Program-made: the position numbers and the translations under genes
Part shown: positions 1 to 64,000 of the stretch, one piece after another
Position numbering within the stretch: position 1 is the first letter of the stretch
Layout of the letters: the number at the start of each line of letters is the position of its first letter
Assembly: GCF_964213995.1 (NCBI RefSeq)
Contig: NW_027590164.1
Span: 558,001 to 622,000 of the forward strand
Origin: Mustelus asterias
Taxonomy: Eukaryota
DNA: 64,000 bases
Direction of reading: 5' to 3'
The notes under the pieces: model-generated
Database searches by the model: none
Seen by the model: only the letters and a program-made list of their open reading frames with translations
What the model was told of the DNA's origin: nothing

Positions 1-688
1 ATAAAAATAAAATTTAAAAAGGCTAATGACAATTGTCGTAGCAACCCATCTTCGTTCACTGATATCCTTTAGGGAAGGAAATCTGCCATCCTTATTTGGC
101 AATATGGTTAGGGATGGACAATAATCATTGGCAATGCTCACATCCCATTAATTAAAAAAAACACACAATGATACAGATTGGTTCTGCCACAGTTGTCAGG
201 AAGAGTCAGCAGCCAGGAATTGGACAATGTCTTCAGATTTCCCAGTTTATTATTGGAGGACTGGTGTCAGACAAATTAAACATCAGGCTGATGTGCAGGG
301 CAACTTGGAGGTGATGTTCACATATAGCTGCTTACCCTAGTCATTCTAGACTGTGGAGATTGAGGGTTTGGGATATTCTGTCACTGTTCCTGTCAAGTTG
401 TACATATAAAAAATCTCTACTTCGCTCTGCCTCTCTCACCTCTTTCTCTCTCATCCCATTGCTGTGGCAAGTTTCCTGCCCTCATGTTGGTTCCATAAAC
501 CAGCAGATCCATTCCGTTCAATTTTACAAACTGCCTTTGTGATCTTGTGGGTTTTCTCATTCTCTCTTTTTTTCTGTTTTAAATCTCTCAGAATATTTGA
601 AGAGAAGGATTTGCAGCCGGGACATTCAAACCCACAGCAGAATCTGACAGAATTACCCAATTTATCGTAACCCGACTATCATTTTACT

Positions 689-1741
689 TTGAACATGGAT
701 GAAAAAAGCACCATTCACAGTGGAGAGAAACCGTTTATGTGTGCTGTGTGTGGACAGGGCTACAGTCGATCATCTGGCCTGTCGAAACACAAACGCAGTC
801 ACACTGGAAAGAAGTTGTGTAAATGTGGGTCTGTGGGAAGGAATTTAATTTCCCATCTGAGCTGGAAATGCAGTGACGCTGTCACACCGGGGAAAAGCTG
901 TTTAACTGTTCCGAGTGTGGGAAGGGATTTAATCGCAACGCGCATCTGCACCAACACCAGCGCGTTCACACGAGGGAGAGACCATTCACTTGCTCAGTGT
1001 GTGAGAAGGGATTTACTAGTTCATCTATCCTGCTGAGACACAAGCAGGTTCATACAGACGAAAGACCTTTCAAATGCGCAGAGTGCGGGAAATGCTTTAA
1101 TAGTTCGAGGGAACTGATGAGCCATCGGGGCGGCACGGTAGCACAGTGGTTAGCACTGCTGCTTCACAGCTCCAGGGTCCCGGGTTCGATTCCCGGCTCG
1201 GGTCACTGTCTGTGTGGAGTTTGCACATTCTCCTCGTGTCTGCGTGGGTTTCCTCCGGGTGCTCCGGTTTCCTCCCACAGTCCAAAGATGTGCAGGTTAG
1301 GTTGATTGGCCAGGTTAAAAATTGCCCCTTAGAGTCCTGAGATGCGTAGGTTAGAGGGATTAGCGGGTAAAAATATATGTGTGGGGGTAGGGCCTGGGTG
1401 GGATTGTGGTCGGTGCAGACTCGATGGGCTGAATGGCCTCCTTCTGCACTGTAGGGTTTCTATGATTCTATGAACTCATTCACTCTGATGAAAGACCGTT
1501 CAGGTGCTCTCACTGTGAGGCTGGGTTCAAGCATTCGTATCAACCCTCTCTCCACCAGCGCACTCACACTGGGGAGAGGCCGTACACCTGCTCCCAGTGT
1601 GGGAAGAAGTTCACTCAGCCATCCCATCTTCGGTTACACGAACGGGTTCACTCTGGGGAGAAACCATTCACTTGCACTGTCTGTAAGAAGAAATTTGCTC
1701 ATTCATCCCATATGTTGAAACACCAGCGAGGTCACAAGTAA
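689..1741 (+). pseudogene. C2H2 ZNF pseudogene with a frameshift and a SINE insertion
   Basis: CxxC...HxxxH fingers with TGERP-type linkers. 1-bp deletion near 830 (tgtgggtctgt instead of tgtggggactgt). Removing the SINE at 1127-1472 restores S-H-Q-L-I-H-S-D-E-R-P-F. Stop TAA at 1739-1741. Confidence 0.9.
1127..1472 (+). mobile_element. HE1-type tRNA-derived V-SINE, full length
   Basis: A-box-like tagcacagtggt, B-box ggttcgattcc, V-domain core gtgtggagtttgcacattctcc...gggtttcctccgggtgctccggtttcctcccacagtccaaa, tail ttctatgattctatg. Confidence 0.92.
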
Positions 1742-2829
1742 TTGCAATGATTGGATATTGTTAATCACGCCCAGGATTGAACTGTGTTCATTTGGGGTCT
1801 GTTTTTGCTGATGTTACTAACCTCCAGTCCAGTTATACAAGTGCTAATCTTCTGGCTAAAAGTCAAATAAACTGGCTTTGTGTTAAACAATGTGAGTCGC
1901 TTGAATATCAGACGCAAGTTAATTCCTTCTGAAGGATTCTCCGTCTTTCTATCTGCTCCATCCTCACCTCCAAGTGAGAGGAACTCATGGATCTTCTTTG
2001 ATTGGAAGATTTCAATCTTAGTGACAGTTGCCTCTGCCGTGTCCATCCCATGCACTAACCCACTGAGCTAAAATACCCCTTATCTGAGTCCTGCATCTGT
2101 ATCTTTCTCCAGATTCTCCTACCTCCCCTCATGACCTCTGCCCTCAAGACCCACTTCCTGCACCTTCTATCGTATTCTCGCTGAACTGCTGACTACACAA
2201 CATCCCCATGTGAGCTTACATTGTTAATGGTTCGCATCTTTCTTCGGATATTGTCCCTCTTTCCTTTAAATCTGTTGTCATCTCCCCCCACTCCCCCCAA
2301 AATAACAAACACATCACTCCTGCATCAGTCCCTGGTTAAGCAGCACCCTTGTTTTAAAATTTCTATCCTTATTTTCAATCACTGTATGGCCTCGCCCTTC
2401 CCTATCTTTGTAATCTTCTCCAGCCCCACAACTCTCAAACATCAGATCATTTACAATTCTGGCCTACCAATGGTAGCAGTGCTTTCAGCGTCATCACCTG
2501 TAAGCTCTGGAAATCCCTCCATAAGCCTCTCTACCTCTTTCTCCTTCTTTACGATGCTTCTTAAATGCTTCTTCAAAACTTTGTAAGTGCAGAGGATTGC
2601 TGTAAAATAAGACATGCTGTAGAAGCTTTTTCATTTAACAGGACAGATACAAGAATAGCAAATTTCAAAGGGAACAACAATTTATTCTGTGTGGAAAGAG
2701 GTTGCTGATGGGTTGGGAAGTTGATTCTGGCTGAGTCATTGCAATGTGGAATGCTCCAGGGAACAGTTTGTTCCTCCGTGCTTTTGTTTAATTGGAAAAT
2801 TGAAAGGAGGGAGATGGCAAGTCGCTCAC

Positions 2830-3945
2830 ACCAATTGCTGGGAATTGTAGAAAGAATGAACCGCACATGAAGCTCGTTCTCAGAAAATAACTGGATGGAA
2901 CAGCACAAAGTGGAATGAAGAACTTCCACTGGTTCTCATGAGTATCTGGAGTAGGTTCCTATTAGCCCCATCCAACCACAGGAGTGTCATATTGGAGACC
3001 AAGTGAGGGTAAGAAATTGTGCAAAGGGAGATGTGTTTGGACCTCTGTATAAGGGACCATACACTACAGTGGATAAGGTCAGTTGTATTGAATATGCAAA
3101 CGGGCGGCACGGTGGGGCACAGTGGTTAGCATTGCTGCCTCACAGCGCCAGGGACCCGGGTTCAATTCCTGGCTTGGGTACTATCTATGTGGAGTTTGCA
3201 CGTTCACCCCGTGTCTGCATGGGTTTCCTGCGGATGCTCCAGTTTCCTCCCACAGTCCGAAAGACGTACTGGTTAGGTGAATTGGCCATGCTAAATTCTC
3301 CCCCAGTGTACCTGAACAGGCACGGAGTGTGGCAACTAGGGGATTTTCACAGCAACTTCACTGCAGTGTTAATATAAGCCTATTTGTGGCACAAATAAAA
3401 TAATAAACGTTTTTTCTAAAAAGTCAAATGGTTTTCTCATAACTCAGTGAAGCTCAGAGTCCCAGATAACGGAAGAAGCTGAGAAGGATCAGGACTGTTA
3501 CGTACGTGGTGAAGAATATGCTGCGGACCTGGGACAATGATGAAAAAGAAGTGAAAAGTGCACCTGTACCATGGCTATTGTATCAGGAGGACGTTAAGAT
3601 GGAAGCTCAATCCCCCTCAGCATCTTCATCTGGATGTTATCCAAAACCACATTAGGAAGGAGAATGATATCCAAAATGTCAGACAGTAACGGGGTATAAT
3701 GAATGATGCTGCAACAGCTTTTAACACCAGGGTTGTTAATACCATTAACTTAGCCACTCTGAAGATCAGATCTTAACCATACATTTACAACATATGGTCA
3801 GGCCCTAAAGTCTCACGTACAAATGATCAATCAAATTATTAAAGAAAGTAAAATTGTATTAAGTGAATCAACTGAATGTATAATGTATGGATCTTGGTTG
3901 GTGGAACAAGCCAGAGAGATTATATAGTATATTGCTAAAGGAAGA
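2830..3945 (+). mobile_element. Decayed LTR retroelement: integrase C-terminus followed by an env-like segment
   Basis: Fragments read GIVERMNRT, EELPLVLMSI, GDQVRVRN..FGPLYKGPY (GPY/F motif), then RQ*R-GIMNDAATAFNT and CIMYGSWLVEQAREI. Split by the SINE at 3102-3404. Confidence 0.65.
3102..3404 (+). mobile_element. V-SINE, second subfamily with a different 3' tail
   Basis: HE1-like head and core, but the tail is aacttcactgcagtgttaatataagcc...aataaa instead of (ttctatga)n. Confidence 0.85.
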
Positions 3946-4430
3946 TGCACTGCAGCAATTCACCAAGGCTCCTGAGGCAGCACCTTCCAAAGCCACGACC
4001 ACTTCCATCTAAAAGGACAAGGACAGAAGATAAAAGCAAAATACTGTCGATGCAGGAATGTGAAACAAAAACAGAATATGGTGGAAAATCTCAGCAGGTC
4101 GGACAGCATCTGTGGGGAGAGAATGGAGCCAATGCTTTGAGTCTAGATGCCCCTTCATCAGAAGGGCAGAAGATACATGGGAATACCACCACCTGCAAGT
4201 TCCCTCCAAGCCATTCACCATCCTGAATTGGAAATGTATCACCATTCCTTCACAGTCACCGGGTCATAATCCTGGAATCCCCTCCCTAACGGCATTGTGG
4301 GTGAAGCCACAGCACATGGACTGCAGGGTTTCAAGAAGGCAGCTCACCACCACCTTCTCAAGGGCAGCTGAGGATGGGCGATAACTGCTGGCCAGCCAGC
4401 GCTGCCCATGTCCATGAATCAATGAAAGAA
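3940..4430 (+). mobile_element. Non-LTR LINE 3' end, clade unassigned, interrupted by a Penelope-like fragment
   Basis: cctggaatcccctccctaac...gctcaccaccaccttctcaagggc...ggatgggc. Related pieces at 1-160, 21665-21755, 47535-47635, 48885-49015 and 56075-56145. Confidence 0.6.
4033..4166. mobile_element. Penelope-like terminal-repeat fragment, family A
   Basis: aaagcaaaatactg...gatgcaggaatgtgaaac...cagcaggtcggacagcatctg. Flanked by a 9-bp TSD cagaagata (4024-4032 and 4167-4175). CTGATGA on the minus strand. Confidence 0.65.
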
Positions 4431-4783
4431 AATGGTTCCCTTGTAGTTAACAGACCAACACCTAAAGGCTGTGCCCACTTATCCATTTAATATGACTATG
4501 TGTCAGGTTAGAGAGCTGGTACAGGTGCAGGCAGTGAGACATCAGTGTGAATGGTTCAATAGGAGGAATACTACTCCATTCAATCCAGAGACACTTTCTG
4601 ATTTTGCTCACTTCTTTGTCATTCTTGTTGAGCCAGTGTGACGGCCTGAGCAATTCAAACCCGATGAGCTGAGTGGGTGTTCACTGCATCACAGATCTGA
4701 TCTTGTCCCAAAGCCTTTCCACACTGTCTTCACTGGAGTCTGTGAGAGTGAGGTGGGAAGAAAGCCACACCTGCAATTGGTCT

Positions 4784-5374
4784 GAATCATAGAATCCCGA
4801 CAGTGCAGAAGGAGGCCATTTGACCCATCGAGTGTGTACCGACCACAATCCCACCCAGGCCCTATTCCCATAACCCCACATATTTACCCTGCTAATCCCC
4901 CTGACACTAAAGGGCAATTTAGCATAGCCAATCAGCCTAGCCCACACATCTTTGGACTGTGGGAGGAAACCAGGGCACCTGGAGGAAACCCACGCAGACA
5001 CGGGGAGAATGTGCAAACTCCACACAGACAGTGACCCGAGGCCAGAATTAAACCTGGGACCCCTGTGTGTGGAGTTTGCACATTCTCCTCGTGTCTGTGT
5101 GGGTTTCCTCCGGGTGTTCCGGTTTCCTCCCACAGTCCAAAAATGTGCGGGTTAGGTTGATTGGCCATGCTAAAATTGCCCCTTAGTGTCCTGAGATGTG
5201 TAGGTTAGAGGGATCAGCGGGTAAATATGTAGGGATAAGGGGGTAGGGGTGGGGTGGGATTGTGGTTGGTGCAGACTCGATGGGCCAAATGGCCTCTTTC
5301 TGTACTGTAGGGCTTCTATGATTTCCCTGATGCTGTGAGGCAGTGGTGCTGAACACTGTGCCACTGTGCCGCCC
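4784..5374 (-). mobile_element. HE1 SINE with a nested opposite-strand HE1 copy
   Basis: Minus-strand tail at 4784 and head ending gccgccc at 5374. Inner + copy at 5066-5324 is flanked by ccctg. Confidence 0.88.
5066..5324 (+). mobile_element. 5'-truncated HE1 SINE
   Basis: V-domain core through the ttctatga tail. Confidence 0.85.
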
Positions 5375-5989
5375 GTTCTCTTGCCCCTCTATCCTGGAGA
5401 ATGTGAATGTGAAATCTTCTCCTGAGTAGCACAGGAGTGAAGGGGACTTTTAAAGAAAACACTTCAAAACACTCTGAAGCTCTGTTTGAAATGCAGCGAC
5501 CTTACCAGCGACACATATATTCAATATTGAAATCAGAAACAGGGTTTTGAACTTTGCGTGTGTAAATCCTTCCCTTCTAACCCAGACAAAATTAATTTAC
5601 ACAATCCATCCCTGTCAATCCAGGATAGGAATTCACAACATTCTCTCCTGTTGACAGGGAGCACCGTGCACACGCACTGCTCTGCATTAAACAATGAAAG
5701 ATGTGTTGGGTTTGCATGGACAGAATATCCTGCAGATGTTTCAAATCTGAAATAAAAATAGTCAAAGCCCCAAATAGTGAACAGACCCGGCAGCTTCTGT
5801 GGAGACAGAAACAGAGTGAAACATACAGTCAAACACCCACATGAATCCGGAGCAGCAGTGGCCCCTCTACTCCAGCATTTGATAAGATCCTGGCTGATCT
5901 GATTGTGACCACAACTCCACTTTCCTGTCTACCCCCAACACCCGCCCCCCCCAAAAAAACCCTTAGACTCTCTTGTCAATCAAGAATCC

Positions 5990-6392
5990 ATCCATCCTTT
6001 CCATACCTTTTCTCCCCCTTTTATTTCCCTTTCCCCTTTTCCCATTTTACCTCTCTCCCACCCATTCCCTCTCCCCCTCCCCCCACATCTTCATCTGTCA
6101 CAGCTGATTTTAGTTTCCCTGCCGTTGGCCATTCACACCCTTTATTCTCTCGATGGACAGCCATTCGCAGCTCTTTACCCGAGTTTCTGTAGCTGTGACT
6201 CATTTTTCATTCCCTCACCCTGCAGTGTAAATATCTCCCACTTTCTATGCCTTTTAGCTTTGACAAAGGGTCGTCTGTTCTCGAAACGTCCGCTCTTTTC
6301 TCTCGTTACAGATGCTGCCAGACCTGCTGATATTTTCCAGCATTTTCTCTTTTGGTTTCAGATTCCAGCATCCGCAGTAATTTGCTTTTATC
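5990..6392. mobile_element. Penelope-like family A repeat, reverse orientation
   Basis: Reverse complement of 15952-16530. Contains ttgacaaagggtc...ctcgaaacgtc. Confidence 0.65.
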
Positions 6393-6859
6393 CACTTAAT
6401 CAGTCTTGAAAACATTCAATGACTCTGTCTTCACTGCTCTCTGGGGAAGAGAAACCAAAGACCCTCTGAGAGAAAAAAACATTTCAATCTCTCTGTCTCA
6501 AACATCTCAAGTCTAATTCGCTCTCCAGTGCCACACAGAGAAAGCCAGGCCTGTGAAGGAGGGAGAGAGGGAGATGGGGAAGAACAAAATGGAAGGTCTG
6601 CAAACTGACAAAATGATTCACGGCTCAATACCAAAGCGAGTGGTAATGGGACAAGTAAAGTCACAAAAGATGTTCTGGATGAGGTGTGCATAGCAGCAGT
6701 CTGAATACGAAGTAAATAAAACAAAAGGTGAAGAAAGCAACAACGAAACACAGAACGCGAAGGGGGCAGAGATTGTGGTGTAAAATTGTTGAACTCAGTT
6801 TTGTTCCGAAGGTTGTAAGATACCTCTTTCAGTTGCGGGAAATATATTTCCCAGTTCGA

Positions 6860-7075
6860 TGACAGGTCACATTCAGTCTGTTTCTCTCTCCACCGAGGTT
6901 TCCTGACTTGTTGAGTGTTTCCAGCCAAAAGAGAAAATGCTGGAAAATCTCAGCAGGTCTGGCAGCATCGGTAAATAGAGAAAAGAGCTGCCGTTTCGAG
7001 TCCAGGTGACCCTTTTGACAAAAGCAACAATTTGCTTTCATTCATGAGTATTTCCAGCGTTTTCTGTTTTATGTC
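6860..7075. mobile_element. Nested Penelope-like family A fragments
   Basis: Younger + copy at 6925-7025 inside an older reverse copy. Confidence 0.55.
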
Positions 7076-7604
7076 ACAGAGAATGTGTAAGAATTGTCAC
7101 ACCCGGAACAGAAGTCTCTTACTCGGGACAGTCCAGCTCGGGTCAGGGTGGGGGGATAATGTTCACTGTTTTATATTTGTGTCTGGCGCGAATAATATCT
7201 TAGATTAAACGGAGAAGTTTTTTTAAACTGAGGAGAGTAACTGCATTTGGGCGCTGACTTTAAACAACATTAACAAGCCCGGGCTGCTGGAGAAACATTT
7301 AGGGATTTGTGAGCAGTCAGTTCCGGCTGGTTTGAAGTGAAATCCTGTCGGTGCTGCGGCAAATCTGAACTCAAACCAGACAAACTGGAACCGCTGGGTT
7401 AGAGATTCCGGGTGTTGGGATGTGGAGGCTGGGGGAGGGGGAGATGGCGGTAAAACTCTGAGCTGACTTCAGACAGAGTGAGTGGGGTAAAGGGAAGGAA
7501 TGACAGGGTTAATGTGGGAGTCAGGGACAATAGCAGAAGGTGGGAAGCTCTGGAAAGGAGCAATGGGGGTAAAGGCCATCAAAGAATGTTTGTTTAAATG
7601 AAGA

Positions 7605-7775
7605 TAAAAGCAAAAATACTGCGGGTGCTGGAATGTGAAACAGAAACAGAAAATGCTGGAAATCTCAACAGGGCTCACAGCATCTGTGGAGAGAGAATAG
7701 AGTTAATGTTTCGAGTCTGGATGATCACAGATGCTGTCAGACCCGCTGAGGTTTTCCAGCACTTTCTGTTTGTGT
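7605..7775. mobile_element. Penelope-like family A fragment with fold-back
   Basis: aaagcaaaaatactgcgggtgctggaatg..., followed by its own inverted part (cagatgctgtcagacc...ccagcac). Confidence 0.6.
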
Positions 7776-8395
7776 TTAACTGAAGGTTCATCAGGGAAAG
7801 AAGCAGCGAGTTCACATACACTGAACCCAGGGAGAGGGGGTGACCCAGGATAAGGGACAGGCGCAGCTCAGTGAGGCTCTGCAATGTACCTCAACACATC
7901 CACATTGAGAGCGCCAAGGGGGAGGGGAAGGAGAAACTATTTGGGACACAGCAGGAGGTCACCCCTCCCCCCACTCTGTGGTTCCACAGACCCTCCCACA
8001 CCTGGGCAGGGTTGGCTCAAGGTGCAGGAAGCTGCAAGCTGAGAGGCTGAGCTGTGAATTGGGCGGGGTTGGGGGTTTGAGTGACAGTCCTGGGGCTATT
8101 TCAGGACAAGAACTGCCACAGATTCCCTCTTTTTTCCTGGGACGTTTCAGTGGAGCTGTGTTGGTGAGTGTTTGTAATCTCGGTCTCACTGTCTCGGTAA
8201 TGGGGGTGGGTTGTAGATTGCTGTGAGTGTTAGACTAAATAACCTCTCCTCATGCTGCCAGTTCCAGTCTGCAGACTCCATTTCTCAGTCCAGTCTGCTG
8301 CTCTGTCTCTGTCTCTCTGTACTTTGCTGCAGTGCTCCACATTCTGAGCAACATCCAGCCCATTGTTATCTCCTGAAAGTGGCAGCAGACTACCC

Positions 8396-9200
8396 TCACT
8401 GTGACACAGTGATTAGCACTGCTGCCTCATAGCGCCAGGGTTCGACTCCAGCCCTGGATAGTTGACTGTGTGGAGTTTGCACAGTAAGAAGTCTCAGAAC
8501 ACCAGGTTGAAGTCCAATAAGTTTATTTGGAATCAAAGCAAATTACTGCGGACGCTGGAATCTGAAATCAAAAGAGAAAAAGCTGGAAATTTTCAGCAGG
8601 TCTGGTATATCTGTAAGGAGAGAAAAGGGCTGACGTTTCGAGTCCAGATGACCCTTTTTCAAAGCTACTCCTTCAGCGCTCAGAAAGCTCGTGGTTCCAA
8701 ATAGACCTGTTGGACTTTAACCTGCTGTTGTGAGACTTCTTCCTGCGCCAACCCGAGTCCAACACCGGCATCTCCACCTCATGTATGGAGTTTGCACAAT
8801 CTCCCTCTGGATGCTCTGGTTTACTCGCACAGCCCAAGGATGTTAGCTGGATTGACCATGTTAAACCTGTCCCTGAGTGTCCCAAGGTGTGGAGGGTCTG
8901 ATTTGATTTATTATTGTCGCACATTCTGGGATACAGTGAAATTTAATATTTCTTCCGTGCTATACAGAAAGAAAACATAACTTGATAAAGTGCAGAGAGG
9001 GAAAGGAAAAGAGTCGGGTGCAGAACATAATGTTGCAGTTGCAGAGTGTGTGAAGAGAAAGGTCAGTAGGGGGATTAGCAGGGCAAATGCGTGGGGTTAC
9101 CGAGATAGAGTGTGTGCCTGGGAAAGATACTCTGTCAGAGAGTCAGTAGAGACTCGATGGGTCGAATGGCCTCTTTCTGCACTGTAAGGATTCTATGATT
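8396..9200 (+). mobile_element. Old HE1 SINE split by nested insertions
   Basis: Head 8396-8483, core about 8785-8890, tail 9064-9200. Inserts: Penelope family B (8482-8783, itself containing family A at 8535-8665) and a minus-strand LINE tail (about 8897-9063). Confidence 0.7.
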
Positions 9201-9431
9201 AGTGAATTACGGTGAACAACTTTTGAATAGAGGGGTTTCTGAGGCGCAAAGCATTGTGGGAATTGTGACCGCCATTAGTCAGTGACTGACTCTAAATGTT
9301 TCATTGCAGACTGAGGGCAGGTCAGCAACCTGAACCCTCAATTCTGTTTGTGACTCTCACAGGCTGCCTGGCCTGATGAATATCTCCAAGATTTATTTTC
9401 TTTATCCCAGATACAGTCTCTACAGAGTTTT

Positions 9432-9757
9432 GAAACATAGAAACCCTACAGTGCAGAAGGAGGCCATTCGGCCCATCGAGTCTGCACCGACCACAATCCC
9501 ACCCGGGCCCTACCCCCACATATTTACCCGCTAATCCCTCTAACCTACGCATCTCAGGGCTCTAAGGGGCAATTTTTAACCTGGCCAATCAACCTAACCT
9601 GCACATCTTTGGACTGTGGGAGAAAACTGGAGCACCCGGAGGAAACCCATGCAGACACGAGGAGAATGTGCAAACTCCACACAGACAGTGACCCGAGCCA
9701 GGAATCGAACCCGGGACCCTGGAGCTGTGAAGCAGCAGTGCTAACCACTGTGCTACC
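9432..9757 (-). mobile_element. HE1 SINE
   Basis: Near-identical reverse complement of 1127-1472. Confidence 0.92.
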
Positions 9758-10045
9758 TTATTGTTTTAGAGGTTCGAGTTTAGAAGCAGTTAGGAGTCGG
9801 TTTGAATCAGGCTGCATGTTGGATGCAGAACTCGGTTCCTGCCTCCTGTGTGGGGTTTTTTTATTGTTGCTTTTTTCTGAGTTCTATTCTCTCTGGGTTC
9901 TCTCTCAATCCCCTTTTTTCTGTTTTAAATCAGTTTCACAGGGACTAGAAGCGGACGATTTGCAGTCTGGAAACTGAAAATAAATAGGTCAGGATCTGCC
10001 AGAGTTGCTCAATGTTTTGTAACTGATTATCAGTGGATTTTGAAC

Positions 10046-11251
10046 ATGGAAAGAAAAAGCACCGTTCACAGTGGAGAGACACTGTACACGTGTTCTGTGT
10101 GCGGACGAGGCTTCAGCCGATCATCTGGTCTGGCAAAACACAAATGCAGCCACTCCATGGAAAAACTGCAGAAATGTGAGGACTGTGGGAAGGAATTTAA
10201 TTACCCATCCCAGCTGGAAACTCATCAGCGCAGTCACACTGGGGAGAGACCATTCACCTGCTCTGAGTGTGGGAAGGGATTCACTCTGTCATCCCACCTA
10301 CTTACTCATCAGCGGGCTCACACTGATGAGAGACCTTTTAAATGCTCAGACTGTGGGAAGTGTTTCAAAAGTGCTGGTGAACTGATGTCCCATCAACGTG
10401 TTCACACTGATGAGAGACCATTCAGGTGCCCTTACTGTGGGACTGGGTTCAGGCATTCACATCACCTCACTGTACACCAGCGAGTTCACACTGGGGAGAG
10501 GCCATTCACCTGCTCTGAGTGTGGAAAAGGATTCACTCGGTCATCCCGCCTGCTGACACACCAGCGAGTTCACACTGGGGAGAGACCTTTTAAATGTTGT
10601 GACTGTGAGAAGTTCTACAAAAGTGCTGGTGAACTGATTTCCCATCAACGTGTTCACACCGAAAAGAAACCATTCAGGTGCTCTCACTGTGAGGCTGGGT
10701 TCAGGCGATCATATGACCTCGTTCTACACCAGCGCACCCACACTGGGGAAAGGCCATTCACCTGCTCTGAGTGTGGAAAGGGATTCACTCGGTCATCCCG
10801 CCTGCTGCAACACCAGCGAGTTCACACTGGGGAAAGGCCATTCACCTGCTCCGAGTGTGGAAAAGGATTCACTAAGTCATCCACCCTGCTGACACACCAG
10901 CGCACTCACACTGGGGAGAGACCTTTTAAATGCTCTGACTGTGCGAATTGCTATAAAAGTTCTGGTGAACTGATGTCCCATCAACGTGTTCACACTGATG
11001 AGAGACCGTTCCGGTGCTCTCACTGTGAGGCTGGGTTCAGGCGATCATCTGACCTCACTGTTCACCAGCGCACCCACACTGGGGAAAGGCCATTCACCTG
11101 CTCCGAGTGTGGGAAGGGATTCATTCAGTCTTCCAGCCTGCTGAGACACCAGCGCACTCACACCGGGGAGAGACCATTCATCTGCTCCGAGTGTGGGAAG
11201 GGATTCACTCAATCATTCCACCTGCTTAAACACCAAAGAATTCACCAGTAA
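10046..11251 (+). CDS. C2H2 zinc-finger protein, 14 fingers, no recognisable effector domain
   Basis: Uninterrupted ORF of about 401 aa from ATG 10046, with 14 CxxC-x12-HxxxH units and TGERP/TDERP linkers. Candidate acceptor tttcacag at 9941. AATAAA near 11369. Confidence 0.9.
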
Positions 11252-12519
11252 CCACAATAATTGGAATCTACTGTTAATACTATCCAGGACTCTAATATGT
11301 TAATTGGGTTTGTTTTTGTTGATGTTAATGAATTCCAGTCAGTTATGTGGTTTAATATTCTGAAAGTCAAATAAATTATCTTTGTGTTCAGTACTGTGAA
11401 TCTTTTTAACATCATCAGCACAACTGAATTCCTTCTGAGTTGCTCTCCTTTTGTCCCTCTTCCAGCTTCACTTCCCCACAAGTGCTCATTGGGAATAAAA
11501 CTCACGATGTTCTTTGTCACTAAGCTTGAGACAATCCAATCAGCTGTCTCTACTGCTTCCCTCCTTCCCCTAACCCACTGGACCAATGTTCCCCTTTATC
11601 TGAGCTCTGAACTCTCATCTTTCTGCAGTTTCTCTCCTGCCTCCCCTCATGTCCTCTTTGAGCTCATCTTGTCCATGAGACCCATCTCTTGATCCCTCAA
11701 TCCTATTCCCACTGTACTACTGACAGCACAACTTCTCCATATCAGCTGATATTGCCAATAGCTCCCTCTCCTCCAAATCCAATATCGTCACCCACTTCTC
11801 TATAAAATATCCTTGACACATGCCCTTGTAAACTACCATCCCATCTCCCCATCCTCTCTAAAGTCCTTGAATGTTTTACCTTCCACATATTGCGAATTGT
11901 TTTCCCTTTCTCAGTGTATGGAAAAGTTTATTTTGTTTGTTCAGAATCTGTGGAATCTTGTGCCTTTATTCACTTAAGTGTCTTAAATATCCACCTTTAT
12001 CACTTTTGTACAAACTCACCCAAATCTGAAAGCAGTTTAGTGGGAATTGGGTGAACAGAACAGAAGGTGGGTCTCCTGGACACGATGAGCTGCCAAGAGG
12101 AGATGGAATGTTGCAATCCCAGCTGATGTTACTATTGGACAGGAGGGTCCAAGAATAAAACCCTGGCTCAAGTGACCATAACTTTTATCATTTTGTTTCA
12201 GAAATGTGGATGAACAGAGTCACTGAATGGCCAATTTACTTTTAACAAAAATATTTATTAAACTTGAAAAGGTTGACAATAACACAAGACTCCTTCATTC
12301 CACCCTCCTCCTGCTGCAGTGAACACACAGACACAGTGAGGGAGCTCCCTCTTGTGCTGTGAGGTCTCTATCTGGGAGATCACTGATTTCTCAGACGATG
12401 AAAGGATCTTATTGGAGAATTGTGCTGCTGTATTTTTCTTGTTGCTATTATTTTTTATTGTAATATACTTTAATGCAGATGAACCAATTCACAGACTCAA
12501 TAACAATCTCAGAAACAGC

Positions 12520-12720
12520 AACAAGAAAACTTGCAGGCACACACATTTACAGACACAGGGAAACTCACAAATACATATGTAGATATACACTATCTCAGAC
12601 AAACAGCTACAGGCAAACTGGCAGACACACACAAACACGTTCACAGATGCATGCAGACAAACAGAGACACACAGACATACACACTATCACACACACACAA
12701 ACACAGAGACAGACTGAGAC
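12520..12720. repeat. CA-rich low-complexity tract
   Basis: Degenerate (CA)n/(CAGA)n. Confidence 0.7.
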
Positions 12721-12962
12721 CATGAAGAGTTGGTGTCAATCTCACCCTAATCCACCTGCTTAAATAATAACACCTGCACTAAAATAATAACAGAAGCAAA
12801 TCTGAAGCTTGGTGTGTGGGTTTTATTGTGAATGAGCGAAAGTACAAATATATCCCCATAGCTTTGAGTTGGAGTGGAATTAATGATTTATCTGCTGCCT
12901 GCGATCGCCTTCAACAAATATTAAATTATAGAGATTATAAATTTTGAACAGTAATATCTAAT

Positions 12963-15012
12963 AAAAGAACAAAGAATAATACAGCACAGGAACAGGCCCT
13001 TCGGCCCTCCAAGCCCACGCCGCTCCCTGGTCTAAACTAGACCATTCTTTTGTATCCCTCCATTCCCACTCCATTCATGTGGCTATCGAGATAAGTCTGA
13101 AATGTTCCCAGTGTGTCCGCCTCCACCATCCTGCCTGGCATTCCAGGCCCCCACCACCCTCTGTGTAAAATACGTCCTTCTGATATCCGTGTTAAACCTC
13201 CCCCCCACCCCCCTCACCTTGAACCTATGACCCCTCGTGAATGTCACCACTGACCTGGGAAAAAGCTTCCCACTGTTCACCCGATCTATGCTTTTCATAA
13301 TTTTAGACACCTCTATTAGGTCACCCCTCATCCTCCGTCTTTCCAGTGAGAACAACCCCAGTTTACCCAATCTCTCCTCATAACTAAGCCGTTCCATACC
13401 AGGCAACATCCTGGTAAACCTCCTCTGCACTCTCTCTAAAGCCTCCACGTCCTTCTGGTAGTGTGGCGACCAGAACTGGACGCAGTATTCCAAATGCGGC
13501 CGAACCAACGTTCTATACAACTGCAACATCAGACCCCAACTTTTATACCCTATGCCCCGTCCTATAAAGTCAAGCATGCCATATGCCTTATTCACTACCT
13601 TCTCCACTTTTGACGTCACCTTCAAGGATCTGTGGACTTGCACACCTAGGTCCCTCTGCGTGTCTACACCCTTTATGGTTCTGCCAATTATCTTAGAGCT
13701 CCCCCCTACGTTAGTTCTACCAAAATGCATCACTTCGCATTTATCTGGATTGAACTCCATCTGCCATTTCTTTGCCCAAATTTCCATCCTAACTATATCC
13801 TTCTGTAGCCTCTGACAATGTTCCTCACTATCTGCAAGTCCAGCCATTTTCGTGTCATCCGCAAACTTACTGATCACCCCAGTTACACCTTCTTCCAGAT
13901 CGTTTATATAAATCACAAACAGCAGAGGTCCCAATACAGAGCCCTGCGGAACACCACTAGTCACAGGCATCAAGCCGGAAAAAGACCCTTCCACTGCCAC
14001 CCTCTGTCTTCTGTGACCAAGCCAGTTCTCCACCCATCTAGCCACCTCCCCCTTTATCCCATGAGACCCAACCTTTTGCACCAGCCTACCATGAGAGACT
14101 TTGTCAGATGCTTTACTAAAGCCCATACAGACGAAATCCACGGCCCTTCCCTCGTCAACCATTCTAGTCACCTCTTCAAAAAACTCCACCAGGTTAGTGA
14201 GGCATGACCTCCCTCTCACAAAACCATGCTGACTATCATTAATGAGTTTATTCCTTTCTAAATGCGCATACATCCTATCTCTAAGAACCCTCTCCAACAA
14301 CTTCCCCACCACGGACGTCAAGCTCACCAGCCTATAATTTCCCGGGTTATCCTTCCAACCCTTCTTAAATAACGGGACCACATTAGCTATCCTCCAAGCC
14401 TCTGGGACCCCACCTGTATCCAGTGACGAGACAAAGATTTGCGTCAGAGGCCCAGCGATTTCACCTCTCGTCTCCATGAGCAGCCTTGGATAGATTCCAT
14501 CAAGCCCTGGGGATTTGTCAGTCTTTACATTCCCTAAAAAACCTAACACTTCCTCCCTTGTAATGGAGATTTTTGCTAACGGGTCAACACTCCCCTCCGA
14601 GACACTCCCAGTCAACACATACCTCTCCTTTGTGAATACCGACGCAAAGTATTCATTTAGGATCTCCCCTACTTCTTTGGGCTCTCAGCATAATTCCCCA
14701 CTTTTGTCCCTGAGAGGTCCGATTTTTTTCCCTGACAACCCTTTTGTTCCTAACATATGAATAAAATGCCTTGTGATTCTCCTTAATCCTGTCTGCCAAG
14801 GACATTTCGTGACCCCTTTTTGCCCTTCTAATTCCTCGTTTGAGTTCTTTCCTACTTTCTTTGTATTCCTCCAGAGCTCCCTCCATTTTTAGCTGCCTGA
14901 ACCTAACGTACGCCACTCTTTTCTTTTTGATCAATCCCTCAATTTCCCTGGTTATCCACGGTTCTCGAATCCTACCCTTCCTATCCTTTTTTACAGGCAC
15001 ATGCCTATCCTG
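12963..15012 (-). mobile_element. CR1-clade (HER1-like) LINE, 5'-truncated, RT region
   Basis: ORF 13083-14618 contains PGNYRLVSLTS, QHGF, GVPQGSVLGP, KFADDTK and RPHLEYCVQFWSP. The 3'UTR and tail end near 12963. Confidence 0.93.
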
Positions 15013-15164
15013 AGAACGGAGAATGGAGTGGATGTGACAAAGGCTGGAATACAGACTGGGGAATGAGAATGAAACTGCCATGCAGAGTGAATGTTTCTTG
15101 TTGTAGGGAGGGATGGATGGAGGGAGAGAGGGATGGTAAATGGGGATGAATGTGAGAAGCTGAA

Positions 15165-15948
15165 GACTGCAAGAAACTACAAAAGGTCATGAATGTAGCC
15201 CAATCCATCACGCAAACCAGCCTCCAATCCATTGACTCTGTCTACATTTCCCACTGCCTTGGCAAAGCAGCCAGCATAAATAAGGACCCCACGCACCCCG
15301 GACATTCTTTCTTCCACCTTTTTCCATCGGGAAAAAGACACAAAAGTCTGAGGTCATGTATCAACCAACTCAAGGACAGCTTCTATCCTGCTACCATCAG
15401 ACTTTTGACTGGATGTACCTCGCAGCAAGTTGATCTTTCTCTGCACCCTCGCTATGACTTATACACCGCTGACTGTGTGGCCAAATTCCTCTCCAATTCG
15501 ATTTTCAAGTTTGCCGATGACACCACCATAGTGGGTCGGATCTCAAACAATTAAGAGACAGAGTACAAGAATGGGATAGAGAATCTGGTGAACTGGTGGG
15601 GCAACAATAATCTCTCCCTCAATGTCAACAAAATGAAGGAGACTGTCATCGATTTCAGGAAGCGTAAAGGAGAATATCCCCCTGTCTACATCAACGGGGA
15701 TGAAGTAGAAAGGGTCGAGAGCTTCAAGATTTTAGGTGTCCAGATCGGAACAACCTGTCCTGGTCCCCCATGCCAACTATAGTTAAGAAAGCCCACCAAC
15801 CCCTTTACTTTCTCAGAAGACAAAGGAAATTTGGCATGTCAGCTACAACACTCACCAACTTTTACAGATGCACCATAGAAAGCATGCTTTCTGGTTGTAT
15901 TTCAGCTTGGTATGGCTCCTGCTCTGCCCAAGATTGCAAGAAACTACT
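15165..15948 (+). mobile_element. Rex1/Babar-like LINE RT fragments
   Basis: KFADDTTIVGRISNN, LNVNKMKETVIDFRK, KKAHQPLYFLRR and DPTHPGHSFFHLFPSGKR. The 3' part (15165-15455) precedes the 5' part. Confidence 0.7.
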
Positions 15949-15951
15949 GGA

Positions 15952-16530
15952 TAAAAGCAAATTACTGCGGATGCTGGAATCTGAAACCAAGAGAAAATGC
16001 TGGAAAATCTCAGCAGGTCTGGCAGCATCTGTAAGGAGAGGAACGAGCTGATGTTTCGAATCCAGACGTCCCTTTGTCAAAGCTAAAAGGCATAGAAAGT
16101 GGGAGATATTTGTACTGCAGGGTGAGGGAGTGAAAGATGAGTCATAGCCACAGAAACCAGGGAAACCAGCTAATAGCTGTCCACAGAGAGAATAAAGGAT
16201 GTGAATGGCCAAACAGCAGAGAAGTTAAAATGAAGATTTTGGGGGTTGGATGGTGGCGGGGGGGGGGGGGGGGGGGGGGGGCGTTTGGGGTGGTGGGGGG
16301 GGGGGGGTGGGGGAAGAAAATGGATGAGACAGAGGTAGGATTTAGAAAAGGAGAAGCAAAGGGGGAGAAAAGGTAAGGGAAGGGGCATAAAGTAGGGGGA
16401 AAGAGTGAGGGGGAAGAAAAATGAAGAAAGACAAAGAAATAAAAGGTAGAAAACAGTAAAATTTAAATAAAATAGAATGAAAACAAAGTGGTCGAGGTGG
16501 GGTAGAACAAGTCACCTGAAGTTGTTAAAT
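15952..16530. mobile_element. Penelope-like family A repeat with internal poly-G
   Basis: aaagcaaattactgcggatgctggaatctgaaacc...gtttcgaatccagacgtccctttgtcaaagct, then a purine-rich body. Confidence 0.65.
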
Positions 16531-16534
16531 GATG

Positions 16535-16776
16535 ATTTGCTCTACTCCCCCCTCATCCTTCTAAACTCCAACAAGTACAGACCCAGAGTCCTCAACTGTT
16601 CCTCATACGACAAGCTCTTCATTCTAGGGATCATTCTTGTTAACTCCTCTGGACCCTTTCTAAAGCCACCACATCCTTCCTTAGATATGGGGCCCAAAAC
16701 TGCTCACAATACTCCAATTGGGGGCTGACCAGAGCCTTGTACAGCCTCAGAAGTACATCCCTGCTCTTGTATTCTA
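16535..16776 (-). mobile_element. CR1 LINE fragment
   Basis: Reverse strand encodes an LEYCEQFWAP-like C-terminal segment. Similar to 17830-18050. Confidence 0.8.
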
Positions 16777-16914
16777 TTTAAATGCTGAGATTGTGACAGG
16801 AACATTAAAAACCCATATTTACTGATCCTTCACCTGTGCATTCACATGGTTCCACTCCACTCATCTGTTCTCAGTCCAGGAAGAGGTTCAGGTGATTGTC
16901 ATCCTGAAGCAAAA

Positions 16915-17350
16915 CTAGTGAGTTCACTTCGAGGAGAGGTCATTCACCTGCTTCATGTGTGGGAAGCGATTCACTAATTCATTCACCTTGTTAACACACC
17001 AGTGGGTTCACGCTGATGGAATATCTTTTGAATGTATGGATTATACAAAGTGTTTTAAAATCTGTGGAGTTGATTTGCCATCAGCATGTTCACTCTGACA
17101 GGCACCCATCCAGAAGCTCTCACTGTGGGACTGGGTTCAGGTGATCATGTGAACTCAGTGTCCACCAGCGCATTGACTCTGAGGAGAATCGCTCACCTGC
17201 TCCATGTGTGGGGAGAGATTCACTCAGTTGTCCCACTTCAACACACATCAACTTGTTCACACTGATAAGGAACCTTTCAAAGTCCTGTTTGTGAGAAGTG
17301 AGTTAAATGCAAAATATATCTGCTGATACACAAACACATTCACACGGGTC
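16915..17350 (+). pseudogene. Degenerate C2H2 ZNF relic
   Basis: gaggagaggtcattcacctgcttcatgtgtgggaagcgattc...caccagcgcattgactctgaggag: about 5 decayed fingers with indels. Confidence 0.8.
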
Positions 17351-17579
17351 ACAGGCTGCTCGGGAACCCTCACAACATTGAACAAGCATTGAGATGAGCA
17401 CCTGAAATGCCATAGCAGACAATACTATGATTTGATTTGATTTATTATTGTCACATGTATTAGTATACAATGAAAAGTATTGTTTCTTCCACCCTATACA
17501 AAGCATACCGTTCATAGAGAAGAAAAGGAGAGAGTGCAGAATGTAGTGTTACAGTCATAGCTAGGGTATAGAGAAATAA

Positions 17580-18050
17580 TCCCTGATCCCCTTATTAATA
17601 AAGAACCTATCTATCTCTGTCTTAAAGACACTCAATAACCTGGCCTCCACAGCCTTCTGTGGTAAAGAGTTCCACAGATATACCACTCTCTGGCTGAAGA
17701 AATTCCTCACAAGGATAGTTCCTTTAGCCTGAGGTTGTGCCCTCTGGTTCTAGTTTTTCCTACTAGTGGAAATATCCTCTCCATGTCCACCCAATCCAGG
17801 CCTCACAGTATCCTGTAAGTTTCAATAAGATCCCCCCTCATCCTTCTTAACTCCGAGTACAGACCCAGAGTCCTTAACCGTTCCTCATACGACAAGCTCT
17901 TCATTCCAGGGATCATTCTTGTGAACCTCCTCTGGACCCTTTCCAAGGCCGGCGCATCCTTCCTTAGATATGGGGCCCAAAACTGCTCACAATACTCCAA
18001 ATGGGGTCTGAACAGAGCCTTTTCCAGCCTCAGAAGTATATTCCTGCTTT
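17580..18050 (-). mobile_element. CR1 LINE 3' fragment
   Basis: EYCEQFWAPYLRKD...ERVQRRFTRMIPG...RGDLIETY. Confidence 0.88.
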
Positions 18051-18103
18051 GGATTCTAATTGCCTGATTAATTAGATATCTGACTCTGTGAAAACGAGGA
18101 TAA

Positions 18104-18283
18104 ACACAGTAAGAAGTCTCACAACAACAGGTTAAAGTCCAACAAGTTTATTTGGTAGCACAAGCCACTAGCTTTCGGAGCGCTGCTCCTTCATCAGGTA
18201 AGTGGGAATTCTGTTCACAACCAGGGCACAGAGACACAAACTCAATTTACAGAATAATGGTTGGAATGAGAATCTTTACAGGT
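18104..18283 (-). mobile_element. Penelope-like family B terminal repeat with hammerhead-like core
   Basis: Minus strand CTGATGA-aggagc-agc-gctcc-GAAA (18173-18197). Homologous to 61370-61540. Confidence 0.7.
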
Positions 18284-18284
18284 C

Positions 18285-18690
18285 ACTGCGCATGTTTTAG
18301 GCCCCGCCCCTCATTCACTCTGATTGGTTGGAGGACCAGCCGCTCCCGCTCGGTCCTCCAGGCCCGCCCCCTCTTCCTATTGGTCCAGAGCTGCCGTCAA
18401 TTAGTCCCCGGGCATTGTGACGTTGGGCATGTGCAGTGCGGCTCATGTCCAGGGACAGGCGCTTGTTTGTCTGATCTTCAGGCGGGAAGGAGGCGGATAA
18501 GCGGAGGCAGCGTTAGGGGCAGTGGGTGGGAGGGGAGGCTCCACACACCCAGTGGAGGCTTCAACACCCCCAATAAGGAACTAGCGGCACCGCCTCAACA
18601 CCCAACACAACGGCAGCTGCAGCGCTTTCTCCCGGGGCCAGGCCCCAGTGGACAAATGTGGCTTCAGGAAGGAAATGCAGCAATGGGTTT
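18285..18690 (+). promoter_or_regulatory. CpG-rich promoter/5' region, inverted near-identical copy at 46785-47180
   Basis: GC boxes ccccgcccc, two ATTGG (CCAAT) boxes, NRF1-like tgcgcatg and tgacgt. Lies upstream of + strand ZNF leaders. Confidence 0.6.
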
Positions 18691-19233
18691 GTTAATGAGA
18701 ATCATCTTTCACTCACTTTACTGACCCTGGAGCAGGAGGAGAGAATGGGGGGAATTTCTCTCCTGCACTCACACTGATGGATTTTGGAACCGCCTTTTAC
18801 AGAGAGTTCAAAGGGGAGGATTTACACACAGAAAACTGAAATCTAACAAGACATCAAGATCTGAGAGAGTCACTTGATCAATCAGAACCTGGATATTACG
18901 GACCCTTGAGTGGAACCATTCAGCTCTGGGTCATTCCTATTCTCCATTGGGGTGCAGTACACCAGTAATCCAGAGGACAAGAATAATGTTCTGGGGATAA
19001 TGGTTAAAAACATACCAGGATAGCTGGTGGAATTTAAATTCAGTTAATAATCTAGAATTCAATGCGAGTCTCAGTATTGGTAACTGTGAAGCCATTGTGA
19101 TGAGTTGAGGGAAAATGCGTGGAATTGGAATTTGCAGCTTTGGGAAACAAGAGAGAAATAAGTATTCCCCACGAACTAGAATTATCTGTTCTGAATTTGT
19201 GTCCTGGACTGACCTGTATGAACTGGATTTTCA

Positions 19234-19432
19234 GAGTTACAAGTAGAGGACTAACAGACAGGAAACTCAAATCAAGCATCACTTCAAGATCTGACAATGA
19301 CTCAATTCATCAGGATCTGAATACCATCGGCTTCTGAATGTGGAGGGAGAAATGTTTGTGTGTTCTGTCTGTGGGAAAAAAAATCAAACATCAGCGTAAG
19401 TGGAAAAGCATCAATCCCTCCCCCCCCCCCAC

Positions 19433-19476
<44 letters not shown>

Positions 19477-19845
19477 GTTCCAGTGCAGGGACTGTGGGAA
19501 ATAATTCAATTACCCATTGTGTGGAAATTCATCGACGCACTCACACTGGGGAAAGACTGTTCACCTGCACCATGTGTGGGATGGGATTTTCTCATTTATC
19601 CAATCTGTAGACACCAGCGTAGTCACACCAATGTGAGATCTTTAAATTTTATAACTATGAGAATAGCTTTGAAAGCAACAATATCCTGCAGGAACACCAG
19701 CGCACTCATGCTGGAGTGAAGCCATTCACGTGCCCTATGTGTGGGAAAAGATTCATTCATTAACCAGTGAGTTCTTAATGGTGAGAGACCATTCGTGTGC
19801 CCTGTACATGGGAAAGGGTGTACTCAGTCATCTCATGTGTAAAGT
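19234..19845 (+). pseudogene. Degenerate ZNF unit (leader plus about 4 decayed fingers)
   Basis: Acceptor/leader module, [19 protein letters not shown], stops and indels. Confidence 0.75.
19436..19474. repeat. (CA)n microsatellite
   Basis: About 19 CA units, expanded from the acacacac motif present in paralogous ZNF leaders. Confidence 0.95.
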
Positions 19846-20290
19846 TTAAAGTTGATCTATTCGTCACAAGTAAGGCTTACATTAACATTGCAATGGAGTT
19901 ACTGTGAAATCTGAGACACTAGTTAGAGCACAGGTGACTGTAGATATTTTACTGGGGATTAGAAGGAAAGGATTTGCAGACAGGAAATTATCTGCTGATT
20001 TTACAGTCACTTAATTCATCAGGACTTGAATTTGAATGTGGAAGGAGAGATGTTTGTTCTGTCTGTTTGAAAAGATTTCGAACATCAGTGTGACTGGAAA
20101 AGCACCGAGACACACACACACCCGAGTGAGAGTGTTCCAGTGAACTGACTGTGGAAAGAGCTTTAACCACTTACACAGCCTGAAAAAACATCACATCATT
20201 CGCAGCGAGGAGAAACCATACACGTGTTCTGTGTGTGGATGAGGCTTCAACTGATTATCCAACCTGGAGAGACACAAGGACACCTGCACC

Positions 20291-21131
20291 ATGGAGAAAC
20301 TGTTGAAATGTGGGGACTGTGGAAAGGGATTCAGTTACCCTTCTGAACTGGAAACTCATCAACGCAGTCACACTGGAGAGAGGCCGTTCACTTGTTCTGA
20401 ATGTGGGAAAGGATTCACTCGACTAACCCACCTCACTGCACACCAACTTATTCACATTGACATGAGACCTTTTAAATGTTCTGACTGTGAGAAGAGTTTT
20501 AAAACCAAATACAATCTTTCGACACACCATCGAGTTCACACTGGGGAGAGGTGGTTCACCTGTGCTGAGTGTGGGAAGGGATTCACTCAGTTATCCAGCC
20601 GGCATTCACACCGGCGAGTTCACACTGGAGAGAAACCATTCACCTGTCCTGAGTGCGGGACGGCATTCGCTCAGTTATGCAAAATGTTGGATCACCAGCG
20701 AGTTCACGCTGGGGAGAGGCCATTCACCTGCTGTGTGTGGGAAGGGATTCACTCAGTCATCCACCTTGCTGAGACACAAGCGCATTCACACTGGTGTGAG
20801 ACCATTCACCTGCTCCGAGTGTGGGAAGGGATTCACCCAGTCTGCCCAACTCACTTCACACCAACGTGTTCACTCTGACACGAGACCTTTTAAATGTTCA
20901 GACTGTGAGAAGAGCTTCAAAGGCAAAATGGATCTGCTGATTCACCAGCGAGTTCACACTGGAGAGAGACCGTTTATCTGCTGTGTGTGTGGGAAGCGAT
21001 TCACTCAGCATTCCCTCCGGCTGAAACACCAGCACAGTCACACCAGGGAGACATTATTCATCTGCTCAGTGTGTGGGAAAGGATTCACCCGTGCGAACAC
21101 CCTGCAGAAACACCAGCGAGTTCACAAATGA
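20291..21131 (+). pseudogene. 10-finger C2H2 ZNF with one 2-bp frameshift (pseudogene or sequence error)
   Basis: ORF 20291-20878 holds fingers 1-5 and ORF ending 21131 holds fingers 6-10. One TG unit is missing at 20729-20741 (tgctgtgtgtggg). Confidence 0.85.
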
Positions 21132-21529
21132 TTACAGGAGTTGGTTTCTGCTTTTATTGCTGCTGTTAATCACAAGACTGAACCATGCTCATTCTGACAG
21201 TTAGAGGTTGTTTCGGTTGAAGTTGAAGTTAATAATCCTTGTAACTACACTGGAGTTTAAGATTCTGAGTATAGATTAAATCAACTTTGTGTCAATCACA
21301 CATGTTTGCGTCCTTGATTTCTCGAGGGTAAGAGGAGACTGATTACCGACTGTTCCATTGTTGGTTCTTTTCTGATACGTTTTGGAAGATGTGGCAAACG
21401 AAAGAGTAAGGAATGAGAGAAAGGTAAGAATTTGGGAAATGATAAACAGACTGTGACAGGAAGATAATGAAAGAGCAAATTATAGATTACATCAGTAGAT
21501 GTGGTTAGACGCTACAAAAATATTAAAGG

Positions 21530-22230
21530 GACAAAACTAAAGGCTCTGCATCTAAACACACGTAGCTTTTGAAACACAACTGATGAACTGACAGCAGCAC
21601 AAATATAAGGAAAGAATTATGAGTTGATCGCCATTAGAGAGACATAGAGTGGGGCCTGAATTTGTTCCTATTCATTCATGGGATGTAGGTGTCACTGGCT
21701 CACCCAGCATTTATTGACCACCGGTAATTGCCCCTGAGAAGTCAGTGGTGAGCTAAACATGTGTATGTGACATTCAGGAGGGACAGGAGTCTGGGAAACG
21801 GTGGAAGGGTGTCTCTGTTGATTATTGGCAGTATTAGCACATTAGGGAGGGATGATCTAAGTTCAGGAAACTAGGATGTTTGGAGTGGTTTGGTTTGAGA
21901 TGAGGAAATGGTAAAGGCAAAATTCACTTGTGGGAGTGAGTGATGGACAGGCTTTCTAATTGTAACGACACGGTAGGACAGAGTACAAAGGAAAAGGTAA
22001 TGGCAGTTTGTGGTAAAGCTACGGCAATAATCAAGAGGGATTTTAATCTATTTATAAACTGGGAAAGTCAGCTGGACGAAGGTCATGTAGATGAGTTCAT
22101 AGAATGTTTTGGGGATAGTTTCTGGGAAGAGTACGTTTGAAAGCAGGCTTCACTCGCACTGGTATTATACAACAAGACTGGATTAATTGATGACTTCACA
22201 GTGAAAGCATCTCTAAGTATCAGTGATCTG
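21530..22230 (+). mobile_element. Decayed CR1 LINE endonuclease region
   Basis: Fragments read LHLNTRS, ELIAIRET, RRDR..GNGGRVSLL and IIKRDFN..INW..FIECFGDSFWEEYV. Confidence 0.65.
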
Positions 22231-22860
22231 AATATAAATTGCTGGCTATGGGCCAAGTGCTGGTAGATGTGATTAGATGGGAGTTCAGGTGTTTCTCGTG
22301 TGTTGGTGCAGACTCGATGGGCTGAAGGGCCTCTTCTGCACTCTATGATTCTATGAATGTATTGGAGATGAGGTAATGCTGCTTAAAGAGTTAAAGGTCT
22401 GTTTCAAGAACCATCTTGTGTTTACAAGTTGAGCTCTATTCGTGGAGATACTGAGTGCCCCTGGGGCAGGATTTTGGGAAGTTACTGTTAGTTCAGGAAC
22501 CTCAGGAACATTCACACTTTTACCTGGGGTGATCCCCCAATTGAGGTGGCAAAACTTCCTCATGTATTTCACAGGTAAATCTTTTTCTTTTAAATAAACA
22601 TTGTTATTATTTGCCATTTCAGAGTCCTGTCTTGCCTGATGGTAAACTCTCTTTTGAACTGAAGTGTTTCAGAGTCAGTCTGGAACTGAGTAATTAGGCT
22701 CAAGCAACCAAGTTAAACTGAATCTAAATTTTAATTGTCTGCCCGTTTAAGATTGACAGAGAATCTCGAGATGATGCAAGAAAGATTCACAAGAATGATA
22801 CCAGAACTGAGAGTGCTTTTAAGTTAATGGAGAGACTAAACAGGTTGGGAATGTTTTCGT

Positions 22861-23187
22861 AGAATCATAGAATCCCTACAGTGCAGAAGGAGGCCCATTG
22901 AGTCTGCGGCGACTCTCCGACAATGCATCTACCTCATGCCCTATCCCCATAGCTTCATGTATTCACCCTGCTAATACCCCTAATCTACACATTTTTGGAC
23001 ACTAAGGGGCAATTCACCATGACCAATTCAACTAACCTACACATCTTTGGACTGTGGGAGGAAATTAGAGACCTGGAGGAAACCCACACAGACAAGGGGC
23101 AAATGTGCATATCCCACAGTCACCCAAGGCCTGGGGTTCCTGGTGCTGTGAGGCAGCAATGCTAGCCACTGTCCCACCATGCCACCC
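22861..23187 (-). mobile_element. Older HE1 SINE
   Basis: Diverged reverse copy, agaatcatagaatccc...gccaccc, inserted in a CR1 fragment. Confidence 0.85.
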
Positions 23188-23859
23188 TATTCTCTGGAAA
23201 AGCCAAGGCTGAGTGCTGACCTGATAGAGATTATGAATGTATATGGCAGGATTGAAGTTATCAAGTAATCAAGTACAGGATACAAAATCAGAACTGAAAA
23301 TTCTGGTTATCATTAGGCATGTTTGTCCCATTCAAACTATAAATCTCTGTCCTCTCACACCCACCTTCCTCCCCATTGATTGTTCCACTAATTCATCCTT
23401 TTCTCCTCCTGCTTTCTTTTTCAATTCCCTGCTGCAATTAGACTTTTGAATGGACCTAACATATATTAAATTAATCTTTCTCAACACCCTAGCTATGACT
23501 GTAGCACTACATTCTGCACCTTCTCCTTTCCTTCTCCCCATGTACTCTACGAACGATATGTTTTGTCTTTATAGTGTGCAAGAAGCAATACTTTTCATTG
23601 TATCCCAATACATGTGACAATAATAAATCAAATCAATTCTTCTCCACTTTATGTGCTAACTCTCGGTTTCAATTTCAGACTACCTCTTGCCCTCCCTAGT
23701 GTCTCACCCCAAAATTTCAATCTTTATGCCTGAAGGTGAACTGCTTTGCTAATGGGGCATCAATATATAATCTAGTGACTACCCACATGTGCTTTGTTTC
23801 TGGGTGCAGTCACTCCCGCCTCCACCTTTCATCCCAGTCCCAGGTGTTTGGAGACTGGG

Positions 23860-24137
23860 CTCCAGAGGAGTAATGGCGGCCGGATGCCCCACAATGCCTC
23901 GCGCTGGGGAAATCGCTCAGTAGCCCGGGCTCGAATCTGCGCATGTCCAAGGGAAAGGGGAATCTGCGCATGTGCGGAAATGTTTCTGACCCCTGCTTGA
24001 GGTGTTGACCAATGGAAATTCTTGGAAGACCGGAAGGACTCTGGTCCTCCAGCCAATCAGAGCGCGGTCTTTGTGACAATGCAGGTTGAGCTTCAGACGG
24101 AATCAAACTCCCTCCAAAGAGGCCAAGATCTGTGAGT
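23860..24137 (+). promoter_or_regulatory. ZNF promoter and non-coding exon 1 (donor GTGAGT at 24132)
   Basis: YY1-like aatggcggc, two NRF1-like tgcgcatg, CCAAT x2, ETS ccggaag. Paralogous to 35480-35666 and 56885-57089. Confidence 0.65.
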
Positions 24138-25640
24138 CAAACACTTTCTTTTCTCCCCCTTTCCATTTCTTTTCTCATTCTGGGGGAAATTGGGGACTTG
24201 CAGCAACTGAAGGGTAAGGAAGTGAATCCAGGGAGGCTGCAGACTCTGGAAAGGTTGGCCCAGGTCTCTCGCTCTCTCTGAAAGACATTGACATCCTTTG
24301 CTCCCTCAGCTTGATACATTGATTTGTCTGGCTAAAAGGATGGTCTCGTTCCTAATGTTCACAATTAAAGGGCTGGTTTCTTCAGGAGATAGTTGACATT
24401 TAAGTGGAATATAGTAAGGTTTGGCATGTTTGGATATGTTTGGTGTAATCTGGTGTAAATTTATGATTCTTTGTGGGACAGTAATTTTATATAGCTCAGT
24501 GTTATGTCTAGTTTTGTTGTTAGGTACATATTAGATATATTATTTATGGTTCTGTGATAAATTTCATTTATTGTTATTTCAAATTTGTAATATAGCACTG
24601 TGGTGACATACCTTTCCAGACATTGATTAATTACAGCACAGAAGATGTTCATTCGAGTCCGTGCTGACTCTCTGTCGAGCAATCCAGCCAGTCCCATTCT
24701 CCCGCTGTACCCTTGTATCTCTGCAAGATTATTTCCTTCAGTTGTCCATCCAGTTGAGCTTGAAATCTTGGATCATCTCTAATTCCAGCATTCTCATAAG
24801 CAGCGAGTTTGTGTTTGTGAACACTCAGCACCTTAATGAAGTTCTTACTGACATGGTCATGAAGCTCTGAGCAAGTAATACAGCAGTGTTTATTCAACAC
24901 ATGTTTTCCTCCAGAATCTGTACCTATGGGTTGTGTTTGTATTGAGTCTGGCAGTCTGCATCAAGGTTTTCAGGTCTCCAGGTCAGGAAGCAGTGAGTAG
25001 GGGTCGGCCACTCAGCATCAATCAGCACCTTCAGGAGAATTGTGAGGGTGTATATTAGATACAGCAGAGTGAGAGCAGAGGGAATATGTGAGATTGAGGT
25101 TTACAACTTTTGGTGAACAAAATAGGAATGAATGTTCAACTGAAACTAGAATCGTGTGTTCTGAATTTCTCTGCTGTACTGACAGTGCTGACTTTTCTAA
25201 ATTCCTTTTACAGGTTTTGAGAAGGAGAAGATTTGCGATAGAAATCTGAAACCAAACGTCACACCGAGACCTGACACATTCACTCGATTCAAAAGGACCT
25301 GAATATCATCGCTCTTTCAGTCTCGAATTGAGTTGAAGTATGTACAGATGGAGGGCGTTGATTGGATCATTATATGAGTGTGTATGAAAAAAGCGTGTAT
25401 AAAGAAATGGTGTTCTGTCTGCGTCAAAAGGTTTAAATATGTGACTGGAAAAGCATCAAGACACACAGATCTGAGTGAGAGTGTACCAGCGAACTGACTG
25501 TGGAAAGACCATTAACCAATTACACACCCTGAAATAAATATCACACCATTCACAGGGAGGAGAAACCATACTCGCTTTGTGTGTGTGGACAAGGCTTCAA
25601 TTGATCATCAAACCTGGAGAGACACAAGGACACCCGCACC

Positions 25641-26270
25641 ATGGAGAAACCGTGGAAATCTGGGGACTGTGGGAAAGGATTCAAAGCTCCATCTCAACTG
25701 GAAATTCACCGACACATCCACACTGGGAAAAGACCTTTTATCTGCTTTGAGTGTGGGAAGAGATTCACTCAGTCATCGCACCTGCAGACACACAAGCGAG
25801 TTCATAGTGGGGAGAGGCCATTCACCTGCACTGAGTGTGGGAAGGGATTCAAGGATTCATCTACCCTGCGGACACACCAGCGAGTTCACACCAGGGAGAG
25901 ACCATTCACCTGTGCTGAGTGTGGGAAAGGATTCACTCAGTTATCCAACTTGCTGACACACCAGCGAATCCACACTGGAGAGAGACCATTCATCTGCTCT
26001 GAGTGTGGGAAAGCGTTCACTGAGTCATCCTGTCTGCTGACACATCAACGCAGCCACACCAGGAAGAGGCTGTTCACCTGCGCTGAGTGTGGGAAGGGAT
26101 TCACACGGTCACCTCATCTGCTGACACACCAGCGAGTTCACACTGGGGAGAGGCCATTCACTTGCTCCGTATGTGGGAAGGGATTCACTCAGTCATCCAA
26201 CCTGCTGACACACCAGCGAGTTCACAGCAGGAAGAACCCATTCACCTGCTCCAAGAGAAGGATTCATTGA
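25641..26270 (+). CDS. C2H2 ZNF, 6 intact fingers plus 1 degenerate, decayed tail to about 26485
   Basis: 209-aa ORF from gcaccATGG. First finger has Cys->Ser (KSGDC). Further out-of-frame fingers at 26270-26485. Acceptor at 25213. Confidence 0.72.
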
Positions 26271-26493
26271 GTCATCCAGTCTGCTAAAACACCAATGTGG
26301 TCGCACTGGGGAAAGACCTTTGATATGTTTTGTGCATGAGAAGAGATTCACTGATTCATCCAACCTGCTGAGACACCAGCAAGTCCACATTGAGGAGAGG
26401 CCATTCCCCTGCCCTGAGTTTAGGGAACGTCATCAGTCATCCAACTTGCTGACACACCAACAAGTTCACACCGATTAGAGACCTTTTCTTTTT

Positions 26494-26768
26494 AATCACA
26501 GAATTCCTACAGTGCAGAAGGAGGTCACTCGGCCCATTGAGTCTGCACCGACCACAATCCCAACCAGGCCCCACTCCAGTAAACCTACACATTTACCCTG
26601 CTAATCCCCCTGACACTAAGGGGCAATTTAGCATGGACAAGCAACCTAACCGGCACATCTTTAGAAGGTGGGAGGAAACCGGAGCACCCGGAGGAAACCC
26701 ACACAGACACGAGGAGAACATGCAAACTCCACACAGTCACCCGAGGCTGGAATTGAACCCGGATTCCT
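26494..26768 (-). mobile_element. HE1 SINE, 5'-truncated
   Basis: Reverse V-domain core and tail. Absent at the homologous site near 38915. Confidence 0.85.
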
Positions 26769-26782
26769 GCCCTGACTATGGG

Positions 26783-28420
26783 TGTTAATTGAATCAATTG
26801 AGTTTAAGAATGTACAGATGGAGGGCTTTGATCAAATAATTATATGAGTATGTTTGAAGAAAGTATGTATAAAGAGTTGGGAGTTAAATCTATTCCAAGT
26901 AAAGATTGGTTCCAGTTTCTTCCTTCACCATAAGGCTGTTAGGATTATAACATGGTAACAGAGAATGTTTGTCCAATGGTGAAGTTTGGAAACTGGAGGA
27001 AAGTATATTTCAGACAGAAGTTTACAGTCCCAGCAGCTTTTGTGTGAGATGAAAGCCAGTGGGAATTGTCAGGGTCTGATTACCCGCCGATGTTCTCGGA
27101 GCCTGAACCATACGACCAGTGGAAGAATGAAGTGGAGATGTGGACATGGGTTACATCCCTAACAATGAGAAAACAAGGTCTGGCCTTGGCATTGCCACTG
27201 TCTAACGAAAGGAAAATTGGCAGCAAAACATTTTCTGAGCTGGAAATCCACTGATCAAGGTTTGGATCTTTTACTCGGTTTCATTGATGAGATTTACAAG
27301 AAAGATGATCTGATGGGTGCCTGTGAAGCATAGTCAGACTTTGTCAAGTTTTGAATGAGGGTGTAAGTATATTTAGCAGATCTGGATATCACAAAAAAGA
27401 CAGGATTGGAAAAGCACTAATAGGTGAATGAATCTCAGGAATGACGGGGAAACAGATACCGTGAAATTCCCCTGGTCGTCGCAGTCCGGCGCCTGTTCGG
27501 GTCAATGCACCTAACCAGCACGTCTATCAGAACGTGGGAGGAAACCGGAGCACCCGGAGGAAACCCACTCAGACATGGGGAGAACATGCAAACTCCACAG
27601 AGACAGTGACCCAAGCCGGGAATCGAACCCGGGTCCCTGGCACTGAGGCAAAAGTGCTAACCAGTGTGCTACCCTTCCGTCCCAGAGATAAAGACCGTAA
27701 CCAGTCTTAAAGCTACGCAAACAATTTTCTTATCCTTGTTAAAGATTAAAAATCCCGCAAAAAGATGCAGGAGAGTTGATGAAGAGTATCTGAGGCTCAG
27801 AGAACAGACTAATGCAAAGTGTGGAATGTGTGAAAAGTATTGAAGGATGCTGTCACATCCGATTGTAAAGCTGCCCTTGGCACATGACCTTAACGAGGTA
27901 TTTACGTGGATCGAAAGGTATGAGACAAAGACAGAAATATTTTCATTCTACACATGATCGACAGGGTGATCCAATTTAGTCTTTCTCCAATAATACATGG
28001 CAAGGACAAAAGGATGATTCTAGACCAAGTGATGGAGAAGTGGACAGGGACTGGACCTGGGGCACCAGCTAAGTTTCTGACTGATAATGGAGGGGAATTT
28101 GTTAATGATGAGTTTGGAGAAGTGTGAAAACATGAACATTCTGGTCATGAACACGGCAGCTGAAAGTCCTTTCAGTGATGGACTCTGTGAAAGGAATCAC
28201 ACGGTGATCGATGAAATGCTGCAGAAAATCTCAGCTGATCAGCCAAACTGCAAGTTGATAACTGCACTGGCCTGGACGATTCAGGGAAAGAATTCACTTC
28301 AGGTGGTTGGAGGGTAGAATCCCTGTTAATTGGTCTATGGGAGAAATCCCAAATTACCCTCTGTGCTGGGCGATCGCCCTCCTGCTTTAGAAGGGACGAC
28401 AATTAGTATAAATTTTATTC
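26783..28420 (+). mobile_element. Copia-type (GalEa-like) LTR retrotransposon relic
   Basis: LTR TGTTA...TAACA at 26783-26952. PBS TGGTAACAGAG at 26953, close to the tRNA-iMet complement TGGTAGCAGAG. gag start YPPMFSEPEPYDQWKNEVEMW. Integrase fragments KFLTDNGGEF and TAAESPFSDGLCERNH. Confidence 0.78.
27459..27683 (-). mobile_element. V-SINE, second subfamily
   Basis: Reverse head and core. Tail matches 3300-3350 and 49200-49260. Confidence 0.8.
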
Positions 28421-28862
28421 ATATTATCAGATTGTTTCATTAAAGTAAGTGCTCGAGCTAAGAAATTATTGTGGATCCTAGAACAGCAGTGTCCTATAAT
28501 GTAATACTTTGTACATTTTGTTTCTTTGATTCATTGTGAAATATGTTGCTGTGTATTGTTCTGATCCTAATCAGGATTGTTAATGTTTAAAGAGAAACTC
28601 AAATACCCAGTGATTAACAAAGAATTGCAACACAAGATTCCACATTTTTAAACAAGAACAAAATTTATACAACAAAATATTAAAAGCCAGCACCATGAAC
28701 ATAGCATAAGTCTTTCAATGATCAGATTATTTCATGAAGAGAATATTAACAACTTATTGTGGTTCTGAGGAGAGGGGTGTCTTTATATGTAATGCTTTGT
28801 ACAAAAGGAGGAAAGTCACATTTTTTCTTCTTTGCTTTGCTCTGAAACATTGTTTGTGTGAA

Positions 28863-29850
28863 TGTTTTGTGATCCCGGTCGGGATAATTAAAATTTAAAG
28901 AAAATTGTGAACACCCAGTGACTAACTAAAAGAATTACATGAAAAGATTTAACATTTTTAAACAAAAACAAACTTTACTGTGGATATAAAACAAAATAAA
29001 ATTTAAGAATACAGCACTCCAAACTGAATACTGTCATCGATAAAGATGGTATAAACCTGTTTTTTAACCTCACCCCAAAAGTTTTTCTTTATACTTAATG
29101 ATATCTTGAAAGTTCAATTATGTTCCTGGGACTCTCAAAGGAATGTCAAAGCTCTGCAGAATTCACTTTAATTTTCCTCACTCTTCCAGCTATTCTCCAG
29201 GCTCCAAGATTTTACGGAGGGCCTTTCCATTAGCTTTTGGCTAAACAATTCTACAATTTTCCTTTGAGACCTCAAAACTGTAGACTCCTCAGTCCAACCG
29301 TGGGCTTCGCTGCTTTCTTGCTGAGGGATTTAAACATTGGCAGCACCCCTGATTCCCAATGACCCAGTGGCTTCTGGTCCCACAGCTGGTTCACAGCTCC
29401 TGGTTCCATAGCTGACGGCCTCCAAGCTAACTGCAGACTGCTTGCTTTCTGTGAGAAACACCCAGAATTCCAACCAGGGCTCACTTATCCCCGTGCTAAC
29501 ACATCTGTTGGGATGTCTGATAGATATTTAGCTTCAAAACTAAACCTTTTTTTCCTGAGGTCTGCATGAAGAATTCCGCTCTCTAACAAAGACAGGGCAC
29601 TCACTGTCAGAACCAAAGTCTCCAGGTCTCCAGCTAAAAGAGCCCAGCTGCCCTTTTACACTTCTCACCCTTCGAGTTTTGACATCTTAAACCAACATTG
29701 GCCACGTCTTGTGAATGTGAATCCCCTTAGGGTGTTTCTGTCAGATTCTCAGTGCAGGTTTTCCATTTACCTTAAGTTTTAAAAAAAGCAATTGTTGAAC
29801 TAACTCATACTTCTAAAACATAGGAATTATGAAATTAGATCTTTGCAACA
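28863..29850. mobile_element. Probable solo LTR; paralogue at 39928-42350
   Basis: Ends consistent with TGTT(G/C)TGA...(C/G)CAACA in both duplicons. No clear TSD. Confidence 0.4.
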
Positions 29851-29916
29851 CCTTCCCCATGAAGAAATGAAAATGTATCATCCTCGTATTATCCCATTTG
29901 AAACATTACAATGTAG

Positions 29917-30028
29917 ACTCGAAAGATTGGCTCTTCTCTCTCCCGATAGATGCTGTCAGACCTGCTGAGATTTGCCAGCATTTTGTGTTTTTGTTTCAGA
30001 TTCCAGCATCCACAGTATTTTGCTTTTA
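29917..30028. mobile_element. Penelope-like family A fragment
   Basis: actcgaaag...cagattccagcatccacagtattttgctttt. Absent from the paralogous position near 42400. Confidence 0.65.
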
Positions 30029-30766
30029 ACAATGTACAACATGCTGTATATCTAAATAGTTGTGATCTTATCAAATGATGAAGCAGGCTCAAAGAGCCAA
30101 ATGGCCAACTCCCGTTCCAAAGTCTAATGTTTAATTACCTTATAACCTGCAATAGACATAATAATCCCCCCATTGTCCACTTCACAGTCACAAGTCCAGC
30201 TTGGTAACAGCACACTGCTGGGTTCCATGTCCAGGAATCTCAGTCCACTGAAGATGGAAATTACTGCTTGCAGTGTTTTCTGAAGTTTTTCTTCTTATAA
30301 TAATTATTGTGCAAAGTTCCTCCTGCAAGAGGAGAGTCCTCATTGCTGTTCATCTGTGAATTTTCAACTTCAGTTTTGAAAACAGTCTGTTCAGAGTGCA
30401 CGTTTTGAACTTTATTTTCTTCCATGTTTGCAGTTTCTCCATTGTTTAAATCCAGAGAGAATATTCCACTCAATTCCACATTGAAATGTCTTCTTCTTGC
30501 TCTGTTGTAGCTGCAGCTTCATTTTTAATTTCATTTCCCAGAATCTCACATTCTGGATGCTCTTTTGGAGAGAGCAAGTTCAAAATGGCTTCTTTTTGTG
30601 TCAACAACTCTTTCCTTCATTGGACAAAATCTTCTTCAGCCAAACTGTTGTTAAAATGCATTTTATGTTCAAGCAAAAATGTTGACCATTCCCATTTGGA
30701 GACGATGTGTTCTCGGGCTTCAGAAACAGAGGAATTGAGAACAAAAGCAGGGAGGTTATGCTGATA

Positions 30767-31650
30767 GTTTCTAAAGCTCTGGGTGAGGCCACAACAGAAC
30801 ACTGAGCTCAGTTCTGGTCACCACACCTTTGGAAGGACGTGAGGGTCCTGGAGAGGGTGCAGAGGAGATTTACCGAAATGGTTCCAGGAATGAGGAATTT
30901 TATCCACAAGGCTAGGCTGGAGAAGCTGGGGTTGTTCTCCTTGGAGAAAAGGAGATGGAGGGGAGATTTGCTCGAGGTGTACAAAATTAAAATAGGATTA
31001 AATAATGTGAGAAGGTAAAGTGATGTGAGTAAGGTAATGTGAGAAGGTGGGGCGGCACGATGGCACAGTGGTTAGCACTGCTGCTTCACAGCTCCAGGGA
31101 CCTGTGTTCGATAACCAGCTTGGGTCACTGTCTGTGTGGAGTTTGCACATTCTCCTCGTGTCTGCGTGGGTTTCCTCCGGGTGCTCCGGTTTCCTCCCAC
31201 AGTCCAAAGAAGTGCGGGTTAGGTTAATTGGTCATGCTAAAATTGCCCCTTAGTGTCCTGAGATGCGTAGGTTAGAGGGATTAGCGGGTAAATGTGTAGG
31301 GATATGGGGGTAGGGCCTGGGTGGGATTGTGGTCGTTGCAGACTCGATGGACCAAATGGCCTCTTTCTGCACTGTAGGGTTTCTGTGATTCTATGATAAA
31401 GCTGTTCCCATTAGCTGATGGTGCAAGGATAAGGATGCAGAGATTTATATATTCTTAGCGAGAGATGCAGGGGGATGTGAGAAAGGGATGTTTTATGCAA
31501 TGAGGGGGAATGAGCTGGAACTCACTGCCTGTGAGGGTGGTGGAAGCAGAGACGATGAACGATTTCACAAGGAAAATGGACGGACACTTGCAGGAAATAG
31601 AATTGAAAGGATAAAGGGATAGAACGGGGCAATGGGACTGACCGGTTTAC
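30767..31650 (+). mobile_element. CR1 LINE 3' fragment interrupted by an HE1 SINE
   Basis: cagttctggtcaccacac...ggagagggtgcagaggagatttacc...agggagatttg. Start shared with 43170-43300. Confidence 0.75.
31049..31396 (+). mobile_element. HE1 SINE, full length
   Basis: ggggcggcacga...ttctgtgattctatga. Confidence 0.92.
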
Positions 31651-32307
31651 CCCATGAGAATAATTCCAGAACTGAGAGCATTTAACCCTCTGAAAACACC
31701 GGTGTTACTTTTCTCTGGAAAACTGAAGACTGATGGAAGTCTTCAAGATTATGAAGGGGTTCAATAATCCAGTACGGATTTAATAAAAAACACCTTTACC
31801 AGCGAGTGGAGAGAATGTAGAACTCACCACCACAGCGAGTGGTTGAGGTGAACAGCATGAATACATTGAAGGGGAAGCTCGATACATGAGGGAGAAAGGA
31901 ATAGAAGGATATGCTGATGGGGGGAGATGAAGAGGGGTGGGTGGAGGCTCATGTGGAGCATAAATACTGACACAGACCAATTGAGCCGACTGGCCTGGCC
32001 CTGTGCTGTAGACTCAATGGAACAGAGACTAATGTATTTATTTTAGATCTACTTGAAGTGATAGGGGAAATAGGATTTACTATCCAGAATAAAATAAATT
32101 TCCTTCATCAGCTTGTGTGGTTCATTTGTGGAAATCTGCTCTCCCAGTCCACTGGAAGCAAAGTTGTGAGAAAGACCAATCCAGCAGAGCTGGACCTTCT
32201 GATCCAGGATCTTCGAACCCTCCCAATTCACCAACTATCAGAATGAACATGGTTCAGTCCTGGGTGTGATTAACAGCAGCAATAACAGCAGAATCCAATC
32301 CCTGTCA

Positions 32308-33066
32308 TCACTTGTGAACTCGCTGGTGGTTGCGCAGGTAGGTTGACCGACTGAATCTCTTCCCACACTCAGAGCAGGTGAATGTCCTCTCCGCAGTGTG
32401 AAGACGCTGGTGTAACTGCCGGCTGGATGAATCAATGAATGCTTTCCCACACTCAGAGCAGGTGGGTGGCCACTCCCCAGTGTGAATCCGCTGGTGTGCC
32501 TTCAGGTAGGATGACCGACTGAATCCCTTTCCACACTCGGAGCAGGTAAACGGCCTCTCTTTGGTGTGAACTCGTTGGTGTATCCGCAGGCTTGATGAGT
32601 CAATGAATGCCTTCCCACACTCAGTACAGGTGAACGGCCTCTCCCCAGTGTGAGTGCGTTGGTGTATCCGCAGGTTGGAGGAGTGAGAGAATCCCTTGCC
32701 GCAATCAGAGCAGGTGAACGGCTTCTCCCCGGTGTGAACTCGCTGATGTGCCTGCAAGTGAGATAACCGACTGAATCCCATCTCACACTCAGAGCAAGTG
32801 AATGGCCTTTCCCCAGTGTGAATTCGCTGGTGTGTCAGCAGATCAGATGAAGTAGTGAAGGTCTTCCCACACTCGGAGCAGGTGAACGGCCTCTCCTTGG
32901 TGTGAACCCGCTGGTGTCTCAGCAGGTGGGATGAATGAGTGAATCCCTTACCACAATCACAGCAGGTGAACGGTCTCTCCCCAGTGTGAGTGCGTCGATG
33001 AATTTCCAGCTGAGACGGGGATTTGAATCCCTTCCCACAATCCCCACATTTCCACGGTTTCTCCAT
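32308..33066 (-). CDS. C2H2 zinc-finger protein, 9 fingers, intact
   Basis: Open frame [10 protein letters not shown]...HQRVHK* from gcaccATGG at 33066. Acceptor at 33396, exon-1 donor at 34743. Confidence 0.88.
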
Positions 33067-33529
33067 GGTGCGGGTGTCCCTGTCTCCAGGTTTGTTGTTC
33101 AGCTGAGGTGGCCACACAAAGCGTCTGTACAATCTCTTCCTGGTGTAAATGGTGATGGTCTTTCAAACTATGTAACTGTCACTGGAACAGTCTCACCCAG
33201 ATGTTTGTGTCTTGCTGCTTTTCCAGTCACACTGATGTTTAAAACTTTCTGAAGCAAAGAGAACAGAAAGACATTTCTCCTTCCAGATTCAAAGGCTAAT
33301 GATATTCAGAGCCTGATAATTGAGTGACTCTGTCAATTCTTCACTTGATGCTTGATTTGAATTTTGTGTCTGCAAATCCTCCCCCTTTGAAGATCCTGTA
33401 AAAGAGGTTTACAAATTTCATCACCGTCAGTTAAGGATAGAATCTACAATTGGCAGTCGTTAATTTCTATGAAGCATTATTTTCTATCTTGTTCCCCGAA
33501 AGCTGTAAATAACTGTCCCACACTCTTGC

Positions 33530-34402
33530 TGCATTACCTGGAGTATTGTGTGGAGCTTTTGTCTCCTTACTAAAGGATGGATACATAAGAACATAAGAAA
33601 TGGGAGCAGGAGTAGGCCATCTAGCCCCTCGAGCCTGCCCCACCATTCAATAAGATCATGGCTGATCTGAAGTGGATCAGTTCCACTTACCCGCCTGATC
33701 CCCATAACCCCTAATTCCCTTACCGATCAGGAATCCATCTATCCGTGATTTAAACATAGTCAACGAGGTAGCCTCCACCACTTCAGCGGGCAGAGAATTC
33801 CAGAGATTCACCACCCTTTGAGAGAAGAAGTTCCTCCTCAACTCTGTCCTGAACTGACCCCCCCTTTATTTTGAGGCTGTGCCCTCTAGTTCTAGCTTCC
33901 TTTCTAAGTGGAAAGAATCTCTCCACCTCTACCCTATCCAGCCCCTTCATTATCTTATAGGTCTCTATAAGATCCCCCCTCAGCCTTCTAAATTCCAACG
34001 AGTACACTTGCAATAGAGGGAGTGGAGCAAGGGTTCATTTGACAAATCCCTGGAAGGATGGGAGTTTCCTAGGAGGAGACTGGGCCTCTATTCTCTCAAA
34101 GTTTCGAAGAATGAGGGCTGATCTTCTATCACTCAACTGAGTTGAGGAGGAACTTCTTCACACAAAGGGTTGTGAATCTGTGTAATTCCCTGCCCAGTGA
34201 AGCAGTTGAGGCTACCTCATTGAATGTTTTTAAGGCAAGGATAGATACATTTTTGAACGGTAAAGGAATTAAGGGTTATGGGGAGCGGGCGGGTATGTGG
34301 AGCTGAGCCCACAAAAAAATCAGCCACGATCTTATTGAATGGCGGAGCAGGCTCGAGGGGCCAGATGGCCCACTCCTGCTCCTAGTTCTTATGTTCTTAT
34401 AA
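33530..34402. mobile_element. CR1 3' fragments: young minus copy (33586-34007) inside + strand fragments
   Basis: YSLEFRRLRGDLIETYKIMKG and (ttcttatg)n tails in both orientations. Confidence 0.85.
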
Positions 34403-34764
34403 TAACTCCAGATGTATCAATGTTGTTATGATCCTTATGAGTACAATAACCTTAAAATTAACATTCCCAGACAAACCCAGTGCAATAAAGCAAAGAGAAA
34501 GATTTCACCTTCTAATAAATCTTGCAATAATCAAATTAAAATCAACATCAATGAATCATGCATTAACAGACAAACAGTATTTGAATAGACAGGATAAATT
34601 TGTCTTTAAATATCTCAGACAATAAAACAGGTTCCACAAAATCACAAACATTTTCCCCCTCACCATATTTGGCTCTAATTCCAGTTCCAGAGTCCCACAA
34701 CTCTCTGTATTTCCCAGAGGGAGAAAGAAAGTGTTTTCCTCACAGATGTTGCCCAGAGGAGGAG

Positions 34765-34895
34765 GTTTGAGTCTGTGTGTGAAGTTTGAGTGTGTGTGTG
34801 AAGTTTGAGTCTGTGGTGAAGTTTGAGTCTGTGTGTGAAGTTTGAGTCTGTGGTGAAGTTGGAGTCTGTGGTGAAGTTTGAGTCTGTGGTGAAGC
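34765..34895. repeat. 18-19 bp minisatellite, 7 copies
   Basis: (gtttgagtctgtg[t]gtgaa)7. Confidence 0.9.
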
Positions 34896-35004
34896 TACAA
34901 ACAGAAGCTGTTCTGTTTCAAATCAAACTGCGGGACTTGGAAGAAAATGATGGGAAGATTTTGCAAAGTCCCCTCCCCCACTCCCTCAGCTGGCAGCCCA
35001 GCAC

Positions 35005-35090
35005 GCAGGCGCAGAGAGCGCTGCTGAGCCGAGCTGTCCGGAGCAGGCGCAGAGAGCGCTGCTGAGCCGAGCTGTCCGGAGCAGGCGCAG
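35005..35090. repeat. 38-bp tandem duplication
   Basis: gcaggcgcagagagcgctgctgagccgagctgtccgga, about 2.3 copies. Confidence 0.9.
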
Positions 35091-36319
35091 TGCGGCTGCC
35101 GCCAGCGGTCGCTCTCGATCTCTTTTTGAAGCAGCAGCCGCCGCAGAGAGAGGGGGGAGGGGGGAGATCACCGAGCAGCTTCTCGCTCTGGCCGGAGCCG
35201 GTTGCCTGGAAACCTTGGCTCGAGGAAGCACAGGGGGAATGGAAACAATGGGAGGGGGCGTGTCCGCGCGCCTGGGCCTGCGCACTGGAACCCCACGACG
35301 TCATGGCAGAGCAGACCGATTCCTATTGGCTGATTCTAGCGTAGACGTTCCCAACGCTCAGTCTCCCATTGGAGGAAAAAGACAACATTGCGGATTGGAC
35401 AACAGCTCCACGCGTTCGGAGGTCAAAGTGTCTCCGGCCCCACGTGGGCTCGGGTTTCGCTGCCTATTGTCTTCATTGACCAATGGCAAGAGCTGGAGGA
35501 CCGGAAGAACTCTGATCATCCAGCCAATCAGTGGCGGGTTTGTGCCAATGGCTGCACGGGTCATCCTGATTGTCTGAACGTGGAGCTGGTCAAGCGGCTG
35601 CTTCCCTCTTTCTGAAGATTGAGCTTCACACATTACAAATTTCTCCCCTGTCCAACATCCGTGAGTAAAACACTTTCCATTTCTTTTCTCATTCTGGGGG
35701 AAATTGGGGACTTGCAGCAACTGAAGGGAAAGGAAGTGAATCCAGGGAGGCTGCAGACTCTGGAAAGGTTGGCCCAGGTCTCTCTCTCTCTTAAAGACAT
35801 TGACATCCTTTGCTCCTCCAGCTTGACACATTTATTTGTCTGGCTAAAAGGATGGTCTCTTTCCTAATGTTCACAAGTATAGGGGTGGTTTCCCCAGTGG
35901 ATGGCTGACATTTAAGGGGACAGTAAATTAATATAGCACACAGATATACCTGGTGTTGTTGTGGTACATATTAGACATATTATTTATGGTTCTGTAAAAA
36001 TGTTTACTGTTATTTCTACATTTTAATATAGTACTGATATCTTTAGGGCCCTTGCGAAAAGATTCAGCAATTCCAGTCCTTCCCAATGCTTCATCGAGCA
36101 ATCTAGTCAGCTCCATTCCTCCCTAAATAACTGTACTTGTGGAAGTTTATTTGCTTCAAATATCCACCTGTTTCGTTTTGAAATAAGTTACCACTGCTTC
36201 CACGATCGTCTTAGGCAGAGAAGCAGATTATCGCTTTCTAAATAATGTCCCCTGAAGCTGTATTGCTAATTAAAAAATAGAGTATGGTAGAGCACACATT
36301 TTTCATCCAGTTATATACA

Positions 36320-36510
36320 TGATGTGGAGATGCTGGTGTTGGACTGGGGTGGGCACAGTAAGAAGTCTCACCACACCAGATTAAAATCCAACAGGTTCAT
36401 TTGGAATCACCAGTTTTCGGAGCGCTGCTCCTTCATCATGTGTCTCACCTGATGAAGAAGCAGTGCTCCGAAAGTTCATGATACCAAACAAAGCTGTTGG
36501 ACTTTAACCC
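36320..36510. mobile_element. Palindromic Penelope-like family B element with two inverted hammerhead-like cores
   Basis: tttcggagcgctgctccttcatca...cacCTGATGAagaagcagtgctccGAAA. Flanks aaatccaacagg and ctgttggacttt are inverted. Confidence 0.7.
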
Positions 36511-36779
36511 AGTTATATATATTCACATGAGATATAATATATATTTCAGCGGACTGCGTGTTAAGATTTTCACGTATATTTGAAGCTGTCGATTAGAATG
36601 AATCATTCCCTTCACTATCATTTTTTTAAAACAGTAAATGAATTAAGGGTTATGGTGAGCGGGTGGGTAAGTGGAGCTAAGTCCATGAAAAGATCAGCCA
36701 TGATCTTATTGAATGGCAGAGCAGCTCGAGAGGTTCAGTGGCCTACTCCTGCTCCTAGTTCTTAAGTTCTTATAATTAG

Positions 36780-37262
36780 AACATAGAACATTACAGCGCA
36801 GTACAGGCCCTTCGGCCCTCGATGTTGCGCCGACCAGTGGTACCAATCTAAAGCCCCTCTAATCTACACTATTCCAATATCATCCATATGTTTATCCAAT
36901 AACCACTTGAACGCTCTCAATGTTGACGAGTCCACCACTGCTGCAGGCAGGGCATTCCATGCCCTTACTACTCTCTGAGTAAAGAACCTACCTCTAACGT
37001 CTGTCCTATATCTCTCACCCCTCAATTTAAAGCTATGTCCCCTCATGCTAGCCAACACCATCCGTGGAAAAAGGCTCTCACTATCCACCCTATCTAATCC
37101 TCTGATCATCTTGTGTGCCTCTATTAAGTCACCTCTTAACCTTCTTCTCTCTAACGAAAACAACCTCAAGCCCCTCAGCCTTTCCTCATACGATTTTCCC
37201 ACCATACCAGGCAACATCCTGGTAAATCCCCTTTGCACCCTTTCCAACACTTCCACATCTTC
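36780..37262 (-). mobile_element. CR1 (HER1-like) LINE 3' fragment
   Basis: LERVQRGFTRMLPG...FFTQRVVRAWNALP and (ttctatg)n tail. Confidence 0.9.
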
Positions 37263-37317
37263 CACATCCACATTGTTTGGCTGATATTTGGGACAACAGA
37301 ATGAAAATGGCGAAAAT

Positions 37318-37433
37318 TGCTGGAATTTTACCAGCACGCCAACCCGAGGCTCGTAGGATCCCGTCGGAGAATGCCATTCTGCAAACCTCACCTGCCCCAA
37401 TTCCGAGGCAGACGTGCCAGTAAAATTTCAGCC
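37318..37433. mobile_element. Short MITE with imperfect terminal inverted repeats
   Basis: gctggaattttaccagcacg ... cgtgccagtaaaatttcagc. Confidence 0.6.
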
Positions 37434-37812
37434 AATGTGTCTGGATGGATTTTTGAGGAATTATAGAGGAAAGAAGATTCCATAGAAACTAGAATTTTTG
37501 GTTTTGAATTTCTATTCTGCACCAAATGACAACTTTCATGAACTTCTTTTACAGAATATCAGGAGGCGATTTGCAGACATAAATCCCAAAAGACATTAAG
37601 CAATGGCGTAACTGGAAAAGCACCGAGACACACACACACACAGCCGAGTGAGTGCTTCAGTGAACTGACTCTGGAAAGAGCTTTAACCAGTTACACAGCC
37701 TGAAAGAATATCACACCATTCACAGTGAGGAGAAACAGTACACGTGTTGTGTGTGTGTGAACGAGGCTTCAACTGATCATCGAACCTGGAGAGACACAAG
37801 GACACCTGCGTC

Positions 37813-38879
<1,067 letters not shown>

Positions 38880-38935
38880 TGAGACATTATGGCAGTCACA
38901 CCGATTAGAGACCTTTTAAATACTCTGACTGTGGG

Positions 38936-39780
38936 TGTTAATTGTATAATTTGGGGTTAAATATATACAAGCAGTGGACATTGATTAGATGTTTACATGA
39001 GCACATATAGACACTTACTGACAGAGCATGGAATGGTATTAGGAGTTATATACCTGTAATGTTTCACTCTGTGAATAAATCTATACCAAGTAAAGATTGG
39101 AACCAGTTTCCTCCTTCACCAGAAGGTGGTCAGGATTATAACGTGGTAACAGAGAATGCTTAAAAATACCTGATGTTTCCAATCTGAATGTTTGAGAAGG
39201 AATAATGAAAGCTTTGATAAAAATCAGAAGGGAAAGATGCAAATTATCTTAAAACTACACAGACAATTTGTTCACACTACTTGCCAAAGATTAAAAATCC
39301 TGCTTCAAGATGCAGGAGCAGTTGATGAAGAGTATCTGAGACTCATACAAGAGACCAGTGCAAAGTGTACAATGTATAAAAATTATTGGAGGATGCCATC
39401 ACATCCCAACAGTGAACCTTCCCTTGGCACTTGGGGCTGGAGCTGTGGCACCAGCTCAGTTTCTGAATGATGAGTTTTGAGACGTGTGTGAAAACATGAA
39501 CATTCTGGTCAGGAACACGGCAGCTGAAATTCCTTTCAGTGATGAACTCTGTGAAAGGAATCACACGGTGATCGATGAATTGCTGCAGAAAATCTCAGCT
39601 GATCAGCCAAACTGCAAGTTGATAACTGCACCGGCCTGGACGATTCATGTAAAGAATTCACTTCAGATGGTTGGAGAGTATAATCCCTGTCAATTGGTCT
39701 GTGGGAAAAATTCCAAATGACCCTCTGTGCTGGGGATAACCCTCCTGATTCAGAAGGGACGACAATTAGTCCAATTTTTA
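38936..39780 (+). mobile_element. Paralogous GalEa-like Copia relic
   Basis: LTR TGTTA...TAACG at 38936-39143, PBS TGGTAACAGAG at 39144. Integrase HHCC region (LKLHRQFVH...C) and TAAEIPFSDELCERNH. Confidence 0.75.
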
Positions 39781-40503
39781 TTCATTTATTATCTGATTGT
39801 TTCACTGGTGCTCGAGCTAAGAAATTATTGTAGATCCTCGATGAGGGGTGTCTTATAGTGTAATACTTTGTACAAAATAAAGACCATCATGGTTTTATTT
39901 TTCAAATAGTTTTGAAATATTGTGTGTTGTTATAATTCGGGTCGAGAACATTAACGTTCAGTGAGAAATCCAAACACCCATCACAAGATTCCAGGTTTTT
40001 AAACAAAATCAAACTTCACTGAATATAAACAGAATATTTAAAACCAGCTCGATGAATTATATTTTGTAAAGATTTATTCTGTAAACTCAGTTCTGACTCA
40101 AAACATGAACTCTGTTTTCACTCTCTACAGATGCTGCCAGACCTGCTGACGTTTTGCAGCATTTTTCAGTTTTTGTACTTTTTAACCCTTACTCCTCGAC
40201 AAGAGTGCCCTTATACTTAATATCTTGAATGTTCATTCACTTCTGTTCCTGGGACAATCCCAAAGGTATGTCAAAGCTCCCAGAATTCACTTTAATTCGC
40301 CTCAGTAATCCAGCTATTCTCCAGACTCCAAGATTTCATGAGGATCCTTCTATTAGCTTTCGGCTAAACAACTCTCCAACTTTCCTTTGAGATTTCAAAA
40401 TTGACTCAAAACATGGACTCCTCAATTCAAGCATGGGCTTCACTGCCTTCTTGTTGGGGGATTTAAACATTGGGAACATCCATGGTTCCTAATGACCTCC
40501 TCG

Positions 40504-41917
40504 GCTCCCGGACCCACAGCTGGTTCACAGCTCCTGGACCCACAGCTGGTTCACAGCTCCCGGTCCCACAGCTGGTTCACAGTTCCCGCTCCCACAGCTG
40601 GTTCACAGCTCCCGCTCCCACAGCTGGTTCACAGCTCCCGCTCCCACCGCTGGTTCACAGCTCCCGCTCCCACCGCTGGTTCACAGCTCCCGGTCCCACA
40701 GCTGGTTCACAGCTCCTGCTCCCACAGCTGGTTCACAGCTCCTGGTCCAACAGCTGGTTCACAGCTCCCGGACTCACAGCTGGTTCACAGCTCCTGCTCC
40801 CACAGCTGGTTCACAGCTCCCGCTCCCACCGCTGGTTCACAGCTCCCGCTCCCACCGCTGGTTCACAGCTCCCGGTCCCACAGCTGGTTCACAGCTCCTG
40901 CTCCCACAGCTGGTTCACAGCTCCTGGTCCAACAGCTGGTTCACAGCTCCCAGACTCACAGCTGGTTCACAGCTCCCGCTCCCACAGCTGGTTCACAGCT
41001 CCCGCTCCCACAGCTGGTTCACAGCTCCCGCTCCCACCGCTGGTTCACAGCTCCCGCTCCCACCGCTGGTTCCCAGCTCCCGGTCCCACAGCTGGTTCAC
41101 AGCTCCCGGTCCCACAGCTGGTTCACAGCTCCTGGTCCCACAGCTGGTTCACAGCTCCTGCTCCCACAGCTGGTTCACAGCTCCCGGACTCACAGCTGGT
41201 TCACAGCTCCCGCTCCCACAGCTGGTTCACAGCTCCCGCTCCCACAGCTGGTTCACAGCTCCCGCTCCCACAGCTGGTTCACAGCTCCCGCTCCCACAGC
41301 TGGTTCACAGCTCCCGCTCCCACAGCTGGTTCACAGCTCCCGCTCCCACAGCTGGTTCACAGCTCCCGCTCCCACAGCTGGTTCACAGCTCCCGGTCCCA
41401 CAGCTGGTTCACAGCTCCCGCTCCCACAGCTGGTTCACAGCTCCCGCTCCCACAGCTGGTTCACAGCTCCCGCTCCCACAGCTGGTTCACAGCTCCCGCT
41501 CCCACAGCTGGTTCACAGCTCCCGCTCCCACAGCTGGTTCACAGCTCCCGCTCCCACAGCTGGTTCACAGCTCCTGCTCCCACAGCTGGTTCACAGCTCC
41601 TGGTCCAACAGCTGGTTCACAGCTCCCGGACTCACAGCTGGTTCACAGCTCCTGGTCCCACAGCTGGTTCACAGCTCCTGGTCCAACAGCTGGTTCACAG
41701 CTCCCGGTCCCACAGCTGGTTCACAGCTCCCGGTCCCACAGCTCCCGCTCCCACAGCTGGTTCACAGCTCCTGGTCCAACAGCTGGTTCACAGCTCCCGG
41801 TCCCACAGCTGGTTCACAGCTCCCGCTCCCACAGCTGGTTCACAGCTCCCAATCCCACAGCTGGTTCACAGCTCCCAATCCCACAGCTGGTTCACAGCTC
41901 CCGCTCCCACAGCTCCC
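40504..41917. repeat. 26-bp tandem satellite/minisatellite, about 54 copies
   Basis: Unit cccacagctggttcacagctcccgct with variants (ccggt, ctgct, ctggt, cggac, caat). Confidence 0.97.
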
Positions 41918-43750
41918 AAGCTAACTGCAGACTGCCTGCTTTCTGTGAGAAACACCCAGAATTCCAACCAAGACCACCCTGAATCACTTATCCCCATGGT
42001 AACAGACGAGTTGAGATGTCCAAAAGATGTTTAAATTAATTAACTTTTAGTTTCAGAACCAAACCTTTTTTCTTGAGGTCTGCGTGAAGAATTCCCCTCT
42101 CTAACAAAGACAGGAAAAAAATTGTCAGACCTGATGTCTCCACTAAAAGAGCCCAGCTGCCCTGGTTCTTGTTCTTACCCTTCCAGCTTTGACTTCTCAA
42201 ACCAACATGGGCCACACCTTGTGACTGCAAATTCCCTCAGGGTGTTTTTATCAGATTCTCAACCCAGGTTTTCCAGTTGTTACATTTTTTTTTAAATCCA
42301 AAATTAATATTTCTGAAACACATGAATTATTAAACTAGATCTTCACAACATATTCCCTGGAAGAAATGAAAATGTATCACAATAATATCCCATTTAGAAT
42401 ATTACAATGTAAAACATACTGGATATCTTAACAGCAGCCATGATCTAATCGAATGGTGGGGCAGGCTCGAAGGGCCAAATGGCCTCCTCCTGTTCCTAAG
42501 TCCAATGTTTTCCTATGTTTAACTATCTTATAACCTGCAACAGACATAATAATCCCTCCATTGTCCACTTCACAGTCACAAGTCCAGCTTGATAACAGCA
42601 CACTGCTGGGTTCCATGTCCAGGAATCTCAGTCCACTGAAGATTGAAAATATTATTGGTTTCAGTGTTTTCTGAAAGTTTTCTTCTTTCAATAATTATAG
42701 TACTTTTTAATAATTATAGTTTCTTCTGCAAGAGAAGAGTCCTCATTGCTGTTCAGTTGTGGATTTCCAATTCTGAAAACAGTCTGTTCAGAATTCATCT
42801 TTTGAACTTTACTTTCTTCCATGTTTGTAGTTCCTCCATTGTTTAAATCCAGAGAGAATATTCCAGTCAATTCCACATTGAAATGTCTTCTTCTTGCTCT
42901 GTTGTAGCTGGAACTTCATTTTTAATTTCATTTCCCAGAATCAAACATTCTGGATTCTCTTTTGGAGAGAGCAAGTTCATAGCGGCTTCTTTCTGTGCCA
43001 ACAACTCGTTCCTTCATTGGACAAAATCTTATTTAGCCATTTTAAGAATGTTGTTAAAATGCTTTTTATGTTAAGCAAAAAGGTCTGATATTCTTGTTTG
43101 GAGCATTTTGGATCTTGGGCTTCAGAAATCGGGGAATTGAGAACAAAAGCAGGGAAGTTATTCTGATAGTTTCTAAAGCTCTGGTGAGGCCACAACAGAA
43201 CACTGAGCCCAGTTCTGGTCACCACACTTTAGGAAGGATGTGAGGGTCCTTGAGAAAGTCGAGAGGAGATTTACCACAATGGTTCCAGAGATGAGGAAGA
43301 TGACGCGAATGTGGAACTTGCTACCAGTGAGTGGTTGAGGTGAACAGCATGAATACATTGAAGAGGAAGCTAGATACATACATGAGGGAGAAAGGAATAG
43401 AAGGAAATGCTGATGGGGGGAGATGAAGAGGGGTGGGTGGAGGCTCATATGGAGCATAAATACTGACACAGACCAATTGAGCCGACTGGCCTGGCCCTGT
43501 GCTGTAGACTCAATGGAACAGAGACAATTGTATTTATTTTAGATCTACCTAGTGTTTGTGGATCATCTCAGTAAAATGTGCACTCCCAAATTCAAACAGC
43601 ATCGACCCACTGGCAGCAAAGCCGTGAGGTCGGTCAGTCCAGCAGAAAGAAACCCTCCGACCCTCTCACTTCAGCAACTGTCAGAATGAACAAGGTTTAG
43701 TCCTGGGTGTGATTAACAGCAGCAATAACAACAGAACCCAACTCCTGTAA

Positions 43751-44678
43751 TCACTTGTGAATTCGCTGGTGTCTCAGCAAGTGGGACGACCGTTTAAATC
43801 TATTCCCACACTCGGAGCAGCTGAATGGTCTCTCCCCAGTGTGAACTCGCTGGTGTGTGAGCAGATTGGAGATCTGAGTGAATCCCTTCCCACAGTCAGA
43901 GCAAGTGAATGGCCTCTCCCCAGTGTGAACTCGCTGGTGTGCCAACAGGGTGGATGAATGACTGAAACCCTTCCTGCACACAGAGCAGGTGAAGGGTGTC
44001 TCCCCAGTGTGAACTCGCTGGTGTATTAGCAGTTGGGATGATGTTCTAAATCTCTTCACGCAGTTGAACGCAGCTGAACGGTCTGTCCTCAGTGTGAATG
44101 CGCTGGTGGCCCATCAGAGTCTGAGAGCTTTTGAAGCTACGCCCACAGTCTGAGCATTTAAACGGTCTCTCATTCGTGTGAGTGACACGGTGTGTCTGCA
44201 GGGTGGATGAATGACTGAATCCCTTCCCACACACACAGCAGGTGAACGGCCTCTCTCCAGAGTGAACTCGCCGGTGCCTCCACAGGGTGGAACGATCACT
44301 GAATCCTTTCCCACAGTCTGAGCAGGCGAAAGGCCTCTCCCCGGTGTGAACTCGCTGGTGGGTCAGCAGGCTGGATAACTGAGTGAATCCTTTCCCACAC
44401 ACGGAGCAGGTGAACGGCCTCTCCCCAGAGTGAACTCGCTGGTGTCTCAGCAGGGTGGTTGATATACTGAATCCCTTCCCACACACAGAGCAGGTGAACG
44501 GCCTCTCCCCAGTGTGAACTCGCTGGTGTCTCAGCAGGGTGGTTGATATACTGAATCCCTTCCTACACACTGAGCAGGTGAATGGCCTGTCCCCAGTATG
44601 AACTCGTCGATGTGTGTCCAGTGCAGATGGGCACTGGAATCCCTTCCCACAGTCCCCACACTTCCATGGTCTCTCCAT
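43751..44678 (-). pseudogene. 11-finger C2H2 ZNF with one +1 frameshift
   Basis: [10 protein letters not shown]... gives 7 fingers. An extra A near 44065 (caactgc instead of cactgc) shifts the frame, and the remainder ends HQRIHK* at 43751. Acceptor at 45029. Confidence 0.82.
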
Positions 44679-45559
44679 GGTGCCAGTGTCCTTTTGATAA
44701 TGAGTTGATTCCACATCCAAGTACAGAACACGTGTACAGTTTCTCCTCGCTGTGAATGGGGTGATGTTTTTCAGGCTGTGTTACTGGTTGAAGCTCTTTC
44801 CACAGTCAGTTCACTGGAACACTCTCACTCAGGTGTGTGGGGTCTCCATTCTTGTCCAGTCACACTGATGTTTGAAATCTTTTCCCACAGACAGAATAAA
44901 CAAACATTTCTTCTCATACATTCAAACGGCAATTATATTCAGGTCCTGATGAATCCAGTGACTTTGTAACATCTTGTTGTGACGTTTGGTGTGAGATTTC
45001 AGTCTGTAAATTCTCTCCTTCTAATATCCTGTTTATAGAAGTTATCAGTGTAAGTATAGAACTGAAATTCAAAACAGACAATTCTAGTTTCCATGGAATA
45101 TTCTTTGCTTTCTCATTCCCTAAGGTTGTAAATCTCCATCCCACACACTCTCCCCCCCATTGTCATACTGCTGTACCTAATACACACCCTCCCAATTCTC
45201 CTGAAGGTGCTGATTCAGGCTGATTGTCAGACCCATGCTCCTGTCCAGTACAAAGAGACCTGAAAATCTTCATGCAGGCTGCTAGCCAATGTCCACATTA
45301 CTAAACATATTATTTGATCAGCAATAGAAAGGAGATGTAAGGAACAATTTTATTCACGAGTGGTTACGACCTGACCTCACTGCTTCTGTGCATGGTGGAA
45401 TCAGAAATGATCAATGATTTGAAAAATAAATCAGATAGGTGTGAAGGAATTAAAAAGGGAACAGAGTTATGGAGGGGAAATGGGACTGAGTGGATTGGTG
45501 TACAGAGAGTCAGCATGGACTTCTTCCAACTATCACTGGAATATATACAAAATTTCAGG

Positions 45560-46085
45560 CAATGTAGTGGAAGACATGCCCTGTCTACATCAACGGTGAC
45601 AAAGTGGAAATGATGGAGAGCTTCAGGTTTCTAGGTGTTCAGATCACAACAACCTGTCCTGGTCCCTCGAAACTGCTGCTTTAGTAAAGAAAGCCCACCA
45701 ACGCCTCGACTTTCTCAGGAGGCTAAGGAAACTCGACATGTCGACATGTCAGCTACGACTCTCACCAATTTTTACAGGGACACCACAGAAAGCATCCCAT
45801 CCAGTTGTATCACAGCTTGGTGTTGCTGCTGCTCTGACCAAGAGTGCAAAAAACTAGAAGGGGTGTGAATGTGGCCCAGTCCATCACGCAAATCAGCCTC
45901 TTATCCATTGACACTGTCTACATTTCCTATTGCCTCAGAAAAGCAGCCAGCATAATCAAGGAACCCACGTATCCTGGACATTCTCTTTTCTATCTTCTTC
46001 CGTCGGGAAAAAGATACAAAAGTCTGAGGTCACAAACCAACCGACTCAAGAACAGCTTCTTCCCTGCTGCTGCCACCAGACTTTT
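45560..46085 (+). mobile_element. Rex1/Babar-like LINE 3' fragment
   Basis: Homologous to 15165-15948. IIKEPTYPGHSLFYLLPSGKRYKSLRSQTNRLKNSFFP. Resumes at about 46595-46785. Confidence 0.7.
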
Positions 46086-46592
46086 ACAAACAAAGAACAA
46101 AGAAAATTACAGCACAGGAACAGGCCCTTTGACCTTTCAAGCCTGCACCGACCATGCTGCCCGACTTAACTAAAACCCCCTACCCTTCCGGGGACCATAT
46201 CCCTCTATTCCCATCCTATTCATGTATTTGTCAAGACGCCCCTTAAAAGTCACCATCATATCTGCTTCCACTATCTCCCCCGGCAGCGAGTTCCAGGCAT
46301 CCACCACCCTCTGTGTAAAAAACCTGTCTCGTACATCTCCTTTAAACCTTACCCCTCACACATTAAACCTGTGCCCCCCAGTAATTGACTCTTCCATCCT
46401 GGGAAAAAGCTTCTGACTATCCACTCTGTCCATGCCCCTCAATAATCTTGTAAACTTCTGTCAGGTCTCCCCTCAACCTCCGTCGTTCCAGTGAGAACAA
46501 ACCAAGTTTCTCCAACCTCTCCTCATAGTTAATGCCCTCCACACCAGGCAACATCCTGGTAAATCTTTTCTGTACCCTCTCCAAAGCCTCCT
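46086..46592 (-). mobile_element. CR1 LINE 3' fragment
   Basis: Homologous to 12963-13450. Confidence 0.85.
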
Positions 46593-46784
46593 CCTTTTGA
46601 ATGGACCGACCTCAAATTAAGCTGATCTTTCTCTTCACCCTTTCTGTAACTGTAACACTATCTTCTGCACTCTCTCCTTTCCTACTCCCCTATGTACTCT
46701 ATGAACAGTATGCTTTGTCTGTACACCGCGCAAGAAACAATACTTTTCACTGTATCCCAATACATGTGACAATAAATCAAATCA

Positions 46785-47480
46785 AACCCATTGCTGCATT
46801 TCCTTCCTGAAGCCACATTTGTCCAGTGGGGCCTGGCCCCGGGAGAAAGCGCTGCAGCTGCCGTTGTGTTGGGTGTTGAGGCGGTGCCGCTAGTTCCTTA
46901 TTGGGGGTGTTGAAGCCTCCACTGGGTGTGTGGAGCCTCCCCTCCCACCCACTGCCCCAAACGCTGCCTCCGCTTATCCGCCTCCTTCCCGCCTGAAGAT
47001 CAGACAAACAAGCGCCTGTCCCTGGACATAAGCCGCACTGCGCATGCCCAACGTCACAATGCCCGAGGACTGATTGACGGCAGCTCCGGACCAATAGACA
47101 AAGGGGGCGGGGCTGGAGGACCGAGCGGGAGGTCCTCCAACCAGCGTGAATAGGGGGAGGGGTCTGAAGCATGCGCAGTGTGGGTAATGGCGGCGGACGG
47201 ACGGTTTTAACTCGAATCCGAGATCAGTTCAAGGTAAAGGGCGGCGCGCGGAGAGCGATGAATGTGGCGGGTGGAGAGGCTTCGTAAACATGTTGTTCAA
47301 ACTCAAACTTCGGGAAAATATCTTCCCGGGCGCCCTGTTGGTACCAAATTGGAGGCGCAACTTGTCGTGTTGGGCCTGGGCTGACGGCCGTCAATCTGTC
47401 GTTAGCAATGTCTATCAGTGCGCATGTGCGGCCGGCATCTTTGTGAGGGGCAATGTGCAGCAGGGTGCAGGTGCGATTGC
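46785..47480. promoter_or_regulatory. Bidirectional CpG-rich promoter
   Basis: Inverted copy of 18285-18690, plus NRF1 gcatgcgca, YY1-like aatggcggc and a candidate + donor aagGTAAAG at 47234. Confidence 0.6.
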
Positions 47481-47637
47481 CATGTTTGTAGGGGGCGCAG
47501 GAGTGTCTACCTTTGTGATGTATGGGACCTGAACCCACTGCAGTCCATGTTGTGCAGGTACATCCACCCTGCTGGTAGGGAGAGAATTCCAGGATTTTGA
47601 CCCAGCGACTGCGAAGGAACGGCGATATATTTCCAAA

Positions 47638-47925
47638 ATGTGGAGATGCCAGTGTTGGATTGGGGTAAACGCAGTAAGAAGTCTCACAACACCAGGTTTA
47701 TTTGGTAGCATAAGCCACTAGGTTTCGGAGCACTGCTCCTTCATCAGGTAAGTGGGAGTTCTGTTCACAAACAGGGCATATAAAGACACAAACTCAATTT
47801 ACAAAATAATGGTTGGAATACGAGTCTTTACAGGTAAACAAGTCTTTAAAGGTACAGACAATGTGAGTGGAGAAAGGGTTAAGCACAGGTTAAAGAAATG
47901 TGTATTATCTCCAGTCAGGACAGTT
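47638..47925 (-). mobile_element. Penelope-like family B terminal repeat
   Basis: Reverse complement of about 61290-61569. Hammerhead-like core at 47723-47747. Confidence 0.7.
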
Positions 47926-48097
47926 AGCATACAGTTAGGACAAAGCATACCTTTCATGGAGTACATGGGGAGAAGGAAAGGATAGGGTGCAGGTACAGGT
48001 AGGGTGAAGAGAAAGATCAGCTTAATATATGATAGGACCATTCAAACATGACAGTCGGAAGAAGTTGTTCTTGAGTCGTTTGGTACATGTTTTCAGA

Positions 48098-48884
48098 CCA
48101 TAGAACCATAGAACATTAAAGCACAGAAACAGGCCTTTTGGCCCTTCTTGGCTGTGCTGAACCATTTTTTTGCCTCGTCCCACTGACCTGCACTTGGACC
48201 ATATCCCTCCACACCCTTCTCATCCATGAACCCGTCCAAGTTTTTCTTAAATGTTAAAAGCATTTACCACTTAATCCGGCAGCTCATTCCAGACTCCCAT
48301 CACTCTCTGCGTGAAGAAGCCCCCCCCCTAATATTCCCTTTAAACTTTTCTCCTTTCACCCTTAACCCATGCCCTCTGGTTTTTTTCTCCCCTGGCCTCA
48401 GTGGAAAAAGCCTGCTTGCATTCACCCTACCTATACCCATCAAAATCTTATACACCTCTATCAAATCTCCCCTCATTCTTCTACGCTCCAGGGAATAAAG
48501 TCCTAACCTATTCAACTTTTCTCTGTAACTCAGTTTCTCAAGTCCCGGCAACATCCTTGTAAACCTTCTCTGCACTCTTGCAACCTTATTAATATCCTTC
48601 CTGTAATTAGGTGACCAAAACTGCACACAATACTCTAAATCCGGCCTCACCAATGTCTTATACAACCTCACCATAACACTCCAACTCTCATACTCGATAC
48701 TTTGATTTATAAAGGCCAATGTACCAAAAGCACTCTTTATGACCCTATCTACCTGTGATGCCACTTTTAGAAAATTATGTATCTGTATTCCCAGATCCCT
48801 CTGTTCTACTGCACTCTTCAGTGCCGACCATTTACCTTGTATGTTCTACCTTGGTTTGTCCTTCCAAAGTGCAATACCTCACAC
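48098..48884 (-). mobile_element. CR1 LINE 3' fragment
   Basis: LYKTLVRPDLEYCVQFWSPNYRKD...RGDLIEVYKI and (ttctatgg)n tail. Confidence 0.9.
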
Positions 48885-49140
48885 TGGTCTGGCCAACATG
48901 TGACTCCAAAGCCACAACAATGTGGTTGACTCTCAACTGCCCTCCAATGGCAATTAGGGATGGGTAATAAATGCTGACCAGCCAGCAACATCCATGTCCC
49001 ATAAATGAATAAAAAGAATTCAATCGAGCAGCTTGGTGGTCTGAATTTCTAACTATTTCTTACGATCTGTCAGGAACATGAAATGGTGAGTGTCGATCAG
49101 CATTAATTAGCACCTTCAGGAGAATTGGGTAGTGTATATT

Positions 49141-49405
49141 AAAGTTTAAAGTTTATTTAATAGTCACAAGTAAGGCTTATATTAACACTGCAATGAAGTT
49201 AGTGTGAAATTCCCCTAGTTGTCACACTCCGGCACCTGTTCGGGTCAATGCACCGAACCAGCACGTCTTTCAGAATGTGGGAGGAAACTCATGCAGACAC
49301 GGGGAGAATGTGCAAACTCCACACAGACAGTGACCCAAGCCGGGAATCCAACCCGGGTCCCTGGCACTGTGAGGCAGCAGTGCTAACCACTGTGTCACCA
49401 TGCTG
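49141..49405 (-). mobile_element. V-SINE, second subfamily
   Basis: Reverse head, core and aataaactttaaacttt tail. Confidence 0.82.
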
Positions 49406-49729
49406 CAGAATGCTAAATGGAATGAGAGGGAGAGTGTATGTGTGAGGGGCGTGGGTGGAGATTTAAAGAATGTTCCATAGAAACTACAATTGTCTGTTTT
49501 GAATTTCTATCATGTGCTGACAGTGATGATTTTTGTAAACTCCTTTCAGTGGATATTGGAAGGAGAGGTTTGGAAAATGGAAATCTCAAAAGAGTCACTT
49601 GATTCATAAGGACGTGAAAATCATCAACCTTTTTAACATCAGTGTGAGTGGAAAAGCACTGAGATTCTCACACCCGTATCAGAGTGTTCCAGTGCACTGA
49701 TTGTGGAGAGACACAAGGACTCAGACACC

Positions 49730-49958
49730 ATGGAGAAACCATGGAAATATGGAGACTGTGGGAAGGGATTCAGAGCCCCATCTGAGGTGGAATCTCATCG
49801 ACGCAGTCACATCGGGGAGAGACCGTTCATATGCTGCACTTGTGGGAAGGGATTCAATCATTCATCGAATCTGCTGAGACACCAGTGAATTCACACTGCG
49901 GAGAGGCTAGTCACCTGCTCACAGTGTGGGAAGGGATTCAGAGATTCATTCACCCTGC
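49730..49958 (+). pseudogene. Truncated C2H2 ZNF pseudogene
   Basis: [10 protein letters not shown] (Cys->Tyr), premature TGA at 49886-49888, third finger broken off at a G-rich tract. Acceptor at 49549. Confidence 0.85.
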
Positions 49959-50076
49959 GGGGGGGAGGGGGGGGGAGGAGCAGGGGGGGAAAGAGAGGGG
50001 AGGGGAGGAGCAGGGGGGGAAAGAGAAGGGAGGGGAAAGAGAAAGATTGAGAGAGAGAGAAAGATTGAGAGAGAAA
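49959..50076. repeat. Polypurine (G/GA) low-complexity tract
   Basis: ggggaggagcagggggggaaagaga x2 and gagaaagattgagagaga x2. Confidence 0.9.
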
Positions 50077-50093
50077 GAATCCAACCCCTGTAA

Positions 50094-50683
50094 TCGCTTG
50101 TGAAGTTGTTGGTGTCTCTGGAGGTTGGATGACCGATTGAATCCCTTCCCACACACAGAGCAGGTGAATGGTCTCTCCCTGGTGTGAACTCGCTGGTGTG
50201 TCCGCCGTGTGGATGACCTCCTAAACCTCTTTGAGCAGTGAGAGCAGCTAAACGGTCTCTCGTCAGTGTGAATGCGCTGGTGGACCATCAGTTCCCGAGA
50301 GCTTTTGAAGCCACTCTCACAGTCAGAGCATTTAAAGGGTCTGTCTTGGGTGTGAGTGACCTTGTGGCTCAACAGGTTGGGCAACTGAGTGAATCCCTTC
50401 CCACACACAGAGCAGGTGTACGGTCTCTCTCTGGTGTGAACCCGTTGGTGTGTCAACAGATTGTTCAACCGAGAGAATCCTTTCCCACAGTCAGAGCAGG
50501 TGAACGGCCTCTCCCCAGTGTGAACTCCCTGGTGTGTTTGTAAATGGGATAACTGACTGTATCCCTTCCCACACACAGAGCAGGTGAATGTCTCTCCCCA
50601 GTGTGACTGCGCCGATGAGTTTCCAGTGCAGATGGGAACCTGAATCCTTTCCCACAGTCCCCACATTTACACAATTTCTCCAT
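50094..50683 (-). pseudogene. 7-finger C2H2 ZNF pseudogene
   Basis: 1-bp deletion in the first linker (about 50590). Stop codon lost (cac aag CGA versus paralogous cac aag TGA). Exon-1 donor mutated GT->GG near 51443. Acceptor at 51025. Confidence 0.85.
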
Positions 50684-51439
50684 GGTGCGGGTGTCCTTGT
50701 GACTCTCCAGGCTTGACAATCAGTTCAGTTACAACATAACATGGGTGCGGTCTCTCTGCTGCAATGTATTTTCAGGCTGTTTAACTGGTTAAAGTTCTTT
50801 CCACAGTCACTCAGGTGTGTGCATGTTTCAGTGTGTGTGTGTCTCGGTGCTTTTCCAGTCACACTGATGTTTAAAATCTCCTGAAGCAGACAGAGCAGAG
50901 AAACATTTCCATTCTAGGTTCAAAGGTCGATGATATTCAGGTCCCAATGAACTGAGTGACTATGTTAGATTTTGATGTGAAGTTTGGTTTGATCATCGTC
51001 TTTAAATCTTCACCTTCTGATATCCTGCAAAAGGAATTTACAAAATTCATCAATGTCAGCACAGGATAGAAATTCAGAACAGACAGTTCTAGTTTCTCTG
51101 GAACATTCTTTCCTCTCTCATTCCCCAAAAGCTGTGAATCTCCATCCCACACACTCTCCCTCCATTCTCACTCTGCTGTATCTAATATTCACCCTCCCAA
51201 TTCTCCTGAAGGTGCTGATTGAGGCTGATTGATAGATCCACGCTCACTGCTTCCTGTCCTGGGCACAGAGAGAGCTGAAAATTTCCATGCAGGCTGCCAG
51301 ACAGATAAATGTCTACATTACTGGAGTAACAATGTGTGGAATGTACAGACCGGATTCACTTCATTCCCTTCAGTTGCTGCAAGTCCCCAATTTCCCCCAG
51401 AATGAGAAAAGAAATGGAAAGGGGGAAACATTGATTTCC

Positions 51440-51715
51440 TCCCAGATGTTCTGATCGATAAGGGAATTAGGGGATATGGGGAGCAGGCGGGTAAGTGGAA
51501 CTGATTCGCTTCAGATCAGCCATGATCTTGTTGAATGGCGGGGCAGGCTCGAAGGGCCAGATGGCCTACTCCTGCTCCTATTTCTTATGTTCTTATGTTG
51601 CCCAGAGGAGGAAGTTTCACTCTGAAGCTCATTGGACAACTTCCGCATTGTGACATCACAACGGAGCCCTGCCTGAATCAGCCAATAGGAATCAGTCTCT
51701 TCCGCGATGACTAGT
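51440..51715 (-). promoter_or_regulatory. ZNF exon 1/promoter remnant, split by a CR1 tail
   Basis: cagatgtt|gcccagaggagg matches 34743-34763. aatcagccaataggaatc matches 56682-56699. Confidence 0.55.
51451..51599 (+). mobile_element. Short CR1 3'-end insertion
   Basis: CR1 3'UTR plus (ttcttatg)2, flanked by atgtt. Confidence 0.88.
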
Positions 51716-51726
51716 TCTGGAAGTTC

Positions 51727-51880
51727 TGGAAGACCAGAGTGTGGCTCATGTTGTTCCGCTGTTTAAGAAGGGTTGCAAAGAGAAGCCTGGTAATTACAGG
51801 CCGGTGAACCTGACAACAGTGGCGGGTAAGTTACTGGAGAGGATTCTGATCAACCTTTGGATAATCAAGGTCCGGTTAGG
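51727..51880 (+). mobile_element. CR1 RT fragment
   Basis: AHVVPLFKKGCKEKPGNYRPVNLTTVAGKLLERIL. Confidence 0.8.
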
Positions 51881-52051
51881 GAGAGTTGTCAGAGATCCTG
51901 GGTACCAGCAACTTTAGGCACTCTTAGTCGACTTGAGTACAAACAGCACTGGACACCGCGCACAATCCAATGTGGGGCCTTTAATGACTTGTGCACAAGG
52001 AGAAACCCTGTGCAGCTGTCCCGCAAGTGGTTCTGATGTTACAGAAAAATA

Positions 52052-52372
52052 ACCCAGGTCATCCTCTGATCGGGGGGGCTGGTGGGAGGAGGGGGCGGGA
52101 CCCAGGTCATCCTCTGATCGGTGGGAGGAGTGGGTGGGAGGAGGGGGCGGGACCCAGGTCATCCTCTGATCGGGGGGGCTGGTGGAGGAGGGGGCGGGAC
52201 CCAGGTCATCCTCTGATCGGTGGGGGGAGTGGGTGGGAGGAGGGGGTGGGACCCAGGTCATCCTCTGATCAGTGGGGGGAGTGGGTGGGTGGAGGGGGCA
52301 GGACCCAGGTCATCCTTTGATCAGTGGGGGGAGTGGGTGGGACGAGGGGGCAGGACCCAGGTCATCCTCTGA
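52052..52372. repeat. G-rich minisatellite, about 48-52 bp, about 6.5 copies
   Basis: acccaggtcatcctctgatc-gg..g..tgggaggagggggcggg. Confidence 0.92.
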
Positions 52373-52664
52373 CGTGCTATGTTAACAAAATCAACAGTTA
52401 CTAACCGAAATATAAAGCATCATGTGGTTTAGCTGACTTGACCATATTCCTATAGTTATTCAGTCATTAAAGACACAGTCATGGAGCATTAAACTTGCCG
52501 AGCAGGGTTCCTTGTATCAACACACAGGCAGCTGCTTTGTGAGACTGCCAGCAGCACAGACAAGTCAGAGATAAGAGTGTCTTGAGAAGAGAGATTCATT
52601 GTGAAGGCTCAGGGACGGTTGATAAGATGTAGGAATTCTGTGATTCGAATGAACATTCTAATTC

Positions 52665-54057
52665 TAATGGTAACTAGTGGCGTGCCGCAGGGATCGGTAC
52701 TCGGGCCTCAACTATTTACCATTTATATACATGATCTGGAGGAGGGGACTGAGTGTAGGGTAACAAAGTTTGCAGACGACACAAAGATAAGTGGAAAAGT
52801 GAATCGTGTGGAGGGCGTAGAAGGTCTGCAGAGAGATTTGGACAGGCTGAGTGAGTGGGCGAGGATCTGGCAGATGGAGTATAACGTTGACAAATGTGAG
52901 GTTATTCACTTTGTAAGAAATAATAGCAAATTGGATTATTATCTAAATGGAAAGAAATTACAACATGCTGCTGTGCAAAGGGACCTGGGGGTCCTTGTGC
53001 ATGAGACGCAAAAACCCAGTCTGCAGGTGCACAGGTGATCAAGAAGGCAAATGGGATGTTGGCCTATATCGCAAGAGGGATAGAATATAAAAGCAGAGAT
53101 CATAGAAATTATAGAAACCCTACAGTACAGAAAGAGGCCATTCGGCCCATCGAGTCTGCACCGACCACAATCCCACCCAGGCCCTACCCCCATATCCCTA
53201 CATATTTTACCCGCTAATCCCTCTAATCTACGCATCCCAGGACACTAAGGGGCAATTTTAGCATGGCCAATCAACCTAACCCGCACATCTTTGGACTGTG
53301 GGAGGAAACCGGAGCACCCGGAGAAAACCCACGCAGACACGAGGAGAATGTGCAAACTCCACACAGACAGTGACCCAAGCCGGGAATCGAACCCAGGTCC
53401 CTGGAGCTGTGAAGCAGCAGTGCTAACCACTGTGCTACCGTGCCGCCCAGAGATGTCTTGCTGCATCTGTACAGGGCATTGGTGAGGCCGCAGCTGGAAT
53501 ACTGTGTGCAGTATTGGTCCCCTTATTTGCGGAAGGATATATTGGCCTTGGAGGGAGTGCAGAGAAGGTTCACCAGGTTGATTCCAGAGATGAGGGGTGT
53601 TGATTATGAGGAGAGAATGAGCAGATTGGGTTTGTATTCATTGGAATTTAGAAGGCTGAGGGGGGATCTTATAAAGACCTATAAGATAATGAAGGGGCTG
53701 GTTAGGGTAGAGGTGGAGAGATTCTTTCCACTTAGAAAGGAAACTAGAACTAGAGGGCACAGCCTCAAAATAAAGGGGGGTCAGTTCAGGACAGAGTTGA
53801 GGAGGAACTTCTTCTCTCAGAGGGTGGTGAATCTCTGGCATTCTCTGCCCACTGAAGTGGTGGAGGCTACCTCGTTGAATATGTTTAAATCACGGATAGA
53901 TGGATTCCTGATCGGTAAGGGAATTAGGGGTTATAGGGATCAGGCGGGTAAGTGGAACTGATCCACTTCAGATCAGCCATGATCTTATTGAATGGCGGGG
54001 CAGGCTCGAGGGGCTAGATGGCCTACTCCTGTTCCTATTTCTTATGTTCTTATGTTC
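52665..54057 (+). mobile_element. Young CR1 LINE, 5'-truncated
   Basis: VTSGVPQGSVLGP, KFADDTK and RPQLEYCVQYWSP, with (ttcttatg)n tail. Near-identical to 62503-63252. Confidence 0.93.
53101..53447 (-). mobile_element. HE1 SINE inserted in CR1
   Basis: Full length. 7-bp TSD cagagat (53094-53100 and 53448-53454). Empty site visible near 62638. Confidence 0.93.
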
Positions 54058-54556
54058 TTTCCTCTCTCATTCCCCGAAAGCTGTAAATCTCCATCCCACA
54101 CACTCTCCCTCCATTCTCACTCTGCTGTATCTAATATTCACCCTCCCAATTCTCCTGAAGGTGCTGATTGAGGCTGATTGACAGATCCATGCTCACTGCT
54201 TCCTGTCCACCACACACAAATCATAAGAAACAGGAGCTGCAGTTGGTCATTCAGCCCATCGAACTGCCTCAACCATTCATTGAGAATTGGCTGATCTACC
54301 GCAGCATCATTTCCCATGCTATCCAGCAGATAGAGAGAGAAAAGAGCCAATGTTTCGTGTCTGGAGAGAGGAAAGAATGTTCCATAGAAACTAGAATTGT
54401 CTGTTCTGAATTTCTATCCTGTACTGACACTGATGACCTCTGTAAACTTGTTTTACAGGATACTGAAAGAGGAATCACAGGCTGAAATCTCAAACGTCAC
54501 ATCTAGATCTGACAGAACAGTCTTCAACTGAAGAGAGAGGCAAGGACACCTGCACC

Positions 54557-55327
54557 ATGGAGAAACCATGGAAATGTGCGGACTGTGGGAAGAGATACAG
54601 AGTCCCATCTCTGCTGGAAGCTCATCGGCGCAGCCACACTGGGGAGAGACCATTCACCTGCTCTCAGTGTGGGAAGGGATTCACTCGGGAATCCAACCTG
54701 CAGAGACACCAGCGAGTTCACACTGGGAAGAGACCGTTCACCTGCTCTCAGTGTGAGAAGGGGTTCACTGATATTTCCACCCTGCGGAAACACCAGCGAG
54801 TTCACACTGGGGAGAGGCCGTTCACCTGCTCTCAGTGTGGGAAAGGGTTCAGTCAATCATCCCACCTGCAGAGACACCAGCAAGTTCACACTGGGGAGAG
54901 ACCATTCACCTGCTCTCAGTGTGGGAAGGGATTCACTGATTTATTCACCCTGCGGAGACACCAGCGAGTTCACACTGGGGAGAGACTGTTCACCAGACTG
55001 TTCACCTGCTCTCAGTGTGAGAAGGGATTCAGTCAGTTATCCAACCTGCGGATACACCAGCGAGTTCACACTGGGGAGAGACCATTCACCTGCTCTCAGT
55101 GCGGGAAGGGGTTCAGTCGATTATCCACCCTGTGGATACACCAGCGAGTTCACACTGGAGAGAGGCCGTTCACCTGCTCTCAGTGTGAGAAGGGATTCAG
55201 TCAGTTATCCAACCTGCAGACACACCAGCGAGTTCACACTGGGGAGAGACCGTTCACCTGCTCTCAGTGTGGGAAGGGATTCAGAGTTTCATCCCAGCTG
55301 CTGAAACACCAGCGAGTTCATGAGTGA
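54557..55327 (+). CDS. C2H2 zinc-finger protein, 9 fingers, intact
   Basis: 256-aa ORF from gcaccATGG with eight CSQC fingers. Acceptor at 54458. Conserved ZNF 3'UTR follows. Confidence 0.88.
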
Positions 55328-55589
55328 TTCCAGGGGTTGGATTCTGCTGTTATTGTTTCTGCTCTCAATTACATCCAGGACTGCATTTTGTTCATTCTCA
55401 CAGTTGGTCAATGGGGAGGGTCGGAGGGTTTCTTTCTGCTGGACTGGCCGGTCTCATGACTTTGCCTCCAGTGGGATGATGCTCTATGAATCTTGTTGCA
55501 AATACCTGGTTTCAAATTTCACAAGGATCACAGAGTGACAGGGTGTGAGGAAGTTCAAAGATAATTAGTAAGGATTTCTGTTTGAAACC

Positions 55590-55880
55590 CCCCAAATGCC
55601 CATCCAATTTCCTTTGTAATTGTTTTTTGTCTCCACTTCCTCCACCCTCGTAGGCAGCGAGTTCCAGGTCATTACCATTCGCTGCATCAAAATATTCTTC
55701 CTCACATCCCCCCCTGCATCTCTGATCCAAAACCATAAATCTGTGACCCCCTCGTCCTTGTCCCGTCAGCTAATGGGAACAGCTTTTTTTTGTCCAGCTT
55801 ATCTAAACCTGTCAGAATCTTGTCCACCTCTATCAAATCTCCCCTCAACCTCATTTTCTCCAAGAGGAACAACCCCAGCC
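55590..55880 (-). mobile_element. Old CR1 3' fragment
   Basis: LGLFLLEKMRLRGDLIEVDKILTGLDKLDKKKLFP. Confidence 0.75.
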
Positions 55881-56639
55881 TGACATTGACAATAAAGGAC
55901 AAACAAACAGAAATACCTGAAATCAAATGGGAATGTTAAATTTCTGTTTTAAAGAAATCATGAATATATTGTCCCGTACAATAAAGGGATTTGAATAACT
56001 CAGCTTGGGTGCAGTTGAATGAAATGTACCAATCTCGTATCCACCCACAGTCTAGAAGAAGTGTGGAATGTGTAGCTGGAAATCCCTCCCTAACAGCACT
56101 GTGGGTGTACTTACACCTCAGGCATTGTAACAGTTCAGGAAGGCAGTGTTGGCGCTGATCGTGGCCGAAGCAGCTACATACAGCCACATATTCTGTTGTA
56201 ACTGAAGGACTGCAGATTAAATGTGAGGCATTATGGGACTAGACTATCTTGACCACATTCCTGTGACTGCTCAGTTTCTGCAATCATGAACCATTAAAAC
56301 TGCTTAGCAGGGCTCTGAAAGAGGACCTGGTGAGAATATTTACTCAGAATGAGTTAGAATTAAACTTATTCCAGGACCAGCTGGTGTTCAGTGGCTGAGA
56401 TTCCTGAATCTGTAAAAAGGGGGTCTGACCAATCAACAAACAGTGGTCGGTAGTTAGTTAAGAAGCGTTCTCATGCATTGTTTAAATTATTTTATCATAA
56501 ATTTGTGATCAGACCTGTGAGGGACTTGTAACCCAATAGTTGTTGAATTGACGGTAAATTCCAAGTAGCACTGGACTGAAAAGGGGGTCTGACCAAGAAG
56601 TGAAGTGATCTCAGGCATTGTTTAAATGTCATCATCATT

Positions 56640-57089
56640 GGCCAACTTCCCCTTTGTGATGTCACAGTGGAGCCATCCTTGAATCAGCCAATAGGAATCT
56701 CTCTGCGCCGCGGTGACGTCTCCGGGTTCCAGTGCGCAGGCCCGGGCGCGCGGACCCGGGAGCCCCGCCCCCACCTATTGTTCCCCTCCCCCTGCACCAC
56801 ATCGAGCCAAGGTTTCCAGGCAACCGGCTGACGGCTCCGGTCAGAGCGAGAAGCTGCTCGGTGATCTCCCCCTCCCCCCGGCCGGGGACTGCGCATGTCC
56901 AAGGGAGAAGGAAGCTGTGAATTGCAGGGCAGATCCCACCCCCTGACCTTCTGAGGTGTTGACCAATGGGAAGAGTTGGAGGACCGGAAGGACTCTGGTT
57001 CTCCAGCTGATCAGAGCGCTGGCTTTGTGTGAATGAAGATTGAGCTTCAGACAGACTGAAACTTCCTCCTCTCTCCAACATCTGTGAGT
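56640..57089 (+). promoter_or_regulatory. CpG-island ZNF promoter and non-coding exon 1 (donor at 57084)
   Basis: CCAAT, TGACGTC, GC box, tgcgcatg and ccggaag. Paralogous to 23930-24137 and 35480-35666. Confidence 0.65.
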
Positions 57090-60000
57090 GGGAAAGATTG
57101 GATTGTCCAGCCAGTCCACCATATTGGCCGTTCGCTTTGCGTGTTGGCCAGTATAGTGTGCTCCAGGCAGGGGGCGGGCAGAGGATAAGGAGTTCAAGGC
57201 GGGCTTAATGCGCGCCTTGCGGTGAGCTTTTGGAAATGTGGCCGCTGGGAGGAACGCCTTGGTCGGCGTGAAGTTTCTGTTTCAAGTGCTTGGGTTCGTG
57301 ACTTGTGCAAGAACTTTTTGTTTCGGCTGGGGCTTGTTGAATGCTGCTCTCGCTGGGATTTCTGTGCCTTGAAAGGCGTGGCCCGGGTGGATGCAGTCTC
57401 GGAGGGCCCAAGCCAGGGAGGAGCCATTTGGGAACTATTGTTTCGGAAGGTTCAGCCGCGGAAGGTGTGACCCCAGACGGTGCAGCCCCAGTGGGTGTGA
57501 TTTTGGAAGTTCTGGCCCGGAGTGGTGGACTTTGGAGGACTGTAGTTGAGCGTTGTCGACTTCGGACGGTGGAATGTTGATGGGCGAAGCTCTGGAAGGC
57601 GATGCCTCCGAAATGTTTCACAATTGTATGGTTGTTCATGGATTGTTTGTTATTGTAATATGTGGTTTTCCTGTTATGATAGTTGGTGGTTTGTTCCGGC
57701 CCCCGTCTATTTTTCTTGCGTTATTTGTGGCCTGGGGGGCATCCCCCCCTGGATAAAGTCACCCCCGGGGGGTGTGACATCCACTTGGGGAAAGTTCTGG
57801 GTGGTGAAGCCCCGGACATAGTAACACCAGAGGGATTTTTATTCTCCGGGAGAAAAATTGGGAAGGCAGGCCCGAACTGAGTACCCTGGAGAGACTTTCC
57901 CACCGCCCCGGCTGAAATTCCGGAAGGCAGTCCGGATTGAGTAGGCGGGGTGGTTTCCCCCATTTCCCCCCTCCGGCTGAACATCCGTAAGGTGTAACCC
58001 CCGGATATGAGTACCACTGGAGGGTTGCATCCCCCGGCAGGTGGACAAACCCAGGGGACGGTGCCCTTATGCTTCAGTGTTTATTTTTTGTTGTGTACAG
58101 TTGTAGTGTTGTGTTAATGTTTGTAGATTATGATTTGTAAATGGAGGTGTATTTTGAGGGCAATGCCCTGGAAAACTGTAATTGATGATGAACCCTTCCG
58201 AAATGGAAGGTAGTAATTGATAAATGGATGGTGTTAGCCATTGGTAATGTATTTTTCATATCTGTTCTTTGTTCATTTGTAATTGTTTTGTAGTATCGTG
58301 TTTGTACTAACCAACGGAAAATCTTTGCGTTGTTTGTGACCTGGGGGGTATCCCCCCCCCCCCCTCCCCTCCCCTGGATAGAGTGACCCCCGGGGGGTGT
58401 GACATCCAGTTGGGGAAAGTGTCCGGGGCACCCAGAGGGGTAACACCGGGGGGGTTTTGTTCTCCGGGAGAAAATTTGGGAAGGCAGGCCGAATTGAGTA
58501 TCCCGGAGAGCCTTTCCCACCGCCCCAGCCGAAAATCCGGAAGGCAGTCCGGATTGAGTAGGTTCGGGGTGGTTTTCCTGTCCCCCCGCCTCCAGTCGAA
58601 CATCCGTCAGGTGGAACCCCCGGACCTGAGTACCTCTGGAGGGTTGCATCCCCCGGCAGGGGAAAAACCCGGGAGGCGGTGCCCTGGAGGGCGGCGGATA
58701 TGCTGCAATGTTTATTCTTGTTGTGTTGTACTAATGTTTGTCACTTTGTAGATTATGATTTGTAATTGGAGGTGTATTGAGAGGGCAATGCCCTGGAAAA
58801 CTATGACCGTTAGTGAACCCTTCCGAAATAGAAGATAGTAACTGATAAATGGATGCCTCCGAAATGTTTCACAATTGTATGGTTGTTCATGGATTGTTTG
58901 TTATTGTAATATGTGGTTTTCCTGTTATGATAGTTGGTGGTTTGTTCCGGCCCCCGTCTATTTTCTTGCGTTATTTGTGGCCTGGGGGGCATCCCCCCCT
59001 GGATAAAGTCACCCCCGGGGGGTGTGACATCCACTTGGGAAGGCAGGCCCGAATTGAGTACCCTGGAGAGACTCTCCCACCGCCCCGGCTGAAATTCCGG
59101 AAGGGATTCCGGATTGAGGAGGCGGGGTGGTTTCCCCCATTTCCCCCCTCCGGCTGAACATCCGTAAGGTGTAACCCCCGGATATGAGTACCACTGGAGG
59201 GTTGCATCCCCCGGCAGGTGGACAAACCCAGGGGACGGTGCCCTTATGCTTCAGTGTTTATTTTTTGTTGTGTACAGTTGTAGTGTTGTGTTAATGTTTG
59301 TAGATTTGTAGATTATGATTTGTAAATGGAGGTGTATTTTGAGGGCAATGCCCTGGAAAACTGTAATTGACGATGAACCCTTCCGAAATGGAAGGTAGTA
59401 ATTGATAAATGGATGGTGTTAGCCATCGGTAATGTATTTTTCAGATTTGTTCTTTGTTCATTTGTATTTGTTTTGTAATATCGTGTTTGTACTAACCAAC
59501 GGAAAATCTTTGCATTGTTTGTGGCCTGGGGGGTATCCCCCCCACCGGATAGAGTGACCCCCGGGGGGTGTGACATCCAGTTGGGGAAAGTGTCCGGGGC
59601 ACCCAGAGGGGTAACACCGGGGGGGTTTTGTTCTCCGGGAGAAAAATTGGGAAGGCAGGCCGAATTGAGTATCCCGGAGAGCTTTTCCCACCGCCCCAGC
59701 CGAAAATCCGGAAGGCAGTCCGGATTGAGTAGGTTCGGGGTGGTTTTCCTGTCCCCCCGCCTCCAGTCGAACATCCGTCAGGTGGAACCCCCGGACCTGA
59801 GTACCTCTGGAGGGTTGCATCCCCCGGCAGGGGAAAAATCCAGGGGACGGTGCCCTGGAGGGCGGCGGATTTGCTGCAATGTTTATTCTTGTTGTGTTGT
59901 ACTAATGTTTGTCACTTTGTAGATTATGATTTGTAATTGGAGGTGTATTGAGAGGGCAATGCCCTGGAAAACTATGACCGTTAGTGAACCCTTCCGAAAT

Positions 60001-60118
60001 GGAAGGTAGTAACTGATAAATGGATGGCGTTAGCCATTGGTAATGTATTTTTTCACATTTGTTCTTTGTGTATTTGTAACTGTTTTGCATTAACGTATTT
60101 GTAATAAACAAAAAGAAA
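57090..60118 (+). mobile_element. 3.03-kb retroposed insertion (L1/Tx1-type signature) with internal higher-order repeats
   Basis: Exact 15-bp TSD ccaacatctgtgagt (57075-57089 and 60119-60133). AATAAA at 60103 followed by an A-rich tail. Paralogous empty sites at 24125-24150 and 35652-35680. Confidence 0.85.
57601..60060. repeat. Higher-order tandem repeat (A-B)x2 of about 600-bp subunits
   Basis: gatgcctccgaaatgtttcac starts at 57601 and again at 58852. Subunits A and B share cccccggggggtgtgacatcca, tccggattgag and gagggttgcatcccccggcagg. Confidence 0.92.
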
Positions 60119-61055
60119 CCAACATCTGTGAGTAAAACACTTTCTTTTCTCCCCCTTTCCATTTCTTTTCTCATTCTGGGGGAAATTGGGGACTTGCAGC
60201 AACTGAAGGGAAAGGAAGTGAATCCAGGGAGGCTGCAGACTCTGGAAAGGTTGGCCCAGGTCTCTCTCTCTTAAAGACAGTGACATCCTTTGCTCCCTCA
60301 GCTTGACACATTTATTTGTCTGGCTAAAAGGATGGTCTCTTTCCTAATGTTCACAATTAAAGGGCTGGTTTCCCCAGGAGATGGCTGACATTTAAGGGAA
60401 CAAATTAATATAGGACAGAGATATGTCTAGTTTTGTTCTATTGTACAGATTAGATTTTATTTATAGTCCTGTAATAAAGTACATTTATTTGGAGAGAAAG
60501 CGAAGATGAGGTGGGATTTCTTCACTCAAGGATGTGGTGAAGCTTTGGAATTCTTTACCTCAGAGGACTGTAAAGCTCAGTCATCAAGAATTTTCAAGTA
60601 AGGGTTTGATATGTTTCTAGATATTCAAGATATCAAGGGATCCAGGGGATACTGTGGGGAAAATGGTGCTCAGGTACATCTGGGTGGCACGGTGGCTCAG
60701 TGGTTATCACTTAAAGGGCAGGAGATGGCTGACATTTAAGGGGACAGTAAATTAATATAGGACAGAGATATGTCCAGTGTTGTTATATCAGACAGGTTTA
60801 TTCCTGGTCCTGCAATAATTACATTTATCATTCCAATCTTGTAATATAGTCCTGTAGCTACGTTATATATTTCCAGTTATAGAGTCATTCCAGCACAGAA
60901 GGAGTCCATTGGACAACTCGAGTCCATACCGACTCTCTCTGTAACTTCACAGTTTTTTTGCACTTTTTTCATGATTTTCACAGTGACTTCATTGCAGTGT
61001 TAATGTAAGCCTCCTTGTGACACTAATTAATAAACAATCAAAACTAAACTATAAA

Positions 61056-61569
61056 CCGCCTTGGCGAACACTTACCCGAAGATCAGAGGCTGAATGCCCT
61101 TGATCTTCGGGTAAGTGTCCTCCAAGGTGGCCTTCAAGACTCACGACAGTGCAGAATCGCTGAGCAGAAACTGATAGCCAAGTTCCGCACACACGAGGAC
61201 GGTCTCAACCGGGATCTTGGGTTCATGTCACACTATCTGTAACCACCACAACTTGCCTGGGCTTGCAAAATCTCACTAACTGTCCTGGCTTGAGACAATT
61301 CACAACAGTTTAACCTGTGCTTAACCTTCTCTCCACTTGCATTGTACCTGTAAAGACTTGATTACCTGCTAAGACTCGCATTCCAACCATTATCTTGTAA
61401 TGGAGTTTGTGTCTATATATGTCCTGTTTGTGAACCAAATCCTGCACACAGCTGATGAAGGAGCAGTGCTCCGAAAGCTCGTGCTACTGATAAACCTGTT
61501 GGACTTTAACCTGGTGTGGTGAGACTTCTTACTGTGTCTACCCCAGTCCAACGCCGACATCTCCACATC
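61056..61569 (+). mobile_element. Penelope-like element 3' end: GIY-YIG C-terminus and terminal repeat
   Basis: LRVSVLQGGLQDSRQCRIAEQKLIAKFRTHEDGLNRDLGFMSHYL* (stop 61240-61242). CTGATGA...GAAA at 61452-61476. Fold-back 5' end. Confidence 0.78.
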
Positions 61570-61805
61570 CAGGACAGGAAGCAGTGAGCATGGATTTGTC
61601 AATCAGCCTCAATCAGCACCTTCAGGAGAATTGGGAGGGTGAATATTAGATACAGCAGAGTGAGAATGGAGGGAGAGTGTGTGGGATGGAGATTTACAGC
61701 GTTTGGGGAATGAGAGCGGAAAGAATGTTCCATAGAAACTAGAATTGTCTGTTCTGAATTTCTATCCTGTACTGACACTGATGAATTTTATAAACTCCTT
61801 TTGCA

Positions 61806-62502
61806 GGATAGATTTGCAGAAGGTGAGGATTTACAGGCAGAAATCTCAAATCAAACAACACATCAAGACCTGACAGATTTATTCATTTGCTCAGGTTCTG
61901 AATATCATTGGCCTTTGAATCTAAAAGAGAAATCTTTTTCTGTTCTGTTTGCTTCAGAATTCTTTTTTAACATAAATGTGACTGAAAAACCACTGAAACA
62001 CAGATACACCCGAGTGAGAGTGTTCCAGTGTACTGTGTGGAAAGAGATTTAACCAGTTACACAGCCTGAAAATACATCGCAGCATTCACAGCGGGGAGAG
62101 ACTGTACCCGTGTTCTGTGTGAGAGTTAACTCATTGTTGAACCTGGAGAGTCACAAGAACACCCGCACCAGGGGGAAACCGTGTAAATGTGGGGACTGTG
62201 GGAGGCGATTCAGGGTCCCATCACGGCTGGAATCTCATCGACACATTCACACTGGGGAGCGGCCATTCACCTGCTCTGTGTGGGAAGGGATTCACTCAGT
62301 TATTCAGCCTGCAGAGTCACAATCTCACTCACACCAATGAGGGATCCTTTAAATGCTCTGACTGTAGCATTGGCTTCAAAACCTCCGGAGAACCAGTGTC
62401 CCACCAGGTGTCACACTGAGGAGAGACCGTTCATCTGCTCTCACTGCACAAAGAGGTTTAAAAGCTCATTCAATCTGCAGCGACACCAACAAGTTCACAC
62501 TG
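61806..62502 (+). pseudogene. C2H2 ZNF pseudogene
   Basis: Acceptor at 61806 and leader. Start codon mutated (gcaccAGG at about 62170). TG-slippage frameshift near 62280, further indels, truncated by CR1. Confidence 0.85.
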
Positions 62503-63252
62503 TACAACATGCTACTGTGCAAAGGGACCTGGGAGTCCTTGTGCAGGAGTCGCAAAAACTCAGTCTGCAGGTCCAACAGGTGATCAAGAAGGCAAATGGG
62601 ATGTTGGCATTTATCGCGGGGGGATAGAATATAAAAGCAGAGATGTCTTGCTGCATCTGTACAGGGCATTGGTGAGGCCGCAGCTGGAACACTGTGTGCA
62701 GTTTTGGTCCCCTTACTTGCGAAAGGATATATTGGCCTTGGAGGGAGTGCAGAGAAGGTTCACCAAGTTGATACCGGAGATGAGGGGTGTAGATTATGAG
62801 GAGAGATTGAGCAGATTAGGTTTGTACTCGTTAGAGTTTAGAAGGCTGAGGGGGGATCTTATAGAGGCATATAAGATAATGAAGGGGCTGGATAGGGTAG
62901 AAGTGGAGAGATTCTTTCCACTTAGAAAGGAAACCAGAACAAGAGGGCACAGCCTCAAAATAAAGGGGGGTCAGTTTAGGACAGAGTTGAGGAGGAACTT
63001 CTTCTCTCAGAGGGTGGTGAATCTCTGGAATTCTCTGCCCACTGAAGTGGTGGAGGCTACCTCGCTGAATATGTTTAAATCACGGATAGATGGATTTCTG
63101 ATCGGTAAGGAAATTAAGGGTTATGGGGAACGGGCGGGTAAGTGGAACTGATTCACTTCAGATCAGCCATGATCTTATTGAATGGCGGGGCAGGCTCGAG
63201 GGACTAGATGGCCTACTCCTGCTCCTATTTCTTATCTTCTTATGTTCTTATG
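62503..63252 (+). mobile_element. Young CR1 LINE 3' fragment
   Basis: VQRDLGVLV...RPQLEHCVQFWSPYLRKD and (ttcttat)n tail. Confidence 0.93.
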
Positions 63253-64000
63253 TACACCCAGATCCCTTTGTCTATCAATACTCTTAAGGGTTCTGCCATT
63301 TACTGTATATTTCCTATCTGTATTAGACCTTCCAAAATGCATTACCTCACATTTGTCCGGATTAAACTCCATCTGCCATCTCTCCGCCCAAATCTCCAAC
63401 CGATCTATATCCTGCTGTATCCTCTGATGGTCCTCATCGCTTTCCGCAAATCCACCAACCTTTGTGTCATCCGCAAACTTACTAATCAAACCAGTTATAT
63501 TTTCCTCCAAATCATTTATATATATTACAAACAGCAAAGGTTCCAGCACTGATCCCTGAGGAATGCCAGTTGTCACAGCCCTCCATTCAGAAACGCACCG
63601 AGTCAGTTTTGTATCCACCTTGCCAGCTCAACTCTGATCCCATGCGACTTCTTCTGCACCAGCCTACCATGAGGGACCTTGTCAAAGGCCTTACTGGAGC
63701 CCATGTAGACAACATCCACTGCCCTACCCTCATCAATCATCTTCGTCACTTCCTCAAAAAACTCGACCAAGTTCATGAGACACGACCTCCCCTTCACAAA
63801 ACCACGTTGCCTCTCACTAATACGTCCATTTATTTCCAAGTGGGAATAAATCCTGTCTCGAAGAATCCTGTCCAATAATTTCCCTATCACTGATGTAAGG
63901 CTCACCGGCCTGTAATTACCTGGATTATTCTTGCTACCCTTCTTAAACAAAGAAACAACATTGGCTATTCTCCAATCCTCTGGGACCTCCCCTGTAGCCA
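63253..64000 (-). mobile_element. CR1 LINE RT fragment, runs off the window
   Basis: PGNYRPVSLTS, GRSCL, KAFDKVPH, GIPQGSVL and KFADDTK. Confidence 0.92.

What the first reader, a model, noticed from the sequence alone, without database searches (positions are those of the whole stretch)
590..62502. Rapid birth-and-death cluster of effector-less (KRAB-less) poly-ZNF genes in a cartilaginous fish
Seen: about 13 ZNF units in 64 kb, from intact to relic. Each predicted protein is essentially only fingers, with near-constant backbones and variable recognition-helix residues, amid dense young retroelements. Known: tetrapod KRAB-ZFP clusters and cyprinid FiNZ-ZNFs evolve this way to recognise transposons, but carry an N-terminal repressor domain. 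Inference: this may be an independent chondrichthyan TE-recognition ZNF system acting without a classical effector domain, or with an uncharacterised one.
Basis: partly seen in the sequence, partly recalled or inferred. Interest (0 to 1): 0.75.

Follow-up and report, generated by a model that had tools for sequence, protein, structure and literature searches.

The report
Shark finger-only zinc-finger gene family
This shark DNA holds 13 copies, from intact to ruined, of a family of some 2,000 genes whose predicted proteins are nothing but fast-diversifying DNA-reading zinc fingers led by one specially conserved finger, so if they police jumping DNA as similar genes do in mammals, they likely do it without any known silencing domain.

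Summary
Observation confirmed: 13 C2H2 units, 3 intact, 4 truncated, 6 relics, among CR1-type and SINE repeats. They sample an elasmobranch family with 2,224 exact start-context matches in this genome (haplotigs may inflate this). The predicted anatomy is a short exon 1, an intron, then one exon whose first ~350 nt are dead fingers full of stops and frameshifts. The ORF starts at a Kozak ATG six residues before finger 1 and usually ends just after the last finger. No KRAB, SCAN or BTB was found, and presumed-RNA contigs of three organisms carry the upstream stop. Contact residues -1/+3/+6 are purified among fresh copies (omega ~0.4) and diversify between older paralogs (1.7-2.6); one cruder test gave only 0.92. 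Finger 1 diversifies at contacts too, but keeps five other residues nearly fixed (omega ~0.1, shared across shark orders): a candidate cofactor handle, or merely structural. Transposon binding and silencing are untested. Side finding: a retroposon-like element repeatedly inserts at these genes' exon-1 donor. The scan noted this family before on other DNA; my paper searches found no description beyond ORF counts.

The parts
592..1741 (+). U1: broken type-B unit (ATG 695, frameshifts, SINE inserted at 1125-1477)
   Evidence: duplicated 59 kb upstream at 96-97%
10046..11251 (+). U2: intact type-B CDS, 401 aa, one leader finger, then the conserved first-type finger (10175), then 12 more; putative acceptor ~9934-9941
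   Evidence: 5 other copies at 99-100% and 39 paralogs fetched
13086..14684 (-). CR1-type LINE reverse-transcriptase ORF (533 aa)
   Evidence: PF00078 E 2e-30; related pieces across the window
16783..17350 (+). U3: relic finger array
19235..19800 (+). U3b: relic leader and fingers
20291..21131 (+). U4: ATG 20291, 5 fingers, frameshift, 4 more fingers in another frame
23933..24131 (+). U5 putative promoter (two CCAAT boxes, GCGCATG motifs) and short exon 1; donor GT at 24132
   Evidence: inferred from conservation, no RNA joint seen
25214..26472 (+). U5 exon 2: dead-finger leader, CDS 25641-26270 (finger 1 has lost its first Cys; 6 fingers, then frameshift)
32308..33395 (-). U6 exon 2: acceptor at 33395, dead-finger leader, intact CDS 33066-32308 (252 aa, 9 fingers, finger 1 at 33048)
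   Evidence: 32 other copies at 95-99%
34800..35660 (.). CpG-rich putative head-to-head promoter between U6 and U7; U7 exon-1 donor GT at 35661
   Evidence: inferred
37556..38899 (+). U7 exon 2: CDS 37813-38592 (9 fingers, then frameshift), 3 more fingers out of frame
43751..45028 (-). U8 exon 2: CDS 44678-44046 (7 fingers, then frameshift), 3 more fingers out of frame
49465..49960 (+). U9: relic fragment
50097..51024 (-). U10: ATG 50683, frameshift right after finger 1, 6 fingers out of frame
54459..55327 (+). U11 exon 2: shortened leader, intact CDS 54557-55327 (256 aa, 9 fingers)
56884..57083 (+). U12 putative promoter and exon 1; donor GT at 57084
   Evidence: inferred
57090..60118 (+). 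Retroposon-like insertion with A-rich 3' end, flanked by a 15-bp direct repeat (57075-57089, 60119-60133) that is the exon-1 donor sequence
61807..62498 (+). U12 exon 2: start codon lost, array broken and cut by a CR1 piece

Best explanation
The window is a slice of an elasmobranch family of some 2,000 duplicating genes whose predicted proteins are C2H2 fingers only, and which likely act as a diversifying library of DNA readers aimed at mobile or repeated DNA, with the conserved face of finger 1 possibly standing in for the missing effector domain. Steps. (1) Shown in DNA: the ORF opens at a Kozak ATG six residues before finger 1 (or one finger earlier in type B), behind a leader of dead fingers, and usually stops just after the last His. 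(2) Inferred from conserved promoter motifs, donor and acceptor, weakly backed by RNA-type contigs: a short non-coding exon 1 is spliced to that exon. (3) Shown: copies arise by segmental duplication, gain and lose whole fingers, and die by frameshift. (4) Shown by counting methods: contact residues are held fixed among fresh copies and diversify between older paralogs, as expected if binding specificity is the selected trait. (5) Shown: finger 1 diversifies at -1/+3/+6 but keeps Lys, Asp, Pro+1, Glu+5 and Arg+9 nearly invariant. (6) Inferred: that surface docks a shared partner (about 0.3). (7) Inferred by analogy: the targets are transposons (about 0.5). The dead leader is likely the remnant of a longer ancestral N-terminus, so the family probably lost an upstream coding part.
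For: Family size: 2,224 exact matches of the 24-nt start context, 0 for the reversed control. In 464 kb of contiguous sequence, 42 of 52 ORFs with 5 or more fingers carry the first-type finger in position 1 or 2, and 35 of 49 such fingers follow ACC-ATG-G. Leader: 56 of 66 non-redundant copies keep the AG acceptor, their leader lengths fall 20/20/16 across the three frames, and all 56 have at least one in-frame stop; codon -13 is TGA or TAA in 45 of 66. Exon 1: an ATG open to the donor in 13 of 34 copies, in mixed phases, at most 25 codons. Presumed-RNA contigs of three organisms bridge leader, ATG and finger 1, and read the codon -13 stop in 67%, 98% and 99.6% of summed depth. KRAB: 0 of 76 candidates genome-wide. 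SCAN and BTB searches rang 146 and 149 times elsewhere, none on this contig. None of 21 long shark or ray homologues lists KRAB, SCAN or BTB. Selection (gene-level): contacts omega 0.36-0.39 below 4% divergence, 2.5-2.6 at 4-10%, 1.7-2.0 at 10-18%; core 0.05-0.11. Finger 1, which cannot be mis-paired, has contacts at 1.9-4.7 above 4% and its conserved set at 0.07-0.09, against 0.9-1.1 for the same positions in other fingers. The finger-level analysis agrees. The strict finger-1 signature occurs in 21 of 274 retrieved proteins, 19 named as sharks or rays and 2 unnamed. Precedent for a finger as partner dock: Kipferl ZnF4 binds Rhino (PMC11245307, passages).
Against: No binding site, transposon target or partner was shown. 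Seventeen disjoint collinear gene pairs gave contact pN/pS 0.92, against 0.53 for other positions, so not above 1. In one search, 68 of 106 comparisons involved a change of finger number, so internal fingers can be mis-paired, which inflates contact differences; tree edges are not independent and the p-values are optimistic. The conserved set in finger 1 was chosen after seeing the profile, and part of the sample was picked by the start motif. Finger 1 still evolves like a DNA reader, and its fixed residues could simply stabilise a terminal finger. No exon 1-exon 2 joint was among the rows shown (71 rows hidden), the runs are only guessed to be RNA, come from other organisms, and were laid on paralog L108, so expression of the window's own copies is not shown. 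The KRAB search had no working control, and no FiNZ or fish KRAB-like profile was available. Human ZNF146/OZF binds LINE-1 without a domain yet its loss did not derepress LINE-1 in HEK293 cells (PMC8896011, passages). Unplaced contigs may include haplotigs that inflate copy counts.
Confidence: 0.45

Rival explanations
1. They are finger-only DNA binders that act by occupancy (blocking or competing at repeats or promoters) with no recruited partner; finger 1 is conserved because a terminal finger needs extra structural stability.
For: No effector domain. Finger 1 diversifies at contact positions like a reader and is predicted to fold as an ordinary two-strand-plus-helix finger (pLDDT 84). ZNF146/OZF is such a protein (PMC8896011). 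Pro at +1 and a Glu+5/Arg+9 pair fit helix stabilisation (own knowledge).
Against: The constraint (omega ~0.1) falls on positions that are free in internal and last fingers and persists across several shark orders and a skate. In type-B genes an upstream finger decays while this one is kept in second place, so the constraint follows the finger, not the terminus.
Confidence: 0.25
2. The selected targets are not transposons but other fast-evolving DNA (satellites, recombination sites, the family's own loci or host promoters).
For: Diversifying contacts show only that targets change. Zebrafish FZNF knockdown most raised FZNFs themselves, and a maternal subset is hard to reconcile with TE targeting (PMC10547256, passages).
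Against: ZNF and retroelement ORF counts correlate across animals, and sharks are high in both, for example 3,586 and 242,270 in S. canicula (PMC10547256 abstract and supplement rows).
Confidence: 0.17
3. An effector exon is spliced in from elsewhere, through an acceptor close to the ATG or an alternative exon not recognised here.
For: The leader is a recognisable ex-coding acidic stretch plus three fingers, so an ancestor had more upstream. No splice joint was seen. A BTB gene lies inside the ZNF territory on other contigs.
Against: RNA-type contigs run through the stop-bearing leader into finger 1. Leader frames are random and stopped. The Kozak context is conserved. A search with an open piece of the acidic leader found no longer protein among 5 candidates (weak).
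Confidence: 0.07
4. The units are neutral passengers of an unstable segmental duplicon, with no selected function.
For: 10 of 13 window units are damaged; 10 of 32 close copies of U6 are truncated; clusters can expand together with retroelements by structural variation (PMC13709654, abstract only).
Against: Purifying selection among fresh copies, even at contacts (omega 0.36-0.39) and core (0.07-0.11), and frame-keeping whole-finger changes in the CDS against random frames in the leader.
Confidence: 0.06

Closest known systems
Tetrapod KRAB zinc-finger (KZFP) clusters
   Same: Clustered tandem C2H2 genes, one exon for the whole array, segmental birth and death, whole-finger gain and loss, diversifying contact residues, repeat-rich surroundings.
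   Different: No KRAB and no upstream coding exon; the protein starts at a finger. TRIM28 and KRAB-ZFPs are described as sarcopterygian (PMC11603059, passages), and KRAB families as lost or absent in cartilaginous fish (PMC8455134, passages). TE repression is shown for KZFPs, not here.
Cyprinid FiNZ-ZNFs and ray-finned-fish KRAB-like ZNFs
   Same: A non-KRAB lineage-specific expansion, concentrated in a repeat-rich territory, with positive selection at base-contacting residues (PMC10547256, passages).
   Different: FiNZ is a 28-aa acidic domain on its own coding exon. Here exon 1 has no conserved in-frame ORF and the acidic stretch at the start of exon 2 is dead. The family is about three times larger by raw motif count.
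ZNF146/OZF (human 'only zinc fingers')
   Same: A protein of fingers alone that binds a retroelement (PMC8896011, passages).
   Different: OZF is one conserved gene whose loss did not derepress LINE-1 in HEK293; this is a family of thousands under diversifying selection with a diagnostic first finger. Orthology was not tested.
Drosophila Kipferl (ZAD-ZNF)
   Same: Precedent for one finger of an array serving as the dock for a chromatin partner in transposon control (PMC11245307, passages).
   Different: Kipferl has a ZAD domain and is a single gene; no partner is known for the shark finger.

Membership tests
KRAB-ZFP | N-terminal KRAB domain | tested here: not met
   Not in 8 window ZNF ORFs; 0 of 76 candidates genome-wide, control uninformative; not listed for 21 shark or ray homologues
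KRAB-ZFP | Effector exon(s) spliced in frame to the finger exon | tested here: not met
   Leader stopped in 56 of 56 copies with an intact acceptor, random frame; exon 1 without conserved in-frame ORF; stop read in RNA-type contigs. Alternative splicing not excluded.
KRAB-ZFP | Tandem C2H2 array with TGEKP-type linkers in one exon | tested here: met
KRAB-ZFP | Clustered birth-and-death evolution | tested here: met
KRAB-ZFP | Positive selection at helix positions -1, 3, 6 | tested here: met
   omega 1.5-2.6 between paralogs above 4% divergence; 0.92 in 17 disjoint pairs; counting methods, no codon-model likelihood test
KRAB-ZFP | Binds transposons and recruits TRIM28-type silencing | not testable with these tools
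   needs ChIP, knockdown and interaction data
FiNZ-ZNF / KRAB-like ZNF | Short acidic N-terminal domain on its own coding exon | tested here: not met
   No conserved translated N-terminal extension. No FiNZ profile was available for a direct scan.
FiNZ-ZNF / KRAB-like ZNF | Expression at zygotic genome activation; TE derepression on knockdown | not testable with these tools
   no staged RNA available
SCAN-, BTB- or ZAD-ZNF | N-terminal SCAN, BTB or ZAD domain | tested here: not met
   Not in window ORFs; SCAN and BTB matches listed elsewhere in the genome, none on this contig (150 best candidates scored each); ZAD not searched genome-wide
OZF-like finger-only ZNF | Protein consists of fingers only | tested here: met
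   6 residues before finger 1; 1-residue tail in 22 of 43 intact arrays
OZF-like finger-only ZNF | Orthology to ZNF146 | not tested
   no tree built

The most novel reading that the evidence does not exclude
Sharks and rays run a third, domain-free version of the KRAB/FiNZ system: thousands of finger-only proteins recognise transposons and recruit one shared co-repressor through the invariant face of a dual-use first finger, having discarded an ancestral N-terminus that survives as a dead 5' UTR; and a retroposon has in turn learned to insert at the family's exon-1 splice donor.
Probability: 0.22. Interest if true: 0.85.

Novelty: new variant of a known kind. Interest (0 to 1): 0.55.

Why it matters
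Cartilaginous fish lack the KRAB system yet carry over a thousand poly-finger ORFs and very many retroelements, so how they control transposons is open. This family is the obvious candidate. It is also directly testable: more than 2,000 copies share a 24-nt start context that a pair of antisense oligos could block, as was done for zebrafish FiNZ genes, and finger 1 is a 27-residue bait for finding a partner. A positive result would show that vertebrate ZNF-transposon control does not need a dedicated effector domain.

Tried and rejected
Homodimer prediction for fingers 1-2: no verdict, score 0.02 against a mark of 0.32, alignment not used; no evidence either way. Run search: no RNA holder listed; the runs used are guessed RNA from other organisms. 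Depth was high over leader and CDS and low or zero over the intron in the three RNA-type runs, the reverse of the fourth run, but contig depth cannot rank parts of a gene, so it is not counted. The CDS omega was discarded because truncated loci corrupted the alignment; only three clean upstream bins were used for mutation rates. Apparent constraint on the dead leader (p-distance 0.030 against 0.065 in intron) is not claimed, because intron alignments were noisy and synonymous rates are not comparable. Stop-codon readthrough or selenocysteine at the shared TGA was rejected: leaders carry many other stops and frameshifts. My first idea that finger 1 does not read DNA was rejected: its -1/+3/+6 positions diversify. 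Solved-structure search with finger 1 returned only ordinary C2H2 proteins. The representative-library search was swamped by long arrays. Rfam found nothing in the window. Five non-ZNF long ORFs near promoters and the insertion had no Pfam match, and the minisatellite ORF only weak ones. No binding-motif prediction against transposons was run.
Full report
1. Observation. A six-frame scan found 94 C2H2-pattern hits, nearly all in arrays. With self-comparison and start/stop mapping these form 13 units: 3 intact (U2, U6, U11), 4 with 5-9 fingers before a frameshift (U4, U5, U7, U8) and 6 relics. A CR1-type RT ORF, about a dozen related pieces and 14 SINE copies lie between them. The window is bases 558,001-622,000 of a 1.04-Mb contig in a 3.68-Gb genome; homologues mark it as a shark.

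2. Family. A 24-nt pattern spanning the start codon has 2,224 exact matches, with 0 for the reversed control; the first 100 listed lie on eight contigs, most on C23 and C71. Haplotigs may inflate this. U2 has 5 other copies at 99-100%, U6 has 32 at 95-99%, and the window's first 8.7 kb recurs 59 kb upstream at 96-97%. Of the 32 U6 copies, 22 are open to a natural end (17 of the same length, 1 with four more fingers, 4 with two fewer) and 10 are truncated. In a gene-level tree, 68 of 106 links involve a change in finger number. This is birth and death by segmental duplication.

3. Gene anatomy. Conserved blocks upstream of the arrays give a CpG-rich promoter with CCAAT boxes, a short exon 1 with a GTGAGT donor, an intron and an acceptor (motif names are recalled). 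Exon 2 opens with about 350 nt that translate as an acidic stretch and three fingers, all dead. Among 66 non-redundant type-A copies, 56 keep the acceptor AG; their leader lengths fall 20/20/16 across frames and each has 1-10 in-frame stops; codon -13 is a stop in 45 of 66 (this set includes loci picked by the start motif). In 464 kb taken without such picking, 35 of 49 first-type fingers follow ACC-ATG-G, 33 have a stop 18 codons before the first Cys, and 22 of 43 intact arrays end one residue after the last His. Exon 1 has an ATG open to the donor in 13 of 34 copies, in mixed phases and at most 25 codons long. A minority type B, like U2, starts one finger earlier; that extra finger often loses a Cys.

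4. RNA. No run on record as RNA holds the window. Three guessed-RNA runs from three other organisms and one run of unknown kind were laid on paralog L108. Single contigs bridge leader, ATG and finger 1. At codon -13, where L108 itself has a sense codon, the contigs read the stop in 67%, 98% and 99.6% of summed depth. No exon 1-exon 2 joint was among the rows shown. The family is therefore probably transcribed with the dead leader as 5' UTR, but the splice and the expression of the window's copies are not shown.

5. Effector domains. None in 8 window ZNF ORFs. KRAB: 0 of 76 candidates genome-wide, with a blank prokaryotic control. SCAN and BTB searches rang 146 and 149 times elsewhere, none on this contig, which shows the search can see such exons. 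None of 21 long shark or ray homologues lists KRAB, SCAN or BTB. An open piece of the acidic leader found no longer protein (5 candidates; weak).

6. Selection. Three counting methods were used. Finger-level tree (765 internal and 90 first fingers): -1/+3/+6 omega 1.55-1.85, other non-core positions 0.71-0.82, core 0.06-0.11. Seventeen disjoint collinear gene pairs: contacts 0.92, others 0.53, core 0.06. Gene-level tree by divergence (126 CDS, 106 links used): contacts 0.36-0.39 below 4%, 2.5-2.6 at 4-10%, 1.7-2.0 at 10-18%. The binning probably explains the pair result, since 14 of the 17 pairs were under 4% apart. Fresh copies keep their specificity and older paralogs diverge in it. Cys and His positions are fixed by the regex, links are not independent, and internal fingers can be mis-paired.

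7. Finger 1. Defined only as the finger six codons after a Met, it has Trp 91%, Lys 99%, Asp 94%, Pro+1 98%, Glu+5 93% and Arg+9 98%, where internal fingers have Phe, Thr, Gln, Ser, Leu and Arg. It is first or second in 42 of 52 unpicked ORFs; several of the other 10 are damaged. Its contacts diversify (omega 1.9-4.7 above 4% divergence) while the Lys/Asp/Pro/Glu/Arg set is at 0.07-0.09, against 0.9-1.1 in other fingers. The set was chosen after seeing the profile. The strict signature occurs in 21 of 274 retrieved proteins: 19 named as sharks or rays and 2 unnamed. They include Heterodontus, Cetorhinus, Chiloscyllium and Rhinoraja; Pristiophorus has a near match; carcharhiniform records are not counted as independent. 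None of 99 non-chondrichthyan proteins had the Trp-Lys-Cys finger. AlphaFold2 gives an ordinary finger fold. A dock for a partner is plausible but untested, and a structural reason is not excluded.

8. A transposon that targets the family. At 57090-60118 an insertion with an A-rich end sits between two copies of a 15-bp sequence that is the exon-1 donor. Its 3' end has 204 exact matches in the genome; a slightly shorter end pattern is followed by the exact donor 15-mer 65 times, many in head-to-tail arrays with a period near 1.87 kb. Among 14 other array-end junctions examined, two were the window's own or an identical copy, ten had the donor or a near variant with element ends 90-98% and flanks 62-93% like the window's, and two matched only the first 4-6 letters. 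This points to repeated independent insertion with a target preference. Because the donor is duplicated, splicing would likely survive. No coding frame was recognised. This is the only direct transposon-ZNF link found, and it runs from the element to the genes.

9. Comparison and novelty. It evolves like KRAB-ZFPs and FiNZ-ZNFs but fails their defining test. Wells et al. 2023 (PMC10547256: abstract, passages, supplement search with files 3-5 unsearched) count ZNF ORFs in sharks (S. canicula 3,586; C. carcharias 1,851), but the main text has no match for shark, cartilaginous or chondrichth. Other papers seen: PMC8455134, PMC11603059, PMC8896011, PMC11245307 (passages), PMC13709654 (abstract), target-specific element papers (listing only). 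Searches found no description of this family's anatomy or first finger; subscription journals and bioRxiv supplements are not covered. Earlier notes of this scan reached a similar reading on other windows; my reading was stated before I saw them, and they are not independent support. The insertion was not found in them by sequence.

10. Verdict. A real, selected, effector-less ZNF family: a new variant of a known kind. Finger-only anatomy about 0.85, transposon targets about 0.5, finger-1 dock about 0.3. Interest 0.55.

Noticed in passing
window 57090-60118; L105, L107, L109, L181-L200: A ~1.9-kb non-coding retroposon-like element (3.0 kb here through internal duplication) inserts with a 15-bp duplication at the ZNF exon-1 donor of different paralogs and forms head-to-tail arrays; 204 exact 3'-end matches genome-wide, 65 matches with the exact donor behind.
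   Followed up: partly
window 40504-41914: 26-bp minisatellite of about 54 copies, open in three frames; a short relative lies at 29370-29414 inside an older local duplication (27.7-32.0 kb against 39.1-43.5 kb).
   Followed up: no
G000:C71:11446015, C110:1148284, C145:483061: A BTB-domain ORF of about 435 codons lies inside the ZNF territory and is itself duplicated; its relation to the finger genes is unknown.
   Followed up: no
window 34800-35660; also 18284-18691, 46783-47180, 56620-57083: CpG-rich promoter-like modules recur, one between the divergent pair U6 and U7, suggesting shared bidirectional promoters.
   Followed up: partly
leader of type-A genes, e.g. window 33395-33067: The last 200 nt of the dead-finger 5' UTR are 80-95% identical to the family majority, more than the intron, and most leaders hold upstream ATGs; this may be regulation or gene conversion.
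   Followed up: partly
P0027, P0269: Ray proteins carry a variant lead finger that keeps Pro+1, Glu+5 and Arg+8/+9 but not Trp-Lys-Cys, hinting that the helix face is the older conserved part.
   Followed up: no
L196 (G000:C3:8938346-8941559): A copy of the insertion lies in a SINE beside an ORF that looks like a class C G-protein-coupled receptor exon (label from recall).
   Followed up: no

Follow-up and report, generated by a model that had tools for sequence, protein, structure and literature searches.

A family-wide in-frame stop upstream of the start of shark C2H2 zinc-finger genes is probably an inherited scar

An early nonsense codon can be tolerated and kept when an in-frame AUG lies downstream, as set out for reinitiation 'scenario 3' in the accessible part of PMC10275272. 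The tetrapod KRAB-ZNFs and cyprinid FiNZ-ZNFs, in the available portion of PMC10547256, are clustered recent duplicates in which a splice acceptor and a spacer come before the finger array, itself a single exon. The shark finger genes described here share this organization, but the four exon-2 ORFs scanned carry no effector domain, and their spacer and first three fingers are present as non-coding relics. The in-frame UGA found here between two finger-like stretches invites comparison with the type II UGA readthrough signals in the portion of PMC13517186 consulted. The strings 'chondrichth' and 'cartilag' are absent from the main text of PMC10547256, which does not describe the leader, nor do the accessible parts of PMC8455134. 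A search of the main texts of openly available literature found no paper on this shark leader.

We analyzed a 64,000-nucleotide stretch of the Mustelus asterias genome (the window; G000:C132:558001-622000 in the 3.68-Gb genome), which is a tandem cluster of C2H2 finger genes with 91 finger motifs. A preliminary description had noted an in-frame TGA exactly 39 nt before an ATG located in a finger linker, and had proposed that the N-terminal fingers became a 5' leader with a newly recruited start, and that the retained stop acts in uORF reinitiation or readthrough. Comparison of the family members suggests that this TGA, at position -39, is an inherited scar and not a control signal, a reading to which we give a probability of roughly 0.8.

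The gene cluster and the type-A leader

The finger genes of the window are interspersed with what we take to be LINE and SINE fragments. They form clustered paralogues with TGEKP-linked arrays and PF00096 hits, the features of a tandem C2H2 zinc-finger gene expansion, and the closest named proteins are from sharks. A leader query against the 3.68-Gb genome gave 3558 first-look candidates, of which 40 were scored. The survey covered 1.954 Mb, comprising the window, its C132 flanks and stretches of 14 other contigs, which were picked around earlier matches and so do not form a blind sample. With a profile built from the first coding finger only, 186 gene starts were found in this sequence. After three at edges were dropped, 183 were retained: 139 of type A, 21 of type B and 23 others, the automatic 'other' class including several type-B and a few type-A copies. 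The type-A starts were collapsed at 92% identity into 85 lineages.

Further features of the region were recorded. Segmental duplicates of the whole finger-gene cluster occur on many contigs, and a decayed type-B gene at the start of the window (671-1750) has a near-identical copy 59.4 kb upstream, at G000:C132 ~499,300. A LINE fragment at 13083-14684 (minus strand) contains a 533-codon open reverse-transcriptase frame. At 40405-42034 lies a tandem minisatellite of ~1.5 kb in which all three plus-strand frames are open, and at 57200-60270 a unit of ~1.2 kb is repeated in two to three copies with long minus-strand open frames. Two pairs of related GC-rich stretches, 18113-18724 (plus) with 46777-47223 (minus) and 34918-35831 with 56662-57281, lie near gene 5' ends and are candidate promoter or first-exon modules.

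In type-A genes, the splice acceptor is followed by a spacer, dead fingers 1, 2 and 3, and the linker ATG, which occupies the Gly codon of a TGEKP linker. The acceptor lies at -366 and is CAG in 69/85 lineages, and the 41-codon spacer has an open frame in the family consensus, from which individual copies differ by ~9-20% across the leader. Two in-frame stops are family-wide, a TGA at -200 in dead finger 1 and the TGA at -39 in dead finger 3, the latter at helix position -1 (GFN*SSNLERH). In the focal copy, on the plus strand, the acceptor site and relic spacer lie at 19952-20054. Dead finger 1 (20055-20117) contains the first family-wide TGA at 20091-20093. The first Cys codon of dead finger 2 (20141-20203), a site polymorphic for TGC and TGA in the family, is TGA. 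Dead finger 3 (20225-20287) holds the -39 TGA at 20252-20254. It also has another in-frame TGA at 20240, specific to this copy, and at 20239 an ATG that opens a different frame overlapping the main ATG. The main ORF extends from the linker ATG at 20291 to 20878 (195 aa, 5 fingers) and ends in a frameshift, past which four more fingers continue in another frame to 21131. The focal copy is therefore damaged: its acceptor is mutated to CTG, additional in-frame TGAs are present at 20240 and at 20141, and the frame shifts after the fifth finger.

The four TGA/ATG pairs of the preliminary description, at 20252/20291, 25602/25641, 37774/37813 and, on the minus strand, 50722/50683, were confirmed to lie exactly 39 nt apart. 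Besides the focal copy, they belong to a plus-strand paralogue (25602-25643) with a 209-aa ORF whose first finger lacks its first Cys, a plus-strand paralogue (37774-37815) with 259 aa and 9 fingers before a frameshift, and a minus-strand paralogue (50681-50722) with a frameshift after the first finger. The pattern had been called family-wide. Its sharing is indeed far above chance, owing to common descent of stop and spacing, but it is exact in only four of the nine type-A starts of the window. Among the remainder, a plus-strand paralogue (54529-54559) has lost most of its leader, carries a TGA 28 nt before the ATG and has an intact 256-aa ORF; a minus-strand paralogue (33064-33101) has an out-of-frame TGA 35 nt before the ATG and an intact 252-aa ORF; and in another on the minus strand (44676-44703) TCA replaces the stop and 14 nt are deleted before the ATG. 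The copy at 62131 has TCA at the stop site and AGG for the ATG, and the copy at 49730 has a deletion. Type-A derivatives with most of the leader deleted were also seen several times on G000:C132 at ~386,670-821,000 and at 54459-54557 of the window; in these, finger 1 is joined to the linker, the protein starts MGKPW and the ORFs are intact.

The likely linker start and the probable ancestral codon

The linker ATG is kept in 72/85 lineages with about half the usual change, and at this point the indel count per 39 nt drops from 11-26 to 3-4. Its strong ACC-ATG-G context is supplied by the linker, the flanking bases being the first bases of the linker Thr and Glu codons; A at -3 and G at +4 were each found in 79/85 lineages. 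Upstream of the ATG, changes at the three codon positions of dead fingers 2-3 show no periodicity (6.6/8.3/8.0), compared with 4.7/7.6/10.4 in the first coding finger, and of the 117 dead-finger indels only 15 are frame-keeping. The same linker start was seen in Heterodontus, Cetorhinus and Mustelus proteins, those of Cetorhinus and Mustelus beginning with MEKPW/MGKPW or MEGK; Heterodontus models contain a 19-residue segment. In contig loose-end consensus sequences of two other organisms the TGA is present (3 and 10 contigs). Protein searches for intact leader fingers, word-limited and therefore weak where blank, returned only generic finger proteins and shark proteins starting at or just before the linker. 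In the comparison with KRAB and FiNZ effectors, a spacer search gave one protein with a short unannotated N-terminus. Translation likely starts at the linker ATG, and we infer a founder older than the divergence between horn sharks and other galeomorph sharks. The proposed conversion of fingers into a leader with a new start thus stands as regards decay to non-coding sequence and a likely linker start, but not as regards a control role of the stop.

Type-B genes lack dead fingers 1-2 and have an ATG 111 nt upstream of the linker, so that finger 3 is translated. The plus-strand gene at 10046-11251 (14 fingers) has its own ATG at 10046, the previously reported CGA at 10118 and a further ATG at 10157 within the linker. 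It had been described as reading through the site; instead, it belongs to the type-B subfamily and translates this finger normally from its own upstream ATG. Type-B genes also speak against the idea that the stop explains the loss of an effector, as they keep a sense codon yet begin directly with fingers. At the codon equivalent to -39, 11 of the 21 type-B starts carry CGA, 6 CAA and 1 TGA. As CGA or CAA is found there in type-B genes, we infer that CGA (Arg) was the ancestral codon.

Fresh CGA>TGA changes were found in 2/21 genomic copies of the 10046 lineage, possibly from one event, compared with TGA in 0/37 other type-B matches (CGA 24, CAG 9, CAA 2, CGG 2). Though the numbers are small, this lineage looks like a small replay of CGA>TGA with the linker ATG downstream. 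The two copies, L073 (G000:C71:11626700) and G000:C115:905918, changed at the same codon; the new TGA makes a real 24-codon uORF, with the linker ATG 39 nt further on (seen in the C71 copy). Two other observations concern type B. Many of its genes have a common in-frame TAA 9-10 codons before their own ATG (window 695 region, L035), which we regard as a second subfamily-wide inherited stop; stop distances in type B range from 4 to 130 codons. In one copy (L080:1447-2406, minus strand) an open frame of 320 aa runs uninterrupted from the acceptor across the spacer and the fingers; the closest protein in the database carries 34 N-terminal residues that come from an upstream exon.

Across the 85 type-A lineages, the -39 triplet is TGA in 61, TAA in 7, another triplet in 11 and deleted in 6, with no CGA or CAA. 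A single founding event is favored because CpG decay occurring independently should produce CAA and TGA equally often. An exact-pattern search of the genome yielded 47 TGA copies and one CGA copy, the latter with a broken leader and an open finger ORF. A type-A copy near a contig end (L171, G000:C71:20043132) has CGA here, and its leader retains numerous intact CpGs, which suggests low methylation or GC-biased conversion. We propose that the spacer and first three fingers probably ceased to be translated in the founder gene and that CGA likely decayed once to TGA, the stop being tolerable because an ATG lay in the next linker downstream. Duplication would then have spread the leader with its stop through the large shark-type C2H2 family, where scanning ribosomes would meet the -39 TGA as ordinary untranslated sequence with no task of its own.

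Retention of the stop and its spacing

A stop occupies the -39 site in 68/85 lineages. On the tree, the -39 triplet changed 17.9 times against a median of 21.7, and 31% of 222 non-CpG leader triplets changed as little or less. The TGA was retained in 55/68 lineages, compared with 59/67, 59/67 and 60/69 for the out-of-frame TGAs at -279, -164 and -110. Intact genes kept the stop in 33/46 cases and broken genes in 27/39; four intact and four broken genes have a sense codon, and nine and eight, respectively, are unaligned, some of these copies still carrying the stop. Within the available power, tree changes and retention counts agree that the TGA mutates at the rate of the leader, which the preliminary description had named as the observation that would speak against it. 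These data do not support selection on the -39 TGA for uORF reinitiation or for readthrough, as its rate is ordinary and broken genes keep the stop equally.

TAA replaces TGA at -39 at least six times. For the two in-frame stops pooled, changes to TAA were 13:18 compared with 34:119 at ten control TGAs (p=0.04, after omission of two further control sites at which TGA does not represent a stable ancestral state), and for -39 alone 6:9 (p=0.20). The two in-frame stops had 10.8 and 10.0 stop-destroying changes, fewer than the mean of 14.5 for the control TGAs (range 8.4-17.4). Apart from the weak pooled excess of TAA, conservation of the stop, as would be sought in a regulatory uORF, did not exceed that of control TGAs or other triplets.

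In 61/69 lineages (59/67 in another count) the 39-nt spacing is exact, which places it within the top 2% of non-coding windows. The stretch from stop to ATG has 11 distinct indels, 2 of them frame-keeping, compared with 13-26 in twelve other windows. Against a raw expectation of 23 this gives p=0.004; against 18, once deletions that would take out the ATG are discounted, p=0.05; and against 13, from three neighboring windows, p=0.33. Nearness to the start explains much of the low count, and there may be a small excess.

Weak purifying selection could keep the in-frame stop as an insulator, so that stray upstream initiation, at new ATGs or near-cognate codons, cannot add broken fingers to the protein. 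Leaders have a median of three upstream ATGs, and the pooled TAA excess, the fewer stop-destroying changes and the few stop-to-ATG indels are in the expected direction, but the -39 site alone shows no significant TAA excess and retention is the same in broken genes. The common TAA of many type-B genes would likewise suit an insulator; stop distances in that subfamily are nevertheless scattered, and among intact genes some have TCA or CGA at the site, while in others the stop is out of frame or deleted. We consider an insulating function distinctly unlikely, and favor the inherited scar.

Upstream frames, the slow core and known systems

Programmed readthrough or selenocysteine recoding of the TGA would yield a longer isoform with extra fingers, and the finger-like frame upstream is still recognizable. 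However, this frame has upstream frameshifts and other stops in nearly all lineages, is open for a median of 26 codons before the -39 stop and reaches the acceptor in 0/58 lineages. It shows no codon-level constraint, so that an open, constrained frame on both sides of the stop was not found. A UGA-CUG context is present at the -200 stop in at least 46/85 lineages, but at -39 the stop is mostly TGA-T or TAA-T, followed by TTG or TCA in 23 lineages each, with TGA-C in 2/85, and the repeated replacement by TAA also argues against decoding of UGA. Neither a leaky context nor a 3' structure was detected around it (folding z averaged 0.08 across -75 to +5 in 33 copies). The UGA aligns with Arg/Gln in type-B genes and not with the Cys expected of a selenoprotein, an Rfam scan of 19900-21400 returned 0 matches, and none of the 141 retrieved proteins has intact leader fingers. 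Readthrough or recoding is thus extremely improbable.

An upstream ATG in frame with the -39 stop, which a regulatory uORF would need, was found in few lineages: an ATG uORF ends at this stop in 12/78 lineages with a definable exon-2 leader, and the family consensus has none. At the -200 stop the corresponding count is 25/78. A motif upstream of some genes, which we take to be YY1-like, was considered as a family-wide uORF start through its ATG and rejected, as only 9/126 type-A starts have it within 6.5 kb on their own strand.

The leader is not uniformly neutral. A 100-nt core at family positions -210 to -110 (20081-20181, plus strand, in the focal copy), which takes in the last part of dead finger 1 with the greater part of dead finger 2 and leaves the -39 TGA outside, evolves 27-33% slower than the rest (6.4 vs 9.5 events per site; composition-corrected rate 0.73; best-window permutation 0/5000). 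Both groups of the cluster show the slow core, broken genes do not evolve faster in it (0.086 vs 0.101), and it falls below the deeper intron in rate in only 45/79 lineages. The core has no codon pattern. Gene conversion, a local mutation rate or a DNA element may account for it. A candidate RNA stem (-205 to -192 with -156 to -144) was rejected: the pairs kept equal the number expected by independence, with one compensatory cell, its sites do not change less often than other core sites (6.65 vs 6.26), and the mean folding z is -1.05 in 32 copies. A run search listed no RNA data set with this sequence; 18 putative RNA runs of three other organisms contain small shares. Contigs of these organisms cover the leader, with depth highest over 20083-20184, although contig depth cannot rank gene parts.

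Control could instead reside in dead finger 1, where a 15-codon frame (ATG at -245, TGA at -200) together with the slow core, and not the -39 TGA, would mediate uORF reinitiation. An ATG uORF ends at the -200 stop in 25/78 lineages, the core starts at about -210, and the ATG at -245 is kept in 46/63 lineages, but intron ATGs are kept as well (32/44, 39/50, 36/54, 50/65 and 50/69). Leader ATG gains are below expectation (117 vs 218), as they are in the intron (34 vs 52). uORF content also varies widely among copies, and the absence of a faster core rate in broken genes and the lack of covariation in the candidate stem count against this mechanism, which we consider very unlikely. A broader version, in which selection keeps both the core and the two stops, so that the three former fingers form a shared regulatory leader setting the translation of hundreds of paralogues via the dead-finger-1 uORF, also appears unlikely. 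If the slow core or the stops were under selection, this would amount to a common translational control for a whole effector-less finger family.

On the inherited-scar reading, these shark genes should be annotated from the linker ATG, and shared upstream stops in shark finger genes are not evidence of recoding. The family would provide a clear natural case of coding sequence turned into 5' leader in a family founder, although the principle of an early stop tolerated through a downstream AUG is already known. Type II readthrough signals, in the part of PMC13517186 available, have UGA-CUA or UGA-CGG; here the contexts are UGA-UUG or UGA-UCA, and the upstream frame is broken and unconstrained. 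The cases in the accessible part of PMC10275272 combine early nonsense with a downstream in-frame AUG to give an N-terminally shortened protein, and the same would hold here. They differ in that here the state would have been fixed in the family founder and the upstream frame has since decayed, so that present-day reinitiation is not needed. The replay in the 10046 lineage appears to follow the path described there, with a downstream AUG allowing an early stop to be tolerated.

Follow-up and report, generated by a model that had tools for sequence, protein, structure and literature searches.

What is the 3-kb sequence that lies between two exact copies of a splice donor in a zinc-finger (ZNF) gene of Mustelus asterias, and how does a segment that encodes nothing recognisable come to be there? 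The window, a stretch of 64,000 nucleotides from a genome of 3.68 Gb, holds a cluster of C2H2-ZNF genes with 84-bp arrays. The reading favoured here, and considered probable, is that the sequence is a young protein-less retroposon which inserts at a nick beside the donor of ZNF exon 1 and is likely copied in trans by a Tx1L-like ORF2 protein.

The element spans positions 57090-60118 and, like all features given below, is read on the forward strand. It is flanked on both sides by the 15-mer CCAACATCTGTGAGT, identical at 57075-57089 and 60119-60133 and containing GTGAGT; self-comparison bears out the exact target site duplication (TSD) holding a donor that the original prediction described. The donor GT is at 57084. 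Upstream lies the 3′ part of a short first exon of a multicopy C2H2-ZNF gene (57030-57083, its 5′ limit approximate, presumably non-coding), identified by paralogous exon ends in the window (24047-24137 and 35613-35666), by 82 exact empty exon/donor sites found with a strict pattern and by spliced joints in a paralog. The left edge of the 3′ 15-mer is the putative first-strand nick, common to a Tx1 subfamily, Z1, described below. A 511-bp head (57090-57600) with the fixed start GGGAAAG is followed by subunits in the order A-B-A-B. A1 (57601-58310) consists of a T-rich lead, a GC cluster of 60-68-bp repeats (57726-58066) and a T-rich end. B1 (58311-58851) ends early, at a GATG that it shares as a microhomology with the beginning of A, A2 (58852-59499) has a 73-bp internal deletion near 59040, visible as an offset between self-matches, and B2 (59500-60118) carries the fixed 3′ end, AATAAA at 60103 and then CAAAAAGAAA. 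Self-comparison gives a similarity of 95.5% between the two AB halves, over 1006 bp, and of 75-82% between A and B subunits. The predicted AATAAA is thus present, but the A-rich tail expected after it is a fixed AATAAACAAAAAGAAA and not a poly(A) tract.

The first 21 bases of the head have 168 exact copies in the genome and none when read backwards, so that the 5′ region, of about 500 bp as predicted, is not unique. A pattern for the tail gives 256 matches. A set of 136 heads from 31 contigs, ascertained from best matches and first-listed places with at most two mismatches, has a median pairwise divergence of 1.5% (131 of the heads aligned). Judged by this likeness, the element is one copy of a young family. 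The (AB)2 architecture exists in the window copy and is not the family form: among 124 units the forms are A (44), AA (40), AB (32), ABAB (one) and rarer ones, and in the usual unit the head is followed by one subunit (1.25 kb) or two (1.87 kb). Within the fetched DNA of 62 loci, 27 have one head and 35 have two to six. A poly(A) tail is normally missing, and 107 of 141 tails end in CAAAAAGAAA; one copy has a genuine A-run, the unit ending GAAAGCC(A)19 followed by 52 nt of exon. Older relatives share only the last 250-390 bases of the head.

The genome-wide table of flanks and TSDs that had been proposed as a check gives a clear picture of the target. The exon-1/donor motif TCTGTGAGT precedes all 136 heads with at most one mismatch, the upstream neighbour being the exon itself in 53 cases, another copy of the element in 74 and a 25-nt piece of the exon within an LTR-like repeat in nine. 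The nick motif [CGT]C[AC]AC stands directly 3′ of 152 of the 256 tails; among 100 listed tails with this flank, two are at stray sites and at least four inside the element's own head. A family has been called target-specific when more than 20% of its flanks share one sequence, a threshold stated in the part of PMC4494074 that concerns such families, and both the heads and the tails exceed it. Of the first 30 tail loci listed, which all lie on large contigs, nine are in the LTR-like repeat and 21 at unrelated sites; targeting is therefore strong yet not absolute. At the dispersed loci no head was seen, although one of them (L194) reaches the edge of the fetched DNA. TSDs of 11-16 bp flank 12 of these copies, one has a longer repeat and eight have none, and the second flank base is C in all 21. 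TSDs together with 5′ truncation at independent sites are hallmarks of target-primed reverse transcription, the mode of insertion first proposed. Sequence-specific targeting of a multicopy ZNF exon, offered as a possibility in that proposal, also holds; the observation that was to count against it, copies at random sites, is confined to 5′-cut copies, every head being at the exon motif.

A fixed flank could also arise if ZNF genes carrying one or a few insertions had multiplied by segmental duplication and unequal crossing-over, in which case targeting would be merely apparent. ZNF loci in this genome are segmentally duplicated, two arrays (C140 and C19) are periodic and were probably amplified by recombination, and three of 69 neighbour pairs in arrays are identical. 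Array neighbours nevertheless differ by a median of 1.35% against a background of 1.54%, with eight of the 69 pairs within 0.4%. Since neighbours are nearly as unlike as random copies, repeated insertion into a rebuilt target is favoured. The head haplotype is unrelated to the promoter haplotype (rho 0.005), copies are found in stacks with Z1 and further elements at one nick, and dispersed copies bear TSDs of their own. Spread by duplication is accordingly given very little credence. On the retroposon reading, the 15-bp duplication would rebuild the target, so that later copies stack in tandem. In 15 of 28 exon-to-intron arrays the two outer 15-mers agree exactly, as they would after an ordinary TSD; where the 3′ flank lacks the 15-mer, a subsequent insertion may have landed in the 3′ copy.

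The machinery that makes the insertions is not encoded by the element. The 12 longest of its 34 listed ORFs have no Pfam match, and tblastn of four Tx1 proteins against it gives a best E of 0.38, in agreement with the predicted absence of an RT or endonuclease ORF. One half of the earlier identification had the sequence as the 3′ end of an undescribed Tx1-like element and suggested extending it 5′ to find ORF2. No upstream ORF appears at any of the 136 heads or 30 tails followed. Some features would suit a reading in which an autonomous Tx1 or L1, still to be found, had this sequence as its extended 3′ UTR or gave rise to it by internal deletion: the element's T-rich end and AATAAA resemble the Tx1 3′ UTRs of this genome, its terminal AAAAAGA recalls the end of the LINE subfamilies Z1 and Z2, AAAAAGAGG, with nothing else alignable, and the genome searches scored part of their candidates. 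The 5′ start is fixed in all 136 heads, however, and the 30 tail loci align upstream only to the element or its flank (within 1.5 kb, compared as untranslated DNA). Neither blastn nor tblastn finds a match to Z1, Z2, the sister subfamily of Z2 or Tx1L, and frames of at least 280 aa near a separate set of 30 loci resemble other LINEs, of CR1 type, by eye. A hidden parent of this kind is hardly to be expected. On its sequence the element is not a Tx1 clade LINE or the 3′ part of one. The other half of the identification, a non-autonomous RNA, fares better: Tx1-type LINEs share the target exon of an element that carries no recognisable gene.

These LINEs are plentiful at the target. The exon/donor junction pattern occurs at 445 sites in the genome, and the first 30 fetched comprise 24 with a LINE 3′ end (..AAAAGAGG) exactly at the element's nick, two with the element and four that are empty. 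The LINE with this end is the Z1 subfamily, which has a tRNA-derived head and broken frames; every copy fetched is either disrupted or shortened by internal deletion. The young-looking matches to the Z1 head proved to be internally deleted forms or duplicated fragments, none of them an intact Z1. When the Z1 endonuclease served as query, with 148 of 1263 candidates scored, many intact 1304-aa EN+RT frames emerged, which belong to Z2 and its sister. Their ORF2 contains an APE-type EN (PF03372) and an RT (PF00078), is 48% identical over its full length to Xenopus Tx1L (YTX2_XENLA), beside which a quick tree places it (SH-aLRT 96); by these measures Z2 and its sister are Tx1 clade LINEs. One partial protein match, at 70%, is to a ray protein. 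The Z1 and Z2 endonucleases are 85-90% alike. Z2 begins with a degenerate ZNF exon and inserts about 55 bp upstream of the element's nick, and the sister subfamily targets the LTR-like repeat. None of 14 intact Z2 copies has its ORF2 at |CCAAC (ten are at the exon-start motif, three at stray sites and one is interrupted). An abundant Tx1-like family found with PF13966, often beside a sequence that we take to be U2-like, was also considered as a partner and has neither tail nor target in common with the element. Tx1-type machinery, as originally proposed, is well represented at the exon; the enzyme may come from one or another of these subfamilies, Z1 matching the nick but showing no intact copy among those fetched.

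Hairpins were also predicted for the subunits, and the inverted-repeat motifs named there do occur four times each. The GC-rich part is nevertheless foremost an array of diverged, CCGG-rich direct repeats of 60-68 bp, clearer in the older relatives, and from its sequence the origin of the hairpins is this CCGG-rich 60-bp repeat. An alternative makes the subunits a structured RNA or ribozyme, conserved because mobility depends on its fold. The B2 cluster does fold better than all of 100 shuffles (z -4.01), several differences between A and B preserve wobble pairs, and one CG-to-UA change distinguishes the subfamily from older relatives. The A1 cluster does not (z -1.47), and the head gives z -1.76. 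In the proposed covariation check, both sides change in two of 88 pairs among 29 of 209 distinct clusters, a count that 335 of 500 shuffles reach, and for covariation the shuffles do equally well (341 of 500). Addition of ten older relatives makes the covariation term unfavourable (+1.27; six of 77 pairs). No Rfam family, including ribozymes, U1/U2 and tRNA/5S/7SL heads, comes near threshold for the element, and subunit number varies from one to four. A mobility-driving fold is on this evidence quite improbable, and the conserved hairpin structure of the original prediction finds no support.

The host gene supplies both the site and, probably, the promoter. In public contigs from runs X5 and X3, joints skip 1253 or 1360 bases, GT..AG, starting from the GTGAGT base that matches the window donor in a paralog (L137, 8543/8544). 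Because these joints begin there, GTGAGT is a used donor. The joints listed for run X2 include none of this type, and no transcript of the element was seen in the run contigs; these contigs are of unrecorded kind and uninformative on expression level. The upstream 15-mer keeps the donor, so that the element would lie in intron 1 and would often be removed by splicing along with it. The ZNF coding exon downstream of the window copy (61807-62505), which follows a TTTGCAG acceptor, is broken by stops and frameshifts, as the prediction of a dead gene had it. Insertion is not a necessary gene-killer: the frame is intact, with 4-12 fingers, in five of eight element-bearing loci that have 4.5 kb of downstream DNA. 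Behind Z1 ends it is kept in two of six cases and at empty sites in one of two, samples too small for comparison. Use of the ZNF promoter, another part of the prediction, is probable. Stray full-length copies carry ZNF exon sequence, as does the (A)19 unit with its 52 nt of exon, and both that unit and the exon motif on every full-length copy agree with an RNA begun by Pol II at the ZNF promoter and extended into the element. Transcription by Pol III is argued against by T4 runs at +139, +226 and +412 of the head.

The following sequence of events would account for these data. Pol II would start at the ZNF promoter and read, unspliced, across exon 1 and its donor into the element. Cleavage of the RNA would follow just beyond AATAAA, after the first few bases of the target copy downstream, to give a predicted molecule that starts in ZNF exon 1 and ends ..AAAAAGAAA plus CC(A) and poly(A). 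A Tx1 endonuclease would nick ahead of a site containing C, |CCAAC in most cases, whose choice and priming may be aided by the 2-4 bases of read-through with which the RNA ends. Finally, the cDNA copy of the exon end would anneal to the target overhang, yielding the invariant 5′ junction and the 15-bp duplication. The upstream donor would survive, and the element, now in intron 1, would be spliced out unless its own poly(A) signal is used first. Uniform 5′ junctions formed from target sequence borne on the RNA are described for R2 in the relevant part of PMC3774820, where joining of the 5′ end by homology is proposed; a similar joining is suggested for SINEU in that of PMC4494074. The portion of PMC7265360 bearing on 3′ base-pairing lends it no support. 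At dispersed sites the flank begins with TC behind seven of ten A-type tails that have a long T run, and with CC behind 11 of 12 tails of other types (Fisher p 0.002); the classes were drawn after the data were seen, and one of the 22 entries (C127) is a misfiled ZNF site. Because the classes are post hoc, RNA-guided priming is a lead and not proof, and the correlation could alternatively come from different endonucleases active at different times.

How much of the 5′ junction depends on the RNA is the point at which the closest competitor departs. Here the element would be a passenger whose own Pol II promoter starts at 57090, with a Z1-type endonuclease alone setting the site and the 15-bp stagger. 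The first 90 bases of the head contain two ATTGG motifs and a GC box, and Z1 uses the element's nick. Rare 15-mer variants agree on both sides at some single-copy loci (C154 and C242), as a plain TSD would give. Across 51 loci the exon sequence tracks the recipient promoter (0.60) and not the head haplotype (partial rho -0.02, Mantel p 0.56), which leaves unsupported the notion that the 5′ 15-mer and exon are usually derived from the donor copy. Any homology step must, given that the exon haplotype follows the recipient promoter, be resolved at or near the 15-mer. Yet not one of the 136 heads lacks the exon motif, even within the LTR-like repeat, and full-length junctions never vary while the TSDs of truncated copies range over 11-16 bp. 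Older copies at ZNF sites lack the first 118 bases of the head. Transcription from the head is for these reasons unlikely, if less so than the other alternatives, and read-through from the ZNF promoter remains the preferred account.

Set beside described systems, the element works like SINEU-3/Tx1-Mar and the R2 SIDEs and is built somewhat like SVA, yet by their defining features it belongs to none of them. Unlike the element, SVA is mobilised by L1, carries a poly(A) tail and is not known to insert at a specific site; its GC-rich VNTR core is matched by the element's tandem repeat core. The resemblance is one of build, and no sequence link is claimed. A MAST2-promoter subfamily of SVA, in the account given in part of PMC4494074, is likewise a Pol II passenger of long, composite build that can use the promoter and exon of a host gene. 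The crocodilian SINEU-3, mobilised by Tx1-Mar with a Mariner transposon as its target (Kojima 2015, PMC4494074, section on these families), is non-autonomous, shares its target with a Tx1 group, forms tandems around the TSD and has Pol III excluded by oligo-T; transcription from the flanking target is proposed in both cases. The Tx1-shared target and tandems around the TSD are found here too, whereas the element has no U1/U2-derived head by Rfam, is 1.2-3 kb long with repeat subunits and targets the exon/intron border of a protein-coding gene family. R2 and its SIDEs, from the pertinent parts of PMC3774820 and PMC3414825, share site specificity, a 5′ junction that is uniform when target sequence is on the RNA, and non-autonomous passengers; R2 is co-transcribed with its host gene, as is proposed for the element. 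In contrast to the element, R2 uses rDNA and an HDV-like ribozyme, and SIDEs are deletion products of R2 or R1. The element has no ribozyme match in Rfam and no homology to a partner, as an internal deletion product would, and genomic signs point to its probable co-transcription. The Tx1 clade itself (Tx1L; Keno, Kibi, Koshi) is represented by the partner LINEs, with their target specificity and their APE-type EN and RT in ORF2; the element is itself non-coding and has no 3′ UTR in common with them. Nor is it a classical SINE: its head is unlike tRNA, 5S or 7SL, with one B-box-like motif and T4 runs in place of a Pol III promoter, and its tail has no blastn match to a partner LINE, the terminal AAAAAGA alone being alike. 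Searches of the openly available literature showed no description of the element or its target.

A wider interpretation, held more tentatively, is that Tx1 LINEs and their passengers form a guild in ZNF exon 1, using its promoter, hidden by its donor and with the site partly set by the last bases of the RNA. If so, near-identical enzymes would serve different sites, and the passenger would keep an old nick after the active LINE had moved 55 bp upstream. The Tx1 targets listed in the part of PMC4494074 devoted to them are a DNA transposon, snRNA and 5S genes, satellites, microsatellites and LTR elements, with no ZNF exon among them. Target-specific LINEs have been described in RNA genes, simple repeats and other transposons; a passenger that homes to the donor of a protein-coding ZNF family, and may leave the transcript with the intron, has a different safe haven. 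Three Tx1 subfamilies with endonucleases about 85-90% alike, three nick sites and a passenger with two targets constitute a natural experiment on protein versus RNA specificity, and since intact ORF2 copies exist, Tx1 specificity is open to assay. For other vertebrates, PMC10547256 connects ZNF families with the control of transposons, in a portion that does not mention sharks. If ZNFs do repress transposons here, these parasites would sit within the very genes with which their host silences them.

The nick of the passenger, the protein-less retroposon beside the GTGAGT donor of a ZNF exon 1, is also used by Z1, an older Tx1 subfamily (loci L111-L121 of the same genome). Z1 copies are 88-93% alike with broken reading frames, and carry at their 5′ end a tRNA-derived head that matches the Rfam tRNA family (L118:8248-8320, L115:2297-2369) and whose tRNA type we take to be Val. 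Z1 derivatives of 2-3 kb occupy the same nick at L221, L245 and L251, and resemble SIDEs, the non-autonomous products of R2/R1, in being internally deleted. A tRNA-containing insert of ~220 bp (L073:4207-4415 with the tRNA match at 4316-4386, L076 and L079) likewise lies at the passenger's nick and terminates in Z1-type AAAAGAGG. A neighbouring ZNF gene in the window retains, where its exon ends (24116-24137), 7 nt of a Z1 3′ end (AAAGAGG). The 18-bp minisatellite at 34765-34894 resembles the ZNF exon-1 motif; minisatellites of 26 bp (40504-41914) and 52 bp (52052-52372) are also present.

Z2 is an intact, young Tx1 subfamily (L131-L144, L149 and L171-L190; e.g., L137:990-8490) with ORF2 similarity of ~98-99.9% among copies. 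It inserts in the same ZNF exon immediately before TCTCTCTGAATG, ~55 bp upstream of the passenger's nick, and its 5′ end is made up, in order, of a degenerate ZNF exon, a decayed tRNA-like stretch and a GTGAGT. Elsewhere in the genome, a tandem array with a period of 8035 bp (G000:C24:44820143-44932907) contains a Tx1-like copy with U2-like sequence after it.

An intact sister Tx1 (L145-L148, L150), with ORF2 92% similar to that of Z2, lies within an LTR-like repeat, roughly at the site that serves the passenger as its second target. Passenger copies within this repeat (L069, L072, L152, L238, L239) include a fragment of ZNF exon. Repeats of 220-390 bp lie on both sides of these copies, and the left part of the repeats is specific to the recipient, as though the cDNA had switched to homologous sequence downstream of the nick. 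The passenger head itself contains secondary nick sites, since tails abut position 18, 26 or ~39 of another copy's head (L061, L075, L123, L030).

Older relatives (L261-L290; e.g., L272, L276, L264), 70-86% alike, share a 60-bp repeat core with the passenger and occupy several kinds of site: the LTR-like repeat, other repeats and the ZNF promoter. The passenger lineage has switched target more than once.
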